Source: Deferribacterales bacterium (GTDB lineage Bacteria; Chrysiogenota; Deferribacteres; Deferribacterales; Geovibrionaceae). From it: a stretch of 64,000 bases of DNA. This document shows, in pieces, positions 1-64,000 of the stretch (its first letter is position 1; every line of letters begins with the position of its first letter). The stretch covers positions 480,001 to 544,000 of the forward strand of contig JBFWJS010000002.1 in assembly GCA_050253075.1 (NCBI GenBank). The letters are read 5' to 3'. Position numbers and translations under genes: made by a program. The notes below the pieces were generated by a model that was given only the letters and a program-made list of their open reading frames with translations, ran no database searches and was not told the origin of the DNA.

Positions 1-493
1 CAAAAAGAGCCACAAAACGGGACTTCTGAAAAAGCCCGCAACACTCTTCACCCCGAAGCTGGACGGACGTGTCACCAGCTTTTACGAATGGATAGGCGCC
101 GGGAAATTTGACCTGAAATTCGACGCAGGAGCAATGACCGCATCGGGCAACACCCTCGAGATACTCTACTTCGGATATGACGAAGAAAAGCTGTATCTCA
201 GGATAGACGGGTCTTTCAGCCGAGTGCTGAACATGGACTATGAGCTCGAGGCGGAGATAACCACGGACACCACACGGACATTCGCTTTCCCTATGAAGGA
301 GGAGGCGGAGCACAGCCGTGTTAATGAGATATTTGAAGCGGAGATACCGCTCAGCGAGCTGGGCGCAGATATAGAGACGGCGGACATCATCTTCCGTCTT
401 AAAAAAGGGCGCACCGTCGTAGAGGTTGCCCCGCTTTACAACAGCGTACAGATAGACTTTCAGCCAAACTTTGAACAGGACTGGCTGGCATAG
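1..493 (+). CDS. GH57 glycoside hydrolase (amylopullulanase-like), C-terminal part, 5' truncated by the window
   Basis: Frame is open from base 2 (KKSHKTG...TPKLDGRVTSFYEWIGAG...) into ORF 134..493. PxLDGxxTxFYEWxGAG is typical of GH57 C-termini, and the gene lies in a glycogen cluster. Confidence 0.7.
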   Translation, partial: KKSHKTGLLKKPATLFTPKLDGRVTSFYEWIGAGKFDLKFDAGAMTASGNTLEILYFGYDEEKLYLRIDGSFSRVLNMDYELEAEITTDTTRTFAFPMKEEAEHSRVNEIFEAEIPLSELGADIETADIIFRLKKGRTVVEVAPLYNSVQIDFQPNFEQDWLA

Positions 494-528
494 CGGGCAG
501 TGCCCGCAAGCAAAATAAACTGCATATC

Positions 529-589
529 GTCATCCTGAGCAAAGCGAAGGATCTGAAACTGATAGATTCTTCGTTGCACTCAGAATGAC
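529..589. repeat. Family A REP-like palindrome
   Basis: gtcatcctgagc..gaaggatct..agattcttcg..ctcagaatgac; the ends are self-complementary. Confidence 0.9.
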
Positions 590-613
590 TCTTAAACGGA
601 GACAAATATAAAC

Positions 614-2662
614 ATGAGCAAACTGCCTATACATCTCGGGATACACTGCCACCAGCCGGTGGAGAACTTTTACCATGTGGTCGACCATGCGGTGGAGCGG
701 AGCTACCTGCCGTATTTCGAAGTGGCACTGTCAAAGCCCGATTTCAGATTCAGCATACACTACAGCGGATGGCTGCTCGAATATATAAAGAACAACCACA
801 GCAAGCTCTTCAGCATGATGAAGCAGGCTGCGAAAAGCGGACAGGCGGAGTTCTTCTCCGGCGGATACTACGAGCCCGTGCTCGCATCCATCCCGTCCAT
901 AGACCGAAAGGAACAGATAAAGAAGCTGAACGGCTTCATCGAAGATAATTTCAACGTCAGTCCAAAGGGGCTCTGGCTCACCGAAAGGGTGTGGGACAGC
1001 TCGATAATCCCCGACTGTGCCGAATGCGGTATAGAGTATGTGATAGTGGACGACTACCACTTTGTCGCTGCGGGCTTTTACGAATCTATGCTCCACGCAC
1101 ACTTCAAGACGGAGCAGGACGGGTGCGAGATGCTCATCTTCCCCATCAGCGAAAAGCTGCGCTACCTAACCCCATTCCGCCCGGCGAAAGACGTGAGCGC
1201 ATATGTAAAAGAAGTGCGTGACGCAGGGGGCAAGTCCATAACCATCTTCGACGACGGAGAGAAATTCGGGCTATGGCCTGAGACATACGAATGGGTTTAT
1301 GAAAAAGGATGGCTCTCTGACTTCATAGACGAGATAGTCGAATCAGACCACAGCAGATTCGCCCTCTTCCGTGACACGGTAAGGGAGCAAAGACCTGCAC
1401 AGATAGCCTATCTGCCGACGGTCTCATACTTCGAGATGGGTGAATGGTCGCTCTTCGCCGAGCGTACCGAAAAGATGGAAGAGCTGGTCAAAGAGATTGA
1501 AAAGACCCACGAGGACGACACGGCAAAGGTATTTGTAAAGGGGGGGATATGGAAAAACTTCCTTGTGAAATACCCCGAGTCGAACCGCATACATAAACGC
1601 ACCGTCAGCCTCAGCAGAAAGGCGAACGAAGCGGGCGACCCTGCCCTGCTGGATGCGCTGTATAAAGCTCAGTGTAACGATGTGCTCTGGCACGGGATAT
1701 TCGGCGGGCTCTATCTGCCGAACCTGAGAAACAACGCATACAGATTTATCATCGAGGCGGAGAAACGCTATGAAGAGGTCGCAAAGCTGACGAAACCCAG
1801 CGTGGAGACGGGCGACTTCGACTTTGACGGATATGACGAGGCATACATGAGGGGCGAGAACATAAACTTCATGTTCGTATCCCGTGACGGCGGACAGGTC
1901 GTCGCCATAGAGGATAAGGAGAACTGCTTCAACTTTCAAAACACCCTCTCCCGCAGGAAAGAGGCATACCACGAAAAGCTCTTTGCAGAGCCCGAGGGAG
2001 CAGAGCAGACAACAGCCGAAGAAACAGACGAAGATGCCATAGCCACCATCCACGACAGCGGACCAAAGGTGGACGAGGAATACAAGAAATACCTCGTATA
2101 CGACTGGTATAACAAAAACAGTTTCATAGACCACTTCGTCCCCGATTTCCTCCTTGAGGAATTCGAAAATGTCACCTTCGCCGAGATGGGCGACTTCGTC
2201 AATCAGCCTGCGGAGATGAAAGCCGGGAAAACATCCGTGACATTCACCCGTGAAGGCGGACTGTATATGGACGGAACAAAGCACGGCACATCGGTGAAAA
2301 AGACTTATAAATCAATGAAAAACGGGCTGAGCTTTGAGATAGATATAAATAGTGAGACGGAAGCGACATATGTTCTCGAGCTGAACCTGCACTTTAACAA
2401 CATGTCGGGAGCTGAGATCAACGGAGAACCTTTATCAGATGAGGGTTACGCTCCTTCGAAAACTTTTATAATAAAGGACACAAACACTCCAAAAAGTGTT
2501 AAGATAGAATTTGATCAGCCGACTGAGCTTTTCACATATATTACAAAGACCCTGTCCCAGTCCGAAAGCGGCGCAGACCTCACCGATCAGGGGATATGTC
2601 TGCTGATACCTTTCAGGATGCAGGGCGGGCTGAACGTGAAAGGGAAGCTGGAGATCATATAG
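614..2662 (+). CDS. GH57 alpha-amylase/4-alpha-glucanotransferase (DUF1925/DUF1926 type)
   Basis: HCHQP, GLWLTERVW (nucleophile E), FDDGEKFGLWP (acid/base D), QCNDVLWHGIFGGLYLP. Confidence 0.9.
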   Translation: MSKLPIHLGIHCHQPVENFYHVVDHAVERSYLPYFEVALSKPDFRFSIHYSGWLLEYIKNNHSKLFSMMKQAAKSGQAEFFSGGYYEPVLASIPSIDRKEQIKKLNGFIEDNFNVSPKGLWLTERVWDSSIIPDCAECGIEYVIVDDYHFVAAGFYESMLHAHFKTEQDGCEMLIFPISEKLRYLTPFRPAKDVSAYVKEVRDAGGKSITIFDDGEKFGLWPETYEWVYEKGWLSDFIDEIVESDHSRFALFRDTVREQRPAQIAYLPTVSYFEMGEWSLFAERTEKMEELVKEIEKTHEDDTAKVFVKGGIWKNFLVKYPESNRIHKRTVSLSRKANEAGDPALLDALYKAQCNDVLWHGIFGGLYLPNLRNNAYRFIIEAEKRYEEVAKLTKPSVETGDFDFDGYDEAYMRGENINFMFVSRDGGQVVAIEDKENCFNFQNTLSRRKEAYHEKLFAEPEGAEQTTAEETDEDAIATIHDSGPKVDEEYKKYLVYDWYNKNSFIDHFVPDFLLEEFENVTFAEMGDFVNQPAEMKAGKTSVTFTREGGLYMDGTKHGTSVKKTYKSMKNGLSFEIDINSETEATYVLELNLHFNNMSGAEINGEPLSDEGYAPSKTFIIKDTNTPKSVKIEFDQPTELFTYITKTLSQSESGADLTDQGICLLIPFRMQGGLNVKGKLEII

Positions 2663-2669
2663 GTGATAA

Positions 2670-3689
2670 ATGTCTGAACTGAGATACGACCCCGTAAAAC
2701 AGATATGGTCTGTTATAGCCACAGACAGGAGCAGGAAGCCTGACGACTTCCTTGTGAAGAGACTCCTTTTCCGTCAGGACGAGGTCTCTGTGTGCCCTTT
2801 TTGTGTGGGGAATGAAGATAAAGCAGGAAAAGAGATATACGCACTGAAAGACGGTGACGAATGGCTGACCCGTGTGGTGCCGAACAGATATCCCGCTTTC
2901 CGCATCGAAGGCGAGCTGAAACGCACTGGACACGGCATATATGACGCCGTGAATGCCATAGGCGCACACGAGGTGGTGATAGAGACACCGAAGCACTGCG
3001 TACATCCGGGGAATTATACAGAGGATGTTTTATACAACCTCTTTTACACATTTAAAGAGCGCATGAATGACCTTAAGAAAGACATGAGATTCCGCTATAT
3101 CATGCCTTTTAAAAACTATGGACTGCTGGCGGGCTCTGCCATAGAGCATCCGCACTCGCAGATAATCGCACTGCCTGTCACGCCGAATGTGGTGAAGACA
3201 AAGCTGGCAGCAGCACTGGCGCATTACCAGAGCAAGGAACGCTGCCTCTTCTGCGATATACTCGATCAGGAGCGGAGCGAGAATAAAAGGATAATATACG
3301 AAAATCAGGACTTCGTGGCTTTCTGCCCGTATGCTTCGGCACTGCCGTTCGAAGTGAACATATACCCGAAACGGCACAGTCATTGCTTTGCAACAAGTGA
3401 TGAGGGAGAGCTCACGGGGCTGGCTGATATCACGAAGGAGATTTTCAACAGGCTTTACAACTGTTTGGAAGATCCTCCGTTTAATATGGTGGTGCATACT
3501 TCACCACCGGTGGTCAAAAGACCATCACAGCCGGGCTACTGGACCAGCATAAAAGAGGACTTCCACTGGCATATAGAGATAACCCCGAGACTGTCGGGAG
3601 TGGCAGGATTCGAGACGGGAACAGGCTTTTACATCAACTCGGTCGCACCGGAAAGCGCGGCAGAGTTTCTCCGAGGTGCGGATAAGTGA
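2670..3689 (+). CDS. galT: GalT-family nucleotidyltransferase (galactose-1-phosphate uridylyltransferase-like)
   Basis: SELRYDP, CPFC Zn site, HEVVIETP, HPHSQ catalytic motif, GFETGTG. Confidence 0.85.
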   Translation: MSELRYDPVKQIWSVIATDRSRKPDDFLVKRLLFRQDEVSVCPFCVGNEDKAGKEIYALKDGDEWLTRVVPNRYPAFRIEGELKRTGHGIYDAVNAIGAHEVVIETPKHCVHPGNYTEDVLYNLFYTFKERMNDLKKDMRFRYIMPFKNYGLLAGSAIEHPHSQIIALPVTPNVVKTKLAAALAHYQSKERCLFCDILDQERSENKRIIYENQDFVAFCPYASALPFEVNIYPKRHSHCFATSDEGELTGLADITKEIFNRLYNCLEDPPFNMVVHTSPPVVKRPSQPGYWTSIKEDFHWHIEITPRLSGVAGFETGTGFYINSVAPESAAEFLRGADK

Positions 3690-5113
3690 AGATAGCTATC
3701 GTATCGAGCGAGGTGACACCCTTCTCCAGAACAGGGATACTGGGTGATTCTGTCGGCGGACTGGCGAAAGGGCTGGCGCAGAACGGACACTCTGTCCATG
3801 TCATTGCGCCCAGATATCTGTGTCTGGACGATACGAAATGCGGATGCCAGCCGGAGGGCGAACTGACCGTCACTGCGGGGCATAACACCTTTACCTTTCA
3901 GATACTGAAAACTATCAGAGACGGCGTGGAATACGTCTTTCTGAAAAATGACGAGCTGTACGCCAGAAGGCACATATACGGCTCTGGCGATTTCGACTAT
4001 AGCGACAACGACATACGCTTCGGCATGTTTTCCCTCGCCTCACTGGAATATATGCGAAGGTCACATCTGAATGCGGATATAATACACTGCCATGAATGGC
4101 CTACGGGGCTCGTACCCGTTTACCGAAACCTTTTCTATGACGATATCACGGCGAAGATGGTCTTCACCGCACACGACATCTCATTTCAGGGGATATTCGG
4201 TAAATTCAGCGTACAGGAGCTCGGACTGCCGTGGAAAGTGTATAACATAGAAGAGCTGGAATACTATGAGGGGATCAGCTTCCTCAAAGGCGGAATGGTG
4301 CACGCAGACTACATCACTGTGCCCAGCCCGACATATGAAAAGGACATACAGACAGAGGAATACTCGCAAGGTCTGGGGCTGCTGCTGGCGGACCTCTCCA
4401 CAAAGCTGAAAGGGATACTCGGCGGAATAGACTATGACACATACAACCCTCTGAACGACCCGCATCTGGCCGCTATGTACTGCGCTGAGAACATCGGCGC
4501 AAAACAGACGAATAAAGAAGCGTTTTTGAAAGAAACAGGTCTGAGCAATGCTTCCCGACCGCTCTTTATGGTGGATACGAAGTTCACCGAAAGGAAGGGG
4601 CTGGAGCTCATAGCGCAGTCTGCTGAGGAGCTGTCGAAGCTGGAGGCGAACTTCGCCTTTTTCGGCTACGGTGAATCGCACCTGTGCAATAAATTCAAAG
4701 AAATAGCAAACAAGCATGACAATATATTCACACATATAGGGTCTAATGAAAGACTGGTACACCTCGGCTATGGGGCTGCGGATTTCATCCTGCGTCCTTC
4801 GCAATACGAGCCGAGCGGAAACAGCCACCTGAAAGGAATGCGCTACGGTGCCCTCCCCGTGGTGAGCAAAAAAGGCGGACATATGGACTCCGTCACAGAC
4901 ATCGCAGACGGCGGATACGGCTTCTTCATCGGTGAATACAGCCGTTCGGCACTGCAGGAACAGATCAACAGGGCGATAGCATTTTTTAGTGATGCGCCTA
5001 TATTAACAGAATGCAGAAAGAGAGTGATGCAGATAGATTTTTCATGGAAAACTGCATCATTGAAATATATCGAATTATACGGGGGGTTGCTCGGAGGCTG
5101 CTATGAATCTTAA
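3686..5113 (+). CDS. glgA: Glycogen/starch synthase (GT5), atypical motifs
   Basis: SEVTPFSRTGILGD, HCHEWPTGL, ISFLKGGM, PSQYEPSG..MRYGALP. Confidence 0.8.
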   Translation: MKIAIVSSEVTPFSRTGILGDSVGGLAKGLAQNGHSVHVIAPRYLCLDDTKCGCQPEGELTVTAGHNTFTFQILKTIRDGVEYVFLKNDELYARRHIYGSGDFDYSDNDIRFGMFSLASLEYMRRSHLNADIIHCHEWPTGLVPVYRNLFYDDITAKMVFTAHDISFQGIFGKFSVQELGLPWKVYNIEELEYYEGISFLKGGMVHADYITVPSPTYEKDIQTEEYSQGLGLLLADLSTKLKGILGGIDYDTYNPLNDPHLAAMYCAENIGAKQTNKEAFLKETGLSNASRPLFMVDTKFTERKGLELIAQSAEELSKLEANFAFFGYGESHLCNKFKEIANKHDNIFTHIGSNERLVHLGYGAADFILRPSQYEPSGNSHLKGMRYGALPVVSKKGGHMDSVTDIADGGYGFFIGEYSRSALQEQINRAIAFFSDAPILTECRKRVMQIDFSWKTASLKYIELYGGLLGGCYES

Positions 5114-5855
5114 AACTATGAATAAAACAGAGCTCTATGAGCTGGCTAAAAAACATAATCTGCCGAACAGAAGCAGGATGACAAAGGACGAACTGGTGAA
5201 AGCACTGTCTAAGTATGAGAAGACTGTCTCACCGAAGGTCGCTCCGCAGGCGTCTTCATCCACAGTGACAAGCCACATGCCCGAAAAGCCTTTACAGCCC
5301 GAGCCCGCACGAAAGCCCGAATACCCCATACCCGACAGGTATAACCTAGACACTGTCGTGCTGCTGCCCGTGAACCCGAAAAAAGAGTACGTCTACTGGG
5401 AAGTATCCGACAAGACCGTCGGTGAATACCTCTCCAGATTCAACATACAGAGCCCCGTCTTCATCCTGAAGGTGTTTCAGTCTGACGGAGAAAATACGCA
5501 GGAGCTCGCCGGTGTGCGTGTTGAGAAATACGGCAACTGGTACTTCGACCTGTACTGCCCCGAGATGAACCTCTGGGCGGAGCTCGGCATACTGGACAGC
5601 ATGGGAAACTACTTCACCATCGCCAGCTCTAAAAAGATAAAGATGCCAAGCGACAAGGTCAGCAAAGAGATAGACAAAGAGACATGGATGACCGTCGGTG
5701 AGAAGATCGAGCAGATCTTTGAGCTTTCGGGCGTTTCCGACGTGCAGAAGGAAGAACTGCTCAGCAGTGCCCGTCTGCACACAGAGCTATTTAAAAAACT
5801 ACACGAGCAGGAGGCTCTCTCCTCCACAGCCATGCTTAGAAAAGGTGATGCATAA
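5103..5855 (+). CDS. DUF4912-type protein with N-terminal Rho-N-like domain
   Basis: LYELAKKHNLPNRSRMTKDEL, then IPDRYNLDTVVLLPVNPKKEYVYWE; sits upstream of a GH57 branching enzyme, as is common for this family. Confidence 0.7.
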   Translation: MNLKTMNKTELYELAKKHNLPNRSRMTKDELVKALSKYEKTVSPKVAPQASSSTVTSHMPEKPLQPEPARKPEYPIPDRYNLDTVVLLPVNPKKEYVYWEVSDKTVGEYLSRFNIQSPVFILKVFQSDGENTQELAGVRVEKYGNWYFDLYCPEMNLWAELGILDSMGNYFTIASSKKIKMPSDKVSKEIDKETWMTVGEKIEQIFELSGVSDVQKEELLSSARLHTELFKKLHEQEALSSTAMLRKGDA

Positions 5856-7432
5856 TGCAGAGCGGATACTGGATGCTGGTGCTCCATTCGCACCTCCCAT
5901 TTGTAAAACATCCTGAATACGAATATTTCCTCGAAGAACACTGGTTCTATGAGGCGATATCCGAAACATACATTCCGATGCTCCAATACATGAAAAAGAT
6001 GGAGGACGAAGGGATAAACTTCCGCTTCGCCGTGTCTGTCACTCCGCCTCTGGCAGAGATGATGAGCGACGGACTCCTCATGAGCAGATATGAAAAGCAT
6101 ATGGACAAGATGCTGGAGCTCGCTGATAAAGAGATCGAACGCACCAAAGGCACATGCTTTGAACACCTCGCACACATGTATAAAGAGCGCTTTCAGGGGA
6201 TAAAGGACTTCTACTACGGATATCTGAATAGAAGCCTGATAGCGGGATACCGTCATTTCCTCGAAAAGGGATACATAGACGTCATAACCTGCGGATTCAC
6301 ACACGGCTTTCTCCCGCTGCTGACAAACACGGAGAATGCTGTACGTGCACAGGTAGAGATGGCAGTGAAGAGCCACGAGCAGAAATTCGGTCAGCCGCCG
6401 AAAGGTATATGGCTGCCTGAGTGCGCATACTTCGAAGGGCTCGACGACATACTCGCCGAATACGGCATAAGATACTTCTTTGTCGATACCCACGGCGTGC
6501 TGTATGCAAAGCCCAGACCTAGATACGGCGTTTATGCACCCGTATATACAAAGAGCGGCGTTGCGGCTTTCGGACGTGACTATTACTCATCGAAGCAGGT
6601 GTGGAGTTCCAAAGAGGGCTACCCCGGCGACGTGAGCTACAGAGACTTTTATCGTGACATAGGCTACGACCTTGACCACGACTATATAAAACCATACATC
6701 AGTCCTGACGGTGAGCGTGTCTTCACAGGATTCAAGTATCACCGCATCACGGGCGACAGCGAATATAAAGAATTCTATGACCACCGCATAGCATCCGAAA
6801 AAACTGTCGGACACGCAAAGCACTTTGTCCACGAGCGTGAAAAACAGCTCGCCGAGATAGGCGAACTGATCGACCGCAAGCCTGTGGTTGTATCCCCATA
6901 CGACGCAGAGCTTTACGGGCACTGGTGGTTTGAGGGGCCGGAGTTCCTTTATAACGTTTTCAAAGAGATGGACAAATCGTCATCCGTAAAGGCTGTCACA
7001 CCGTCTGAATACCTGCAGGAGTACCCGACCAATCAGGTGGTCTCCGTGAACCCTTCATCATGGGGGGACAAAGGGTATTACGACGTGTGGCTGAACAAAG
7101 GGAACGACTGGATATACCGCCACCTGCACTTTATGTCGGACAAGATGGTAGACATGGCGAAATACTACCACAGCACAGGCAACGACTATAAGCGCAGATG
7201 TCTGAACCAGATGGCTCGTGAGCTATTCCTTGCGCAGAGCAGCGACTGGGCTTTCCTCGTGACCACGGGCACAGCTATAGACTATGCCGTTCAGCGTACG
7301 AAGGAGCACATACACAACTTCATGCGACTAAGAGACATGGTGGAAGACAGCTTCGAAGACTGGCAATTCCTCGAAAAGCTGGAAACGAAGAACAGCATCT
7401 TCCCTGCTATGGACTTCAGAATTTACTGCTGA
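5855..7432 (+). CDS. GH57 1,4-alpha-glucan branching enzyme (DUF1957)
   Basis: LHSHLPFVKHP, GIWLPECAY, PYDAELYGHWWFEGP, LAQSSDWAF. Confidence 0.92.
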   Translation: MQSGYWMLVLHSHLPFVKHPEYEYFLEEHWFYEAISETYIPMLQYMKKMEDEGINFRFAVSVTPPLAEMMSDGLLMSRYEKHMDKMLELADKEIERTKGTCFEHLAHMYKERFQGIKDFYYGYLNRSLIAGYRHFLEKGYIDVITCGFTHGFLPLLTNTENAVRAQVEMAVKSHEQKFGQPPKGIWLPECAYFEGLDDILAEYGIRYFFVDTHGVLYAKPRPRYGVYAPVYTKSGVAAFGRDYYSSKQVWSSKEGYPGDVSYRDFYRDIGYDLDHDYIKPYISPDGERVFTGFKYHRITGDSEYKEFYDHRIASEKTVGHAKHFVHEREKQLAEIGELIDRKPVVVSPYDAELYGHWWFEGPEFLYNVFKEMDKSSSVKAVTPSEYLQEYPTNQVVSVNPSSWGDKGYYDVWLNKGNDWIYRHLHFMSDKMVDMAKYYHSTGNDYKRRCLNQMARELFLAQSSDWAFLVTTGTAIDYAVQRTKEHIHNFMRLRDMVEDSFEDWQFLEKLETKNSIFPAMDFRIYC

Positions 7433-7542
7433 TAAGCAAACAACTTGAGGCGGAACGACCTCTATATTTCCTATAATATTGTTATTGTAAACAGACAAAA
7501 ACGGTATTATAATAGATAAAATTTATCCATAAGGAGACTCAA

Positions 7543-8055
7543 ATGGTATCCGACAAAATGGCTAAGGCGCTCAACGCCCAGCTCAATTTCGAACTTTACT
7601 CTGCATACGTTTATCTCGCTATGTCTGCACATGCGGACAACATAGGGCTGAAAGGTTTTTCAAACTGGTTCAACGCCCAGTATCAGGAAGAGATGATGCA
7701 TGCTACTAAATTTTTCAACTACATCATGGACAGATCGGTAGTGGAACTTGAAACTATCGAAAAGCCAAGAAAAGAATATAAAGACGCCCTTGAGATGTTT
7801 GAAGAAACTCTCAAGCACGAGCAGGAAGTTACAGCTAGAATAAACGACCTCGCTTCCCTCGCCCTCGATGAAAAAGACCACGCTACGAACACTTTCCTTC
7901 AGTGGTTCATCAACGAGCAGGTAGAAGAGGAATCCACAGTGAAAGAGATCATCGACAAGCTGAAGCTCGCAGGCGGCACAGGCTCAGGGCTCTTCATGAT
8001 AAACAGCGAACTCTCCACAAGAGTGTTCACTCCGCCCGCAGACCCTGCTGCATAA
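7543..8055 (+). CDS. ftnA: Non-heme ferritin
   Basis: ELYSAYVYLAM, QEEMMHA, HEQ, QWFINEQVEEE ferroxidase residues; SD AAGGAG. Confidence 0.93.
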   Translation: MVSDKMAKALNAQLNFELYSAYVYLAMSAHADNIGLKGFSNWFNAQYQEEMMHATKFFNYIMDRSVVELETIEKPRKEYKDALEMFEETLKHEQEVTARINDLASLALDEKDHATNTFLQWFINEQVEEESTVKEIIDKLKLAGGTGSGLFMINSELSTRVFTPPADPAA

Positions 8056-8075
8056 ATTTAAGACTTAAATATACG

Positions 8076-8107
8076 AAGGCCCGTCAGCAATGGCGGGCTT
8101 TTCTTTT
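8076..8107 (+). terminator. Rho-independent terminator of ferritin
   Basis: gcccgtca-gcaa-tggcgggc followed by a T-run. Confidence 0.8.
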
Positions 8108-8167
8108 GTCATACTGAAGGACCTGAAATATTCAGATTCTTCGTTCTCTTCTTTCACTCAGAATGAC
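8108..8167. repeat. Family A palindrome, degenerate
   Basis: gtcatactgaagga..agattcttcg..ctcagaatgac. Confidence 0.75.
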
Positions 8168-8223
8168 ACCGCTGTATACCTTTATTTCATTTACATCGTC
8201 ACGACAAATAGTTAAAATAAAAC

Positions 8224-10062
8224 ATGATCAAACGTCTGGCAGTTTACATAAGCGTACTTGTTGTTTTTATCCTGTCTATGACCACTGGCATATACTTTGC
8301 CCAGTCGAAGAAGCTGATACAGGACGACGTAAAGTCTCAGGCGGAACTTATCCTCCGCATGAAGCGCAACGGCATAGAGGACTTCCTCGATAAAGCCAGC
8401 TATCTCACCACTGCCATAGCCGAAAATGCAGACCTCAAAGCATATTTCAAAGACCCCTCCACGAGGAAAACCGCAGAAGACCTCTTCATGACATACAGCA
8501 GTAAGATCGAAGACATACAGGCTATGCGACTCGTCACACTGGACGGAGACATCGTGGTCTTCATCCGTGAGGGCGTGGTGCTTACCGGCGACCCGAACTA
8601 TGAAGTGATCAACCTCAGCAACAGGAACTTCTTTCAGAAAGTAAAAGAGAACAACAGTAAAGTGCCCGTATTCTCTGACTTTGAAAGGGGACATCTGCCT
8701 GATGCGACATCCTTCTGCCCTTCGATGATACGCTCGCTTATACCTGTTTTCGAAGGTGAAAAGGTGCTGGGATACCTCATAATAAACTTCTGGGGGAGCA
8801 AGCTGGGCGACACTGTCAGCCAGCTCGACAACCGCAGGGGGATATCTTTCATAGCAGAGATAAACAGCATTAACCCCGAGCGGGACGGCGTATTCCTCTT
8901 TCACCATGACAGAAAATACGAATTCGCCAATCAGTTCGGCACATCATATTTCTTTGAAAACGTATACGGCACGGATGCCTTTAAGTGGCTGCAGCAGGAA
9001 GACGACCCCATACTGGAGCTGGACGGCGGATATATGTTCTGCACAACACTGAATCCGTATCAGACCCCAGAGCAGTCATGGAGGATATGCACACTGATGA
9101 ACAGCGACTATTTCTTCCGCTCGCTTCATTTGCTCAGGCGTGATTTCCTCGCCGTCATGTTCTTTTCCATTTTCCTCAGCGTGCTGACAGCCGTGGTATT
9201 CAGCAGGTACTTCATGAAGCCCTTCGCAGAGATAAAGCTGGCGGTGAAGGCATACAGCGAAGGGAACTTTGACCACGAAATAGACGGCCATTTCACAGGT
9301 GAAATAGACGAGATAGTAGACAGCATCCGCTCCATGGCGGGCTCGCTGAAGATATATATCAAAGACATACAAAACACACAGACAAAGCTGGAGCTGATGA
9401 ACAGGCTCTCGGCGCTCGGTGTAATGGCGGGGGGTGTCGCACACGAGCTGAACACACCGCTGAACAGCATCATAGTCCTTGCGGGGCTTCTGGAGGAGGA
9501 GATCCCCGAGCAGTCCGAAGACCTCGAAACCATAAAGGCAGAAGCAAAGCGCTGTGTGGACATCATAAAGAATCTGCGTAAACTCGCACCGAGCAAAGAC
9601 TCCGAGACGGTTTTCGAAGAAGTGGACATGAAGCACCTCGTGGAAGAGACTGTCCGCTATATGGGCTTTAAGCCAGGTGTCAAAGTGAACATGGAGCTGA
9701 CGGACGTCACGGTGAAGGGCTATCCGACACTGCTTCAGCAGGTGCTGGTAAACCTTATACAAAACGCAATGGACGCCATAGAGCATGATGGTTCCATAGA
9801 TATAAAACTGAGCCGTACAGAAGACAAAGTGCTCCTGTCCGTGAGCGACACGGGCGAAGGGATAGAGCAGGAGAAACTGAATAAGATATTCGACCCCTTC
9901 TATACCTCGAAATCACCTGAAAAAGGTATGGGGCTCGGCCTCGCATTGGTGTATAAAATAGTAAAGAAACATGGCGGACAGATAAATGTGGAGAGTGCAG
10001 AATCGCTGGGAACCACATTTACTATTATTCTGGAGAAGAGAGATGAAAGTAGTTCTGATTGA
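8224..10062 (+). CDS. Membrane sensor histidine kinase (extracytoplasmic domain, HAMP, HisKA, HATPase)
   Basis: Two TM segments; AHELNTPL, NLIQNAMDAI, DTGEGI, FDPFYTSK, GMGLGL. Confidence 0.93.
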   Translation: MIKRLAVYISVLVVFILSMTTGIYFAQSKKLIQDDVKSQAELILRMKRNGIEDFLDKASYLTTAIAENADLKAYFKDPSTRKTAEDLFMTYSSKIEDIQAMRLVTLDGDIVVFIREGVVLTGDPNYEVINLSNRNFFQKVKENNSKVPVFSDFERGHLPDATSFCPSMIRSLIPVFEGEKVLGYLIINFWGSKLGDTVSQLDNRRGISFIAEINSINPERDGVFLFHHDRKYEFANQFGTSYFFENVYGTDAFKWLQQEDDPILELDGGYMFCTTLNPYQTPEQSWRICTLMNSDYFFRSLHLLRRDFLAVMFFSIFLSVLTAVVFSRYFMKPFAEIKLAVKAYSEGNFDHEIDGHFTGEIDEIVDSIRSMAGSLKIYIKDIQNTQTKLELMNRLSALGVMAGGVAHELNTPLNSIIVLAGLLEEEIPEQSEDLETIKAEAKRCVDIIKNLRKLAPSKDSETVFEEVDMKHLVEETVRYMGFKPGVKVNMELTDVTVKGYPTLLQQVLVNLIQNAMDAIEHDGSIDIKLSRTEDKVLLSVSDTGEGIEQEKLNKIFDPFYTSKSPEKGMGLGLALVYKIVKKHGGQINVESAESLGTTFTIILEKRDESSSD

Positions 10063-11332
10063 AGATGACACCACGCTGAACAGAGTTTTAAAACGTGCGA
10101 TAGAAAAACACTATTCCATCACAGCTTTCACCTCCCCCGTATCTGCCATGGAATACCTCTCCGAAAACAGCGCAGACATAGTGGTCAGCGACATACGCAT
10201 GCCGGAGCTCACAGGATTCGACGTGCTGGAGAGGGTAAAGGCATCAAACCCCGAAACATACGTGCTCCTCATGACAGGCGAAAGCACCATAGACGAATCC
10301 GTAAAAGCCATTAAAACAGGCGCATTCGACTATATCCCGAAACCAGTAGACACCGAACTGCTGATATATAAACTTCAGATGACCGAAGAGACCATATCTC
10401 TGAAAAATACGGCGGACATACACAGCCGTCCCGACAGCTTTGTCATGGCATCCCAGAGCATAAAGGAGATAGCCCTGCAGGCTCAAAGGGTGGCGAAATC
10501 CGATACGAACGTTATGATAACGGGCGAGACAGGCACGGGAAAGGAAGTGATGGCACGCTACATACATGAAAACAGCGAGCGGAGCAAAAAGATATTTGCT
10601 GCTATCAACTGCTGCAACCTTCAGCCGCACCTGTTCGAGCGTGAGCTCTTCGGACATAAGAAAGGCTCATTCACAGGAGCGGATAAAGACAGCAAGGGTA
10701 TCGTACAGACAGCCTTCGGAGGCACGCTCTTCCTCGACGAGATAGGCGAGATGCCCCTCGACCTTCAGCCGAAATTCCTCAGATTCCTCGAGACAAAGAG
10801 CTTCTACCCTGTCGGTGCATCCCTGCAGGAGACATCCGATGTGCGCATCATAGCAGCCACAAACCGAGACCCTCTCGAGATGGTGGCAAAGGGAACTTTC
10901 AGAGAAGACCTCTACTACAGGCTGAATGTATTCAACATACTGCTCCCTCCGCTGAGAGAGCGAAAAGACGACATCCTCCCGCTGGCAAGCCATTTCATAC
11001 AGAAATACAGGCACATCAACACAGCCGTGACAGGCATAGAAGAAGCCGCCGTGGAGTGTCTGCGTAATTACAACTTCCCCGGGAATATACGCGAACTGTC
11101 GAACATTATCGAAAGAGCTATGATACTGGAACAGACGGATAAGCTCACATGCGCATCGCTGAACCTCGGATGCAGAGTGCAGGACGAAGACATCTCGCTG
11201 GAGACTGTCACCCGAAGACACATAATATCCGTGCTCGACATGTGCGACGGAAACAAACAGCACGCAGCAGAAAAGCTCGGCATAGACGCATCCACCATAT
11301 ACCGCAGGCTGAAAGAATACGGCATAAGCTAA
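10043..11332 (+). CDS. Sigma54-dependent response regulator (NtrC family)
   Basis: REC domain (IEDD..DIRMP..K), [31 protein letters not shown]-terminal Fis HTH. ATG at 10043 follows GGAG. Confidence 0.93.
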
Positions 11333-11404
11333 GCCGCATTTCTATACCTGCCAAGTCTCTTTATCACTGGTAAATAATAACTTTTCAAAACGGCAAACTA
11401 TTAT

Positions 11405-11453
11405 TTTTGCATTTAGCAAAATATTCTAACGCCTTTTTTGCATTTTGCAAAAA
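11405..11453. promoter_or_regulatory. Two palindromic candidate enhancer (UAS) sites
   Basis: ttttgcatttagcaaaa (11405-11421) and ttttgcattttgcaaaa (11436-11452), 31 bp apart, upstream of a sigma54 promoter. Confidence 0.65.
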
Positions 11454-11489
11454 CCTTAACGAAGATTCAGCTTTACAAGCGTTCATTTC

Positions 11490-11506
11490 AGGCACGCACA
11501 TTGCAT
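11490..11506 (+). promoter_or_regulatory. Sigma54 (-24/-12) promoter of the cytochrome gene
   Basis: aGGCACgcacaTTGCAt matches GGCAC-N5-TTGC with exact GG-N10-GC spacing; adjacent to a sigma54 activator gene. Confidence 0.85.
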
Positions 11507-11554
11507 ATAAAATTGTAGAAGTTTCAACGAATAAATATCCGTCATCTTCAAGAA

Positions 11555-11642
11555 AGGTACAGGACTGTACCTCGCGAAGCGGGAGCCAATGCAGACCAGT
11601 TTGCATTAGGCGACACGAAAAAATAACACGGATGTTATTTTT
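11555..11642 (+). repeat. Family B GGA-loop four-hairpin element, copy B1, in the cytochrome 5' leader
   Basis: aggtac-AGGACT-gtacct cgc-gaa-gcg ggag hairpin cgacacga aaaaataac-ACGGAT-gttattttt. Confidence 0.8.
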
Positions 11643-11674
11643 GAGAAACTTTTCAGTTACAACGGAGGTGTAAA

Positions 11675-13597
11675 GTGCGTAAAGCAATACTTTTAACATT
11701 GATTGCCCTTCTTTCCGTTTCTGCATATGCATACGAGAGCGACTCGACATGCGTACGCTGCCACGGCGATGAGGTAATGATGAAAGAACTCGGATTTCCA
11801 CAGATGTACCTTGACCCTGCTAAGGTAGACGAAGAGGTAAACATGGGCGGAATATCCTGCGTCAGCTGCCACCTGGGCGATAATACAAAGCTGGACAAAG
11901 ACGCTGCCCACGAAGGCATGCCAAGACCATTCTACGCAGCAGTAGGTAAAAATCATAAATATCAGGCTGTCAGCAGAGAGATCACAAACTATGATCCTAT
12001 CCAGCCTAAAGGCACAAACAGAACAAAAGTTCTTATCAGAAAGCCTACAAACGAAGCTATGGCTAAAGAGCAGGGGATAAAAAACATCATCCAGCTCTAC
12101 TACCATGACCACGACCCTGAAACAATGGCATACAACCCTGAGATCGCAAGACAGACCTGCGGTAACTGCCATGAGAAGGAAGTAACAGATTACAACAAAT
12201 CAGGCATGGGACTTAACAAATACCAGAGAGGCTTTACTTCATGGACAGCATCACCTCCCGGACCACAGAACTGCGGTTACTGGTTCGGCGATGAAGCTAA
12301 CTATAAAGAAGTTAAAGGCGAATGCACAAAGCCTGAAGAATATAAAGGCACAATGGCTCAGGCAAGCGGAAGAGGCTGTAACAAGTGTCACGCTTCCTGC
12401 AACGACTGCCACTATGAAGGATATAAGAAATCTGAAGCAAGACATAAATTCACGGCTTCTCCTGATAAACTCTCCTGCTACGGAAGCGGTAAAGGTACTA
12501 TCTGCCACGCCGGTCCTATGGACAGAAGACGTGGAGCCGGTTTCCTCCGTGAAGAGTTCGCTTTCCCTGTGAACGAGCTCCCAAGAGATGCTCACGATGC
12601 AGCAGGTCTTCAGTGCAGCGACTGCCACACATTCAAAGACCACTCATACGGACATCTCGGCTCTGAAGATGCTAAGAAATCCTGCTCTAACTGCCACACA
12701 GAGATCTATGACGCAGTTAAATCAGGCGACCACCAGAATGTAGACTGTACATCATGCCACATTCAGGAAGTCGGCGCTTACCAGTTCACTTTCTGGGGCC
12801 CCGGTAAATCTGAAGGCATGCCTAACAAGTTTACAAAACATAAAGAATTCTACGGCAAACGAGACCAGCCTATGCTTGTGAAACATCCTGAATCAGGCCA
12901 GTGGATACCTCTTAAACCATACCCAATGGGAACAATGGGCATAGGTAAAGATGCTGCTCCTGAAGGTCTTAAGCTGAGAACTATCGAAAAAACAGAAGTA
13001 AAAGGCATCACCAAAATAGGCGAGCCTGAGAGCTTTGTTGTTGAGCGTAAAGCTGACCAGGTGAACGATATGTACATCATCACAGGTACACACGAAGGCT
13101 TCGAAACAAACGATAAGATGCTCGCTTGGATCCAGATGGACAAGATGTCTCACTCTGTAGGCAAAGCAAGAGACTGCGACAGCTGTCACTCTTCACACGA
13201 GCAGAACTTTACATCATGGTACACATACCAGAACGCTAACGATGTGAAAAAACCTTTCTTCGGCTCTTACACTATGAAAGCAGGAAAAGACGGTATCACA
13301 TTCGACAATTTCACAAACTCTGAGATAGTGCTCGCTGACGGCAGAAAGGTAAGCGACTTTGCTCCTTTCATCATCAACAACACACTCTGGAACGTGAAAG
13401 GCATCGACTTCGAACTGAAGTTCGACGACAAAAAATATGCTGAAGGCAAAGCAGAATATCTGCAGCTTTCCGCTAAACTGCATCACCTCATCAGCAAAGA
13501 GAAAGATGCTGCTAAGAAAGAAAAGCTCCAGCTCATCAAAACAGTGATGAACCACAACGTGGCTTACGCTAAAAAGATGCTCAAAGAGCTTAAGTAA
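11675..13597 (+). CDS. Exported multiheme cytochrome c (9 CxxCH plus one CX8CH)
   Basis: Sec signal peptide ending AYA; CVRCH, CVSCH, CGNCH, CNKCH, CNDCH, CSDCH, CSNCH, CTSCH, CDSCH, and CYGSGKGTICH; GTG start with GGAGG. Confidence 0.92.
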   Translation: MRKAILLTLIALLSVSAYAYESDSTCVRCHGDEVMMKELGFPQMYLDPAKVDEEVNMGGISCVSCHLGDNTKLDKDAAHEGMPRPFYAAVGKNHKYQAVSREITNYDPIQPKGTNRTKVLIRKPTNEAMAKEQGIKNIIQLYYHDHDPETMAYNPEIARQTCGNCHEKEVTDYNKSGMGLNKYQRGFTSWTASPPGPQNCGYWFGDEANYKEVKGECTKPEEYKGTMAQASGRGCNKCHASCNDCHYEGYKKSEARHKFTASPDKLSCYGSGKGTICHAGPMDRRRGAGFLREEFAFPVNELPRDAHDAAGLQCSDCHTFKDHSYGHLGSEDAKKSCSNCHTEIYDAVKSGDHQNVDCTSCHIQEVGAYQFTFWGPGKSEGMPNKFTKHKEFYGKRDQPMLVKHPESGQWIPLKPYPMGTMGIGKDAAPEGLKLRTIEKTEVKGITKIGEPESFVVERKADQVNDMYIITGTHEGFETNDKMLAWIQMDKMSHSVGKARDCDSCHSSHEQNFTSWYTYQNANDVKKPFFGSYTMKAGKDGITFDNFTNSEIVLADGRKVSDFAPFIINNTLWNVKGIDFELKFDDKKYAEGKAEYLQLSAKLHHLISKEKDAAKKEKLQLIKTVMNHNVAYAKKMLKELK

Positions 13598-13659
13598 TAT
13601 TGTGAGATAACTAACAAGATAGAAAGAGTACGCAAGTACAGACCTCACACACACTGAAC

Positions 13660-13689
13660 GGGGCAGCCTTTTGGCTGCCCTTTTCTTTT
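13660..13689 (+). terminator. Rho-independent terminator
   Basis: gggcagcc-tttt-ggctgccc followed by ttttctttt. Confidence 0.85.
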
Positions 13690-13731
13690 CTGTAATACTT
13701 AGCCTGTATTCAGGCGTAATGACCCAATATT

Positions 13732-14901
13732 TTACTTAATAACCTTATAGAGAGTGTCGGTGACCCGCTGGACATCTTCGTCCGTCATAGCGGGGTATAT
13801 AGGTATGGAGAAGCATCTGTCGTAATACTTCATAGCCGTCGGCAGGTTGTTCATGCTGTAGCCCTTTTCTGCATAGTAAGGCAGCATAGGCACAGGGATA
13901 TAGTGCATCTGCAGCCCTATCCCCTCCTCACGCATTCTGTTGAAGAGCTCCGCACGTGTAATGGCGAGGCTGTCGAAATATGTCTGGACAACATAAAGGT
14001 GATAAGCACTCCGCCTGTCGTAGTCGTACAGAGGCATGAATGAGCCCTTTGATGCGAATACTGCGTCATATCCTTGTGCTATCTCCCTGCGCCGCTCCAC
14101 AAAGCCGTCCAGCCGCTTCATCTGTGAAACACCTAGAGCGCACTGAAAGTCTGTGATGCGGTAATTAAAGCCCAGATCCTGCATCTCGTAATACCACGGA
14201 TTCAGATTCCCGTGGGTATCGTATGCCAGATTTTTATATTGGAATTCGTCTTTATCTTTTGTAATGCCGTGTGTGCGGAGAGCCTGTACCTTTCTGTGCA
14301 GTTTTTCGCTGTTGGTTGTTATCGCTCCGCCCTCGCCTGTCGTCACATGCTTCACCGGGTGAAAGGAGAGTATAGACATGTCAGACGATGTACAGCCGCC
14401 AGCCATGTGTCCGCCGAATTCCGCACCGAGGGAGTGTGCGCAGTCTTCCACCACGCCCAGATCGAATACTTCTTTCAGCTGTTTCAGTTTGTCCTGATCC
14501 ACGGGTCTGCCTGTCATATGGGTCACAAATATATGCCTGATATCGTCATCTGCACGCAAAAGGTCGACACACATGTCGAAGTCCATGTTCCCTTCGGGCT
14601 CTATATCTACAAATACGGGGATGCCCCCTGCATAGAGTACGGCATTGGCCGTGGCGGCAAATGTTATAGGAGAGACGAGCACCTTCTCGCCCGGCTTAAT
14701 GAGGGCAAGCGCAGCAAGGTGCAGGGCAGCAGTACCGCTGGAAACGGCAGTGGCGTATATTGCACCCGTATATTCGGATATCTCGTGCTCGAAACGCTCG
14801 ACAGCGGGGCCTGTCGTCAGAAAGTCGGAGCGCAAAGCCTCCACAACAGCGTCAATGTCGCTCTGGTCTATGCTCTGTTTTCCGTATGGGATGAACTTCA
14901 T
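13732..14901 (-). CDS. pseC: UDP-4-amino-4,6-dideoxy-N-acetyl-beta-L-altrosamine transaminase
   Basis: IPYGKQSID, FLTTGP, SFHPVKHVTTGEGG (PLP lysine), WYYEMQDLGFNYR. Confidence 0.9.
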   Translation of the reverse strand: MKFIPYGKQSIDQSDIDAVVEALRSDFLTTGPAVERFEHEISEYTGAIYATAVSSGTAALHLAALALIKPGEKVLVSPITFAATANAVLYAGGIPVFVDIEPEGNMDFDMCVDLLRADDDIRHIFVTHMTGRPVDQDKLKQLKEVFDLGVVEDCAHSLGAEFGGHMAGGCTSSDMSILSFHPVKHVTTGEGGAITTNSEKLHRKVQALRTHGITKDKDEFQYKNLAYDTHGNLNPWYYEMQDLGFNYRITDFQCALGVSQMKRLDGFVERRREIAQGYDAVFASKGSFMPLYDYDRRSAYHLYVVQTYFDSLAITRAELFNRMREEGIGLQMHYIPVPMLPYYAEKGYSMNNLPTAMKYYDRCFSIPIYPAMTDEDVQRVTDTLYKVIK

Positions 14902-16937
<2,036 letters not shown>

Positions 16938-16945
<8 letters not shown>

Positions 16946-17495
16946 ATCTACCTCTGTATTCCCTTTCCAGCATGCTCATGATGAGCACGTTTTCGTATAT
17001 ACCCTGTTTAGAATACACCTCTCGGAGCACTCCGTCAGTCTTAAATCCGAACTTCTCGTAAAATCTGATGGCTCGTTCGTTTGATTCCAGCACCTCGAGC
17101 CTCAGCGAGTGAAACTCCATAGCGTCGAACACTATCTTACATATCGCATGCATGAGTGTCTGCCCTGCGCCTTTTATTGCTTCATCGGGTCTGGCGTATA
17201 TGCCGAGGAATGCCGATTTATTCCTATAGTCTGCCTCGGTCACGGCGATGGAGCCTATGTATGTGCCCTCTCTTATCACGATGAAGTAGAACCTGTCTTC
17301 ACGCCCTTCAAGCCCTCTGGCGTATTCTAGGTGTTCTGAGACCTTTATCTCGTCGGTGGTGAACATGAACTTGCGTATCTCGGGGTCATTCCGCCAGTCG
17401 AGCACCATTAGCAGTTCGTCGTCCGATGCGGAGCAGTAGCTCTTTATCGCTACGCCTTCCATGCTGAATTTTGAGAGTATATCTGCTGCTTTCAT
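16938..17495 (-). CDS. pseH: GNAT N-acetyltransferase of the pseudaminic acid pathway
   Basis: WRNDPEIRKFM, LEVLESNERAIRFYEKFGF; pse context. Confidence 0.8.
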
Positions 17496-18310
17496 CTGTT
17501 CTCATCCAGTATATCTGCGGCTCTGTGCAGCTCCTGAAGGCGGAGCATGCTCACACCTGCGTCGATCTCGTCGTTTATGTTTTCGTATACCTTCTTCTGC
17601 ACTACATTTTCATTTATGATGCCTATCCATCTCTTTTCTCTGAACAGGCGCATTATCTCCGCATAGCCGAAGAACTCGTTCTCTTTATACAGGCTGTCGT
17701 AAACGGCACACAAAGCTGCATAATCCTCCGGTCTGTCCAGAGTGATGCGTATCTCCGCCCCTCCGCATACGGATGGCTGATAGGACATCTTTCTGAATCC
17801 GCCGTTTATTATGTACGGGGTCACATGCTCCCTCTCGTGCTTTGCCTCTGCTTCCTCGTGGGCTTTTTTCAATGCTTCAAAGGTGAAGACCTCTGCATCC
17901 AGCCCGTGGGGGAATATCCTCGGGTGCACATTGGACATGTAGTCCGCATTTTCAAACTTTCTCAGCATGTCGTCTATGATATCTGAGTCTATGCACGGGC
18001 AGTCGCTCGTCACCCTGACGACGACATCCACGCCGAATTTATTCGCGGCACCGTAATATCTGCTGAGCACATCGTCCATGCTCCCTCTGAAAAAGCTGAC
18101 TCCCGCCTCTTCGCAAAGGGCTGCCACGGCATCGTCCTCGGGGTGGTCTGTTGTCGCTATTATCACTTCATCCAGCATCACACAGCGTCTGAGGCGCTTT
18201 ATCACCTGATGCAGAGCTGTCTCTGAACCGCCGTAGGGGAGAGCTTTCAGTATCTTCCCGGGGAGCCTTGTGGAGGCATATCTTGCCTGTACTATCGCAG
18301 CTGTTTTCAT
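17492..18310 (-). CDS. SpsF-like nonulosonate cytidylyltransferase (PseF role inferred)
   Basis: IVQARYASTRLPGK, RGSMDDVLSRY, RVTSDCP, REHVTPYI, RITLD. Confidence 0.8.
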   Translation of the reverse strand: MKTAAIVQARYASTRLPGKILKALPYGGSETALHQVIKRLRRCVMLDEVIIATTDHPEDDAVAALCEEAGVSFFRGSMDDVLSRYYGAANKFGVDVVVRVTSDCPCIDSDIIDDMLRKFENADYMSNVHPRIFPHGLDAEVFTFEALKKAHEEAEAKHEREHVTPYIINGGFRKMSYQPSVCGGAEIRITLDRPEDYAALCAVYDSLYKENEFFGYAEIMRLFREKRWIGIINENVVQKKVYENINDEIDAGVSMLRLQELHRAADILDENR

Positions 18311-18452
18311 ATGGTTACCCGCTTGTTTGATATTACATTTATAATAATCGGATTTTCCATCAAAGTATTAAGCCCCCCACGCTTAAAAGTGCTTGAAACA
18401 ATCATACAGGGGAGTAATATAAAGACTATATTATTTTTATGGGGTTTTTAAA

Positions 18453-19031
18453 ATGCAGATAGACGCTAGAGGGATGGCTTGCCCGCAGCCCGTCCTGTTG
18501 ATCAAAGCTGAACTTGAAAAGATCGAAGAAGGAGTTGTCACCATTCTGGTAGACAATAAAGGCTCCAGCATAAACGTCAAAAACTTTTGTGAAGCAAACG
18601 GGCACACTGTAAGTGTCACAGAGTTCGACGGATATTACAAAATAGACGCAGCCAAAGGATACGACTGCGCCATAGCCGAGGAGAAGTCCGCAGACGAAAA
18701 TATAGTGGTCTTCATCAGCACAGAGTGCATCGGCTCCGAAGAGGTCGAACTGGGCAAAATGCTCATGAAAGGCTTCATCGGAAACATTAAAAATCTGGAC
18801 GTAAAGCCAAAGACAATTATATTCGTTAACAACAGCGTGAAGATGCTTACGCTGAACGAAGAGACCATTAAGCTGGTGAATGAGATAGAGGAGCTCGGCA
18901 TAGAGGTTCTCGCTTGCGGTGCATGTCTCGAATACTTCGGCATAGTGGACAAGCTCGCCGCAGGTAAGGTGACAGACGCACTCACCGTCGGCAACAAACT
19001 GTTCAACGCTGACAAGATAGTCAGACTGTAA
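18453..19031 (+). CDS. yedF: Sulfurtransferase-like selenium metabolism protein (TusA + DsrE domains)
   Basis: DARGMACPQP; ELGKMLMKGF; ACGACLEYFG. Confidence 0.85.
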   Translation: MQIDARGMACPQPVLLIKAELEKIEEGVVTILVDNKGSSINVKNFCEANGHTVSVTEFDGYYKIDAAKGYDCAIAEEKSADENIVVFISTECIGSEEVELGKMLMKGFIGNIKNLDVKPKTIIFVNNSVKMLTLNEETIKLVNEIEELGIEVLACGACLEYFGIVDKLAAGKVTDALTVGNKLFNADKIVRL

Positions 19032-19043
19032 AGGAGCTGAAAT

Positions 19044-19700
19044 ATATTTCCGTTAAAGGACTCGATACCTTCGTCGACATTCCCTTTTGTCAACTGGGCT
19101 ATCATACTGGTTAACGTTTTCGTATTCATGACAATGCTTAAGATGCCTCCCCAGCAGGAGCACGCATTCATCTTCGAGTACGGGCTGATACCTAAGAGGC
19201 TTTTTGTGGAGAACTCGATGCTGACGGCGGCAGACAGATACCTGCCCATACTCTCATCTATGTTCATGCACGGCGGATTTATGCATATAATAGGCAACAT
19301 GTACTTCCTGTTCATCTTCGGCGATAATGTCGAGGACAAGCTGGGGCATGTCAGATATCTGTTCATATACATTATGTTCGGGCTGGCTGCTGCCGCTTCA
19401 CAGGTTATCATGTTCCCTGACTCTGTCATACCCATGGTCGGCGCCAGCGGTGCCGTTGCGGGGGTGATGGGGGCTTACTTGGTGTTTTATCCTCATGCAA
19501 AGGTTAAGACGCTCATAATTATTATTATTTTTATAACAGTGGCGAATATTCCTGCTTTCATCTTCCTGCTCTTATGGTTTCTGTTTCAATTCCTGAACGG
19601 AACAGGCGCAGGGAACGGCGGTGTGGCCTGGTGGGCTCATATCGGCGGATTCGTAGCGGGGCTAGTATATGCAATTTACTTTCTCCGAAAGAGAATTTGA
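19044..19700 (+). CDS. Rhomboid family intramembrane serine protease (probable ATA start)
   Basis: MFMHGGFMHIIGNM, GASG, WWAHIGG. The family-like N-terminus xFPLKDSIPS starts at ATA 19044 after AAGGAG; the first ATG is at 19128. Confidence 0.88.
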   Translation: MFPLKDSIPSSTFPFVNWAIILVNVFVFMTMLKMPPQQEHAFIFEYGLIPKRLFVENSMLTAADRYLPILSSMFMHGGFMHIIGNMYFLFIFGDNVEDKLGHVRYLFIYIMFGLAAAASQVIMFPDSVIPMVGASGAVAGVMGAYLVFYPHAKVKTLIIIIIFITVANIPAFIFLLLWFLFQFLNGTGAGNGGVAWWAHIGGFVAGLVYAIYFLRKRI

Positions 19701-19714
19701 AACGGAGCTGATTT

Positions 19715-19942
19715 ATGTGTTTAGGTTTTCCAGGAAAGATTTTAGAAAAAGATGAATTCGGCGCAATAGTCGACATCGGCGGTACAAAGAGGGACGTATC
19801 TACCATGATACTCCCCGACGAAGTAGAGGTAGGCGACTGGGTGATGGTTCACGCAGGGATGGCTATCGCAAAGATGGACCCCGAAGAGGCGCAGAAGACA
19901 CTTCAGGTTTTAAGGGAATTCGCAGATGGCATTGATGATTGA
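19715..19942 (+). CDS. hypC: Hydrogenase maturation chaperone
   Basis: MCLGFPGK, VGDWVMVHAGMAI. Confidence 0.92.
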   Translation: MCLGFPGKILEKDEFGAIVDIGGTKRDVSTMILPDEVEVGDWVMVHAGMAIAKMDPEEAQKTLQVLREFADGIDD

Positions 19943-21008
19943 TGATTTCAGAGATGCCGAGCTTTGTAAAAAGCTGATAGCAAAGATTGAAAAAGAGGCA
20001 GTGAAAGACTGCTACCGCTTTATGGAAGTGTGCGGAAGCCATACCATGGCGATAGCTAAATTCGGCATTAAAAGCATACTGCCAAAGAATATAGACCTCA
20101 TATCCGGCCCGGGATGCCCCGTGTGCGTCACTCCACAGTGTGAGATAGACGCCCTGTTCGACATAGCATCCGGAGGAGCCGTGATAGCGACATTCGGCGA
20201 TATGATGCGTGTGCCCGGTGCAGACGGGCAGAACCTGCAGAAGATGAAATCCGCAGGGGCAGACGTGCGCATAGTATTCTCCCCGCTTGATACACTTAAG
20301 ATAGCGAAAGAGACCGATAAGGAAGTGGTCTTCGTCGGCATCGGCTTTGAAACCACAGCCCCAGCCGTCGCAGGGCTCGCACTCATGGCTAAAAAAGGCG
20401 GATATAAGAATGTCAGCATCACACCGTATAACAAGACAATGCCCGAGGTTCTCTCTCTGATACTCTCAGACGACAACCTTAAGATAAACGGATTCGTATG
20501 CCCCGGTCATGTGACAGCCGTCACAGGCATAGGGCTCTACGACCCTGTCGTTGCGCAGGGGATGTCTGCCGTTGTCACAGGTTTCGAGCCTGTGGACATA
20601 CTCAGCTCCATCCTCGAAATGGTGCGTCAGGTCAATACCGGCGATTACAAGGCGATGAACATGTATTCACGTGTGGTATCCGACGAAGGGAACGAAAAGG
20701 CCCGTCAGGTGATAGACACTGTTTATGAAAAGCAAGGCTGCTGGTGGCGTGGCATAGGCTTCATCGAAGACAGCGGACTCGCCTTCCGTAAGGAATACGA
20801 AGAATTCGACGCTTTCAAAAGATTTAACGTCAATCTCGAAGGGGACGACGAGATAGCAGGATGCTCCTGCGGAGACGTTCTGAAAGGATATATAAAGCCG
20901 AACGAGTGCGCTCTTTTCGGCTCTGCCTGCACCCCCGTAAACCCCGTTGGACCATGCATGGTCTCCTCCGAGGGCGCATGTGCGGCAGCATATAAATACG
21001 GCATATAA
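19926..21008 (+). CDS. hypD: Hydrogenase maturation protein
   Basis: MEVCGSHT, SGPGCPVCV, GIGFETT, PGHV, GPCMVSSEGACAA. Confidence 0.95.
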   Translation: MALMIDDFRDAELCKKLIAKIEKEAVKDCYRFMEVCGSHTMAIAKFGIKSILPKNIDLISGPGCPVCVTPQCEIDALFDIASGGAVIATFGDMMRVPGADGQNLQKMKSAGADVRIVFSPLDTLKIAKETDKEVVFVGIGFETTAPAVAGLALMAKKGGYKNVSITPYNKTMPEVLSLILSDDNLKINGFVCPGHVTAVTGIGLYDPVVAQGMSAVVTGFEPVDILSSILEMVRQVNTGDYKAMNMYSRVVSDEGNEKARQVIDTVYEKQGCWWRGIGFIEDSGLAFRKEYEEFDAFKRFNVNLEGDDEIAGCSCGDVLKGYIKPNECALFGSACTPVNPVGPCMVSSEGACAAAYKYGI

Positions 21009-21098
21009 GGCGCAGGATGCGCCTCACGAAGTGGGAGTGAGATTGGATGTATTCAATCGAAACGACCCGAATTAATTTTTCATGGACGAAAAATTAAT
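21008..21098 (+). repeat. Family B element, copy B2, abutting the hypD stop
   Basis: aggcgc-AGGAT-gcgcct cac-gaa-gtg ggag hairpin cgacccga attaatttttc-ATGGAC-gaaaaattaat; a partial second copy lies at 21123-21142. Confidence 0.85.
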
Positions 21099-21152
21099 AG
21101 TGACAAATAAATACGGAATATAAGGCACACGATGTGCCTCACTAAATATTAA

Positions 21153-21258
21153 GTCATCCTGAATGACTAGCCGCAGGCTGTACGAATCTATTATGGATCA
21201 ATAGATGAGTAAATGAAGGATCTGAAACTTTCAGATTCTTCGCAAAGCTCAGAATGAC
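21153..21258. repeat. Family A palindrome with an internal insert
   Basis: gtcatcctga..[atctatt-ATGGATC-aatagat]..gaaggatct..agattcttcg..ctcagaatgac. Confidence 0.85.
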
Positions 21259-21275
21259 GAGAGACGGAGACATAT

Positions 21276-23033
21276 ATACTATTCGGTAATATCGGAGGTT
21301 TAAAACCTCATCAGACACAGAACCTTGAGAAGCTCTATTCCAGAAAGGCAGGGGTGAACGAAACCATCCAGCCCGAACTGGCTAAGACCATCTGCTCCTT
21401 ATCATTCGAGCTGAACAGACAGATAGGCATACTCGCCGACCGTAAAGGTAACGTACAGTATGTCATTGTGGGCGATACGAACGAAGTATTCATACCCAGT
21501 CTGGAGAGGTTCCCCATCGTACCGGGAAGCCTGCGGGGGCTGAGACTGCTCCACACCCACCTGAAAGGCGAAGACATCACAGATGACGACCTTACAGACC
21601 TTGCTCTGCTCAGGCTCGACAGCGTGACCGCCCTGCACTTTAACCCGCAGGGGCATCCATACAGGATGCAGACGGCGCACCTGCTCCCGCCTGACAACTA
21701 TAACTATTTCGACTTTATGACAGACACAGACCCGCACAGGCAGTCTGTGGACTATCAGGCTTTCATCACAGAGCTGGAAAGCGAGATATCCTCAAAGACA
21801 AAGCGTCTGCACAAGGTGGACGAAGGGAATGTCACCATGCTCATCGGATGCTATCCGTCCAGAGCACATGCGAGGGAAAATATGGCAGAGCTTTCAGAGC
21901 TCGCCCGCAGTGCGAATATGTATGTCATAGACGAAGTTGTTCAGCTGAAAGATAAAATCCACCCAAAATATGTCATCGGACCGGGAAAGCTGAAAGAGAT
22001 AGTCATAAAATCCATGCAGAGCGGCGTGGAGTTCCTCGTTTTTGATAACCCGCTCTCCCCTGCACAGGCGAAGTCGATCGCAGACTTCACCGATCTGAAG
22101 ATCCTCGACAGACCTCAGCTCATCCTCGACATCTTTGCCAAAAGAGCAAAGACAAACGACGGCAAGATACGTGTGGAGCTCGCACAGCTTAAATATCTGC
22201 TCCCGAGACTCTCACAGAGGGACGACTCCCTTTCGCGTCTTACAGGCGGAATAGGCGGACGTGGCCCCGGTAATACGAAGCTGGAGATAGACAGAAGGCG
22301 CATCAACGACCGCATCGCCATGCTTTCGAAAAAACTGAAACACATCGAAAAGAACAGAGAGACAATGAGGCGCAAGCGAAACAGGAACGAACTGCCCATA
22401 GTCTCCATCATAGGATATACCAACGCAGGGAAATCCACCCTGCTGAACAGCCTCACCCAGAGCGGGGTCTATGCGGACAACCTTATGTTTGCCACACTGG
22501 ACACCAGCTCAAAGAGGATAAGGTTCCCTCAGGAGCGTGACGTCATCATCACCGACACGGTGGGATTCATCCGAGACCTCCCCGAAAACCTGAAAGGAGC
22601 TTTCAAAAGCACCCTTGAGGAGCTTCAGGACGCCGACGCGCTTCTGCATGTGGTGGATGTCTGCTCCGACGGCTTTAATTCCAGGGTCGCATCCGTGGAA
22701 GCGGTGCTTCAGGAGCTTGAGCTTACGGACAAAGAGACTATATTAGTACTTAATAAAATAGATATGCTCGAACAGTTTGAGACGGACTATATACAGTTCG
22801 GCGAGATGGACGAGCTGGGCGATCCGGAGAAATATGAGCGGGCACACGGCATAGTGAACCTTATCGAAAGGTATAACAAGGTATGTATGGTGACGGCTCT
22901 GGACAGGAAGTCTTTCCGAGAGCTGCTGGAGCTCATCAGGCTGACACTGTTCGCCGACGGCATAGACATCGAGCCGATGGGCATAGAAGACTATTACGGT
23001 CACAGGAGCATAGATGACACCTTTGAGTCCTAG
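21276..23033 (+). CDS. hflX: Ribosome-splitting GTPase HflX, long N-terminal form (probable ATA start)
   Basis: ILDIFAKRA, GIGGRGPG, GYTNAGKS, FATLD, DTVGF, NKID. The frame extends upstream of GTG 21354 to ATA 21276 after GGAG. Confidence 0.93.
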   Translation: MLFGNIGGLKPHQTQNLEKLYSRKAGVNETIQPELAKTICSLSFELNRQIGILADRKGNVQYVIVGDTNEVFIPSLERFPIVPGSLRGLRLLHTHLKGEDITDDDLTDLALLRLDSVTALHFNPQGHPYRMQTAHLLPPDNYNYFDFMTDTDPHRQSVDYQAFITELESEISSKTKRLHKVDEGNVTMLIGCYPSRAHARENMAELSELARSANMYVIDEVVQLKDKIHPKYVIGPGKLKEIVIKSMQSGVEFLVFDNPLSPAQAKSIADFTDLKILDRPQLILDIFAKRAKTNDGKIRVELAQLKYLLPRLSQRDDSLSRLTGGIGGRGPGNTKLEIDRRRINDRIAMLSKKLKHIEKNRETMRRKRNRNELPIVSIIGYTNAGKSTLLNSLTQSGVYADNLMFATLDTSSKRIRFPQERDVIITDTVGFIRDLPENLKGAFKSTLEELQDADALLHVVDVCSDGFNSRVASVEAVLQELELTDKETILVLNKIDMLEQFETDYIQFGEMDELGDPEKYERAHGIVNLIERYNKVCMVTALDRKSFRELLELIRLTLFADGIDIEPMGIEDYYGHRSIDDTFES

Positions 23034-23361
23034 CGAAGTAATAAAATTCCGCTCCGAGTGCTATAAAGCATCCGACGGGGCGGGAGTGTATCACCTGTAT
23101 TCGGCAAAGAGCGATCTGAGGAAGCTGTTCAAAGCGGACGACTTCACCGAGCACTTCGGCATGCTGACGAAAAACAGCGAGCACGCAGGACTTATGATCG
23201 TTTCAGAAAATATAAAAGACACACTGGCAGAAGTAAAATATGTCGAACATATAAGTGAACGAGGGGAAATGGTTACATTCTATTCGAAAACTTTTTTCAC
23301 CCGAGAGAACGGCCAGTGGAAGATCCTGAAAGAAAAAAGGGAACAAACGTCAGGTTTTTGA
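23014..23361 (+). CDS. Hypothetical protein (possibly NTF2/YchJ-like fold)
   Basis: Overlaps the hflX end, has an AGGAG SD, and ends FTRENGQWKI. Confidence 0.55.
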   Translation: MTPLSPSEVIKFRSECYKASDGAGVYHLYSAKSDLRKLFKADDFTEHFGMLTKNSEHAGLMIVSENIKDTLAEVKYVEHISERGEMVTFYSKTFFTRENGQWKILKEKREQTSGF

Positions 23362-23370
23362 AATTTACTC

Positions 23371-23399
23371 TTGAAAAAGGTATCATAATATTCTATAAG
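23371..23399 (+). promoter_or_regulatory. Sigma70-type promoter for the tRNA pair
   Basis: TTGAAA-17 bp-TATAAG. Confidence 0.7.
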
Positions 23400-23417
23400 T
23401 ATTTCCTGCTTTGTTAC

Positions 23418-23506
23418 GGAGGAGTGTCCGAGTCTGGCTTAAGGAGGCGGTCTTGAAAACCGTTGAGCGTGCGAGCGTTCCGTGGGTTCGAATCCTACCT
23501 CCTCCG
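23418..23506 (+). tRNA. tRNA-Ser(TGA)
   Basis: ggaggag/ctcc acceptor stem, cttgaaa anticodon loop, long variable arm, ggttcgaatcc; CCA not encoded. Confidence 0.95.
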
Positions 23507-23532
23507 TTTCTTTTTTTTAATTTACCTAAAAG

Positions 23533-23623
23533 GGAGTGGTGGCCGAGCTAGGCTGAAGGCGCTCGCCTGCTAAGTGAGTATACGGCATATACCGTATCGA
23601 GGGTTCGAATCCCTCCCACTCCG
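23533..23623 (+). tRNA. tRNA-Ser(GCT)
   Basis: ggagtgg/ccactcc acceptor stem, ctgctaa anticodon loop, long variable arm, ggttcgaatcc; CCA not encoded. Confidence 0.95.
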
Positions 23624-23651
23624 CTTTTAAATTTGTGGTTTGAGGATAGAC

Positions 23652-24188
23652 ATGAAAAAACTTTTAGTAAGCCTTCTGATGGTTGCGTTTCTCGCAGCTT
23701 GCTCACAGGGCGTTGTCGAAGACGAGCAGACTAACGCTGCTCCTGCGCAAACATCTACATCTGTAGAAAATCCACACGCTGATCAACCTGCTGCTGACCC
23801 ACACGCCGGTGTTGCTACACCTAAAGAGCGTAAGTTTGACATCCCGCAGGCTGTTTCAGACAAATACAAAAGCCTCATCATCGAGGTTAAAAACCTTACA
23901 GAAAACAGCTCTGTTGAGACCGACGTGCTTATCGGTCAGAAAGCAGAAGTTACAGGTACTCCTTTCGAAGTACAGGTAGAATACTACCTTCCGGACTTCG
24001 TTATCAACGCTGACGGTGTTATCACAACACGCTCCGCTGAAGAGAACAACCCTGTAGCTAAGATCAAAGTTTTCAAATTCGGAGAGGTTTTCTTCGACGG
24101 ATGGCTTTACAAAAACCATCCTAACGAGCACGGTGCTTTCGATAACGAAGCATACAGCATCGCACTTGTTAAATCTGTAACTAAGTAA
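23652..24188 (+). CDS. Lipoprotein, DUF2155-like
   Basis: MKKLL..LAAC lipobox, NPHA/DPHAG linker, NPVAKIKV..FDGWLY..HGAF. Confidence 0.7.
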   Translation: MKKLLVSLLMVAFLAACSQGVVEDEQTNAAPAQTSTSVENPHADQPAADPHAGVATPKERKFDIPQAVSDKYKSLIIEVKNLTENSSVETDVLIGQKAEVTGTPFEVQVEYYLPDFVINADGVITTRSAEENNPVAKIKVFKFGEVFFDGWLYKNHPNEHGAFDNEAYSIALVKSVTK

Positions 24189-24213
24189 GTTACTAACCAA
24201 TTTCAGAAACTAC

Positions 24214-24241
24214 AAAGGGCATCTTCGGATGCCCTTTTTTT
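24214..24241 (+). terminator. Rho-independent terminator
   Basis: aaagggcatc-ttcg-gatgccctttttt. Confidence 0.85.
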
Positions 24242-24336
24242 GTGTGAATATAAAGTGCCACACTGCCTTTGTATTATGCCTACGGTATCGCCCGGCACAT
24301 CCATAACTTTGAATCCAATTTCTACTTAGACTTGAA

Positions 24337-24419
24337 GTCATTCTGAGGGAGTGAAGCGACCGTAAGAATCTCACTAATGTCTTAAGATCCTCACGCTTGC
24401 TTCGCACGCTCAGGATGAC
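24337..24419. repeat. Family A palindrome
   Basis: gtcattctgag..aagaatct..agatcct..ctcaggatgac. Confidence 0.85.
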
Positions 24420-24431
24420 TCAATGTACTAT

Positions 24432-24459
24432 AAAAAAAGGGGAGCATAAGCTCCCCTTT
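24432..24459 (-). terminator. Terminator of ilvBNC
   Basis: ggggagc/gctcccc stem with a T-run on the minus strand. Confidence 0.85.
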
Positions 24460-24531
24460 GGTTCGTTAATCTTAAGTATCAGAGTGGAGGCAAAGTGCGT
24501 CCTCTCTAATATGGTCGGCGATAATTTCGCC

Positions 24532-25548
24532 TTAGTTTCTTGATTTGTCTACGATCTTGCCTTTATCAAGCCAGCTCATAAGACCACGGAGTTTCTGACC
24601 GACTTCTTCGATAGGGTGCTCTGCGCCCATTCTTGTGAGAGCTGTGAAGTTAGGGCAGTTAGCCTTGTTCTCAAGCATCCACTCGTTAGCGAACTGACCG
24701 GACTGGATCTCGTAGAGAACCTGCTTCATTCTCTCTTTCACGTCAGGAGTGATAACTCTCGGGCCTCTTGTAAGGTCGCCGTACTGAGCTGTGTTAGAGA
24801 TAGAATAGCGCATGTTTGTGATACCGCCTTCGTAGATAAGGTCTACGATGAGCTTAACTTCGTGAAGACACTCGTAGTATGCCATCTCAGGAGCGTATCC
24901 TGCCTCTGTAAGAGTCTCGAATCCGTACTGGATAAGCTGAGCAAGACCACCGCAAAGAACAACCTGCTCGCCGAAGAGGTCAGTTTCTGTCTCTTCTTTG
25001 AATGTTGTCTGAAGGATAGCAGCTCTCGCACCGCCGATACCGTTAGCGTATGAAAGTGCCATATCGAGAGAGTCGCCTGTGTAGTCCTGATGAACAGCAA
25101 CGAGGCAAGGAACGCCTGCGCCCTTCTCATACTCAGCACGAACGAGGTGACCAGGTCCCTTAGGAGCGATCATAACAACGTTAACGTTTGCAGGTGGTGT
25201 GATCTGGTTAAAAAGGATGTTGAAACCGTGAGCGAAAGCGAGGTAGTTTCCTTCCTCAAGTCCCGGCTCGATAGCTTCTTTGTATATATCGCCCTGAGAC
25301 TCGTCAGGAGCGAGAACCATGATAAAGTCAGCCCACTTACAAGCTTCCTTTACTTCCATAACTTTAAGTCCTGCGCCTTCAGCTTTTTTCCAGCTGGAGC
25401 TTCCCTCACGAAGGGCAACGCATACATCAACGCCGGAATCCTTCATGTTGTTTGTGTGGCCGTAACCCTGAGAACCATAGCCGATAACAGCTACTTTCTT
25501 AGTTTTGATCAGCTCAAGGTTAGTGTCCTTTTCGTAATAGATTTTCAT
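24532..25548 (-). CDS. ilvC: Ketol-acid reductoisomerase
   Basis: [32 protein letters not shown]. Confidence 0.96.
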
Positions 25549-25585
25549 TTCATTTAACCTCTATATTTATACTAAAATCTTTCCA

Positions 25586-25619
25586 GAGATTGCCGCGTGG
25601 CGTAGCTCCCCGCAATGAC
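25586..25619. repeat. Family A-related half element
   Basis: gagattgccgc..cgcaatgac, the same end as in the 34937-35057 copy. Confidence 0.55.
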
Positions 25620-25710
25620 AAATGCTTTGCAGTTGACCAACGGGAAACGTAAAACGAGAACCTCTGACTATTCTAACAGTCTGGTGATTCGCCTGCAGGT
25701 GCTGACCTGC

Positions 25711-26211
25711 CTACTTGTTGTCGCTGGTCGGCTTGCTGCCTCTGCTGAGGGCTATTGCGCCTGTTCTTGCGACTTCTATTATGCCGTACGGCTCGAGCAC
25801 CTTAACAAATGCCATCAGCTTATCTTTCTCGCCTGTGATCTCTACCACAAGTGAGTTGTTTGTGATATCTACTGTTTTGCCTCTGAAAGTGCTTATAATA
25901 TTAAAAAGTTCTGAACGTGTGGTGCCTGTGGTTCTCACCTTTACAAGCATCATCTCACGCTCGATATGCTCCATCTGGCTGACATCGCGAACACGGATAA
26001 CGTTAACCAGCTTTCTCAGCTGTTTGATTATCTGCTCGATAACGGCATCGTCACCGCTTGTCACGATGGTCATTATGGATATGTTCGGGTCGAGCGTCTT
26101 ATTAACGGAGAGCGACTCGATGTTATACCCTCTACCGCTGAAAAGTCCTGATATGCGGGAGAGAACTCCGAATTTGTTTTCAACAATTACGCAAATAGTA
26201 TGTCTCATCAT
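25711..26211 (-). CDS. ilvN: Acetolactate synthase small subunit
   Basis: VENKFGVLSRISGLFSGRGYNIESL, EQIIKQL, EVARTG. Confidence 0.95.
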   Translation of the reverse strand: MMRHTICVIVENKFGVLSRISGLFSGRGYNIESLSVNKTLDPNISIMTIVTSGDDAVIEQIIKQLRKLVNVIRVRDVSQMEHIEREMMLVKVRTTGTTRSELFNIISTFRGKTVDITNNSLVVEITGEKDKLMAFVKVLEPYGIIEVARTGAIALSRGSKPTSDNK

Positions 26212-26222
26212 GTCAGTTCTCC

Positions 26223-27914
26223 TTACTTCAGCAGCATTTCGTTTATTGCGGCGCCCGCAGGGATCATCGGGAAGACGTTCTCTTCTCTATCCACAACGAA
26301 GTCCATAATTACAGGTTTGTCCTTGATCTTAAGGGATTCCCTGATAGCATCCTCTACGTCCTCTTTCTTTTCGATACGCATACCGACAGCGTTGAAAGAT
26401 TCTGCGAGTTTAACGAAATCCGGCTGGCAGTCGAGACAGCATTCGCTGTATCTGTTGTTGAAGAACATGTTCTGCCACTGGCGGATCATACCGAGATATT
26501 TGTTGTTAAGTATCGCTACTTTAACGGCAACGTTATACTGAACGGCAGTACATATCTCCTGTATGTTCATCATGAATGAGCCGTCACCGGCTATGTCGAA
26601 AACCTCTCTGTCAGGGCAGCCGAGCTTTGCGCCTATAGCAGCGGGGAAGCCGTAGCCCATTGTTCCCAGACCGCCTGAGGAGACGAACTGGCGAGGTTTA
26701 TCGTATTTATAAAACTGTCCCGCCCACATCTGGTTCTGGCCAACTTCTGTACAGATGATGGCATCGCCCTTTGTAACTTTGTAGATGGATTCCACAACGA
26801 ACTGAGGCTTTATGATGTCTGTTGTGCGGTCATAGTCGAAAGGATGTTTTGCATCCCATGCTTTAATTTTTGCCATCCAGTCTTTTCTGGCGTTCATGTT
26901 TTTGTCCCAGTTGTATTTATCCATCTCACCTAGGATCTGGTTAAGCACAACCTTACAGTCGCCAACGATAGGAACGTCTATCTTAACGTTCTTACTGATG
27001 CTGGAAGGGTCGACGTCGATATGAGCGATGCTCGCATTAGGAGCGAATCCGTCAAGACGTCCTGTGGAACGGTCGGAGAACCTTGTTCCCACGGCAAGGA
27101 TAAAGTCTGGCTCTGCCATTGCCATGTTCGAAGCATAGTTTCCGTGCATGCCGAGCCATCCGATATAGTTATCGTGTGTGCCCGGGATACCGCCCTGCCC
27201 GAGGAAGGATGATATAACGGGAACTCCCGTCATTTCGGAGAACTTTGTCATCTCTTCGTGAGCTTCGGAGATAACAACACCGCCGCCCATATATATTACC
27301 GGCTTTTTCGCACCTTCGAGGAGACGGAGCATCTTTTTAATCTGCCCTGTGTGTCCTTTTACGGTCGGGTTATAGCCTGGAAGTTCGATTTTGCTAGGCC
27401 ATTTGAACTCAGCTTTCTGAGACATAATGTCCTTTGGAAGGTCGATAACAACAGGTCCCGGACGTCCGGTAGCGGCGATGTGATACGCCTCTCTGATAAC
27501 TGTTGTGATCTCGTCTGCGCTGGAGAGCAGGTAGCTGTGCTTTACTATCGGTCTTGTGATACCGATTATGTCTGCTTCCTGAAATGCGTCTCCCCCGATG
27601 AGTGTGGTAGCAACCTGACCTGTGAATACAACCATAGGTACAGAGTCCATCTGCGCATTGCAGATACCTGTAACGAGGTTTGTAGCACCGGGGCCTGATG
27701 TACCGAAGCAAACGCCGACTTTACCCGTGGCTCTTGCATATCCGTCAGCAGCGTGTATACCGCCCTGTTCGTGTCTTGGGAGAATGTGTTTGATGTCTGA
27801 GTCGAAAAGTGTGTCGTAAACACCGAGAAGAACACCGCCGGGATAACCGAAGATAAGGTCTGTTCCCTGTTTACGCAGTGATTCTACGAGGATTTCTGCT
27901 CCTGTCATTTTCAT
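26223..27914 (-). CDS. ilvB: Acetolactate synthase large subunit
   Basis: FGYPGG, RHEQ, TSGPGATN, DAFQEAD, SGGLGTMG, GDGS..NN; ATG at 27914 after GAGGAG. Confidence 0.96.
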   Translation of the reverse strand: MKMTGAEILVESLRKQGTDLIFGYPGGVLLGVYDTLFDSDIKHILPRHEQGGIHAADGYARATGKVGVCFGTSGPGATNLVTGICNAQMDSVPMVVFTGQVATTLIGGDAFQEADIIGITRPIVKHSYLLSSADEITTVIREAYHIAATGRPGPVVIDLPKDIMSQKAEFKWPSKIELPGYNPTVKGHTGQIKKMLRLLEGAKKPVIYMGGGVVISEAHEEMTKFSEMTGVPVISSFLGQGGIPGTHDNYIGWLGMHGNYASNMAMAEPDFILAVGTRFSDRSTGRLDGFAPNASIAHIDVDPSSISKNVKIDVPIVGDCKVVLNQILGEMDKYNWDKNMNARKDWMAKIKAWDAKHPFDYDRTTDIIKPQFVVESIYKVTKGDAIICTEVGQNQMWAGQFYKYDKPRQFVSSGGLGTMGYGFPAAIGAKLGCPDREVFDIAGDGSFMMNIQEICTAVQYNVAVKVAILNNKYLGMIRQWQNMFFNNRYSECCLDCQPDFVKLAESFNAVGMRIEKKEDVEDAIRESLKIKDKPVIMDFVVDREENVFPMIPAGAAINEMLLK

Positions 27915-28116
27915 ATAAAAAACTCCTCGCTTCAATTATTAACCGTTGTCTTATGTATAATTTACCCGAAGAGCGAAAGTGTTGACGGCTCTTCCCGATA
28001 AATCCCACCTACTCCAGAGCAACGGCCCGAAGCTAAAAATGTATGACGGCAGAACAGCATCTGTGTCGATACTGTACTCCTTTGCCGGAAAAACAGCAGA
28101 ATGTTTCACCGGCGGG
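27915..28116 (-). promoter_or_regulatory. Structured ~200-nt 5' leader of ilvBNC (candidate cis-regulatory RNA)
   Basis: Several hairpins between the promoter and the SD (see findings). Confidence 0.5.
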
Positions 28117-28122
28117 TCTACT

Positions 28123-28151
28123 GTTATAAAGTACAAAACGGATAGTTTCAA
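28123..28151 (-). promoter_or_regulatory. Sigma70-type promoter of ilvBNC
   Basis: TTGAAA-17 bp-TATAAC on the minus strand. Confidence 0.7.
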
Positions 28152-28182
28152 CCCTTAAATTCAAAAAAGCCCGTTTCAACCC

Positions 28183-28413
28183 CTAGCCCCTCAAAAGTTT
28201 TGTTGCCGAATCTCTATAACAAACAAAGCTACGTCATTCTGAGCGTAGTGAAGAATCTGATACCATTAGAGAGTCCACATGTTCAGATCCTTCGGCTAAA
28301 GCCTCAGGATGACTAAAAAATTTTCCTGAAACATAAAAACCCCAATCTTATTATTAAAATTGGGGTTTTTCTTATTTTACTTCAAAATTTCGACACGTCT
28401 TTTAAGTCCCTTG
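28183..28413. mobile_element. MITE family C, copy 1 (231 bp)
   Basis: Flanked by the exact 10-bp direct repeat gtttcaaccc (28173-28182 and 28414-28423); colinear with 62887-63116; contains a family A core at 28233-28313. Confidence 0.85.
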
Positions 28414-28465
28414 GTTTCAACCCTGATTTTAAGAGCTGAAGCAGGCTTTGATATTAAATTATTCA

Positions 28466-28507
28466 GTCATCCTGAGCCTGTTGATGATTGACAAACTACG
28501 CAATGAC
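28466..28507. repeat. Family A remnant (ends only)
   Basis: gtcatcctgagc..cgcaatgac. Confidence 0.55.
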
Positions 28508-28518
28508 TTAAATTTTTG

Positions 28519-30363
28519 CTACTTTTCCAGCTGGGAAACGTCGCGTACAGCACCACGGGCAGCACTTGTGGTCATAGCCGCATATGCTCTGAGCGCCTGA
28601 GATACTTTTCTTTCACGCTTAACAGGTTTCCATGCTTTTGCGCCTTTTGCTTCCATAGCTTTGCGTCTCTCTGCGAGTACGGCATCGGAAACACCTATCT
28701 CTATCTTTCTGTTTGGTATGTCGATGTTGATAGTGTCGCCCTCTTCGATCAGACCGATGTTTCCGCCTTCGGCTGCTTCGGGTGAAGCGTGTCCGATGGA
28801 AAGGCCTGATGTACCTCCGGAGAAACGTCCGTCTGTGACGAGTGCGCATGATTTGCCGAGTCCCTTAGACTTTATATAGCTTGTAGGGTACAGCATTTCC
28901 TGCATACCCGGGCCGCCTTTGGGGCCTTCGTAGCGCACGATGACGACATCGCCCGCCTTTACCTTATCACTCAGTATGCCTGCTACGGCTTCGTCCTGAC
29001 TTTCAAATATGCGTGCAGGGCCTGAAAATTTAAGGATGCTGGCATCCACGCCTGCGGTCTTAACGATACAGCCTTCCTCGGCAAAGTTTCCGTAAAGGAC
29101 TGCGAGTCCGCCGTCCTGACTGTATGCGTGTGCTTTATCTCTGATGCATCCGCTCTCGCGGTTTGTGTCGAGTGACTGAGTCTTGCTCTGGCTGAAAGGT
29201 TCGAGCGTAGGCACGTTCCCCGGCGCAGCACTGAATCTCTTCTCTGCTGCTTTGCTGGTCATGACGTCCCATTTAGCAATAACTTCGCCTATGGTCTCCT
29301 GCTGAACGGTGGACTCATCTTTATTGATCAGCCCGGCACGGTCAAGCTCGGCGAGGATACCTATTACGCCCCCTGCACGGTGTACGTCTTCCATATGGTA
29401 TTCCTGTGTGGAAGGAGCAACCTTGCAAAGGTGCGGAACAACACGGGAAAGTCTGTCGATGTCCTTCATGGTAAAGTCTACACCTGCCTCCTGCGCAACG
29501 GCAAGAAGGTGAAGAACTGTATTGGTAGAACCGCCCATGGCTATATCAAGGGACATGGCGTTCTCGAATGTTTTCTTTGTAGCTATCGAACGAGGCAGGA
29601 CGGATGTGTCGTCCTTTTCATAATATGCACGGCAGATGTCCACTATGCGTCTGCCCGCTTCGAGGAAGAGCTCTTTACGCTCGGAGTGTGTCGCCACAAG
29701 GCTTCCGTTACCGGGGAGAGCCATACCGAGAGCTTCGGCGAGGCAGTTCATGGAGTTCGCTGTAAACATACCGGAGCACGAACCGCATGTAGGGCATGCA
29801 GAACGCTCCATTATGAGGCAGTCTTCGTCAGAAACCTGATCGTTAACAGCCGCCACCATAGCATCAATGAGGTCCATCTTTGTCGGTGCTCCGCCTACTT
29901 CCGCCTTACCCGCTTCCATAGGGCCGCCTGATACGAATATCGCAGGGATATTCAGACGCATGGCTGCCATCAGCATCCCCGGTGTGATCTTGTCACAGTT
30001 AGAGATGCAGACGAGTGCATCGGCGCAGTGTGCGTTTGCCATATATTCAACAGAGTCTGCAATGACCTCTCTGGAAGGAAGGCTGTAGAGCATTCCGTCG
30101 TGACCCATAGCGATACCGTCGTCGATGGCGATGGTGTTCATCTCCTTAGCGACACCGCCCGCCCTTTCGATCTCTTCGGCGACAAGCTGTCCGAGGTCTT
30201 TCAGGTGTACGTGTCCGGGGACAAACTGGGTGAATGAGTTCACCACTGCGATGATGGGTTTGTTTTCAAAGTCTGATTCTTTCATACCCGTAGCACGCCA
30301 AAGGGCACGTGCGCCGGCCATATTTCTACCTTTTGTACTGGTATGGGAACGATATGCAGGCAT
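28519..30363 (-). CDS. ilvD: Dihydroxy-acid dehydratase
   Basis: [48 protein letters not shown]. Confidence 0.97.
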
Positions 30364-30467
30364 AGCATCCTCTCTGTTTAGTTTATATAGATGTTTAATC
30401 TAATGAATTTAACTCTGTTAAACAAGATTGAATTTAAAATTTCGCTCTTTAAATTGTCTCATGATTT

Positions 30468-30941
30468 ATGTATATTCCACGTATGGATGAAAAAACACAG
30501 TTTCAGGCATCATACTTAATGACGGAAAAGCTCTACCGCACGATGGTATACGGGATATTCCTCTATCCCCTTTTCGTAGCAGGGGTTGAGACCTTCCATT
30601 GGGGCATTTTCCACTTTCTGAACCATGAAACGGTGAAGAAGATGGGGCTCGTCTTCATGGTGCTGACCATAGCGTCATTCCCGCTGACACACGCCACATA
30701 CAGGCTTTTCACCGGAGGGATAAGCGACATCGCACCACTCGGGCGCAGACTCGTCTATATCGAAATACTGAACATGGGGATATCCGAGCTGATCAGCTTT
30801 TACGGAATAGTGATATACATCACCAGTGCCGATCTGAAGTTCTTTTATCTCTTTTTCATCATATCCTTCATACACCTGCTGACCATCAGACCTAGCCGAA
30901 AAAGGTGGCAAAATCACCTTGATAAGATTTCTGTGCATTAA
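30468..30941 (+). CDS. Hypothetical membrane protein (about 4 TM)
   Basis: Hydrophobic segments; co-oriented with the downstream genes. Confidence 0.65.
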   Translation: MYIPRMDEKTQFQASYLMTEKLYRTMVYGIFLYPLFVAGVETFHWGIFHFLNHETVKKMGLVFMVLTIASFPLTHATYRLFTGGISDIAPLGRRLVYIEILNMGISELISFYGIVIYITSADLKFFYLFFIISFIHLLTIRPSRKRWQNHLDKISVH

Positions 30942-30980
30942 ACGGCTTTGCAAAAAAACTTTCTTTTGATAAAATGACTT

Positions 30981-32258
30981 ATGTCTTACTATTCATCAGT
31001 TAAAAAAGTACCCGGCTTTACTCTGCTGGGGCCTATGGTAATGCTTGCGGGGATACTGTTTGCCGTGGATACGGGGATGCGTTATGCGCTTAACCCCGAC
31101 ATGCTGCTCGACCCTGTCAGCAGGTTTTTAGCCATAGCAAATTTTATCATCGTTGCGATATTCGCATTTCTTCTGCTCCAGTCGGGGTATCTTCTCTTTA
31201 AGGGATATGTCTACAGCAGATACATAACGGTCATGGCGCTCGCCCTGTGCTATACGGGGCTGATACTGCGCATATTCCTGCTAGGTGTTTATCCTTTCAG
31301 GTTTAAGATCATTGCGGGGATACTCTTCCTCGCCTTTGTGATACTCTATCTGAACCAGAGGCAGTTCCGTGTGCGCTTCGAGTTTAAGCGTGGGCTGGCG
31401 GGGATATTCATATTCTTCTTCTGGGTGCTGACCCTTATGACGGCGGCATATGCTGCACTCTGGGCAAAGACCAGCTGGAACAACTTCCCCGTATACAACG
31501 AATACAGCTTCGAGGAAAAGCCCTACAGCGACGCTTTCTCTCCGCTTCCGTTCGACTTTAACATCGTAATACCGAAGAACTTTCAGCTTTCGTCCGTGGA
31601 CTCCGACGGAGACAGGATATCCGTCACCTTCCACAATCCCGACTTCGGCTATATCATAATGAATAACAGCTCTTCCCTAGAGCCCGTGTATAAGCGCATG
31701 CGTATATTCGGCTATGAAAACGAGCAGAGCTTCGCCGAGTATTTCTTCCATGAAAAGATAGGTCTCGTCCCCCTCTTCCTGAGGAGTTCGCTCACCAGCC
31801 TCGATGTGAAAGAGTATAACGAAGTGAGCGTCGGCGACCTGAAGCTGTTCCTTGAAAAGAGCGCAGGCGACAACAGCGTTGCACACATATTTAAAAACAA
31901 CAGCCTCATCGGCGAGGTGACAGTCCTCTCCATATCTCCTAGCGACACAGGGCTTTACAACGAGCTTTTCTCCACCATAAAGGAGTACAGGCAGAACAGA
32001 GACTCTCAGGAGCTCTATCAGAAGGGGACGGCTCTCATGCAGGCAGAATCCCCCGAGGAAGCAAAAAGATTTTTCGCATCTGCCGTGATAAATAATCCGA
32101 AAGATGCCGAATACAGATATATGCTGGCAGAGACCCTCGCACTGACAGGCTATGTTTCCAGTGCGAAGATACAGCTCCAGACATGCCTTGACCTTAACGA
32201 CGGGCACGAGCGTGCCAGAAAGCTGCTTGAAGGGCTTTCAAACCTGAAAGAGCAATGA
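30981..32258 (+). CDS. Membrane protein with C-terminal TPR repeats
   Basis: About 5 N-terminal TM segments; C-terminal LYQKG..A..F..A...NP..AEYRYMLA TPR pattern. Confidence 0.75.
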   Translation: MSYYSSVKKVPGFTLLGPMVMLAGILFAVDTGMRYALNPDMLLDPVSRFLAIANFIIVAIFAFLLLQSGYLLFKGYVYSRYITVMALALCYTGLILRIFLLGVYPFRFKIIAGILFLAFVILYLNQRQFRVRFEFKRGLAGIFIFFFWVLTLMTAAYAALWAKTSWNNFPVYNEYSFEEKPYSDAFSPLPFDFNIVIPKNFQLSSVDSDGDRISVTFHNPDFGYIIMNNSSSLEPVYKRMRIFGYENEQSFAEYFFHEKIGLVPLFLRSSLTSLDVKEYNEVSVGDLKLFLEKSAGDNSVAHIFKNNSLIGEVTVLSISPSDTGLYNELFSTIKEYRQNRDSQELYQKGTALMQAESPEEAKRFFASAVINNPKDAEYRYMLAETLALTGYVSSAKIQLQTCLDLNDGHERARKLLEGLSNLKEQ

Positions 32259-33823
32259 GCGAAATCAGAATACCCACTCTAACCCCCGTCCCCCATAGCG
32301 AACTGGTGCGCATTGTAGAGCAGGCGTACAGTATCTCACGCAATGACTTCCGTGTTAATTACGACGACGACGGCATAGGCACCATCATAATAGACACTGT
32401 GGACGACAAACACGCAGGTCTCGCCCTAGACATCACAGATGCAGGGATGACGGCAAAGCTGAGCCTTTTCCCTCCGATTAACTTCGGAGTGTCCATAGAC
32501 CAGACCACCGTCGAGGAATTCCTGCTGGACGAGCGGAAGATCGACACAGAGATGATCAACTGGGACAAGTTCAAAGAATGCTTCGAAGCCTATAAGAAAG
32601 GCGTCCTCGTGTATCAGGTGCCTATGGCATTCGGCATTCCTAAGGTCGACGGAGTGGATGCGAAGTATGACCTCTTCTTTGACATAGAGGAGAAAAGGCC
32701 GAAGGTTCTCGCCGACGGCAGCGTGGATTTCAAAGATATAAATAACATAGTCATGGTGGAGGAAGGCTCCATCCTCATGACATACTATAAAGAGACGGAC
32801 GGCATCGACGGTAAAAAGGTACGCGGTGAAAACATCCCCGCCAAAAAAGGGAAAAAGATCACCATCCACAAAGGGAACGGCGTGCTCTTCGACCAGGACA
32901 CAGGCATCTACACCGCAGAGGTGGCAGGCCATGTCACATTCAAAAATAACAAGCTGACCGTAAACCCCGTGTATACCGTACAGGGGGATGTCGACTATTC
33001 CGAGGGGAACATAGACTTCCACGGTACAGTTAAAATAGGCGGAGACGTCCTGAGCGGATTCGAGGTCAGGGCGAAGAATATCATCGTCTTCGGCATAGCC
33101 AGAGACGCCACGCTCATAGCCGACGAGGACATAACCGTACGCACGGGGATAGTCTCCACAGGGAAAGGCATCACAAAAGCGGGCAATACCGTCAGCTCCG
33201 ACTTCATCGAGGGGGCAGTGGTGCACGCAGGGATCGCCGTCATCATCAGAAACTACTGCTATAATTCAAAGATATTCTGCGAAGGCGAGATACTCGCCCT
33301 CTCAGGCGACGGTGTTCTGAACGGCGGAGAATTCCACGCATTCAGCAGCATAGAGGCAAAGAAGATAGGATTCGAGCGGAGCAGCACCTTCACACTGCAC
33401 GCAGGGGTCAAATACACCCTGAATGATAAAATAGAAAAGCTGATACAGCAGAAGGAAAACATCCGGAAGCGTCTCGAAGAGGCAGACCAGACAATACGCC
33501 TCATCGCAAAGCAGAACCCCGACATAAAGCAGAAGGAACAGCTTAAGTCGATTGTCGCAAATAGAAAGATACTTTTTGAAAAATATGATGGCATTGACGG
33601 AGAAATAGAACATCTTATAAAGACATCTATGCATCCCATGCCGTACATAATGGCAAAGGATGAGATAAACGAAGGCATCCGCATAGTCATTTACAACACG
33701 GAGCAGATAGTTCCTAAAAAGGTAGAGGGCGGCGGTAAGTTCGTCTTTAACCAGGGGACGGGGCATGTCGTCATGACAGCCAAAGATGCCGATCTGGAAT
33801 ACGACCCGAAAAAGAGAAAGTAA
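32255..33823 (+). CDS. DUF342/FapA (flagellar assembly protein A) family protein
   Basis: DGSVDFKD, VQGDVDYSEGNIDFHGTVKIGGDVLSGFEV beta-helix repeats, coiled coil. Confidence 0.85.
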   Translation: MSEIRIPTLTPVPHSELVRIVEQAYSISRNDFRVNYDDDGIGTIIIDTVDDKHAGLALDITDAGMTAKLSLFPPINFGVSIDQTTVEEFLLDERKIDTEMINWDKFKECFEAYKKGVLVYQVPMAFGIPKVDGVDAKYDLFFDIEEKRPKVLADGSVDFKDINNIVMVEEGSILMTYYKETDGIDGKKVRGENIPAKKGKKITIHKGNGVLFDQDTGIYTAEVAGHVTFKNNKLTVNPVYTVQGDVDYSEGNIDFHGTVKIGGDVLSGFEVRAKNIIVFGIARDATLIADEDITVRTGIVSTGKGITKAGNTVSSDFIEGAVVHAGIAVIIRNYCYNSKIFCEGEILALSGDGVLNGGEFHAFSSIEAKKIGFERSSTFTLHAGVKYTLNDKIEKLIQQKENIRKRLEEADQTIRLIAKQNPDIKQKEQLKSIVANRKILFEKYDGIDGEIEHLIKTSMHPMPYIMAKDEINEGIRIVIYNTEQIVPKKVEGGGKFVFNQGTGHVVMTAKDADLEYDPKKRK

Positions 33824-34228
33824 ATGTCATCCATGCTGAAACACAAAGCTGTAGTGCTGAATATCGAGAGCGACGGCACCGCAGTGGTAGAGATAGCCAG
33901 AGGGAGCGCATGTTCTGCCTGTGGGGAAAAGAGCTCCTGCACCATCACAGACGATACAAACATCCGCCTCAGATTCAAAAATTCATCACACCTCAAAGCA
34001 GGCGATATGGTAGAGATCGGCATAGAGAAGCAGAGCTTCTTTAAAGGGCTCTTCATCGTTTATATCGTACCGCTGATACTGATGCTGGCATCCGCCGTCA
34101 TCACAGACTCCATAACGGACAAACAGCTCATAACGGCAGGCGTAACCCTTGCGGTGCTTATCATGTACTTTATCGGATTAAAACTGTTACACAACGGTGA
34201 AGACAAACAGTCGTACCGATTACTTTAA
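33824..34228 (+). CDS. RseC/MucC (SoxR-reducing system) family protein
   Basis: RGSACSACGEKSSC, GDMVEIG, YIVPLI, two TM segments. Confidence 0.85.
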   Translation: MSSMLKHKAVVLNIESDGTAVVEIARGSACSACGEKSSCTITDDTNIRLRFKNSSHLKAGDMVEIGIEKQSFFKGLFIVYIVPLILMLASAVITDSITDKQLITAGVTLAVLIMYFIGLKLLHNGEDKQSYRLL

Positions 34229-34356
34229 TCTTTTACCGTCACAGTAAAAATTAAGGTCGTACATCCTGAACAAGAACATACCTATACCCATTATTTTAAG
34301 ATATTTAAATACTGAATCTATCTAAAAAGAAAGCACGTTTTGTGTAATAATTACAC

Positions 34357-34860
34357 ATGAAGTATTTCCTGACGATATTAATGCTAATCTCTTTCTGTGC
34401 TGCAGACGCATTTCAGTGTGACCACGCCGAGGTTATCGACGGCGACACAATCAGATGCGACATAGCCGACCTGCCCGAGATATTCGGCAGCGGGATATCC
34501 GTCCGCCTGAAGGACTGCGACTCGCCCGAGATACGCACCGCAGACAAGGCAGAAAAGGCCGCAGGACACAAGGCAAAGCAGGAACTGACCGAAAAGGTGA
34601 CAGGGAAGCAGATAGAGCTGAAGAATGTATCAAGAGGGAAATATTTCAGACTGGTAGCAGATGTTTACGCTGATTCTGCAAAGCTCACATGCCCACAGGA
34701 CAAGCTGGCATACGCCCCGCCCGCCTTTAAATGCGGCGCAAAGACAAAATGCTCGCAGATGTCCTCATGCGAAGAAGCATATTTTTATCTGCAAAAATGC
34801 GGTCTAAATGGGCTCGACAGAGACAAAGACGGCATCCCGTGCGAAAATATATGTAGGTAA
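34357..34860 (+). CDS. Secreted thermonuclease (SNase-like) with C-terminal Excalibur Ca-binding domain
   Basis: VIDGDT, VRLKDCDSPE, GKYFRLVA; CSQMSSCEEA..LDRDKDGIPCE. Confidence 0.85.
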   Translation: MKYFLTILMLISFCAADAFQCDHAEVIDGDTIRCDIADLPEIFGSGISVRLKDCDSPEIRTADKAEKAAGHKAKQELTEKVTGKQIELKNVSRGKYFRLVADVYADSAKLTCPQDKLAYAPPAFKCGAKTKCSQMSSCEEAYFYLQKCGLNGLDRDKDGIPCENICR

Positions 34861-34936
34861 GACCTGCATAAAAGTTATATTTTCTGCTGTCCTAGAGCAC
34901 ATAACAAAAATAATTTCGCATATTTGATTGTATTTT

Positions 34937-35057
34937 GTCATTCAGAGGATTTTAGTCCGAAGAATCTTATCCATACATAATCTCTAACAAGTAAATAGGC
35001 TTGCTATAGACACAGCGGTATCAGATTGCCGCACCTCCTTCGGAGGTTCGCAATGAC
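34937..35057. repeat. Family A palindrome, long variant
   Basis: gtcattcagag..gaagaatct..agattgccgc..cgcaatgac. Confidence 0.75.
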
Positions 35058-35089
35058 TTATATGTGTTAAGTTTTATGATATATGTCCT

Positions 35090-35231
35090 ACGAGTACGTG
35101 CCTACTCCCGCAAGCGAGGCACATCCTGTGGCTAAAAGTTACATTTTTCTGCTGTCCTAGCAGAAAAATTCGGGTCGCACAGCACGAACGAGTACGTGCC
35201 TACTCCCGCAAGCGAGGCACATCCTGTGCCT
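35090..35231 (-). repeat. Family B copies B3 (35143-35231, complete) and B4 (35090-35132, 5' part; its 3' hairpin remnant is at 34870-34895)
   Basis: Minus strand: aggcac-AGGAT-gtgcct cgc-tt-gcg ggag hairpin cgacccga atttttctgct-AGGAC-agcagaaaaat; abuts the hisD stop. Confidence 0.85.
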
Positions 35232-36508
35232 TAATCCTCGTCGCTTCTTATGATTACAGAATTCCTGTGCGCTATGAGCTCCTCGGATTCTGCCAGAACT
35301 CTGATGTCGGGCATGTCAGCCATGAGCTGTTCTTTGCTGTAGTATATGATGCTCGATTTCTTCTGAAAGTCATATGTGCCGAGGGGTGAGAAGAACTTCG
35401 CAGTTCCCCCCGTAGGCAGTACGTGGTTTGGACCTGCGTAATAATCGCCCACAGGCTCGGGTGTATTTGTACCGAGGAAGATAGCTCCTGCGTTGCGTAT
35501 CTTCAGCATGTATTCCATAGGGTTAGCCACACATAGCTCAAGGTGCTCCACGGCTATCTCGTTTGTGATGTCGGCTGCCTCGGCAAGGTCTTCCGTAACG
35601 ATGATAGCGCCGTATTTCTCTATAGATTTCTTCGCTATCTCCTTTTTCGGCAGTTCCTCAAGCTGAGCATAAACAGAGCTTTCGATCTCTTTCGCCAGCT
35701 CCATATCGTCTGTGACTACGATGGCAGATGCGAGCTCGTCGTGCTCTGCCTGAGACAGCATATCCGCAGCTACATAGTCAGGGTCTGCAGTGCTGTCTGC
35801 GACAATGAGTATCTCGCTCGGTCCTGCTATCATGTCTATATCCACCTGACCAAATACCATCTTCTTAGCGAGGGCGACATATATATTCCCCGGGCCGACT
35901 ATCTTGCACACTCTGGGCACTGTCTCCGTGCCGTATGCGAGAGCTGCGACAGCCTGTGCACCGCCTATCTTGAAGCCTCTGTCCACACCGGCGAGGTAAG
36001 CGGCAGCAAGCACAACGGGGTTCACCTCTCCGCCCGTAGCGGGGGTGACCATGACTATCTCGTCCACACCTGCGACCTTCGCAGGAAGAACATTCATCAG
36101 CACGGATGAAGGATAAACAGCCTTTCCGCCGGGAACATATACACCGACAGATTCCAGAGCAGTGACCTTCTGACCGAGGAAAGTGCCCGGAGCTTTTTCA
36201 TACATCCATGTGTTTTCGAGCTGTTTTTCGTGAAAGGAGATAACATTTGCCTTCGCATTTTCCAGAGCTTCTTTCAGCCTGTCGTCGAGGGCATCCCATG
36301 CAGATTTCATCTCTTCCTTTGTGATCTCCATGCCGTTTTTGGCTATGTCGAACTTGTCAAATCTAAGAGAAAGCTCACATAGAGCCTCATCCCCTCTCTT
36401 TTTCACGTCGTTTATGATGTTGAGGACAGTCTGGAGGTATTCCCCCTCCATTATCTCCCCTCTTTTTAATATGTCTTGTAAACGTTTGTCATTCTTATCT
36501 ATTATCAT
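35231..36508 (-). CDS. hisD: Histidinol dehydrogenase
   Basis: [48 protein letters not shown]. Confidence 0.97.
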
Positions 36509-37561
36509 CTATACACCTGTAAAAAATCCTTTCCCGTTCTTCTTGCTGTGGTAGAGCCTGCCGTCTGCTATCTTTACGATGTCTTCCGTGGTGTCGTCCT
36601 TAGTTATATCTCCGGGGACGGAAACAAGCCCCCCTGAGAGGCTCGCCACATCGCCGAAACCATAAGCGTTGAACACCTTTTTACCTATGTCCTGCAGTCT
36701 CTCCACCAGTATGAAGAGGTTCTCTATGTTTGCATGGGGTACGATGAGGAAAAATTCATCCCCGCCGAAGCGCCCTAATATGTCGCTGGTACGCAGACCT
36801 TCCTGTATCTCATCACTGATGGCTCTTATGATGGTGTCGCCAGTGACATGGCCTGCCGTGTCGTTTATCTGCTTAAAGTTGTCTATATCCATAAGGATAA
36901 AAACGAATCCCTGATCATAGCGCTTATACTTCGCCATGAAGTTATCTAGGAACTCACCCATGGCGAGCTTATTATATGTGCCCGTCATGAAGTCTGTTCT
37001 GGTCTGGCGGAAGATCACTTCCGTGTTATACAGCTTCTGCATTGAAACAGATGCGATGGACGCCAGATCCTTTATGAAATCAGTGGCTATATCACCGCCG
37101 AATTTCGACTCGCTCCTGCTATAGAGGTTAAGGCTGCCTATTATCTTTCCGCTCTTTACCAGCGGTGCAAAGAGGTATGAGCCCATATCTTCGTAAACAT
37201 TGAATTCGCTGATTATATTAGTAGCGTTGTCGTCGTTGTATGGTCTCTTTTCCAGATAAAAAGCCTTAAACACGTTTTCAGGCATGAAATATATACGATA
37301 ATCAAGATTGTTACTTTCACGTTCAAAGTCAAGTTCATCAGCATTCAAAAAGAGCACTGCCCTGTCCACTCCGAAGATATCCTCCAGATATCTAAGAGGT
37401 TTTTCGATCATTTCCTTAAGATTTTCAGCGAGGAGGAAGGCGAATTCCACAGTTTTAAAACCTGCGTGCTTTGCCTCGTTATTCTTAACCAGCTCCATAA
37501 GGTTGGTCAGCTCGCCTTTCAGGTCAGAGTTCTCTTTGATCATGTTGTTGACTTTGTTCAT
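36509..37561 (-). CDS. Diguanylate cyclase with coiled-coil/GAF-like (DUF484-like) input
   Basis: DIDNFKQINDTAGH, RTSD I-site, RFGGDEF, AD.RLY.SK..GK. Confidence 0.9.
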   Translation of the reverse strand: MNKVNNMIKENSDLKGELTNLMELVKNNEAKHAGFKTVEFAFLLAENLKEMIEKPLRYLEDIFGVDRAVLFLNADELDFERESNNLDYRIYFMPENVFKAFYLEKRPYNDDNATNIISEFNVYEDMGSYLFAPLVKSGKIIGSLNLYSRSESKFGGDIATDFIKDLASIASVSMQKLYNTEVIFRQTRTDFMTGTYNKLAMGEFLDNFMAKYKRYDQGFVFILMDIDNFKQINDTAGHVTGDTIIRAISDEIQEGLRTSDILGRFGGDEFFLIVPHANIENLFILVERLQDIGKKVFNAYGFGDVASLSGGLVSVPGDITKDDTTEDIVKIADGRLYHSKKNGKGFFTGV

Positions 37562-39954
37562 TTAAGCTCCCCCAGATTCCTGCCCACAGCACCGTTCACG
37601 ACGAGCGGCACGTCCAGCTCCATCACGTTTTCCATGATGTCCTGCACATGTTTACTGAAAGCATCGACATCTTTGTCGCTCACCTCAAAGACAAGTTCGT
37701 CATGCACCTGCAGAACGATGAGCGCATCATACTTCTTATCGTCCAAAAGCTCCTGACACTCAACCATCGCCAGCTTTATAATGTCTGCTGCCGAGCCCTG
37801 CATAGGCACGTTGGTTGCGATGCGTTCGCCCCTCATTGCCACCGTGCGGTTCTTGCTGCGTATCTCACGTATGAAACGCTTTCTCCCCGCCAGTGTCTCT
37901 GCATAGCCCTTTTCCCTTGTCTCGTTGGCTATCTTTTCGATGAACGACTTCACTTTCGGATATGTCGCAAAGTATTTTTCTATAAATTTCTTGGCACTCT
38001 TCTGGTCTACGCCCGTATCACGGGAAAGCCCGAATGCGGACAGACCGTAAAGTATGCCGAAGTTCACAGCCTTTGCCAGACGGCGCATGTCGCTGTCCAC
38101 GGCATTCGGAGCAACGCCGAATATACCGCAGGCTGTTTTTGTATGTATGTCTTCGTTGTTTCTGTATGCTTCGCCCAGCCTCTCGTCACCTGTGAGGTGT
38201 GCGAGGATGCGCAGTTCTATCTGTGAATAGTCGAAGGATACAAAGCTGTAGCCTTCCTTTGCCACAAAAGCCTCACGGAGCTTTACGCCCCATTCGCCCT
38301 TTATTGGGATGTTCTGCATGTTCGGGTTAACGGAGCTGAGTCGCCCTGTTGCCGTACCCGTCTGGCGGAAGGATGAATGTATACGTCCGTCGCCCGCCAC
38401 GTAGTCTTTCAGAGGGAGAGCATATGTGGAGAGCAGTTTTGCCAGCTCTCTGTATTTCAGAATGGATTCCAGCATGTGTGCAAACAGAGGGTTCAGAGGT
38501 ATCATACCCCTGATGGATTCCTCGTCTGTGCTGAATCCCGTCTTCGTCTTTTTCAGCCCCTCGAGCCCAAGATCCTCAAAGAGGTATACCTGAAGCTGTT
38601 TCGGGGAATTAAGGTTTATGTCGTAGCCTACGGCTGTCTTTATCTCTTCGCTGACCTTCCCTACTTCATCCTGAAGCTTGTCAGCCACCTTCGCCATGAT
38701 GTCGGCGTCGAAGCCTATGCCGTTCGACTCCATCTCGCCCAGACAGTATGCCACAGGGAGCTCCATATCGAGGTAGACGTCCATCAGTCCGTTCTGCTCC
38801 AGCTTCGTCTTTTCACTTTTGGCATTCGCCACCACAGTGCCGATGAACTGATCCATTGTGTCAGTCTTGCCCATTGTGATGCCGCCGCTGTCGGGGTCGT
38901 TCAGCCAGCTCATGAGGAAGACGTCGAAAGCCTTTTCGTACTTCTCGCCTGTGAGCCTGTAAATATTTTTTATATCATAGAAAAACTGTGCATCTTTCAG
39001 GCTGTGCCCGTCACGCTCACAGTATTTCTTTCCGTCTGTCACATATATCTTTCCGTCCACAAACAGCGCAATGGAGACATCCTTAACATCCCCCTGCTCC
39101 ACAGTGGCGACATCCGGCTGAACATCCTCACTGTCGGATTCTGCGAAGAGCTTCGCATGGATAGTCTTCAGTTCGAGGTCTGTGAGCATCTCGCTCAGCT
39201 TCTTTTCATCATCGATGATCTCTACCTGCGGCACTTCGTCCAGTATGTCCAGACCCACAAGGTCATAGCTGAGGTATGCATTGTCTTTATTCTCTATCAG
39301 CTTGTCTTTCAGCTTACCTTTTACCTCATCCACATGTTCGTAGATGCCGTCCAGCGAGCCGTATTCTATCAGCAGTTTTGCAGCAGTTTTTACACCTACC
39401 CCTGCCACACCGGGGATATTATCCGCCGTATCCCCTGCGAGGGCGAGCAGCTCACGAACCTTTTCAGGCCCCACGCCGAACTTCTCCACAACCATGTCTC
39501 TGCCGAGGAATTCACCCTTCTGGCTGTCGAATATCTTCACTCTGTCGTCCACTATCTGAAAGATATCCTTGTCCTTTGTCAGCATGCCGACCTCGTCGTC
39601 GGTATGTGCTGCGAGGGTCGCCATTATGTCGTCCCCTTCGTATCCGTCTATCTTATAGTAGGCTACGCCGAGGAGAGGTATCACCTCGTCCATAATGCCG
39701 AACTGCACTCCGAGATCCTCCGGTGTTGCGTCCCTTGTGGCTTTATATTCAGGGTGTATGTCGTGCCTGCGGTTCTTCCCTTTAGCGTCGAAAACCACGG
39801 CGACATTCTCTTTCCCGTATTTGTTTATCAGTGTGATGATGCTCTGTATAACTCCGTGTATGACGGATGTGGGCACACCCTTAGAGTTTGTGAGCGGAGG
39901 CGATTTGTGATATGTGCGAAAGGCTATGTAGCTTCCGTCTATGATGATCTTCAT
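37558..39954 (-). CDS. polA: DNA polymerase I
   Basis: 5'-3' exonuclease (IDG, EGDD, GDTADNIPGV), TATGRLSSVNPNMQNIP, DYSQIELR, AKAVNFGILYG, QVHDEL. Confidence 0.96.
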   Translation of the reverse strand: MKIIIDGSYIAFRTYHKSPPLTNSKGVPTSVIHGVIQSIITLINKYGKENVAVVFDAKGKNRRHDIHPEYKATRDATPEDLGVQFGIMDEVIPLLGVAYYKIDGYEGDDIMATLAAHTDDEVGMLTKDKDIFQIVDDRVKIFDSQKGEFLGRDMVVEKFGVGPEKVRELLALAGDTADNIPGVAGVGVKTAAKLLIEYGSLDGIYEHVDEVKGKLKDKLIENKDNAYLSYDLVGLDILDEVPQVEIIDDEKKLSEMLTDLELKTIHAKLFAESDSEDVQPDVATVEQGDVKDVSIALFVDGKIYVTDGKKYCERDGHSLKDAQFFYDIKNIYRLTGEKYEKAFDVFLMSWLNDPDSGGITMGKTDTMDQFIGTVVANAKSEKTKLEQNGLMDVYLDMELPVAYCLGEMESNGIGFDADIMAKVADKLQDEVGKVSEEIKTAVGYDINLNSPKQLQVYLFEDLGLEGLKKTKTGFSTDEESIRGMIPLNPLFAHMLESILKYRELAKLLSTYALPLKDYVAGDGRIHSSFRQTGTATGRLSSVNPNMQNIPIKGEWGVKLREAFVAKEGYSFVSFDYSQIELRILAHLTGDERLGEAYRNNEDIHTKTACGIFGVAPNAVDSDMRRLAKAVNFGILYGLSAFGLSRDTGVDQKSAKKFIEKYFATYPKVKSFIEKIANETREKGYAETLAGRKRFIREIRSKNRTVAMRGERIATNVPMQGSAADIIKLAMVECQELLDDKKYDALIVLQVHDELVFEVSDKDVDAFSKHVQDIMENVMELDVPLVVNGAVGRNLGELK

Positions 39955-39956
39955 TT

Positions 39957-40967
39957 TTATCCTTCGAGCTTTTCGCTTTTCAGCGGCCTGCCCATCAGCG
40001 ATGTAACAGAGTCATAAGGCTTCTTACCGAGGTATAAAATCTCGTAAACCTCGTTGATAATTGGCGCATCCACGCCGAGCTTCTCTGTCAGTTTTTTAGC
40101 AGCCATTGTGGTGTAAACCCCTTCGGCTACCATATTCATGCTTCCTGTTATCTCGTCGAGGGTCATCCCCTCTGCTATCTTTAATCCGACCGTCCTGTTA
40201 CGGGAGAGATCGCCCGTGCATGTCAGCACTAGGTCGCCCATGCCCGACAGCCCCATCAGCGTCTCAGGCTTTCCGCCGAGCGCAACGCCCAGCCTAGCCA
40301 TCTCCGCCAGCCCTCTGGTGATGAGCCCCGCCCTCGCATTATATCCAAAGCCGAGCCCGTCTGCTATCCCCGTGGCGATTGCCAGCACGTTCTTTATCGC
40401 ACCGCCGACCTCCACACCGGGTATATCGTCTGTGTAGTAAGCTCTAAAATAGTCCGTGGACAGCTTCTCCTGCCACCATATGGCGCATTCCTCGCATGAT
40501 GATGCGATGCTCACCGCTGTGGGCTTTTTAGACACGACCTCCTTTGCAAAGGAAGGCCCCGAAAGTATGGAAAACTCTGCATCGTAACAGCTTTTCAGCA
40601 CATGCACGATGAGGTCACCGGTGTCTATCTCTATACCTTTTGTCGCTACCAGCAGCTTCTTCCCTGTGAGAGCGTCTTTATAGTCTGTCGCCACCTTTCT
40701 CGAAAACTGAGTAGGCACGACCCATATTATCCTGTCTGTATCTATGTCGTTAAGCTGGCTGAAGTTTCTAGCAGAAATATTTTCATTCAGCTTTACTCCC
40801 GGCATGAAGAGAGTGTTCTCATGCTGTTCGTTTATAGCTTTCACCAGCTCGTCTTCAAACGCGTAAATATCTACAGCAAAACCGTTTCCCGCTGCCAGCT
40901 CTGCCAGCGCAGTTCCCCAGTTGCCACCGCCTATTACAGCCATTTTTTCTTGCATGAATAACCCCAT
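39957..40967 (-). CDS. gpsA: NAD(P)H-dependent glycerol-3-phosphate dehydrogenase
   Basis: GGGNWGTALA, TKGIE, SGPSFA, KNVLAIA, GDLVLTC..SRN. Confidence 0.95.
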   Translation of the reverse strand: MGLFMQEKMAVIGGGNWGTALAELAAGNGFAVDIYAFEDELVKAINEQHENTLFMPGVKLNENISARNFSQLNDIDTDRIIWVVPTQFSRKVATDYKDALTGKKLLVATKGIEIDTGDLIVHVLKSCYDAEFSILSGPSFAKEVVSKKPTAVSIASSCEECAIWWQEKLSTDYFRAYYTDDIPGVEVGGAIKNVLAIATGIADGLGFGYNARAGLITRGLAEMARLGVALGGKPETLMGLSGMGDLVLTCTGDLSRNRTVGLKIAEGMTLDEITGSMNMVAEGVYTTMAAKKLTEKLGVDAPIINEVYEILYLGKKPYDSVTSLMGRPLKSEKLEG

Positions 40968-41014
40968 GATGATATCTTGTACTTAGGATACGCAAAAAAA
41001 TTGTAGGTGATTTT

Positions 41015-41296
41015 ATGCTTCAAATCAATCAATATGACATCGAAATGCTGAAAAACATCAATGAGCAGCGTGCTTGGGAGATTTTCCCGGTGTTTCTGGA
41101 GCATAATCCTGATGTCTGCATATGCAGAAGCTGTGTGCTGGACATCATGGCTATCACCCTCAATACCCTGCCACCATGCTATCACTCCGAAGAGCATAAT
41201 ATGAGCGCAGCCAGAAACAAGGTTTCCGACGAGGAGATCTACCGTAAGATGAAAGAGGCTTCCCTTATAGTTAAAGCTCGTCCACGTCACGATTAG
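41015..41296 (+). CDS. ComFB family protein
   Basis: NINE..C.C.SC.LDIMAITLNTLPP.Y ... PRHD. Confidence 0.85.
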   Translation: MLQINQYDIEMLKNINEQRAWEIFPVFLEHNPDVCICRSCVLDIMAITLNTLPPCYHSEEHNMSAARNKVSDEEIYRKMKEASLIVKARPRHD

Positions 41297-41521
41297 TCAG
41301 ATTATTTTTCCATCCTTGAAAAAATAATTCGGTCGTTCGACTTGTTAAAAGCAAGTCTCTCTCTCGCTACGCGCACTGCTTCCATGCAGTGGAGTCAGAT
41401 TATTTTTCTCTCCATAGAAAACATTTGATGGTCTCAAATGTTTCTGCACCTAGCTAGCTGCAAAAATAATTCGGTCGTTCGACTTGTTAAAAGCAAGTCT
41501 CGCTCTCGCTCCGCGCGCTGC
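41295..41521 (-). repeat. Family B tandem copies B5 (41295-41391) and B6 (41393-41521, expanded last loop)
   Basis: Minus strand: cactgc-ATGGAA-gcagtg cgc-gta-gcg agag hairpin cgaccga attattttttc-AAGGAT-ggaaaaataat. Confidence 0.85.
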
Positions 41522-41620
41522 ATTATAGAGACACATTACTATATTTGTTTTCAAAATTCCCCCTTCCTTTTTTACACTGACCAGTTTACTATAGTATAAA
41601 TTTATTATTGGAGTGTATTC

Positions 41621-42217
41621 ATGAAAGCTATTGCCATCAACGGAAGCCCCAGAAAAGACGGGAACACATCAATACTGCTTAACAGAGTCCTTGCGCCGCT
41701 CAAAGAAGCGGGATGGGAGACAGAGATCATTCAGCTCGGCGGGAAGCCCGTCAGAGGATGCTTGGCCTGCACAAAGTGCTTTGAAACAAAAGATATGCAG
41801 TGCATCATTAAGAATGACATTATAAATGACGTAATAGCAAAGATGGTCGAAGCTGACGCTGTCATCATCGGTACGCCCACATATTTTGCAAATGTTTCCA
41901 CAGAGATAAAGGCTCTCATAGATAGAGCAGGATACGTCACTATAGCAAACGGTAAACCGCTGAAGGGGAAAGTCGGCGCTCCTGTTGTCGCTGTTCGCCG
42001 TGCAGGTGCCATACCTGCATTCGATGCTATAAACCACTTCATGCACCTTTCACAGATGATAATGCCCGGTTCTACATACTGGAACTTAGGCATCGGACGC
42101 CTACCAGGCGAGGTCGAAGGCGATGAGGAAGGCCACAGAAACATGGAAAACCTCGGTAAGGTCATCGACTGGCTCACTAAGATAACAAAGCCGTCTCTCG
42201 ACTCTTTCCCTGCTTAA
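41621..42217 (+). CDS. Iron-sulfur flavoprotein / flavodoxin-family FMN reductase
   Basis: NGSPRKDGNT, CLACTKC-X7-C, GTPTYF, STYWN. Confidence 0.9.
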   Translation: MKAIAINGSPRKDGNTSILLNRVLAPLKEAGWETEIIQLGGKPVRGCLACTKCFETKDMQCIIKNDIINDVIAKMVEADAVIIGTPTYFANVSTEIKALIDRAGYVTIANGKPLKGKVGAPVVAVRRAGAIPAFDAINHFMHLSQMIMPGSTYWNLGIGRLPGEVEGDEEGHRNMENLGKVIDWLTKITKPSLDSFPA

Positions 42218-42221
42218 TCTA

Positions 42222-42426
42222 AATCACTAAAAAAAACACAGCTATGTCATTCTGAGCTGAGCGAAGAATCTGTGATACCATTAGAGAACCAACATGTTCA
42301 GATCCTTCGGCTAAAGCCTCAGGATGAAGAAAAAGTTTTCTGAAACAAAAAATCCCCGATGTTACTATAAACAACGGGGATTTTATTATTGTGGGTCAAA
42401 ATCCCAACATGTCTTTAAGGCCCTTG
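42222..42426. mobile_element. MITE family C, copy 2, left end truncated
   Basis: Close match to 62912-63116; right end cccttg as in copy 1; no left TIR or TSD visible. Confidence 0.8.
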
Positions 42427-42556
42427 TCACAATGCCCCCTTTTTTATCATATACATCATTCGTTTAAAATTAACTTGAACGATCATTCAAAATAACTCTT
42501 GAAAAGTACACCGCTTAGTATACATTAAGTATTACTTTATTATCAGGAGTAGTTAG

Positions 42557-43153
42557 ATGAAAGTAATCGCTATCAATGCAAGCCCCAGAAAGGGAGGAAA
42601 TACCGAGACCCTCATTAACAAAGTTCTCGAACCAATGAAAGATGCAGGCTGGGAAACAGAGGTTATTCAGATCGGCGGTAAGCCCATAAGAGGCTGCATG
42701 GCATGCTATAAGTGTATGGAAAATAAAGACATGCAGTGCGTCATAAAGACAGACATGATAAACGAGATACTGCCTAAACTTGCCGAAGCCGATGCGCTTA
42801 TCCTAGGCACACCTGTCTTTTACTCAAACGTCACATCAGAGATGAAAGCATTCATGGACAGAATAGGCTTCCTATCCCTCGCTAACGGATATCTTTTTAA
42901 AGGCAAGGTCGGAGCACCTGTCATAGCCGTTCGCCGCTCAGGAGCTATCCCCGCTTTCGACGCAGTAAACCACTTCCTGCATCATCAGCAGTTCGTAATG
43001 TCAGGCTCAACATACTGGAATCACGGCATAGGGCTCACACCGGGAGACGTTGAGGGAGATAAGGAAGGCATAGAAAATATGACTCATCTGGGCAAAGCAA
43101 TAGACTGGCTCGCCAGAGCAACAAAACCCGTCAGAGACTCATTCCCCGAGTAG
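42557..43153 (+). CDS. Iron-sulfur flavoprotein, tandem paralog
   Basis: NASPRKGGNT, CMACYKC-X7-C, GTPVFY, STYWN; same length (198 aa) as its neighbour. Confidence 0.9.
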   Translation: MKVIAINASPRKGGNTETLINKVLEPMKDAGWETEVIQIGGKPIRGCMACYKCMENKDMQCVIKTDMINEILPKLAEADALILGTPVFYSNVTSEMKAFMDRIGFLSLANGYLFKGKVGAPVIAVRRSGAIPAFDAVNHFLHHQQFVMSGSTYWNHGIGLTPGDVEGDKEGIENMTHLGKAIDWLARATKPVRDSFPE

Positions 43154-43182
43154 GTTTCATTTTTACATTATCAGGCAGCGGG

Positions 43183-43791
43183 CTACTTGTCTGCTGCCTT
43201 AGCTAAGGCAACTACATGTTTCAGATTCTTTAACAGTCTAAGGCGCTGTTTATACATTTTATAAACCTTATACGGACGCAGACTGTTCTGTATAGCATAT
43301 TTCATAGTCAGCTTTCTCGCACCCAGCCCGTCTATCACGACCAGCTTATACCTGCCCTCTTCAACTTTCTGAAGGAGTACGTTGGATATCACGGCATCCA
43401 CAAACAGTATGTTGTTCTTTTTGAGGTAGTCATTCAGCTCTTCCACAAGGGGAACAGCCTCTTCCCATGTGATCTGCCGTTCTTTCACAGCATGGTGAAG
43501 GGTCAGCACGGGTGATTCGTCATAATTCCTCACCCTGTCAAATACGAGCCCTTCGCCTTCGCTGGTCTCTACCCATCCATAGCACTTCGGCATAAATGAG
43601 AAATCAGTGACAGTATCTTCTGCGAGTTTATAGCTGAGAAATTCTATGAGATTCTGGCTTTTGAAGTTTGGATTTTTGCGTTTTTTAGTGACAACTTTAA
43701 TGACCTTGGTGTCATCATCGGGGTGTATATAACAAATTCTCTGGTGTCCGTGGCCCAGATAATGCTCTTCTTTAAGGTTTATAACGGTCAT
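43183..43791 (-). CDS. YrbL family (kinase-like) protein
   Basis: LGHGHQRICYIHP..IKV, YGWVETSEGEGLVFD, LVVIDGLG. Confidence 0.8.
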   Translation of the reverse strand: MTVINLKEEHYLGHGHQRICYIHPDDDTKVIKVVTKKRKNPNFKSQNLIEFLSYKLAEDTVTDFSFMPKCYGWVETSEGEGLVFDRVRNYDESPVLTLHHAVKERQITWEEAVPLVEELNDYLKKNNILFVDAVISNVLLQKVEEGRYKLVVIDGLGARKLTMKYAIQNSLRPYKVYKMYKQRLRLLKNLKHVVALAKAADK

Positions 43792-43879
43792 CTTCTGTCC
43801 TAAAAATAATAGTTTTAATGAAGATGAATTTTAGCATAGAACAAAGAGAGTAAACAAGAGCGCTTTACAAATGATTCAC

Positions 43880-43912
43880 AAAAAAAAGGGAGCCTTTCGG
43901 CTCCCGTTTTTT
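43880..43912 (-). terminator. Terminator of the alpha operon
   Basis: gggagcc/ggctccc stem flanked by A/T runs. Confidence 0.85.
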
Positions 43913-43915
43913 ATA

Positions 43916-44269
43916 TTAGTCTACGAACTCGATGATCGCCATTGGTGAGTTGTCACCCTGACGAAATCCAGTTTTAATTATTCTTGTATATCCGCCGGGA
44001 CGCTCGCTGAACTTAGGAGCGATCTCGTCGAAAAGTTTATGAACAACCGCCTTATTTGGGAGTTTCTTGAGTGCATTTCTGCGAGCTGCAAGATCGCCCT
44101 TCTTGCCAAGAGTTACAAGCGGCTCAACAAACATTTTGAGTGCTTTTGCTCTTGTAACGGTTGTTTCAATACGGCCGTGCTCCACAAGAGAAGTGGCGAG
44201 GTTACGAACCATAGCCTTTCTGTGTGCAGGTTTTCTGCCGAGTTTGAATCCGCTTACTTTATGGCGCAT
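43916..44269 (-). CDS. rplQ: 50S ribosomal protein L17
   Basis: MRH..KLGR..HRKA; RPGGYTRI. Confidence 0.97.
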   Translation of the reverse strand: MRHKVSGFKLGRKPAHRKAMVRNLATSLVEHGRIETTVTRAKALKMFVEPLVTLGKKGDLAARRNALKKLPNKAVVHKLFDEIAPKFSERPGGYTRIIKTGFRQGDNSPMAIIEFVD

Positions 44270-45277
44270 TTACTCTTCCTCCGATTCGATGCTGTTATTG
44301 TAGCCGATGGTTTCAAGATCCATACCGAGGGAAAGTCCAAGCTCCTGGAGAACTTTTTTGATCTCTTCGAGTGACTTTCTACCGAAGTTTTTAGTCTTGA
44401 GCATCTCAGCATCAGTCTTCATGCAGAGTTCTGCAAGAGTCTTGATGTTAGCGTTTTTCAGACAGTTATAGGCACGAACAGAAAGCTCAAGCTCTTCGAT
44501 GCTCTTATCGAGCAGATCAAGAAGCTGATCGTTCTGATTCTCTTCCTCGTCCTGTTTGTCTTCAACCACTGGCTCGTCGAAATTGATGAAAAGGTTCATC
44601 TGATCTTTTATGATCTTAGCTGCGAAACCTATAGCGTCCTCAGGATTGATAGATCCGTCTGTCTCTATATCCAGAGTCAGCCTGTCGTAGTCTGTCGACT
44701 GACCGACACGGGCGTTATCCACATGGTAGTTTACCTTTTTGATAGGTGTAAACACAGCATCAACGGAAAGCATATCGATCTCGTCGAAGTCTTTCTCGAG
44801 CTCTTCAGCAGGTACGTATCCGATACCCCTCTGAATAACGAACTCCATGTTGAGTTCCTTCTTAGGGTCAGTGATAGTACAAATGTGCTGATCAGGTGTG
44901 AGTATCTCTACCATTGTGTCACCGGTGATATCACCGGCTGTCACAGGGCCTTCGCCTGTCTTCTTAATATACACGCGTCTAGTCTCGTGTGTATGAAGTT
45001 TAAGGTCCAGCATCTTGATATTCATAAGGATATCTACAACATCCTCGTAAACACCTTCGAGTGAATCAAACTCGTTGCTCACTCCGTCTATCTTAACGCC
45101 GACAACAGCCGTACCCTCGATAGTAGCGAGGAGAACTCTGCGCAGTGCGTTACCGATAGTGATTCCGAAACCTTTCTCGTAAGGCTCCGCAACATACTTG
45201 CCGCTTCTGTTTGTGACTTCGCCCACGGCTTCTATTTTTCTGGGCTTTATGATTTCATGAAAGTTCATGATGACCAT
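44270..45277 (-). CDS. rpoA: RNA polymerase alpha subunit
   Basis: [32 protein letters not shown]. Confidence 0.97.
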
Positions 45278-45301
45278 TTTATCTTAACCTCCGTGTGAAG
45301 C

Positions 45302-45928
45302 TTACTTAGAGTAAAGTTCCACGATCAGGTGTTCCTGAATGTCGTAACCAACGTCGTCTCTTTCAGGCAATCTGTTAACAACAGCCTTAAAGTTAGATTT
45401 TTCCAGACCGAGCCATTCGGATACACCGCGGCCATCCGCTGTGTCCAGACAGTCTTTAATTCTGGAAATGTTTTGGCTCTTTTCACGAACCTCTATTACC
45501 ATACCCGGCTTTACAAGGAAACTTGGAATGTTTGCCTTTTTTCCGTCTACAAGGAAGTGGCTGTGTCTAACCAGTTGTCTTGCTTCTTTACGGCTTCCCG
45601 CAAATCCTGCTCTGTAGACAATGTTATCCAGTCTTCTTTCAAGAAGCTGAAGAAGGTTTTCACCAGTAATTCCTTCCATTCTAGTCGCTTTATCAAAGTA
45701 GCGTCTGAATTGTTTTTCAAGTACGCCGTAAAGCCTTTTAACCTTTTGTTTCTCACGCAGCTGGAGACCGAAGTCGCTTATTTTCTTGCGACCCTGTCCG
45801 TGCTGACCGGGAGGATAAGGTTTTTTCTCAAATCCGCATTTATCTTTGTAGCAGCGTTCTCCTTTAAGGAAAAGCTTCATGCCCTCTCTGCGGCAGAGTT
45901 TACATACTGCTCCTGTATACCTAGCCAA
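45302..45928 (-). CDS. rpsD: 30S ribosomal protein S4 (Zn-binding type)
   Basis: [29 protein letters not shown]. Confidence 0.97.
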
Positions 45929-45940
45929 CTTGGACCTCCG

Positions 45941-46324
45941 TTACACTCTTCTCTTCTTTCTTGGTCTGCATCCGTTATGGGGAACAGGTGTTACGTCCCT
46001 GATAACAGTGATTTTCAGACCCGCAGCGGCGATAGCACGAATAGCAGATTCACGTCCGGCACCAGGGCCTTTTACGTTAACTTCTACTTCACGCATGCCG
46101 TTGTCTACAGCCTTTTTAGCCGCCTGCTCTGCCGCAATCTGCGCAGCAAATGGGGTGGATTTACGTGAGTTTCTGAAACCCACACCGCCGCCGGCTGCCC
46201 ATGTAACAGCATTGCCGTTCACATCGGTGAATGTAACGATGGTATTGTTAAATGTTGACCTGATATGGGCAACACCCTTCGGTACGTTCTTTTTTTCTCT
46301 TTTTTTAGAGCTTTTCTTAGCCAT
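45941..46324 (-). CDS. rpsK: 30S ribosomal protein S11
   Basis: STFNNT, KSTPFAA, PHNGCRP. Confidence 0.97.
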
Positions 46325-46338
46325 TTAGCTTCTACCCC

Positions 46339-46707
46339 TTACTTCTTCTTGATACCGCGCTTACCGGCAAGACCGCGTCTTGTTCTTGCGTTAGATCTGG
46401 TCTTCTGACCTCTGCAAGGAAGATGCATCTTGTGTCTGGAGCCACGATAGCAGTTAATTTCCATAAGTCTTTTGATGTTGAGAGCTGTCTCTTTACGGAG
46501 ATCACCTTCAACAGTGAGGTTGTCTTCGATGTAATTTCTAATAGCAGAGATATCCTGCTCAGAAAGATCGCCGATTCTCTTGGAGAGGTCACAGCCTATA
46601 TGTGCAAGTATATCTCTTGCAGTCGCACGACCCACACCAAAGATGTTTGTAAGGCCAACCTCGACTTTTTTGTTGTTCTGGATGTCTACACCAGCAATTC
46701 TTGCCAC
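46339..46707 (-). CDS. rpsM: 30S ribosomal protein S13
   Basis: ARIAGV, VEGDLR, RGQKTRSNARTR. Confidence 0.97.
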   Translation of the reverse strand: MARIAGVDIQNNKKVEVGLTNIFGVGRATARDILAHIGCDLSKRIGDLSEQDISAIRNYIEDNLTVEGDLRKETALNIKRLMEINCYRGSRHKMHLPCRGQKTRSNARTRRGLAGKRGIKKK

Positions 46708-46719
46708 AAAAAGCCTCCT

Positions 46720-46833
46720 TTAACCTTGTCTCTGCTTGTGTCTAGGGTTTTCGCAGATAATTCTTACGACCCCTTTACGTTTTATAATTTTGCATTTGCT
46801 GCAAATAGGCTTTACACTAGCCCTGACTTTCAT
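46720..46833 (-). CDS. rpmJ: 50S ribosomal protein L36 (not in the ORF track)
   Basis: Manual translation [37 protein letters not shown]. Confidence 0.97.
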
Positions 46834-46845
46834 TGTTCCACCCCG

Positions 46846-47070
46846 TTATTTCTTATGTCGGTAGGTTATTCTACCACGGGAAAGGTCATACGGTGAAAGT
46901 TCTACCGTAACCTTGTCGCCGGGAAGTATTCTGATAAAGTGCATTCTCATCTTTCCGGAGAGGTGCGACAGTATCACGTGCTTATTTTCAAGCTCAACCT
47001 TAAACATTGCATTAGGAAGCGCTTCTAGCACAGTCCCTATGGTTTCGATTACGTCTTCTTTCTTTCCCAT
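46846..47070 (-). CDS. infA: Translation initiation factor IF-1
   Basis: [23 protein letters not shown]. Confidence 0.97.
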
Positions 47071-47076
47071 ATACCT

Positions 47077-47820
47077 TTACAACGTTAATATTTCCGGTCC
47101 GTCGGGAGTGATGGCTACAGTGTTTTCATAATGTGCTGCCATGCTGCCGTCTTCTGTGACTGCAGTCCAGCCGTCTTTGAGGGTTCTAACACCGTAATAT
47201 CCTGCGGTAACCATAGGTTCCACAGCTATGACCATCCCTGCACGCAGCCGCACGCCTCTGTTAGGTCTCCCAAAATGGGGGATAGAGGGTTCCTCGTGCA
47301 GGTCTCGGCCGATACCGTGACCGAAAAAATCTCTTACTACGCCGTAGCCATGCTTTTCGACATGTACCTGCACCTCATGTGAGATGTCTGTAAGTCGACC
47401 ACCGGCAACGGCCTTTTTCATACCTTCAAAAAATGACTCTCTGGTCACTCTTATCAGTCTCTCTGATTCCTCAGATATATCCCCAACAGCAAAAGTGCGA
47501 GCAGCATCACCATGGAAGCCGTTTATATAGGCCCCAACGTCTACACTCACAATGTCGCCGTTATTTAACTTTCTGTCACCCGGAATTCCATGCACGACTA
47601 CTTCATTGACTGATGTGCATGTCGCAGCGGGAAAGCCGTGATAACCCTTAAACGAGGGCACGGCATCCCGAGAGTTTATAATACTCTCTGCAAATTTGTC
47701 AACATCTAATGTAGTCATGCCGGGTTTGATAAAATCTTCAAGCTTTTCAAGGACTTCACGCACAATACCACAGGCAATGCGCATTTTTTCCAGTTCTGCC
47801 TTTGATTTTATTGTAACCAT
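47077..47820 (-). CDS. map: Methionine aminopeptidase type I
   Basis: SVNEVVVHGIP, GFHGD, GHGIG..HEEP, AHYENT. Confidence 0.96.
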   Translation of the reverse strand: MVTIKSKAELEKMRIACGIVREVLEKLEDFIKPGMTTLDVDKFAESIINSRDAVPSFKGYHGFPAATCTSVNEVVVHGIPGDRKLNNGDIVSVDVGAYINGFHGDAARTFAVGDISEESERLIRVTRESFFEGMKKAVAGGRLTDISHEVQVHVEKHGYGVVRDFFGHGIGRDLHEEPSIPHFGRPNRGVRLRAGMVIAVEPMVTAGYYGVRTLKDGWTAVTEDGSMAAHYENTVAITPDGPEILTL

Positions 47821-48467
47821 TAACCGAGAATATCCATAATTTTGGCATAAACATTCTTAGGATCGTCGTCGCCGTTGATCTCTGTGAACTTACCTGTTTT
47901 GCCGTAGTAATCTTTTAAAAGAGCTGTTGTGTCGTGGTAAACACCGAGTCTCTTACGGATGGTTTCCTCACGGTCGTCATCTCTGTGGACAAGTGTTTCG
48001 CCATCGTTATCACACTTACCACCCTCTTTTGAAGGGTTGAATTTGATGTGGTATGTTGCTCCGCATGTAGGGCAGACACGTCTGCCTGTGTTACGCTTAA
48101 CAACCACTTCGTCATCAACCTCAAGGCTGATGATGTGTGTGATAGAAGTTTTCAGCTCATTTTCGAGCATAGAGTCGAGCGCTTCCGCCTGAGCTGTAGT
48201 TCTTGGGAATCCATCAAGGATGAACCCGTTTTTACAGTCGTCTGCTTCGAAACGTTCTTTCATCATGTTTATGATCAGAGTATCAGGAACGAGCTGTCCG
48301 CCGTCCATATATACTTTTGCTTCCTTACCAAGCTCTGTTCCCGCTTTTACTGCAGCGCGGAGAAGGTCGCCTGTTGATATCTGTACTACTTTATAGTCAT
48401 CAATGATTCTTGCTGACTGTGTACCTTTACCTGCTCCCGGAGGTCCGAGAAAAATAAGGTTGATCAT
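47820..48467 (-). CDS. adk: Adenylate kinase (Zn-lid type)
   Basis: GPPGAGKGTQ, STGDLLR, LDGFPR, CPTC..CDND. Confidence 0.97.
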   Translation of the reverse strand: MINLIFLGPPGAGKGTQSARIIDDYKVVQISTGDLLRAAVKAGTELGKEAKVYMDGGQLVPDTLIINMMKERFEADDCKNGFILDGFPRTTAQAEALDSMLENELKTSITHIISLEVDDEVVVKRNTGRRVCPTCGATYHIKFNPSKEGGKCDNDGETLVHRDDDREETIRKRLGVYHDTTALLKDYYGKTGKFTEINGDDDPKNVYAKIMDILG

Positions 48468-49774
48468 ATCATGCTCCTGCCCTGAATACGGCCTTTCTTA
48501 AGAAAGCCGTCGTAGTTGTGTGTAACAAGGTGCGCTTCGATCTTAGAGATAACGTCCATACCCACACCGATAACGATGAGGATAGATGTTCCACCGAAGT
48601 AGAAAGGAACGTTGAATCCTTTAATAATCAGCTGCGGCAGTATCGCTACTGCTGCGAGGTAAAGCGCGCCGACAAATGTAAGTCTGGAGAGTGTGAAATC
48701 TATAAACTTAGATGTCTCTTCGCCAGGTCTCTTGCCGGGTATAACCCCGCCTGATTTGTTGATGTTGTCCGCTATATCATCAGGGTTAAAGATGATAGAT
48801 GTGTAGAAGTATGTGAAGAATATGATGAATCCGAGTGTCACGGCATAATATATCCATGAGCTAGGAGACAGATAAAAACTCATCTTCTGTATAATCACAT
48901 TTTCGCTGAATGTCGCAAGTGTGCTAGGGAAAGCAAGTATGGACATTGCGAAGATGATAGGGATAACACCCGCAGGGTTTAATTTAAGGGGCAGGTAGGA
49001 GGTGGCAACATTGCCTCTCCCACCGCCGCCTTTTCTAACATATTGTATGGGGAGCCTTCTGGATGATGTTTCCATGAAGACTATGGCCGCAGTAACAGCA
49101 AGTATTATGGCGACAACAGCTATAATTGTGATCAGCTGTACTTCGCCTGTCTTGATCAGTGTGAGCGTTCTGCTGACAGCTGATGGAAATCCGGCGATAA
49201 TACCTGCAAAAATGATAACTGATATACCATTACCGAGACCTTTTTCAGTGATTTTCTCTCCGAGCCACATAAGGAACACAGTACCTGTTGTCAGAGTGAT
49301 CGCTGTAACGATTCTAAATCCCATTCCAGGGAACATAACAACCGGTGCGCCGCCGGGGGATGTCATCCCCTCAAGGCCGATGGCGATACCCATACCCTGA
49401 AAGAGGGAGATGGCTACCGTACCGTATCGTGTATACCTAGTGATCTTATCACGCCCTTCCTGACCGCGCTTTTTAAGCTCCGCAAGATGCGGAACAGCAA
49501 CAGTCATCAGCTCCAGAATAATTGCAGCTGAGATATATGGCATGATACCGAGTCCGAACACTGTAAGTTTTGACAAAGCACCACCGGTAAACATGTCGAA
49601 AAATCCGAGCAGGTTACCAGCTTGCTGTGCGAAAAACTGGCTCAAGGCCTCGCCGTCTATACCTGGTGTTGGAACGTGTGCACCGATCCTGTAAACAAAC
49701 AGGAAAAACAACGTCCACATAATTCTTCTTCTAAGTTCAGGTATTGAGAAAATCTCTTCTATTTTTTTAAACAT
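48464..49774 (-). CDS. secY: Preprotein translocase subunit SecY
   Basis: LGIMPYISA, WLGEKIT..GLGNG, IPGKRPG, GGTS. Confidence 0.97.
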   Translation of the reverse strand: MFKKIEEIFSIPELRRRIMWTLFFLFVYRIGAHVPTPGIDGEALSQFFAQQAGNLLGFFDMFTGGALSKLTVFGLGIMPYISAAIILELMTVAVPHLAELKKRGQEGRDKITRYTRYGTVAISLFQGMGIAIGLEGMTSPGGAPVVMFPGMGFRIVTAITLTTGTVFLMWLGEKITEKGLGNGISVIIFAGIIAGFPSAVSRTLTLIKTGEVQLITIIAVVAIILAVTAAIVFMETSSRRLPIQYVRKGGGGRGNVATSYLPLKLNPAGVIPIIFAMSILAFPSTLATFSENVIIQKMSFYLSPSSWIYYAVTLGFIIFFTYFYTSIIFNPDDIADNINKSGGVIPGKRPGEETSKFIDFTLSRLTFVGALYLAAVAILPQLIIKGFNVPFYFGGTSILIVIGVGMDVISKIEAHLVTHNYDGFLKKGRIQGRSMI

Positions 49775-49777
49775 TAA

Positions 49778-50227
49778 TTACCCCAGAATGACCACTTCGC
49801 AGCCAGCTTTTTCACATTTTTCCTTAGCAGAACCGGAGATCTTGTCTACTTCGAATTTGAGCTTTTTTGTAAGCTCGCCTTCGCCGAGGACTTTGATACC
49901 GTCTTTGTTACCTGCAATAAGGTTTTTGTCTTTCAGAGTTTCGTAGTTTACTACTTCTCCGTCTGTATATCTGGCGTCGATTGTCTCAAGGTTTACTATT
50001 TCGTAAACAGTGGCGAATCTGGCGTTGTTGAAGCCTCTCTTAGGAAGTCTTCTGTTAAGAGGCATCTGGCCGCCTTCGAATCCCGGTCTAACACCGCCGC
50101 CAGATCTTGCTTTCTGACCTTTGTGTCCTTTACCGGAGGTTGTACCATGGCCGCTACCGCTACCACGTCCAAGCCTTTTTCTATCTTTATTGGCACCTTT
50201 TGCCGGTTTCAGATCATGAAGTTCCAT
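49778..50227 (-). CDS. rplO: 50S ribosomal protein L15
   Basis: GFEGGQMPL.RRLPKRGF. Confidence 0.97.
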   Translation of the reverse strand: MELHDLKPAKGANKDRKRLGRGSGSGHGTTSGKGHKGQKARSGGGVRPGFEGGQMPLNRRLPKRGFNNARFATVYEIVNLETIDARYTDGEVVNYETLKDKNLIAGNKDGIKVLGEGELTKKLKFEVDKISGSAKEKCEKAGCEVVILG

Positions 50228-50239
50228 TTATATAACCTC

Positions 50240-50737
50240 TTACCTGATGATTTCCTGGATAGACTTGCCTCTTGCTTCAGCAACTTCTTCCAGAGTTCTC
50301 ATTTTTTTGAATCCGTCCATAACAGCGTAAAGGGAGTTATAGGCGTTTCTGCTTCTTGTAGACTTGCAAAGGATGTTCTGTACACCTGCAAGCTCGAAAA
50401 GTGAACGTGTTACTCCACCGGAGATGATACCAGTACCGGGAGATGCCGGCTTCATGATGATCTCGGAAGAAACGAATTCACCGATAACCTCGTGAGGGAT
50501 AGTACCGTTCACAACAGGAACCTGTACCATGCTCTTTTTGGCATTATCGAGGGCTTTTTTGATAGCGTCGGGCACTTCACGTGCTTTACCGTATCCGATT
50601 CCGACGGAACCGTTCATATCACCCACTACAACAAGAGCAGTAAACTTGAAAATTCTACCACCCTTAACAACTTTTGTTACTCTGCCGATGTTGACTACTT
50701 TGTCAACGATCTGCTGTTCGTCTTTAATAGCGTTCAA
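50240..50737 (-). CDS. rpsE: 30S ribosomal protein S5
   Basis: RVTKVVKGGR, GKAREVP, PASPGTG. Confidence 0.97.
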   Translation of the reverse strand: MNAIKDEQQIVDKVVNIGRVTKVVKGGRIFKFTALVVVGDMNGSVGIGYGKAREVPDAIKKALDNAKKSMVQVPVVNGTIPHEVIGEFVSSEIIMKPASPGTGIISGGVTRSLFELAGVQNILCKSTRSRNAYNSLYAVMDGFKKMRTLEEVAEARGKSIQEIIR

Positions 50738-50748
50738 AGTAATCCTCC

Positions 50749-51114
50749 TTAGAACTCAAGACCGGCTTCACGGGCAGCTTCAGCAAGTGCTTTGATTCTG
50801 CCGTGGTAAAGGAAACCGCCTCTGTCGAAGATGACAGATTTGATGCCTTTCTCTGAAGCTCTTTTAGCCACTTCAGCGCCAACAGCTTTAGCGGACTCGA
50901 GGTTTACACGGCCGCTGAACTTCTCTTTCATCTCTTTTTCGAGAGAAGAAGCAGCTGCGAGTGTTGTGCCGTTTACATCATCTATAACCTGGGCATAGAT
51001 GTAGCTGTTTGATTTGAAAACAGCGAGCCTAGGTTTCAGTGTAGTGCCTTTTAACTTTTTTCTTGTGCGCATGTGTCTTCTGACACGAGCCTGCGCTCTT
51101 GATACCTTAGCCAC
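50749..51114 (-). CDS. rplR: 50S ribosomal protein L18
   Basis: [22 protein letters not shown] 51114 fits the AAGGAG spacing. Confidence 0.95.
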
Positions 51115-51126
51115 TTTCAACACTCC

Positions 51127-51666
51127 TTATTTTTTACCGGTTTTACCGGCTTTTTTAGCGACGAATTCGCCGAGATATCTCACACCTTTACCTTTGTATG
51201 GCTCCGGTGGTCTGATCTCGCGAATGTTAGCAGCTACCTGACCAACGAGTTGCTTATCGATACCGGACACAGATATTTTAGTCTGTGTCTCAGCCTTAAG
51301 CTCGATGCCTTCAGGAGCACTGAACACTACAGGGTGTGAAAAGCCGAGTGCGAAATCGAGGTCGCTGCCCTTCTGAGCAACTTTGTAACCTACACCGATT
51401 ATCTCGAGGTCTTTCCTGTAACCCTGTGTTACGCCGATTATCATGTTGTTGATAAGTGTCCTTGTAAGGCCATAAACAGACCTGGAAAGCTTGGATGAAT
51501 CCACGTTTTTAACAGTGATGACATTCTCTTCGATTGTCACTGCTGCTTTAGGGTGGATATCCTGTGAAAGCTTGCCCTTAGGTCCTTCCACGCTGACGAT
51601 CTTGCCGTCGAAGGCTACTTTAACGCCTGCTGGGATTTCTATCGGTAATTTACCAATTCTGGACAT
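51127..51666 (-). CDS. rplF: 50S ribosomal protein L6
   Basis: MSRIGK, PEPYKGKG. Confidence 0.97.
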   Translation of the reverse strand: MSRIGKLPIEIPAGVKVAFDGKIVSVEGPKGKLSQDIHPKAAVTIEENVITVKNVDSSKLSRSVYGLTRTLINNMIIGVTQGYRKDLEIIGVGYKVAQKGSDLDFALGFSHPVVFSAPEGIELKAETQTKISVSGIDKQLVGQVAANIREIRPPEPYKGKGVRYLGEFVAKKAGKTGKK

Positions 51667-51678
51667 TACAGTTCTCCG

Positions 51679-52077
51679 TTACCATATCTGGCAGATATAT
51701 TCTCCGCCAACTTTCTCAGTTATGCACTGCTTGACGGTTTTGATTCCGCGTGATGTAGAAACAACACCATTACCAAGTCCGCCAAGAACAGGTTTAAGGT
51801 TCTTAGTGTTCACATACACTCTCTGACCGGGCTTAGAAACACGCTTCATTCCGCGTATTACAGATTCGCCGTGATCGTTATATTTGAGGTGTAGTACTAT
51901 ATTTTTACGATTTCCATCGTCAGCAACACGGAAGTCTTTTACATAGCCCTCTTCCACGAAAAGAGCTGCCATAGCCTCCTTCATCTTTGAATGAGGTACT
52001 ACTACTTCCTGATGACGCACCATCAGTGCGTTACGCATTCTTGCGAGCATGTCCGCAATAGGATCTGTCATTCCCAT
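51679..52077 (-). CDS. rpsH: 30S ribosomal protein S8
   Basis: DPIADML, RVSKPG, STSRG. Confidence 0.97.
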   Translation of the reverse strand: MGMTDPIADMLARMRNALMVRHQEVVVPHSKMKEAMAALFVEEGYVKDFRVADDGNRKNIVLHLKYNDHGESVIRGMKRVSKPGQRVYVNTKNLKPVLGGLGNGVVSTSRGIKTVKQCITEKVGGEYICQIW

Positions 52078-52096
52078 GACTTAGTCTCCTTATTTT

Positions 52097-52282
52097 TTAC
52101 CAGCTGGATTTTCTTACGCCCGGGATTTCTCCCTCGAGCGCGAACTTCCTAAAACAAAGTCTGCACATATTGAATCTGCGCATAAAAGCCCTGGGTCTTC
52201 CGCATATTGGACAGCGGTTGTTTGCCCTTACCTTGTATTTCTTCTTGAGAAATGCACTGTGATATTTAGCTTTTGTGGCCAA
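52097..52282 (-). CDS. rpsZ: 30S ribosomal protein S14 type Z
   Basis: TTG start after [26 protein letters not shown] (61 aa). Confidence 0.95.
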
Positions 52283-52283
52283 C

Positions 52284-52832
52284 TTATGCCTCCTGAGTTG
52301 CAAAAGGCATACCGAGTTCTCTAAGGAGCTCTCTAGCCTCTTCGTCTGTATTAGCACTTGTGGTTATGATGATATCAAAACCGCGGATTTTGTCGATCTT
52401 ATCGTAATCGATTTCAGGGAAAACGATCTGTTCTTTAAGACCCATTGCATAGTTTCCGCGTCCATCAAAAGACTTAGGGTTTACACCCTGAAAGTCTCTA
52501 ACCCTTGCAAGTCCGATTCTTGTAAGTCTGTAAAGGAATTCGTAAGCTCTCTCGCCGCGAAGTGTAACTTTGCAACCGATAGGCATTCCTTCTCTCAGTT
52601 TGAAAGTAGCGATAGACTTTTTAGCTCTGCAAAGGACAGGTTTCTGTCCAGCGATGAGCTCCATGTCTCTAACTGCACCCTCTATTACTTTAGAGTTCTG
52701 TACAGCCTCGCCAACTCCCATGTTAAGAGTGACTTTTAAGACTTTAGGAACCTGCATGACGTTCTTGTAGCCGAATTTCTCTGTGAGTTTCGGTACTACC
52801 TCTTCTGTATAGATTCTCTTGAGTTCCGCCAT
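52284..52832 (-). CDS. rplE: 50S ribosomal protein L5
   Basis: NMGVGEA, FKLREG, FDGRGNY. Confidence 0.97.
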
Positions 52833-52845
52833 TAGTTATTCTCCG

Positions 52846-53175
52846 TTAGTCCTTATCGATAATCTCGCCGCAAGATCTGCAGAATCTAACTTTCTTGCCG
52901 GACTCAAGTACTTTAATACCAAGCTTTACGCCTTTACTGCATTTCTCACAGTAGTACGCAACGTTAGAGATATCAAGAGGCATCGGTTTATCAAAGATGC
53001 CGCCGTCCGGGTTGAACTGGTTAGGTTTCATATGCTTTTTAGAAACGTTAACGTTCTCGCATATAACCTTGCCTTGAGTTTTGTCTAATTTGACAACTTT
53101 AGACTTTGTACCCTTATCTTTACCAGTAGTAATGATAACAGTGTCGTCTGTTTTCAGTTTAAGTTTTCCGTTCAC
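52846..53175 (-). CDS. rplX: 50S ribosomal protein L24
   Basis: KOW motif TGKDKG, KKHMKP, ISNVA. Confidence 0.95.
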   Translation of the reverse strand: MNGKLKLKTDDTVIITTGKDKGTKSKVVKLDKTQGKVICENVNVSKKHMKPNQFNPDGGIFDKPMPLDISNVAYYCEKCSKGVKLGIKVLESGKKVRFCRSCGEIIDKD

Positions 53176-53187
53176 TTATGCACCCTC

Positions 53188-53559
53188 TTACAGTACTTCA
53201 GGAGCCATGGAAACGATCTTAAGGAAGCCTTTTCCACGAAGCTCTCTAGCAACTGGGCCGAAAACACGAGTCGCGATCGGCTCAAGATTTGTTTTGTTCA
53301 GAAGAACACAAGCGTTGTCATCAAACTTAATATAAGTTCCGTCGTTTCTGCGCTGCTCTTTCGCTGTGCGCACAACAACAGCTTTAACAACAGTACCTTT
53401 TTTGATGTTACTGTCAGGAGCTGCCACTTTTACAGTAGCCACTATGATATCGCCGATTCTGCCGTAGCGCTTTTTAGAACCACCAAGCACCTTAATGCAA
53501 AGCACCTCTTTAGCACCGGAGTTATCAGCAACTCTCAGTCTGGATTCTACCTGTATCAT
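53188..53559 (-). CDS. rplN: 50S ribosomal protein L14
   Basis: VADNSGA, FDDNA, FGPVARE. Confidence 0.97.
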
Positions 53560-53565
53560 GTTACG

Positions 53566-53838
53566 TTACCCCTCAACTGCTACTTCAACAGAGCGCTCGA
53601 TGATCTTTGTCACTCTCCAGCGTTTATCCTTAGAGAGTGGACGTGTCTCAACGATCTCAACTGTATCACCCATTCTGCATTCGTTGTTCTCATCATGGGC
53701 CTTGAAGTTTTTACTTCTCTTGATGAACTTCTGATACCTTGGATGGAGTTTCAGGTTCTGGACTTTAACAACAACTGTCTTGTCCATCTTATCGCTGACT
53801 ACCACCCCTTTTCTTACCTTTCTGCTGTTTCTTTCCAT
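53566..53838 (-). CDS. rpsQ: 30S ribosomal protein S17
   Basis: [18 protein letters not shown]. Confidence 0.97.
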
Positions 53839-54035
53839 TATTTTTCCTCAACAGCACGCTCGTTAAGGATAGTCTTAATACGAGCTATGTCTTTTTTAGC
53901 TTTTTGAATCTGGGAGCTATCTTCGATATCTCCTGTCGCAAGCTTGAACTTCATTCTGAAGATGTTTTCTCTGAGCTCTTTCTCTTTTTCGACAAGCTCA
54001 GCATCTTTCATTGCTTTCAGCTCGGATGCTTTCAT
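53838..54035 (-). CDS. rpmC: 50S ribosomal protein L29
   Basis: KKDIARIKT; position in the S10 operon. Confidence 0.95.
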
Positions 54036-54460
54036 TCTGCAGCCTCCGCCATATCTTCTCTTTTTACGAATTTACATTTAATAGGCAGCTTGTGAGCAGC
54101 TCTTCTGAACGCTTCACGAGCCTGTGCTTCTGTAACACCGCCTACTTCATAGAGGATTGTACCCTCTTTAACAGGAGCTACATAGAACTCAACCGCACCT
54201 TTACCTTTACCCTGTCTAACCTCAAGAGGTTTAGCAGTTACAGGTTTGTGAGGGAAGATACGGATAACGACCTTACCACCTCTTTTGAGGTATCTGTTGA
54301 TCGCAATCCTCGCTGCCTCAATCTGGCGGCTGGTGAGCTTACCTTTACCTGCAGCAGAGAGACCGAAGTCGCCGAAAGCTACGTAGTTACCCTTTGTAGC
54401 TTTACCTTTGATGCGGCCTTTGTACTGCTTTCTGTATTTTAATCTCTTTGGAAGAAGCAT
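54032..54460 (-). CDS. rplP: 50S ribosomal protein L16
   Basis: RQIEAAR, RIFPHKP, GKGKG. Confidence 0.97.
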
Positions 54461-54462
54461 TG

Positions 54463-55116
54463 TTATTCACCTGCCTCAGCTTTTTTCTCTTCGAGTACTT
54501 CACCAGTGAAGACCCAAACTTTAATACCGATGATACCGTAAGTGGTCATAGCTTCTGTTGTGCCGTAGTCTATGTCCGCTCTGAGTGTCTGAAGAGGCAC
54601 GCGGCCTTTAATGTACCACTCAGTTCTGGCCATATCAGCACCAGCAAGACGACCGGAACATGCAACTCTGATACCGAGTGCGCCGGATTTCATCGCCTGA
54701 AGTACAGCTTTTTTCATAGCACGTCTGAAAGCCACACGACGCTGAATCTGCATAGCGATGTTTTCAGCTATGAGAACAGAGTTGATCTCAGGCTTTTTAA
54801 CTTCTCTGATAACAAGAAGTACTTCTGAGTTTGTAAATTTCTTAAGCTCTTTTTTGAGCTTGTCGATCTCTGCGCCTTTCTTACCGATAACGATACCGGG
54901 GCGTGATGTGTTCAGAGTTATTCTGACACGTGTACCCATACGTTCGATACCGATACGGGAGAGACCGGCTTGCATCAGCTTATCTTTGAGGAACTTTCTG
55001 ATTCTGATGTCCTCGATGAGCTGTTCTCTGTATTCTTTTTTGTTGGCATACCAAACCGATTTCCACGGCTTGTTGATACCAACTCTGAATCCATTAGGAT
55101 TTACCTTCTGTCCCAC
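54463..55116 (-). CDS. rpsC: 30S ribosomal protein S3
   Basis: [30 protein letters not shown]. Confidence 0.97.
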
Positions 55117-55128
55117 CAAATACCTCCG

Positions 55129-55461
55129 TTAGTCAGAAAGAACTACTGTTATGTTGCTGGTAGGTTTGCGGATGCTTGTAGCACGGCCGTAAGCTCTAGG
55201 AAGAAATCTCTTCCAAACTGGACCCTGATCCACCTTAACCTCTTTCACAACCATACGGCTAGCATCTGCGTGGTTGTGGTTCTCCTCTGCGTTGCTCGCA
55301 GCGGACTTAACAGCCTTGTAAAGGATCTCAGCACCTTTGTTAGGTGTGAACTTAAGGATAGCAAGAGCTTCCTCTACCTTTTTGCCTCTGATAAGATCAG
55401 CTATAGGACGAGTTTTTCTAGGAGAAACTCTCTGATATTTTGCGTATGCTCTAGCTTCCAT
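55129..55461 (-). CDS. rplV: 50S ribosomal protein L22
   Basis: SPRK, SAASNA, PRAYGRA. Confidence 0.97.
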   Translation of the reverse strand: MEARAYAKYQRVSPRKTRPIADLIRGKKVEEALAILKFTPNKGAEILYKAVKSAASNAEENHNHADASRMVVKEVKVDQGPVWKRFLPRAYGRATSIRKPTSNITVVLSD

Positions 55462-55462
55462 C

Positions 55463-55744
55463 TTATCTACCCTTTACTTTTTTGTCGTCTTTCTTATGTC
55501 CTCTGAAAGTTCTGGTAAGGGAAAACTCACCGAGTTTGTGTCCTACCATGTTTTCAGTAACATAAACAGGGATGAACTTGTTGCCGTTATGAACAGCGAA
55601 GGTCATTCCAACCATTTCAGGAAGTACGGTACTTCTTCTTGACCATGTCTTAATGACTTTTTTGTCGCCGCTTTCTTTAGCAGCATCTACCTTTTTCATA
55701 AGGTGGTCATCTATAAACGGGCCTTTCTTGAGTGATCTAGGCAC
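55463..55744 (-). CDS. rpsS: 30S ribosomal protein S19
   Basis: [21 protein letters not shown]. Confidence 0.97.
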
Positions 55745-55756
55745 TAGTCAATCCTC

Positions 55757-56584
55757 CTACTTCTTCCTGCGGGTTACGATATACTTGTTGGAAGGTTTGT
55801 TCTTCTTCCTTGTCTTGTATCCCTTTGTAGGAACACCCCAAGGAGTAACAGGATGACGTCCACCTGATGTTCTACCTTCACCACCACCGTGTGGGTGATC
55901 GATTGGGTTCATTGCAACACCACGGACTGTCGGACGTATGCCCTTCCAGCGAGCTCTACCCGCTTTACCGATTTTAATGTTCTCATGCTCTTGGTTAGAA
56001 ACCTGGCCGATTGTAGCTTTACATTCAGCTTTGATCAGTCTGATCTCACCGGATGGCATGCGGACGTGACAATAGGTTCCCTCTTTAGCGAGAAGCTGTG
56101 CGTATGTTCCAGCAGAACGAGCAAGCTGACCGCCTTTACCGGGCCTCATTTCAACGTTATGTATTACTGTACCGACTGGCAGATCTTTCAGCATTTTAGC
56201 GTTACCAAGTTTGATATCCGCTGCTTCGCCGCTTTCTACCTTATCGCCGACTTGAAGACCTGTTGGAGCGAGTATATATCTTTTCTCACCATCTGCATAG
56301 AAAACAAGAGCAATTCTTGCACTTCTGTTTGGATCGTATTCGATAGTTTTTACATTCGCTACAATGCCGTCTTTATTTCTTTTAAAGTCTATCAGACGAT
56401 ATTTCTGCTTATTACCGCCTCCCTTGTGCCTAACAGTAATGCGGCCGTGGTTGTTACGACCGGCTTTTTTGTGTTTAGGCGCGAGGAGTGACTTCTCAGG
56501 CTCATTAGTTGTGATGTCTGCGAAGTCGCTGTTGGTTCTAAACCTTACACCGTCTGAAGTTGGTTTAAACTTCTTTATTCCCAT
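55757..56584 (-). CDS. rplB: 50S ribosomal protein L2
   Basis: [21 protein letters not shown]. Confidence 0.97.
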
Positions 56585-56600
56585 TTAAGGTTTCCTCTTC

Positions 56601-56882
56601 TTAAACAAACTCGAGTGTTTCGCCTTCAGCGAGAACAACGATAGCTTTTTTCCAGTCGTTTCTCTTACCGAGTGAACGTCCGAAACGCTTAGCTTTACCT
56701 TTGTTGTTCATAGTTCTGACGTCTTTCACTTTCACGTTGAAAAGGGACTGTACAGCCTCTTTTACCTGGAGCTTTGTAGCTCTTGGATCAACTGCGAAAG
56801 TAATCTGGTTGAGGGTCTCTTTAGCCTCTACAGCTTTCTCTGTAATAACTGGCTTTTTAATAATGTCATAAATAGTCATCAT
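56601..56882 (-). CDS. rplW: 50S ribosomal protein L23
   Basis: PVITEKA, WKKAIV. Confidence 0.96.
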   Translation of the reverse strand: MMTIYDIIKKPVITEKAVEAKETLNQITFAVDPRATKLQVKEAVQSLFNVKVKDVRTMNNKGKAKRFGRSLGKRNDWKKAIVVLAEGETLEFV

Positions 56883-57505
56883 ATGAGAACCTCCTGAATG
56901 CGCTCAACTGCATCCTGGCAAAGCAGGATAGTTCTTGAGTTGATCACATCATAAACGTTAAGACCGTTTACATCGAGAAGGTCAACGTAAGGAACGTTAC
57001 GGAAAGCAAGTATAGCTTTCTCGTCGAGTTCTTTGTATACGATGAGGACCTTTCTGTCAGCAGAGAAATTCTTCAGAATTTCAACAGCTTCTTTGGTCTT
57101 GCCGTTTGCTACGCTGAGAGCGTCGAGTATATGAATTGCACCGGCCTCAGTTTTCGCTACTATAGCGGACTTGAGAGCATTCTTAATCTTCTTCTTAGGC
57201 ATTGTGTAGCTGTAATCTCTCGGCTGTGGACCGAAAGCTACTGCTCCGCCTCTCCAAATTGGAGATTTGCGGGAACCTGATCTGGCGCGGCCTGTACCTT
57301 TTTGTCTCCAAGGTTTAGCCCCTCTACCGCCTTTCATCTTAGCCCTGTTCAGAGTAGAATGAGTACCGGCTCTTCTGTTTGCGAGTTGCATTATTACAAC
57401 TTCATGCATGAGGGCGGGTTTTACAGGATATGACATTATTTCGTCACTCAGATCAACCGTTCCTACTGTTTCGTTTTTCACGTTTTTTACGTCAAAAGTA
57501 GCCAT
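56879..57505 (-). CDS. rplD: 50S ribosomal protein L4
   Basis: KPWRQKGTGRAR, FGPQPR. Confidence 0.97.
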   Translation of the reverse strand: MATFDVKNVKNETVGTVDLSDEIMSYPVKPALMHEVVIMQLANRRAGTHSTLNRAKMKGGRGAKPWRQKGTGRARSGSRKSPIWRGGAVAFGPQPRDYSYTMPKKKIKNALKSAIVAKTEAGAIHILDALSVANGKTKEAVEILKNFSADRKVLIVYKELDEKAILAFRNVPYVDLLDVNGLNVYDVINSRTILLCQDAVERIQEVLI

Positions 57506-57517
57506 TATTTCCTCTGA

Positions 57518-58153
57518 TTACTTCTTAGCCTTAACTGCTTCTTTAATGTAGACAATTCCGTCTTCGTGGCCTGGGATTGCACCTTTAACAAGCAGCAGGT
57601 TTGTTTCTGGGATTACTTTCACCACGGCGAGATTCTGTACAGTGACTTTTTTGCCACCCATTCTGCCGGGCATCTTTTTTCCTTTCATGGTTTCGCCGGG
57701 AAACTCACACATACCAATAGAACCAGGGGCTCTGTGGAAGTGAGAACCGTGTGTCGCGCGACCGCCGCTAAAGCCGTAACGCTTTACAACACCCTGAAAG
57801 CCTTTACCTATTGAGGTACCCTGTACATCTATGAGATCGCCTTCCTCAAAGATGTTAACATCAACCTGCTGACCCACTGTCATTTCGCCAGCTTCGCCCC
57901 TGAATTCTTTCAGGAACTTCATAGGCTTTACGCCTTGCTTTTTGAAATAACCGGCCATTGGTTTGTTTACTCTTGTTTCTTTAACAATTTCATCAAATCC
58001 AAGCTGAATGGCAGAGTACCCGTCTTTCTCTTCTGTTCTGACTTCGGTAACTACACAGGGGCCCGCAAGCACGACGGTTACAGGCACAACAGAACCGTCC
58101 TCGTTAAAGACCTGTGTCATTCCTACTTTCTTACCAATGATTGCTTTTGCCAT
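57518..58153 (-). CDS. rplC: 50S ribosomal protein L3
   Basis: [22 protein letters not shown]. Confidence 0.97.
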
Positions 58154-58170
58154 TTGTCTTCAACCTTTTA

Positions 58171-58485
58171 TTAAAGTTTTATTTCTACGTCAACGCCGGC
58201 AGAGAGCTCGAGCTTCATAAGGGCATCAATAGTTTGAGGGTTGTGCTCAAAGATATCTATGAGCCTTTTATGAGTCCTTACTTCAAACTGATCTCTAGCT
58301 TTTTTGTTAACGTGTGGAGACCTAAGAATAGTGAATTTTTCGATACGGGTAGGCAGAGGGATCGGACCGACCACCTCTGCACCTGTTCTTTTCGCTGTAT
58401 TGACTATGTCTTTTACAGCCTTATCCAGAATTCTATAATCGAAAGCTTTAAGCTTTATTCTTATTTTCTGATTTTCCATCGTCAT
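58171..58485 (-). CDS. rpsJ: 30S ribosomal protein S10
   Basis: [21 protein letters not shown]. Confidence 0.97.
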
Positions 58486-59669
58486 TACTCGGATATTTCT
58501 GTTACAACACCGGCGCCGACTGTTCTACCACCCTCACGGATAGCGAAACGAAGACCAGCATCCATTGCGATTGGAGTGATAAGCTCCACGTCACAAGATA
58601 TGTTGTCACCAGGCATTACCATCTCTACTCCCTCTGGAAGTGCGATGATTCCTGTTACGTCTGTTGTTCTGAAGTAGAACTGTGGACGGTAACCTGTGAA
58701 GAATGGGGTATGACGGCCGCCTTCCTCTTTTGTAAGGATGTAAGCTTCTGCCTTAAACTTCTTATGTGGTGTGATAGAACCTGGTTTAGCAAGAACTTGT
58801 CCACGCTCAACATCGTCTTTCTTAATACCACGAAGAAGGATACCTACGTTGTCACCAGCCTCACCTTGGTCAAGAAGCTTACGGAACATTTCTACTCCGG
58901 TTACTACTGTCTTAACTGTGTCTTTGATACCAACGATCTCGATCTCTTCACCAACCTTTACTATACCGCGCTCAATACGACCTGTTACTACTGTACCACG
59001 GCCGGAGATAGAGAACACGTCCTCGATTGGCATAATAAATGGTTTATCTATGTCACGCTCTGGCTCTGGGATGTAGTCATCAAGAGCTTGTACAAGCTCG
59101 ATGATCTTCTCTTCCCATGCTGCATCGCCTTCAAGGGCTTTAAGAGCGGAACCCTGGATGATTGGTGTATCATCACCGGGGAATTCGTAAGCAGACAGAA
59201 GGTCGCGGATCTCAAGCTCTACAAGCTCAAGAAGCTCTTCGTCGTCTACCATGTCGCATTTGTTCATGAATACTACGATTGTAGGCACTCCTACCTGACG
59301 TGCAAGAAGGATGTGCTCACGTGTCTGAGGCATTGGGCCGTCAGATGCGCTTACTACAAGTATAGCGCCGTCCATCTGCGCTGCACCTGTGATCATGTTC
59401 TTAACGTAGTCGGCGTGACCTGGACAGTCTACGTGTGCGTAGTGACGAATCTGGGACTCGTACTCTACGTGTGCTGTCGCAATAGTAATACCACGCTCGC
59501 GCTCCTCCGGAGCCTTGTCAATGTTAGCGAAGTCTACAGCCTGGCAGAAACCGCGTTTAGCAAGTACTGCTGTCATTGCTGCTGTAAGAGTTGTTTTACC
59601 GTGGTCAACGTGACCGATTGTACCCACGTTAACGTGAGGTTTCTTTCTCTCAAATTTTTCTTTGGCCAT
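58485..59669 (-). CDS. tuf: Elongation factor Tu
   Basis: [26 protein letters not shown]. Confidence 0.98.
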
Positions 59670-59707
59670 TTCAGGTCCTCCAAAACTTTAAAGTATTTTA
59701 TCTTTAA

Positions 59708-61780
59708 TTAGTTAGTTTTTATAATCTCTTCTGCGATGTTGTTAGGTACTTGCTCATAGTGGTCGAAGTGCATTGTATATGTTGCACGTCCCTGTGTGAT
59801 AGATCTGAGCTGTGTAGAGTATCCGAACATTTCTTTAAGCGGAACCATACACTTAATTACCTGAGCACCACCGATCATGTCCATACCTTCAACCTTTCCT
59901 CTTCTTGCGCTGAGGTCACCCATAACGTCACCTGTGTAATCGTCAGGAGTAACAACTTCAACTTTCATAACAGGCTCAAGGATAACAGGGCCTGCTTTCT
60001 TAGAAAGGTCTTTGAAAGCCATAGAAGCAGCAATTTTGAATGCCATCTCGTTAGAGTCGACATCGTGGTAAGAACCATCGTAAAGAACTGCTTTAAGGTC
60101 TTCAACAGGGTATCCTGCAAGGCAACCGTTCTGAAGTGCTTCTTCGATACCTTTCTCGACAGCAGGTACGTATTCCTTAGGAATAGAACCACCAACGATC
60201 TTGTTCTCGAATATGAAGCCCTGACCGGGTTCAAGCGGATGAAGCTCGATACAAACGTGTCCGTACTGACCGCGGCCACCGGACTGTTTAATGTATTTAC
60301 CTTCACCGGATACTGACTTAGTGATAGCTTCACGGTAAGCAACCATCGGGTTACCAACGTTAGCTTCAACTTTAAACTCTCTCATCATACGGTCTACGAT
60401 GATCTCGAGGTGGAGCTCACCCATACCGGAGATGATTGTCTGACCTGTTTCCTGATCAACTTTAACTCTGAAAGAAGGGTCTTCCTGAGCGAGTTTCTGA
60501 AGCGCCTGAGAAAGTTTCTCCTGGTCAGCCTTTGATTTAGGCTCAACAGCAACGGAGATAACCGGATCAGGGAAAGTCATAGACTCAAGGATGATCGGCT
60601 TGTCAGGGTCACACAGAGTGTCACCAGTTGTTGTATACTTAAGACCTACGGTAGCGCAAATATCGCCAGCGAAGATCTCTTTGATCTCTTCACGGTTGTT
60701 GGCGTGCATCTTAATAAGACGGCCAACACGCTCTTTCTTGTCTTTTGTAGAGTTGACAACATAGCTTCCTGCCTCAAGGTGTCCTGAGTAAACACGGAAG
60801 TATGTAAGCTGACCCATGTAAGGGTCTGTCATAATCTTGAACGCAAGAGCAGAGAAAGGTGCGCTGTCATCAGCTTTTCTTTCTTCTTCGATCTCTGTAT
60901 CAGGGAGTATACCCTTGATAGCAGGAACGTCGAGCGGAGAAGGCATGTAGTCGATAACTGCGTCGAGAAGAGGCTGTACGCCCTTGTTCTTGAACGCTGT
61001 ACCGCAAAGTACAGGGATGAAAGAAATGTTGATAACAGCCTTTCTGATACCTGCTTTGATCTCTTCTACAGTGAGTTCCTCACCTTCGAAGTATTTCTCC
61101 ATAAGCTCTTCGTCAGATTCAGCAACAGCTTCGAGAAGTATGCCTCTGTACTCTTCCGCTTTGTCGGCGTATTCAGCAGGAATATCAACGACATCGAAAG
61201 AAGCACCGAGCTCCTCACCGTTCCATACAACAGCTTTCATCTCAACGAGGTCGATAACGCCCTGGAAGTTCTCTTCAGCGCCGATAGGGAGCTGAATAGC
61301 AACAGGGTTAGCACCGAGCTTCTCTTTGAGCTGCTTAAGTACGTTGTAGAAATCTGCGCCTGTTCTGTCCATTTTGTTGACGAAAGCAACTCTAGGGACT
61401 CTATATTTATCGGCTTGTCTCCATACTGTTTCAGACTGAGGCTGAACCCCGCCCACAGCACAGAAAACTGCACAAGCTGAATCGAGCACTTTAAGGGAAC
61501 GCTCAACTTCGATTGTGAAGTCAACGTGTCCCGGTGTGTCGATGATGTTAATGCGGTGTTCTTTCCAGAAACACTGAGTAGTAGCGGAAGTAATTGTAAT
61601 ACCTCTCTCCTGCTCCTGCTCCATCCAGTCCATTGTCGCATTACCGTCGTGCACTTCACCGATCTTGTAGTTTACGCCAGTGTAAAAGAGAATTCTTTCT
61701 GTTGTAGTTGTTTTACCGGCATCGATGTGAGCCATGATACCGATATTTCTCTGCAAATCGAGAGCGACTTTTCTAGCCAC
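59708..61780 (-). CDS. fusA: Elongation factor G
   Basis: [24 protein letters not shown]. Confidence 0.98.
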
Positions 61781-61792
61781 AGAAATCCTCCA

Positions 61793-62269
<477 letters not shown>

Positions 62270-62279
62270 TCACCTTTGC

Positions 62280-62651
62280 TTATTTAGGTTTTTTCACGCC
62301 GTATTTTGAACGGCTTTTCTTTCTGTTCTTAACACCTTCTGTGTCAAGAGCGCCTCTAACGATCTTATAACGAACACCGGGAAGGTCTTTTACCCTACCG
62401 CCACGAACAAGAACAACTGAGTGCTCCTGAAGGTTGTGGCCGATACCAGGAATGTAAGCTGTCACTTCTATACCTGAAGTAAGTCTTACCCTTGCTACTT
62501 TTCTAAGAGCAGAGTTAGGTTTCTTAGGTGTAGTTGTATAAACTCTTGTACACACGCCTCTTCTTTGTGGGTTACCCTGAAGAGCCGGAGACTTAGTCTT
62601 TTCAACTTGTCTCTTCCTGCCTTTTCTAACTAACTGGTTAAGTGTAGGCAA
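62280..62651 (-). CDS. rpsL: 30S ribosomal protein S12
   Basis: [25 protein letters not shown] start. Confidence 0.98.
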
Positions 62652-62729
62652 CTTCGCTACCTCCTTTATATTTCTTTCGCGACCTTAGACAAGACGTAAT
62701 TCTCCCATCTTTAGGGCGAAAGAGCATGT

Positions 62730-62758
62730 AATCTACCAATACAAGCAAATAATGTCAA
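62730..62758 (-). promoter_or_regulatory. Sigma70-type promoter of the str operon
   Basis: TTGACA-17 bp-TAGATT on the minus strand. Confidence 0.75.
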
Positions 62759-62886
62759 GTACTATATTAGAATTTGTCAGAAGGGATGAAAGATTCCCCC
62801 GCAGGGGGTTTCGGGCTTTTGAAGATACACATTTTTAAAGATTTTGGCAACATATATATAATGTATAAAAAAGGGGGCTCGAAAGC

Positions 62887-63116
62887 CAAGCTGTTTAGAA
62901 TATTTGTTGCAGAATCTCTAAAACAAACACAGCTACGTCATTCTGAGCGTAGCGAAGAATCTGATACCATTAGAGAGCCCACGTGTTCAGATCCTTCGGC
63001 TAAAGCCTCAGGATGACGAAAAATTTTTCTGAAACAAAAAATCCCCGATGTTACTATAAACAACGGGGATTTTATTATTGTGGGTCAAAATTTCAACACA
63101 TCTTTTAAACGGGTTA
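62887..63116. mobile_element. MITE family C, copy 3 (230 bp), inserted in the rpoC terminator
   Basis: Direct repeat gctcgaaagc at 62877-62886 and 63117-63126; imperfect ~25-bp TIRs; family A core at 62937-63017. Confidence 0.9.
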
Positions 63117-63161
63117 GCTCGAAAGCCCCCTTTATATATTAATGATGCAAGTTGTAATTTC

Positions 63162-64000
63162 TTACGCTTCAGCTTCGCCTGCAGCCTCTTCGGCCTTAGC
63201 AGCTTTGATGAAGTTGTATTTTGTGTTACAGATGTGTTTTGCACCTGTACCGGCAGGGATAAGTTTACCCATAGTAACGTTCTCTTTGAGTCCTCTGAGT
63301 TCGTCGAGTTTACCGGAACAAGCAGCATCTGTAAGCACTCTCGTAGTTTCCTGGAAGGAAGCCGCAGAGATGAAAGACTGAGTATTAAGAGCAGCCTTTG
63401 TGATACCCTGCAGGATAGCCCTAGCCTGTGGAGGTCTGAGTCCTTTGTTGAGAGTCTCCTGGTAAACCTTAACGAATTCGGATTTGTAAACCTCTTCGTT
63501 AGGCATGAAGTTAGAGTCTCCTGCGTCCTCAATGATGACCTTCTTAAGCATCTGGCGTGTAATAACTTCGATGTGCTTATCGTTGATATGTACACCCTGC
63601 TTACGGTAAACTTCCTGGATCTCATCTACGAGATATCTTTCAAGAGCTTCCTCACCGAGTACAGCAAGGATGTCGTGTGGGTTTACGAGACCGTCGATGA
63701 GAGCCTCACCTGCTCTAACCCTGTCACCTTCGTGTACGTTGATGTATCTCTGTACGGAGATGTTGTAGCTCTTTTTAACATTTGTTTCTTCGTTAGTGAT
63801 AGTCAGCTTTCTAAGGCCTCTTGCTGTGTTTTCGATGGATACGATACCGTCGATCTCAGCGATAACAGCAGGGTCTTTCGGCTTTCTTGCTTCGAAGAGC
63901 TCGGCAACCCTTGGAAGACCGACAGTAATATCTTTTGTCTTCTGAGTATCGCGAGGTATCTTAGCAACGATATCACCAGGCATAACTTCGTCATTTTCTT
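63162..64000 (-). CDS. rpoC: RNA polymerase beta' subunit, 3' part (5' end outside the window)
   Basis: GLPRVAELFEARKP, INDKHIE, SFISAASFQETT, GLKENV. Confidence 0.97.
   Translation of the reverse strand, partial: ENDEVMPGDIVAKIPRDTQKTKDITVGLPRVAELFEARKPKDPAVIAEIDGIVSIENTARGLRKLTITNEETNVKKSYNISVQRYINVHEGDRVRAGEALIDGLVNPHDILAVLGEEALERYLVDEIQEVYRKQGVHINDKHIEVITRQMLKKVIIEDAGDSNFMPNEEVYKSEFVKVYQETLNKGLRPPQARAILQGITKAALNTQSFISAASFQETTRVLTDAACSGKLDELRGLKENVTMGKLIPAGTGAKHICNTKYNFIKAAKAEEAAGEAEA

Follow-up and report, generated by a model that had tools for sequence, protein, structure and literature searches.

A family of protein-free four-hairpin repeats with CsrA-type loops and gene-end duplications in a Deferribacterales genome

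The dispersed repeat in a 64,000-nucleotide stretch of a Deferribacterales genome (referred to as the window; contig JBFWJS010000002.1, positions 480,001 to 544,000) is a genuine family of tiny, protein-free, four-hairpin repeats. Each element is non-coding and about 105 nt long, and a part of the arrays lies between two copies of a gene's 3′ end that differ from each other like alleles. With close to even confidence, we interpret these repeats as non-autonomous, guide-directed homing elements that would act as a folded single strand and replace the gene ends at which they settle.

Architecture and distribution of the repeat

The units and associated features of the window are the following.

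11490..11505, plus strand: sigma-54-like -24/-12 promoter motif 5′ of unit 1
11555..11659, plus strand: full unit 1 (90.9 bits, model seed), with stems 1-4 at 11555-11642 followed by the tail
20992..21008, plus strand: last codons and stop of hypD, the upstream functional copy of a duplicated gene end (repeat family D17)
21008..21106, plus strand: full unit 2 (90.6 bits, model seed), beginning at the hypD stop
21107..21145, plus strand: second, displaced hypD end with another stem-1 variant behind it
35090..35136, minus strand: partial tandem copy with stem 1, stem 2 and the first half of stem 3 (family D14, 96% identical)
35128..35231, minus strand: full unit 3 (80 bits, model seed), beginning at the hisD stop
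41286..41391, minus strand: full unit 4 (81.1 bits, model seed)
41393..41524, minus strand: degenerate tandem unit 5 (family D5, 25.1 bits)

Reading of the window sequence bore out the positions and strands that the initial annotation had given for four full loci and a partial copy, as well as the start of one unit at the hypD stop codon (21008) and of another at the hisD stop codon (35231). The further copy that it placed at 41393-41521 on the minus strand is indeed a tandem unit, but one without stem 1, with stem 4 rearranged and with a score of 25 bits. The proposed pairings hold for stem 1 (aggtac/gtacct, aggcgc/gcgcct, aggcac/gtgcct, cactgc/gcagtg), stem 2 (cgc/gcg or cac/gtg) and stem 4 (aaaaataac/gttattttt, attaatttttc/gaaaaattaat, atttttctgct/agcagaaaaat), as does the presence of GGA in the loops of stem 1 and stem 4 (AGGACT, AGGAT, ATGGAA; ACGGAT, ATGGAC, AGGAC, AAGGAT). 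The linker CGAC(C/A)0-1CGAA, described as a family-wide feature, characterizes a subgroup. The unit additionally comprises a conserved tail, approximately TAATCAG, 10-12 nt past stem 4, a stem 3 loop that is usually ACTTGT-like and, in about half of this genome's units, an extra hairpin within the stem 2 loop. Alignments revealed that the unit ends are not complementary, so that terminal inverted repeats are lacking, unlike in the MITEs of DDE transposases including the IS1634 type. No covarying closing stem was found around the four hairpins, the outer two of which are separated by stems 2 and 3. A GCGNAGC-like word occurs in 181 of 271 units; a GNA triloop in stem 2, considered as proof of single-stranded DNA, was judged indecisive because the stem 2 loops vary.

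The leader that contains unit 1 belongs to a multiheme cytochrome-like gene, an ORF with weak matches to cytochrome c families, and the promoter motif in front of the unit, immediately preceded by an NtrC-family activator gene, is retained in congeners without the unit. The second hypD end downstream of unit 2 encodes the identical residues KYGI followed by a stop, with one synonymous change, and the stem-1 variant behind it carries compensatory changes; this segment is the remnant of an older unit. It went unremarked in the initial annotation, as did the duplication mode of insertion, the replaced gene end and the guide-like complement described below. The tail of unit 4 overlaps the stop codon of a convergent ORF (41015-41296, plus strand), and the same stop region is found in the empty alleles of two other genomes (G023 and G024).

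Dinucleotide shuffles fold less well than each of the four full units, with z values of -2.4 to -6.6 for RNA and for both DNA strands, and a larger alignment showed strong covariation in all four stems. Profiles seeded by these units detected 36 clusters in the genome and 0 in a shuffled control genome, and a hairpin scan contributed 2 more loci; this genome holds 38 loci with about 46 units, its dispersed copies being 70-85% alike. Of 68 phylum genomes, 32 have matches, with 4 to 97 copies per genome among relatives where these were counted more fully. The expectation that the repeat belongs to no named family was upheld by Rfam, in which only tRNAs reached the gathering score in the window, while a relaxed-threshold search of the window and tandem arrays yielded chance-level matches. 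Pattern scans gave 6 matches in genome contigs and 4 in viral contigs, none of which fits the element model (R1), and two more viral scans gave no matches; of 4 matches in a metagenome scan, 3 are full units.

Insertion sites, gene-end duplications and guide-like complementarity

Comparison with related species, resting on one genome per species in which donor and empty alleles of a single species were not seen, revealed that unit 1 is absent at the orthologous site in G023, G024 and G025, that the unit 2 site is empty in these three and in G031, and that the unit 3 site carries no unit in the same three. In congeners each of the four window sites is empty, so the element is mobile, and these empty sites, the strong covariation and the CsrA-consensus loops on one strand support the earlier proposal of a self-spreading module that folds as a single strand. 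Conversely, both flanks could be mapped for 25 congener arrays, and 19 of these have an empty counterpart in this genome; sites are mostly unshared among relatives, in contrast to the conserved loci expected of Csr/Rsm sponge RNAs. Among 12 comparisons of shared loci, the unit of the other species had a closer match than the same-locus unit here in 8, and a unit inside a 92-bp duplication without coding difference best matches the same-gene unit of another species.

At 35 of 190 arrays, which represent 30 independent targets, the element is bracketed by duplicated flanking sequence of 26-98 bp, in most cases the 3′ end of a gene; the other 155 arrays are free of duplication. The hypD copy at 21107..21145 stands outside these 35 because it is too short for the score filter. 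A score of 30 or more was reached by 7 of the 38 loci of this genome compared to 0.6% of 795 control regions, and 5 of these high-scoring loci are long flank duplications. In a set of 41 duplications, 36 start at the tail. The downstream copy retains an in-register stop in 23 of 25 coding duplications, and the stop is a different one in 11. Between the copies, sense codons show 43 synonymous and 17 non-synonymous changes, a synonymous excess over the 46% that neutrality of one copy would predict (p 5e-5) and that is also seen after exclusion of the last four codons (23 versus 7, p 6e-4). It is the downstream copy, not the upstream one, that is continuous with the empty allele of the outgroup. 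As controls, 96 clusters of a co-resident Ssn-type repeat displayed no coding duplication and 28 TwoAYGGAY loci no gene-end duplication; no foreign gene ends captured upstream of units were found in this genome.

At 11 of the 35 duplication loci, the bases directly 5′ of stem 1 form a complement of the insertion site over a locus-specific length of 6-14 nt. A guide score of at least 8 was reached by these 11 compared to 1.2% of mismatched pairs (p 3e-5); the signal is concentrated around the junction and does not rise above background further upstream, and the displaced ending, scored in the same way, gave 4 (p 5e-4). For one gene (L020 and L186), guide and target have changed in concert between two species. 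The junction is G followed by A or T at 29 of 35 duplications against a background of 35%. A clear guide is missing at 24 of the 35 duplications and at the four window loci, and in the 155 arrays without duplication the guide signal was not significant; pairing between the stem 3-4 linker and the tail, as predicted for an IS608-like right end, was not detected.

In the homing interpretation, a dimeric protein supplied in trans would bind the two outer hairpins, which carry the same loop. One end of the moving piece would be fixed immediately past the tail, and the other would be set within the host gene, 26-98 nt ahead of stem 1, at a point where the bases 5′ of stem 1 would pair with the target over 6-14 nt in the manner of an IS200/IS605 guide. 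The piece of gene end, stop, spacer, four hairpins and tail, presumably travelling as single-stranded DNA, would then be joined, probably after DNA uptake, to an empty allele of the host gene in another lineage, at a G that precedes A or T. The gene would stay intact because a new ending is supplied and the resident one is pushed downstream. Repeated events, or slippage between copies, could create the tandem arrays. Each locus would keep its own element lineage, whose fold must remain intact for the next move, which may be why diverged copies have near-perfect stems.

CsrA-type loops and alternative explanations

Both outer loops fit the CsrA consensus, as taken from the available part of PMC7652899, in 194 of 271 units: 234 stem-1 loops fit CA(N)GGANG and 221 stem-4 loops fit YA(N)GGANR, compared to 1 of 271 units in the reverse complement, so that the signal lies on one strand only. 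Both csrA and an adjoining fliW are present in this genome, as the initial annotation had asked to be checked, and this organism's CsrA protein has a C-terminal extension. Since most units lie on the transcribed strand, CsrA binding is likely to be an added property of the units, as far as their sequence can predict. Five loci adjoin the 5′ ends of tRNA or tmRNA genes, and a scan of one locus detected no promoter or terminator of its own.

The units could alternatively be host-selected CsrA-binding RNA modules, serving as a sponge or as regulators of mRNA ends and leaders, in which selection on RNA function would maintain stems and loops and the duplications would stem from ordinary recombination; on present sequence data we consider this rather unlikely, although it fares better than the alternatives below. 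The one-strand loop consensus would be expected of such modules, as would the near-exact SELEX CsrA site in 76 of 271 units, the prevalence of G-T over A-C pairs on the GGA strand (108 versus 36), the orientation of loci between co-directional genes (19 sense, 6 antisense; n=25, p 0.015) and the occurrence of csrA in all 32 element-bearing genomes among the 60 of 68 phylum genomes that possess it. However, those 6 of 25 antisense loci, the 28 csrA-positive genomes without any element match, the 4 to 97 copies and the mostly unshared sites fit poorly with host selection, and tolerance of G-T pairs fails to separate RNA from single-stranded DNA. This genome also has fliW, whose product, a protein antagonist of CsrA, is described in PMC7652899 as anti-correlated with BarA-UvrY, the system behind the expression of the Csr sRNAs. 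The fixed tail junction, the G[AT] site and the guide would moreover be left unexplained.

Template switching or break repair is an improbable origin, in which the long target duplication would be accompanied by a short inverted target copy that is a scar instead of a guide, and later recombination with empty alleles would refresh the downstream copy and produce the synonymous pattern. Complementarity is indeed seen only at loci with a duplication, junction positions vary by 0-2 nt and some downstream copies (L085 and L186) show neutral decay. Restriction-modification genes, chiefly those of naturally competent species, are also known to insert with long, variable target duplication (PMC2853133). 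On the other hand, the L020 complement appears older than the duplication event because it contains mismatches and a bulge although the 92-bp duplication shows no coding difference; the L030 complement extends into the final codons but leaves the encoded residues as they were, as gradual selection would do; and no such scars occur at the co-resident repeat.

Mobility at the RNA level, in which the terminal G of the tail attacks a guide-fixed upstream site as in group I circularisation and an occasional reverse transcriptase copies the product back, would suit the junction G common to both sites, the guide helix spanning the junction, the sense-strand bias and the tRNA/tmRNA loci, but is very unlikely given that a group I intron core is far larger than this unit, that no Rfam ribozyme matched and that reverse transcriptase is missing from the genomes noted below.

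The enzyme that would mobilise the repeat under the homing interpretation was sought among reverse transcriptases, Y1 transposases, Ssn-like nucleases, tyrosine recombinases and ORF clusters, and no protein that tracks the element was found among them. Reverse transcriptase and Y1 transposase profiles had no matches in the copy-rich genomes G000, G029 and G054, reverse transcriptase is absent from 13 of 13 genomes of genus g18, and the Ssn-like query had no match in G029. A unit was near 1 of 42 screened loci, most of them of such candidate enzymes; in that screen a unit lay near 1 of the fetched Y1 transposase loci and none of the Ssn-like loci. Units were near 0 of 10 tyrosine recombinase loci. 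Elsewhere, units occur near an Ssn-like gene at two G000 loci and at L048. This genome has three Ssn-like genes, flanked by the other repeat of the window. Clustering of ORFs adjoining units revealed no protein that tracks the element, and comEC, present in 65 of 68 genomes, is non-discriminating.

Relation to known systems and significance

The nearest relative in idea is TwoAYGGAY (RF01731; PMC2864571), for which a CsrA-sponge role and mobile spread have already been proposed in PMC4333381 and bioRxiv 10.64898/2026.09.22.753630; the combination of sponge and mobility is thus not new. It is likewise an intergenic multi-copy repeat with two A(Y)GGA(Y) hairpins and strong copy-number variation that stands beside REP-type repeats. 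Its hairpins are adjacent on a shared basal stem and form divergent doublets, whereas in the window element they are the outer two of four in-line hairpins without a closing stem, in head-to-tail arrays. The accessible parts of the preprint make no mention of gene-end duplications. RF01731 had no match at E<=10 in G000 and reached its 43-bit gathering score in 0 of 68 phylum genomes, and the element model had no match in 28 loci around RF01731 matches. A circular permutation of TwoAYGGAY, considered because tandem arrays put stem 4 beside stem 1, was rejected, RF01731 having no match to the tandem arrays.

IS200/IS605-type elements are not known to make long target duplications on insertion; the window element, in contrast, duplicates its target at 35 of 190 arrays, has no GTAG tag and resides in a genome in which no Y1 transposase was found. 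Phage and ICE integration at gene 3′ ends offers another parallel, in which attP restores the gene with synonymous differences and the old end is displaced. There, as proposed here, the replacement 3′ end arrives with the element and the resident end is displaced, although one integrase serves one target in phages and ICEs while the window element has 30 independent targets in 35 cases and no linked integrase. What IS200/IS605 and REP/TnpA-REP systems (PMC8266576) share with the repeat are two similar subterminal hairpins and strand-specific folding. Their cut site is set by pairing with a guide 5′ of the hairpin, a fixed tetranucleotide; the putative guide of the window element is locus-specific and 6-14 nt long, with complementarity at the left end in 11 of 35 duplication loci and none detected at the right end. 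Long, variable direct repeats with amplification between them are described in the accessible parts of PMC2853133 for restriction-modification genes and of PMC2266710 for IS1549/IS1634, where the inserts are protein-coding and the tabulated repeats near-identical; the window element is non-coding, has one fixed end and copies that differ like alleles.

Hairpin loops with CAGGA(U/A/C)G and ANGGAN are shared with CsrB/CsrC and RsmX/Y/Z, which in the available part of PMC7652899 are few, conserved, separately transcribed genes with many sites each, compared to two sites per unit and tens of unstable loci for the window element. The hairpin repeats NTS/SRM of the Ssn nuclease are handled as single-stranded DNA in transformation, according to the accessible part of PMC11893778; the Ssn-type repeat is the other repeat family of the window, it lacks gene-end duplications, and Ssn-like genes do not track the element. 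A literature search, with most subscription papers beyond reach, found no account of the element or of any non-coding repeat that replaces gene ends under the direction of a guide.

Taken together, these repeats may tentatively be viewed as a new class of minimal homing element, a protein-free fold of about 105 nt that would carry its own guide and replacement gene end for each locus, leave dozens of conserved genes unbroken, rely on a host or transient enzyme or on its own RNA chemistry, and recruit CsrA through its twin loops. If true, the spread of the element would be linked to a global regulator, and sister repeats in other phyla may follow the same principle. The means by which TwoAYGGAY and other orphan GGA-loop repeats spread and keep their fold are posed as an open question in the available parts of the preprint (bioRxiv 10.64898/2026.09.22.753630), to which this family offers a concrete, testable answer in its fixed 3′ junction, predictable upstream junction and mutable guide. 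The joint action of RNA sites and FliW on CsrA in one species, listed as undetermined in the accessible part of PMC7652899, could be examined here. If the homing interpretation is right, a recombinase or strand-transfer activity of a new sort, aimed by 6-14 nt of pairing, would be rewriting protein C-termini between strains.

Architecture, covariation and distribution

The five stretches described in the initial annotation were found again on re-reading the window, and the element, a protein-free four-hairpin repeat of about 105 nt, is a real feature of this genome (G000). Its copies in the window are:

11555..11659 (+), full unit 1
21008..21106 (+), full unit 2
35128..35231 (-), full unit 3
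41286..41391 (-), full unit 4
41393..41524 (-), degenerate unit

The hairpins stand in a row in the four full units, which fold better than shuffled sequences.

Parts of a unit, in order
Stem 1: loop A(N)GGA(Y)
Stem 2: 3 bp, extended by an inserted hairpin in long forms
Linker after stem 2: purine-rich
Stem 3: loop often ACTTGT-like
Stem 4: AT-rich, loop A(N)GGA(Y)
Tail: about TAATCAG, after stem 4

The covariation proposed earlier holds among 129 distinct units from relatives, with a score of 0.78 versus 0.19 in shuffles (which ignore relatedness) and 89.5% versus 54.5% of stem cells paired; for 45 G000 units fitted to the model, seeds included, pairing was 92.2% versus 59.6%. Mutual information recovered the same four helices and no others. 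The assignment of the GGA loops as CsrA-type is likewise sustained, since 194 of 271 units have both outer loops in agreement with the pattern, as against 1 of 271 on the reverse strand. G-T pairs exceed A-C pairs on the GGA strand (108 vs 36), which is therefore the folding strand, an excess that does not separate RNA from DNA.

Iterated profiles located 36 clusters in G000 and none in a shuffled copy of the genome; two more from a hairpin scan bring the total to 38 loci. Following the search proposed in the initial annotation, a covariance model (R1) was trained on 12 short-form units and detected at least 46 units in G000. Across 68 genomes of the phylum, with at most 57 candidates scored per genome and counts therefore lower bounds, it matched in 32, including 15/15 of the own family, 15/21 of family f7 and 1/7 of f6, and in none of the remaining seven families. 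Fuller counts gave 4, 25 and 15 units in the congeners G023, G024 and G025, and 97 in G029, another copy-rich genome of the phylum. R1 also matches sister repeats, running from stem 1 to stem 4 and tail, in a different class (4 genomes out of the 151 sampled), so this kind of repeat is wider than the phylum. At five such loci (L281-L285) the same outer hairpins and tail are nested among GCTGTTGAAAAA-type inverted repeats.

Duplicated gene ends and complementarity of a proposed guide

Direct repeats of 33-92 bp bracket five loci in G000. Among 190 arrays, obtained from 284 model matches after removal of duplicates and of arrays too close to a locus end, and including relatives' loci that are best-scoring matches rather than a random sample, 35 carry a 26-98 bp duplication starting at the tail and ending near stem 1. 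They represent 30 independent targets of the form X-(element-X)n; this count excludes five duplications starting elsewhere and one more that repeated the unit itself. In 25 of the 35, what is duplicated is the upstream gene's 3' end. A stop codon in register is retained by the downstream copy in 23 of these 25, and in 11 it is not the same stop as upstream. Sense-codon differences between copies are 43 synonymous versus 17 otherwise, where simple decay of one copy would give a 35-46% synonymous share (p = 5e-5 at 46%), and the excess persists without the last four codons (23 vs 7). With G000 as outgroup, the downstream copy runs on into the flank of the empty allele and matches the outgroup at about 24 differing sites versus 15 for the upstream copy (summed over 13 cases, some off register by a codon). 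Accordingly, either the upstream ending arrived with the element or the downstream ending was refreshed from an empty allele; in either case, two functional alleles came together.

A short version occurs in the window at hypD, whose ending recurs with a single synonymous change ahead of another stem-1 variant, and one of three metagenome units (L238) has a gene-end duplication. At L088 and L122 (unit near 3423-3532) the duplicated part is the ribosome site and the start of a gene, so gene starts can be restored in the same way. As controls, no coding duplication was found at 96 clusters of the co-resident Ssn-type repeat, and no gene-end duplication at 28 TwoAYGGAY loci of another class (one tandem-unit repeat); the five sister-repeat loci also had no duplication.

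In 11 of the 35 duplications, the 23 nt leading up to stem 1 show complementarity to the target across the junction, at a score of at least 8 that 1.2% of mismatched pairs reach (p = 3e-5). This complementarity peaks at the junction and is at background upstream of it; clear cases are 14 nt at L062, 13 at L070 and L097, 12 at L103 and 10 at L010. The complement accounts for altered last codons in some cases (L030, L094). The displaced ending reaches the guide score in 4 of 35, two being remnants of older units, and G followed by A or T occurs at 29 of 35 junctions versus 35% background. A clear guide was absent in 24 of the 35 duplications, and none was found in the 155 arrays lacking a duplication or at the window's four loci.

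Placement, mobility and neighbouring repeats

Between co-directional genes, the sense orientation is taken by 19 G000 loci and the antisense by 6 (rough gene calls; p = 0.015). A same-strand stop lies within about 20 nt of the array start in 72 of 190 arrays, and a convergent gene's stop falls inside the tail in 36. In the window, a 93-aa ORF (41015-41296, +) whose end is conserved in congeners ends with a stop inside unit 4's tail, and ORF 40934-41290, which overlaps it on the minus strand, is probably not a real gene. Five loci adjoin tRNA or tmRNA 5' ends. These units (L007, L009, L028, L034 and L037; tmRNA and four tRNAs) end 11-17 nt ahead of the mature 5' end, where RNase P processing would free them as leaders.

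The suggestion of self-spreading gains from comparison with relatives, since no unit is present in any of the 14 orthologous regions compared for the four window sites. Congener arrays mapped to G000 numbered 35, and the corresponding G000 site is empty for 19 of the 25 with both flanks placed and for 6 of the 10 placed by a single flank. The family is thus mobile, although certain genes carry insertions in more than one species.

The second repeat family consists of GTCA-tagged palindromes, often in inverted pairs, that resemble the Ssn-related motif (96 clusters genome-wide by a strict pattern). In the window it occupies 505-589, 8116-8196, 21144-21259, 28163-28401, 42222-42416 and 62867-63133, and 9 of 36 loci of the four-hairpin element have a copy of it within 250 bp, versus 78 of 823 intergenic regions. 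A three-copy repeat of 144-180 nt (42273-42416, 62962-63105, 28258-28401) is composed partly of this family and an inner palindrome. Copies of the second family flank small GIY-YIG (Ssn-like) genes at C2:446048-446344, C1:248292-248579 and C6:159854-160141 in G000 and at L048:1151-1435; upstream of the L048 gene, its own 3' end occurs two more times.

Candidate mechanisms and relation to known systems

Dispersed G000 units are only 70-85% alike, including at fresh duplications, which means that the source of recent insertions was not another site in G000. At 3 of 9 shared loci, the best match of the other species' unit is the G000 unit of that same locus; at the remaining loci it is not. We favour, at close to even chances, a process in which a piece comprising gene end, guide, hairpins and tail would home to empty alleles from alleles that carry the element; new genes would be entered more rarely, and units would also replace one another. 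That the guide directs this homing is a more tentative proposal. Predicted CsrA binding would be compatible with all four readings, including a CsrA module selected by the host, which we consider rather unlikely. A template-switch scar followed by later recombination is slightly less likely again. An RNA route of mobility is highly improbable, no reverse transcriptase having been found in G000, G029 or G054 (the last also copy-rich). As to machinery for the proposed homing, the Ssn-like nuclease is patchy in occurrence and no recurring neighbour protein emerged near units.

Phage attP sites replace gene ends; in our literature searches, no paper came up that describes a non-coding repeat replacing gene ends in connection with a guide. 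The layout recalls the ends of IS200/IS605, where base pairing to a guide on the 5' side of each palindrome selects the cut site (PMC8266576), but no Y1 transposase was found in G000, G029 or G054. Long variable target duplications are described for restriction-modification genes (PMC2853133) and for IS1549 and IS1634 (PMC2266710). The view that the element belongs to no named family agrees with an Rfam comparison, which gave no family match. TwoAYGGAY has the two loops in common with it but is built differently, and the TwoAYGGAY model gave no hit to the element. A match of TwoAYGGAY to CsrA was proposed earlier (PMC4333381), and a 2026 preprint (bioRxiv 10.64898/2026.09.22.753630) further proposes a sponge role and mobile-like spread, calling the link unresolved.

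In the window, unit 1 lies in the leader of a multiheme cytochrome-like gene (11490-11675), downstream of a sigma-54-like promoter and ahead of the ribosome site, together with about 45 nt of additional sequence, and this leader is the best window site for testing a regulatory effect. Repeats with CsrA loops are a kind already known but unexplained, of which the element is a previously undescribed variant, and its insertion signature is unusual and directly testable.
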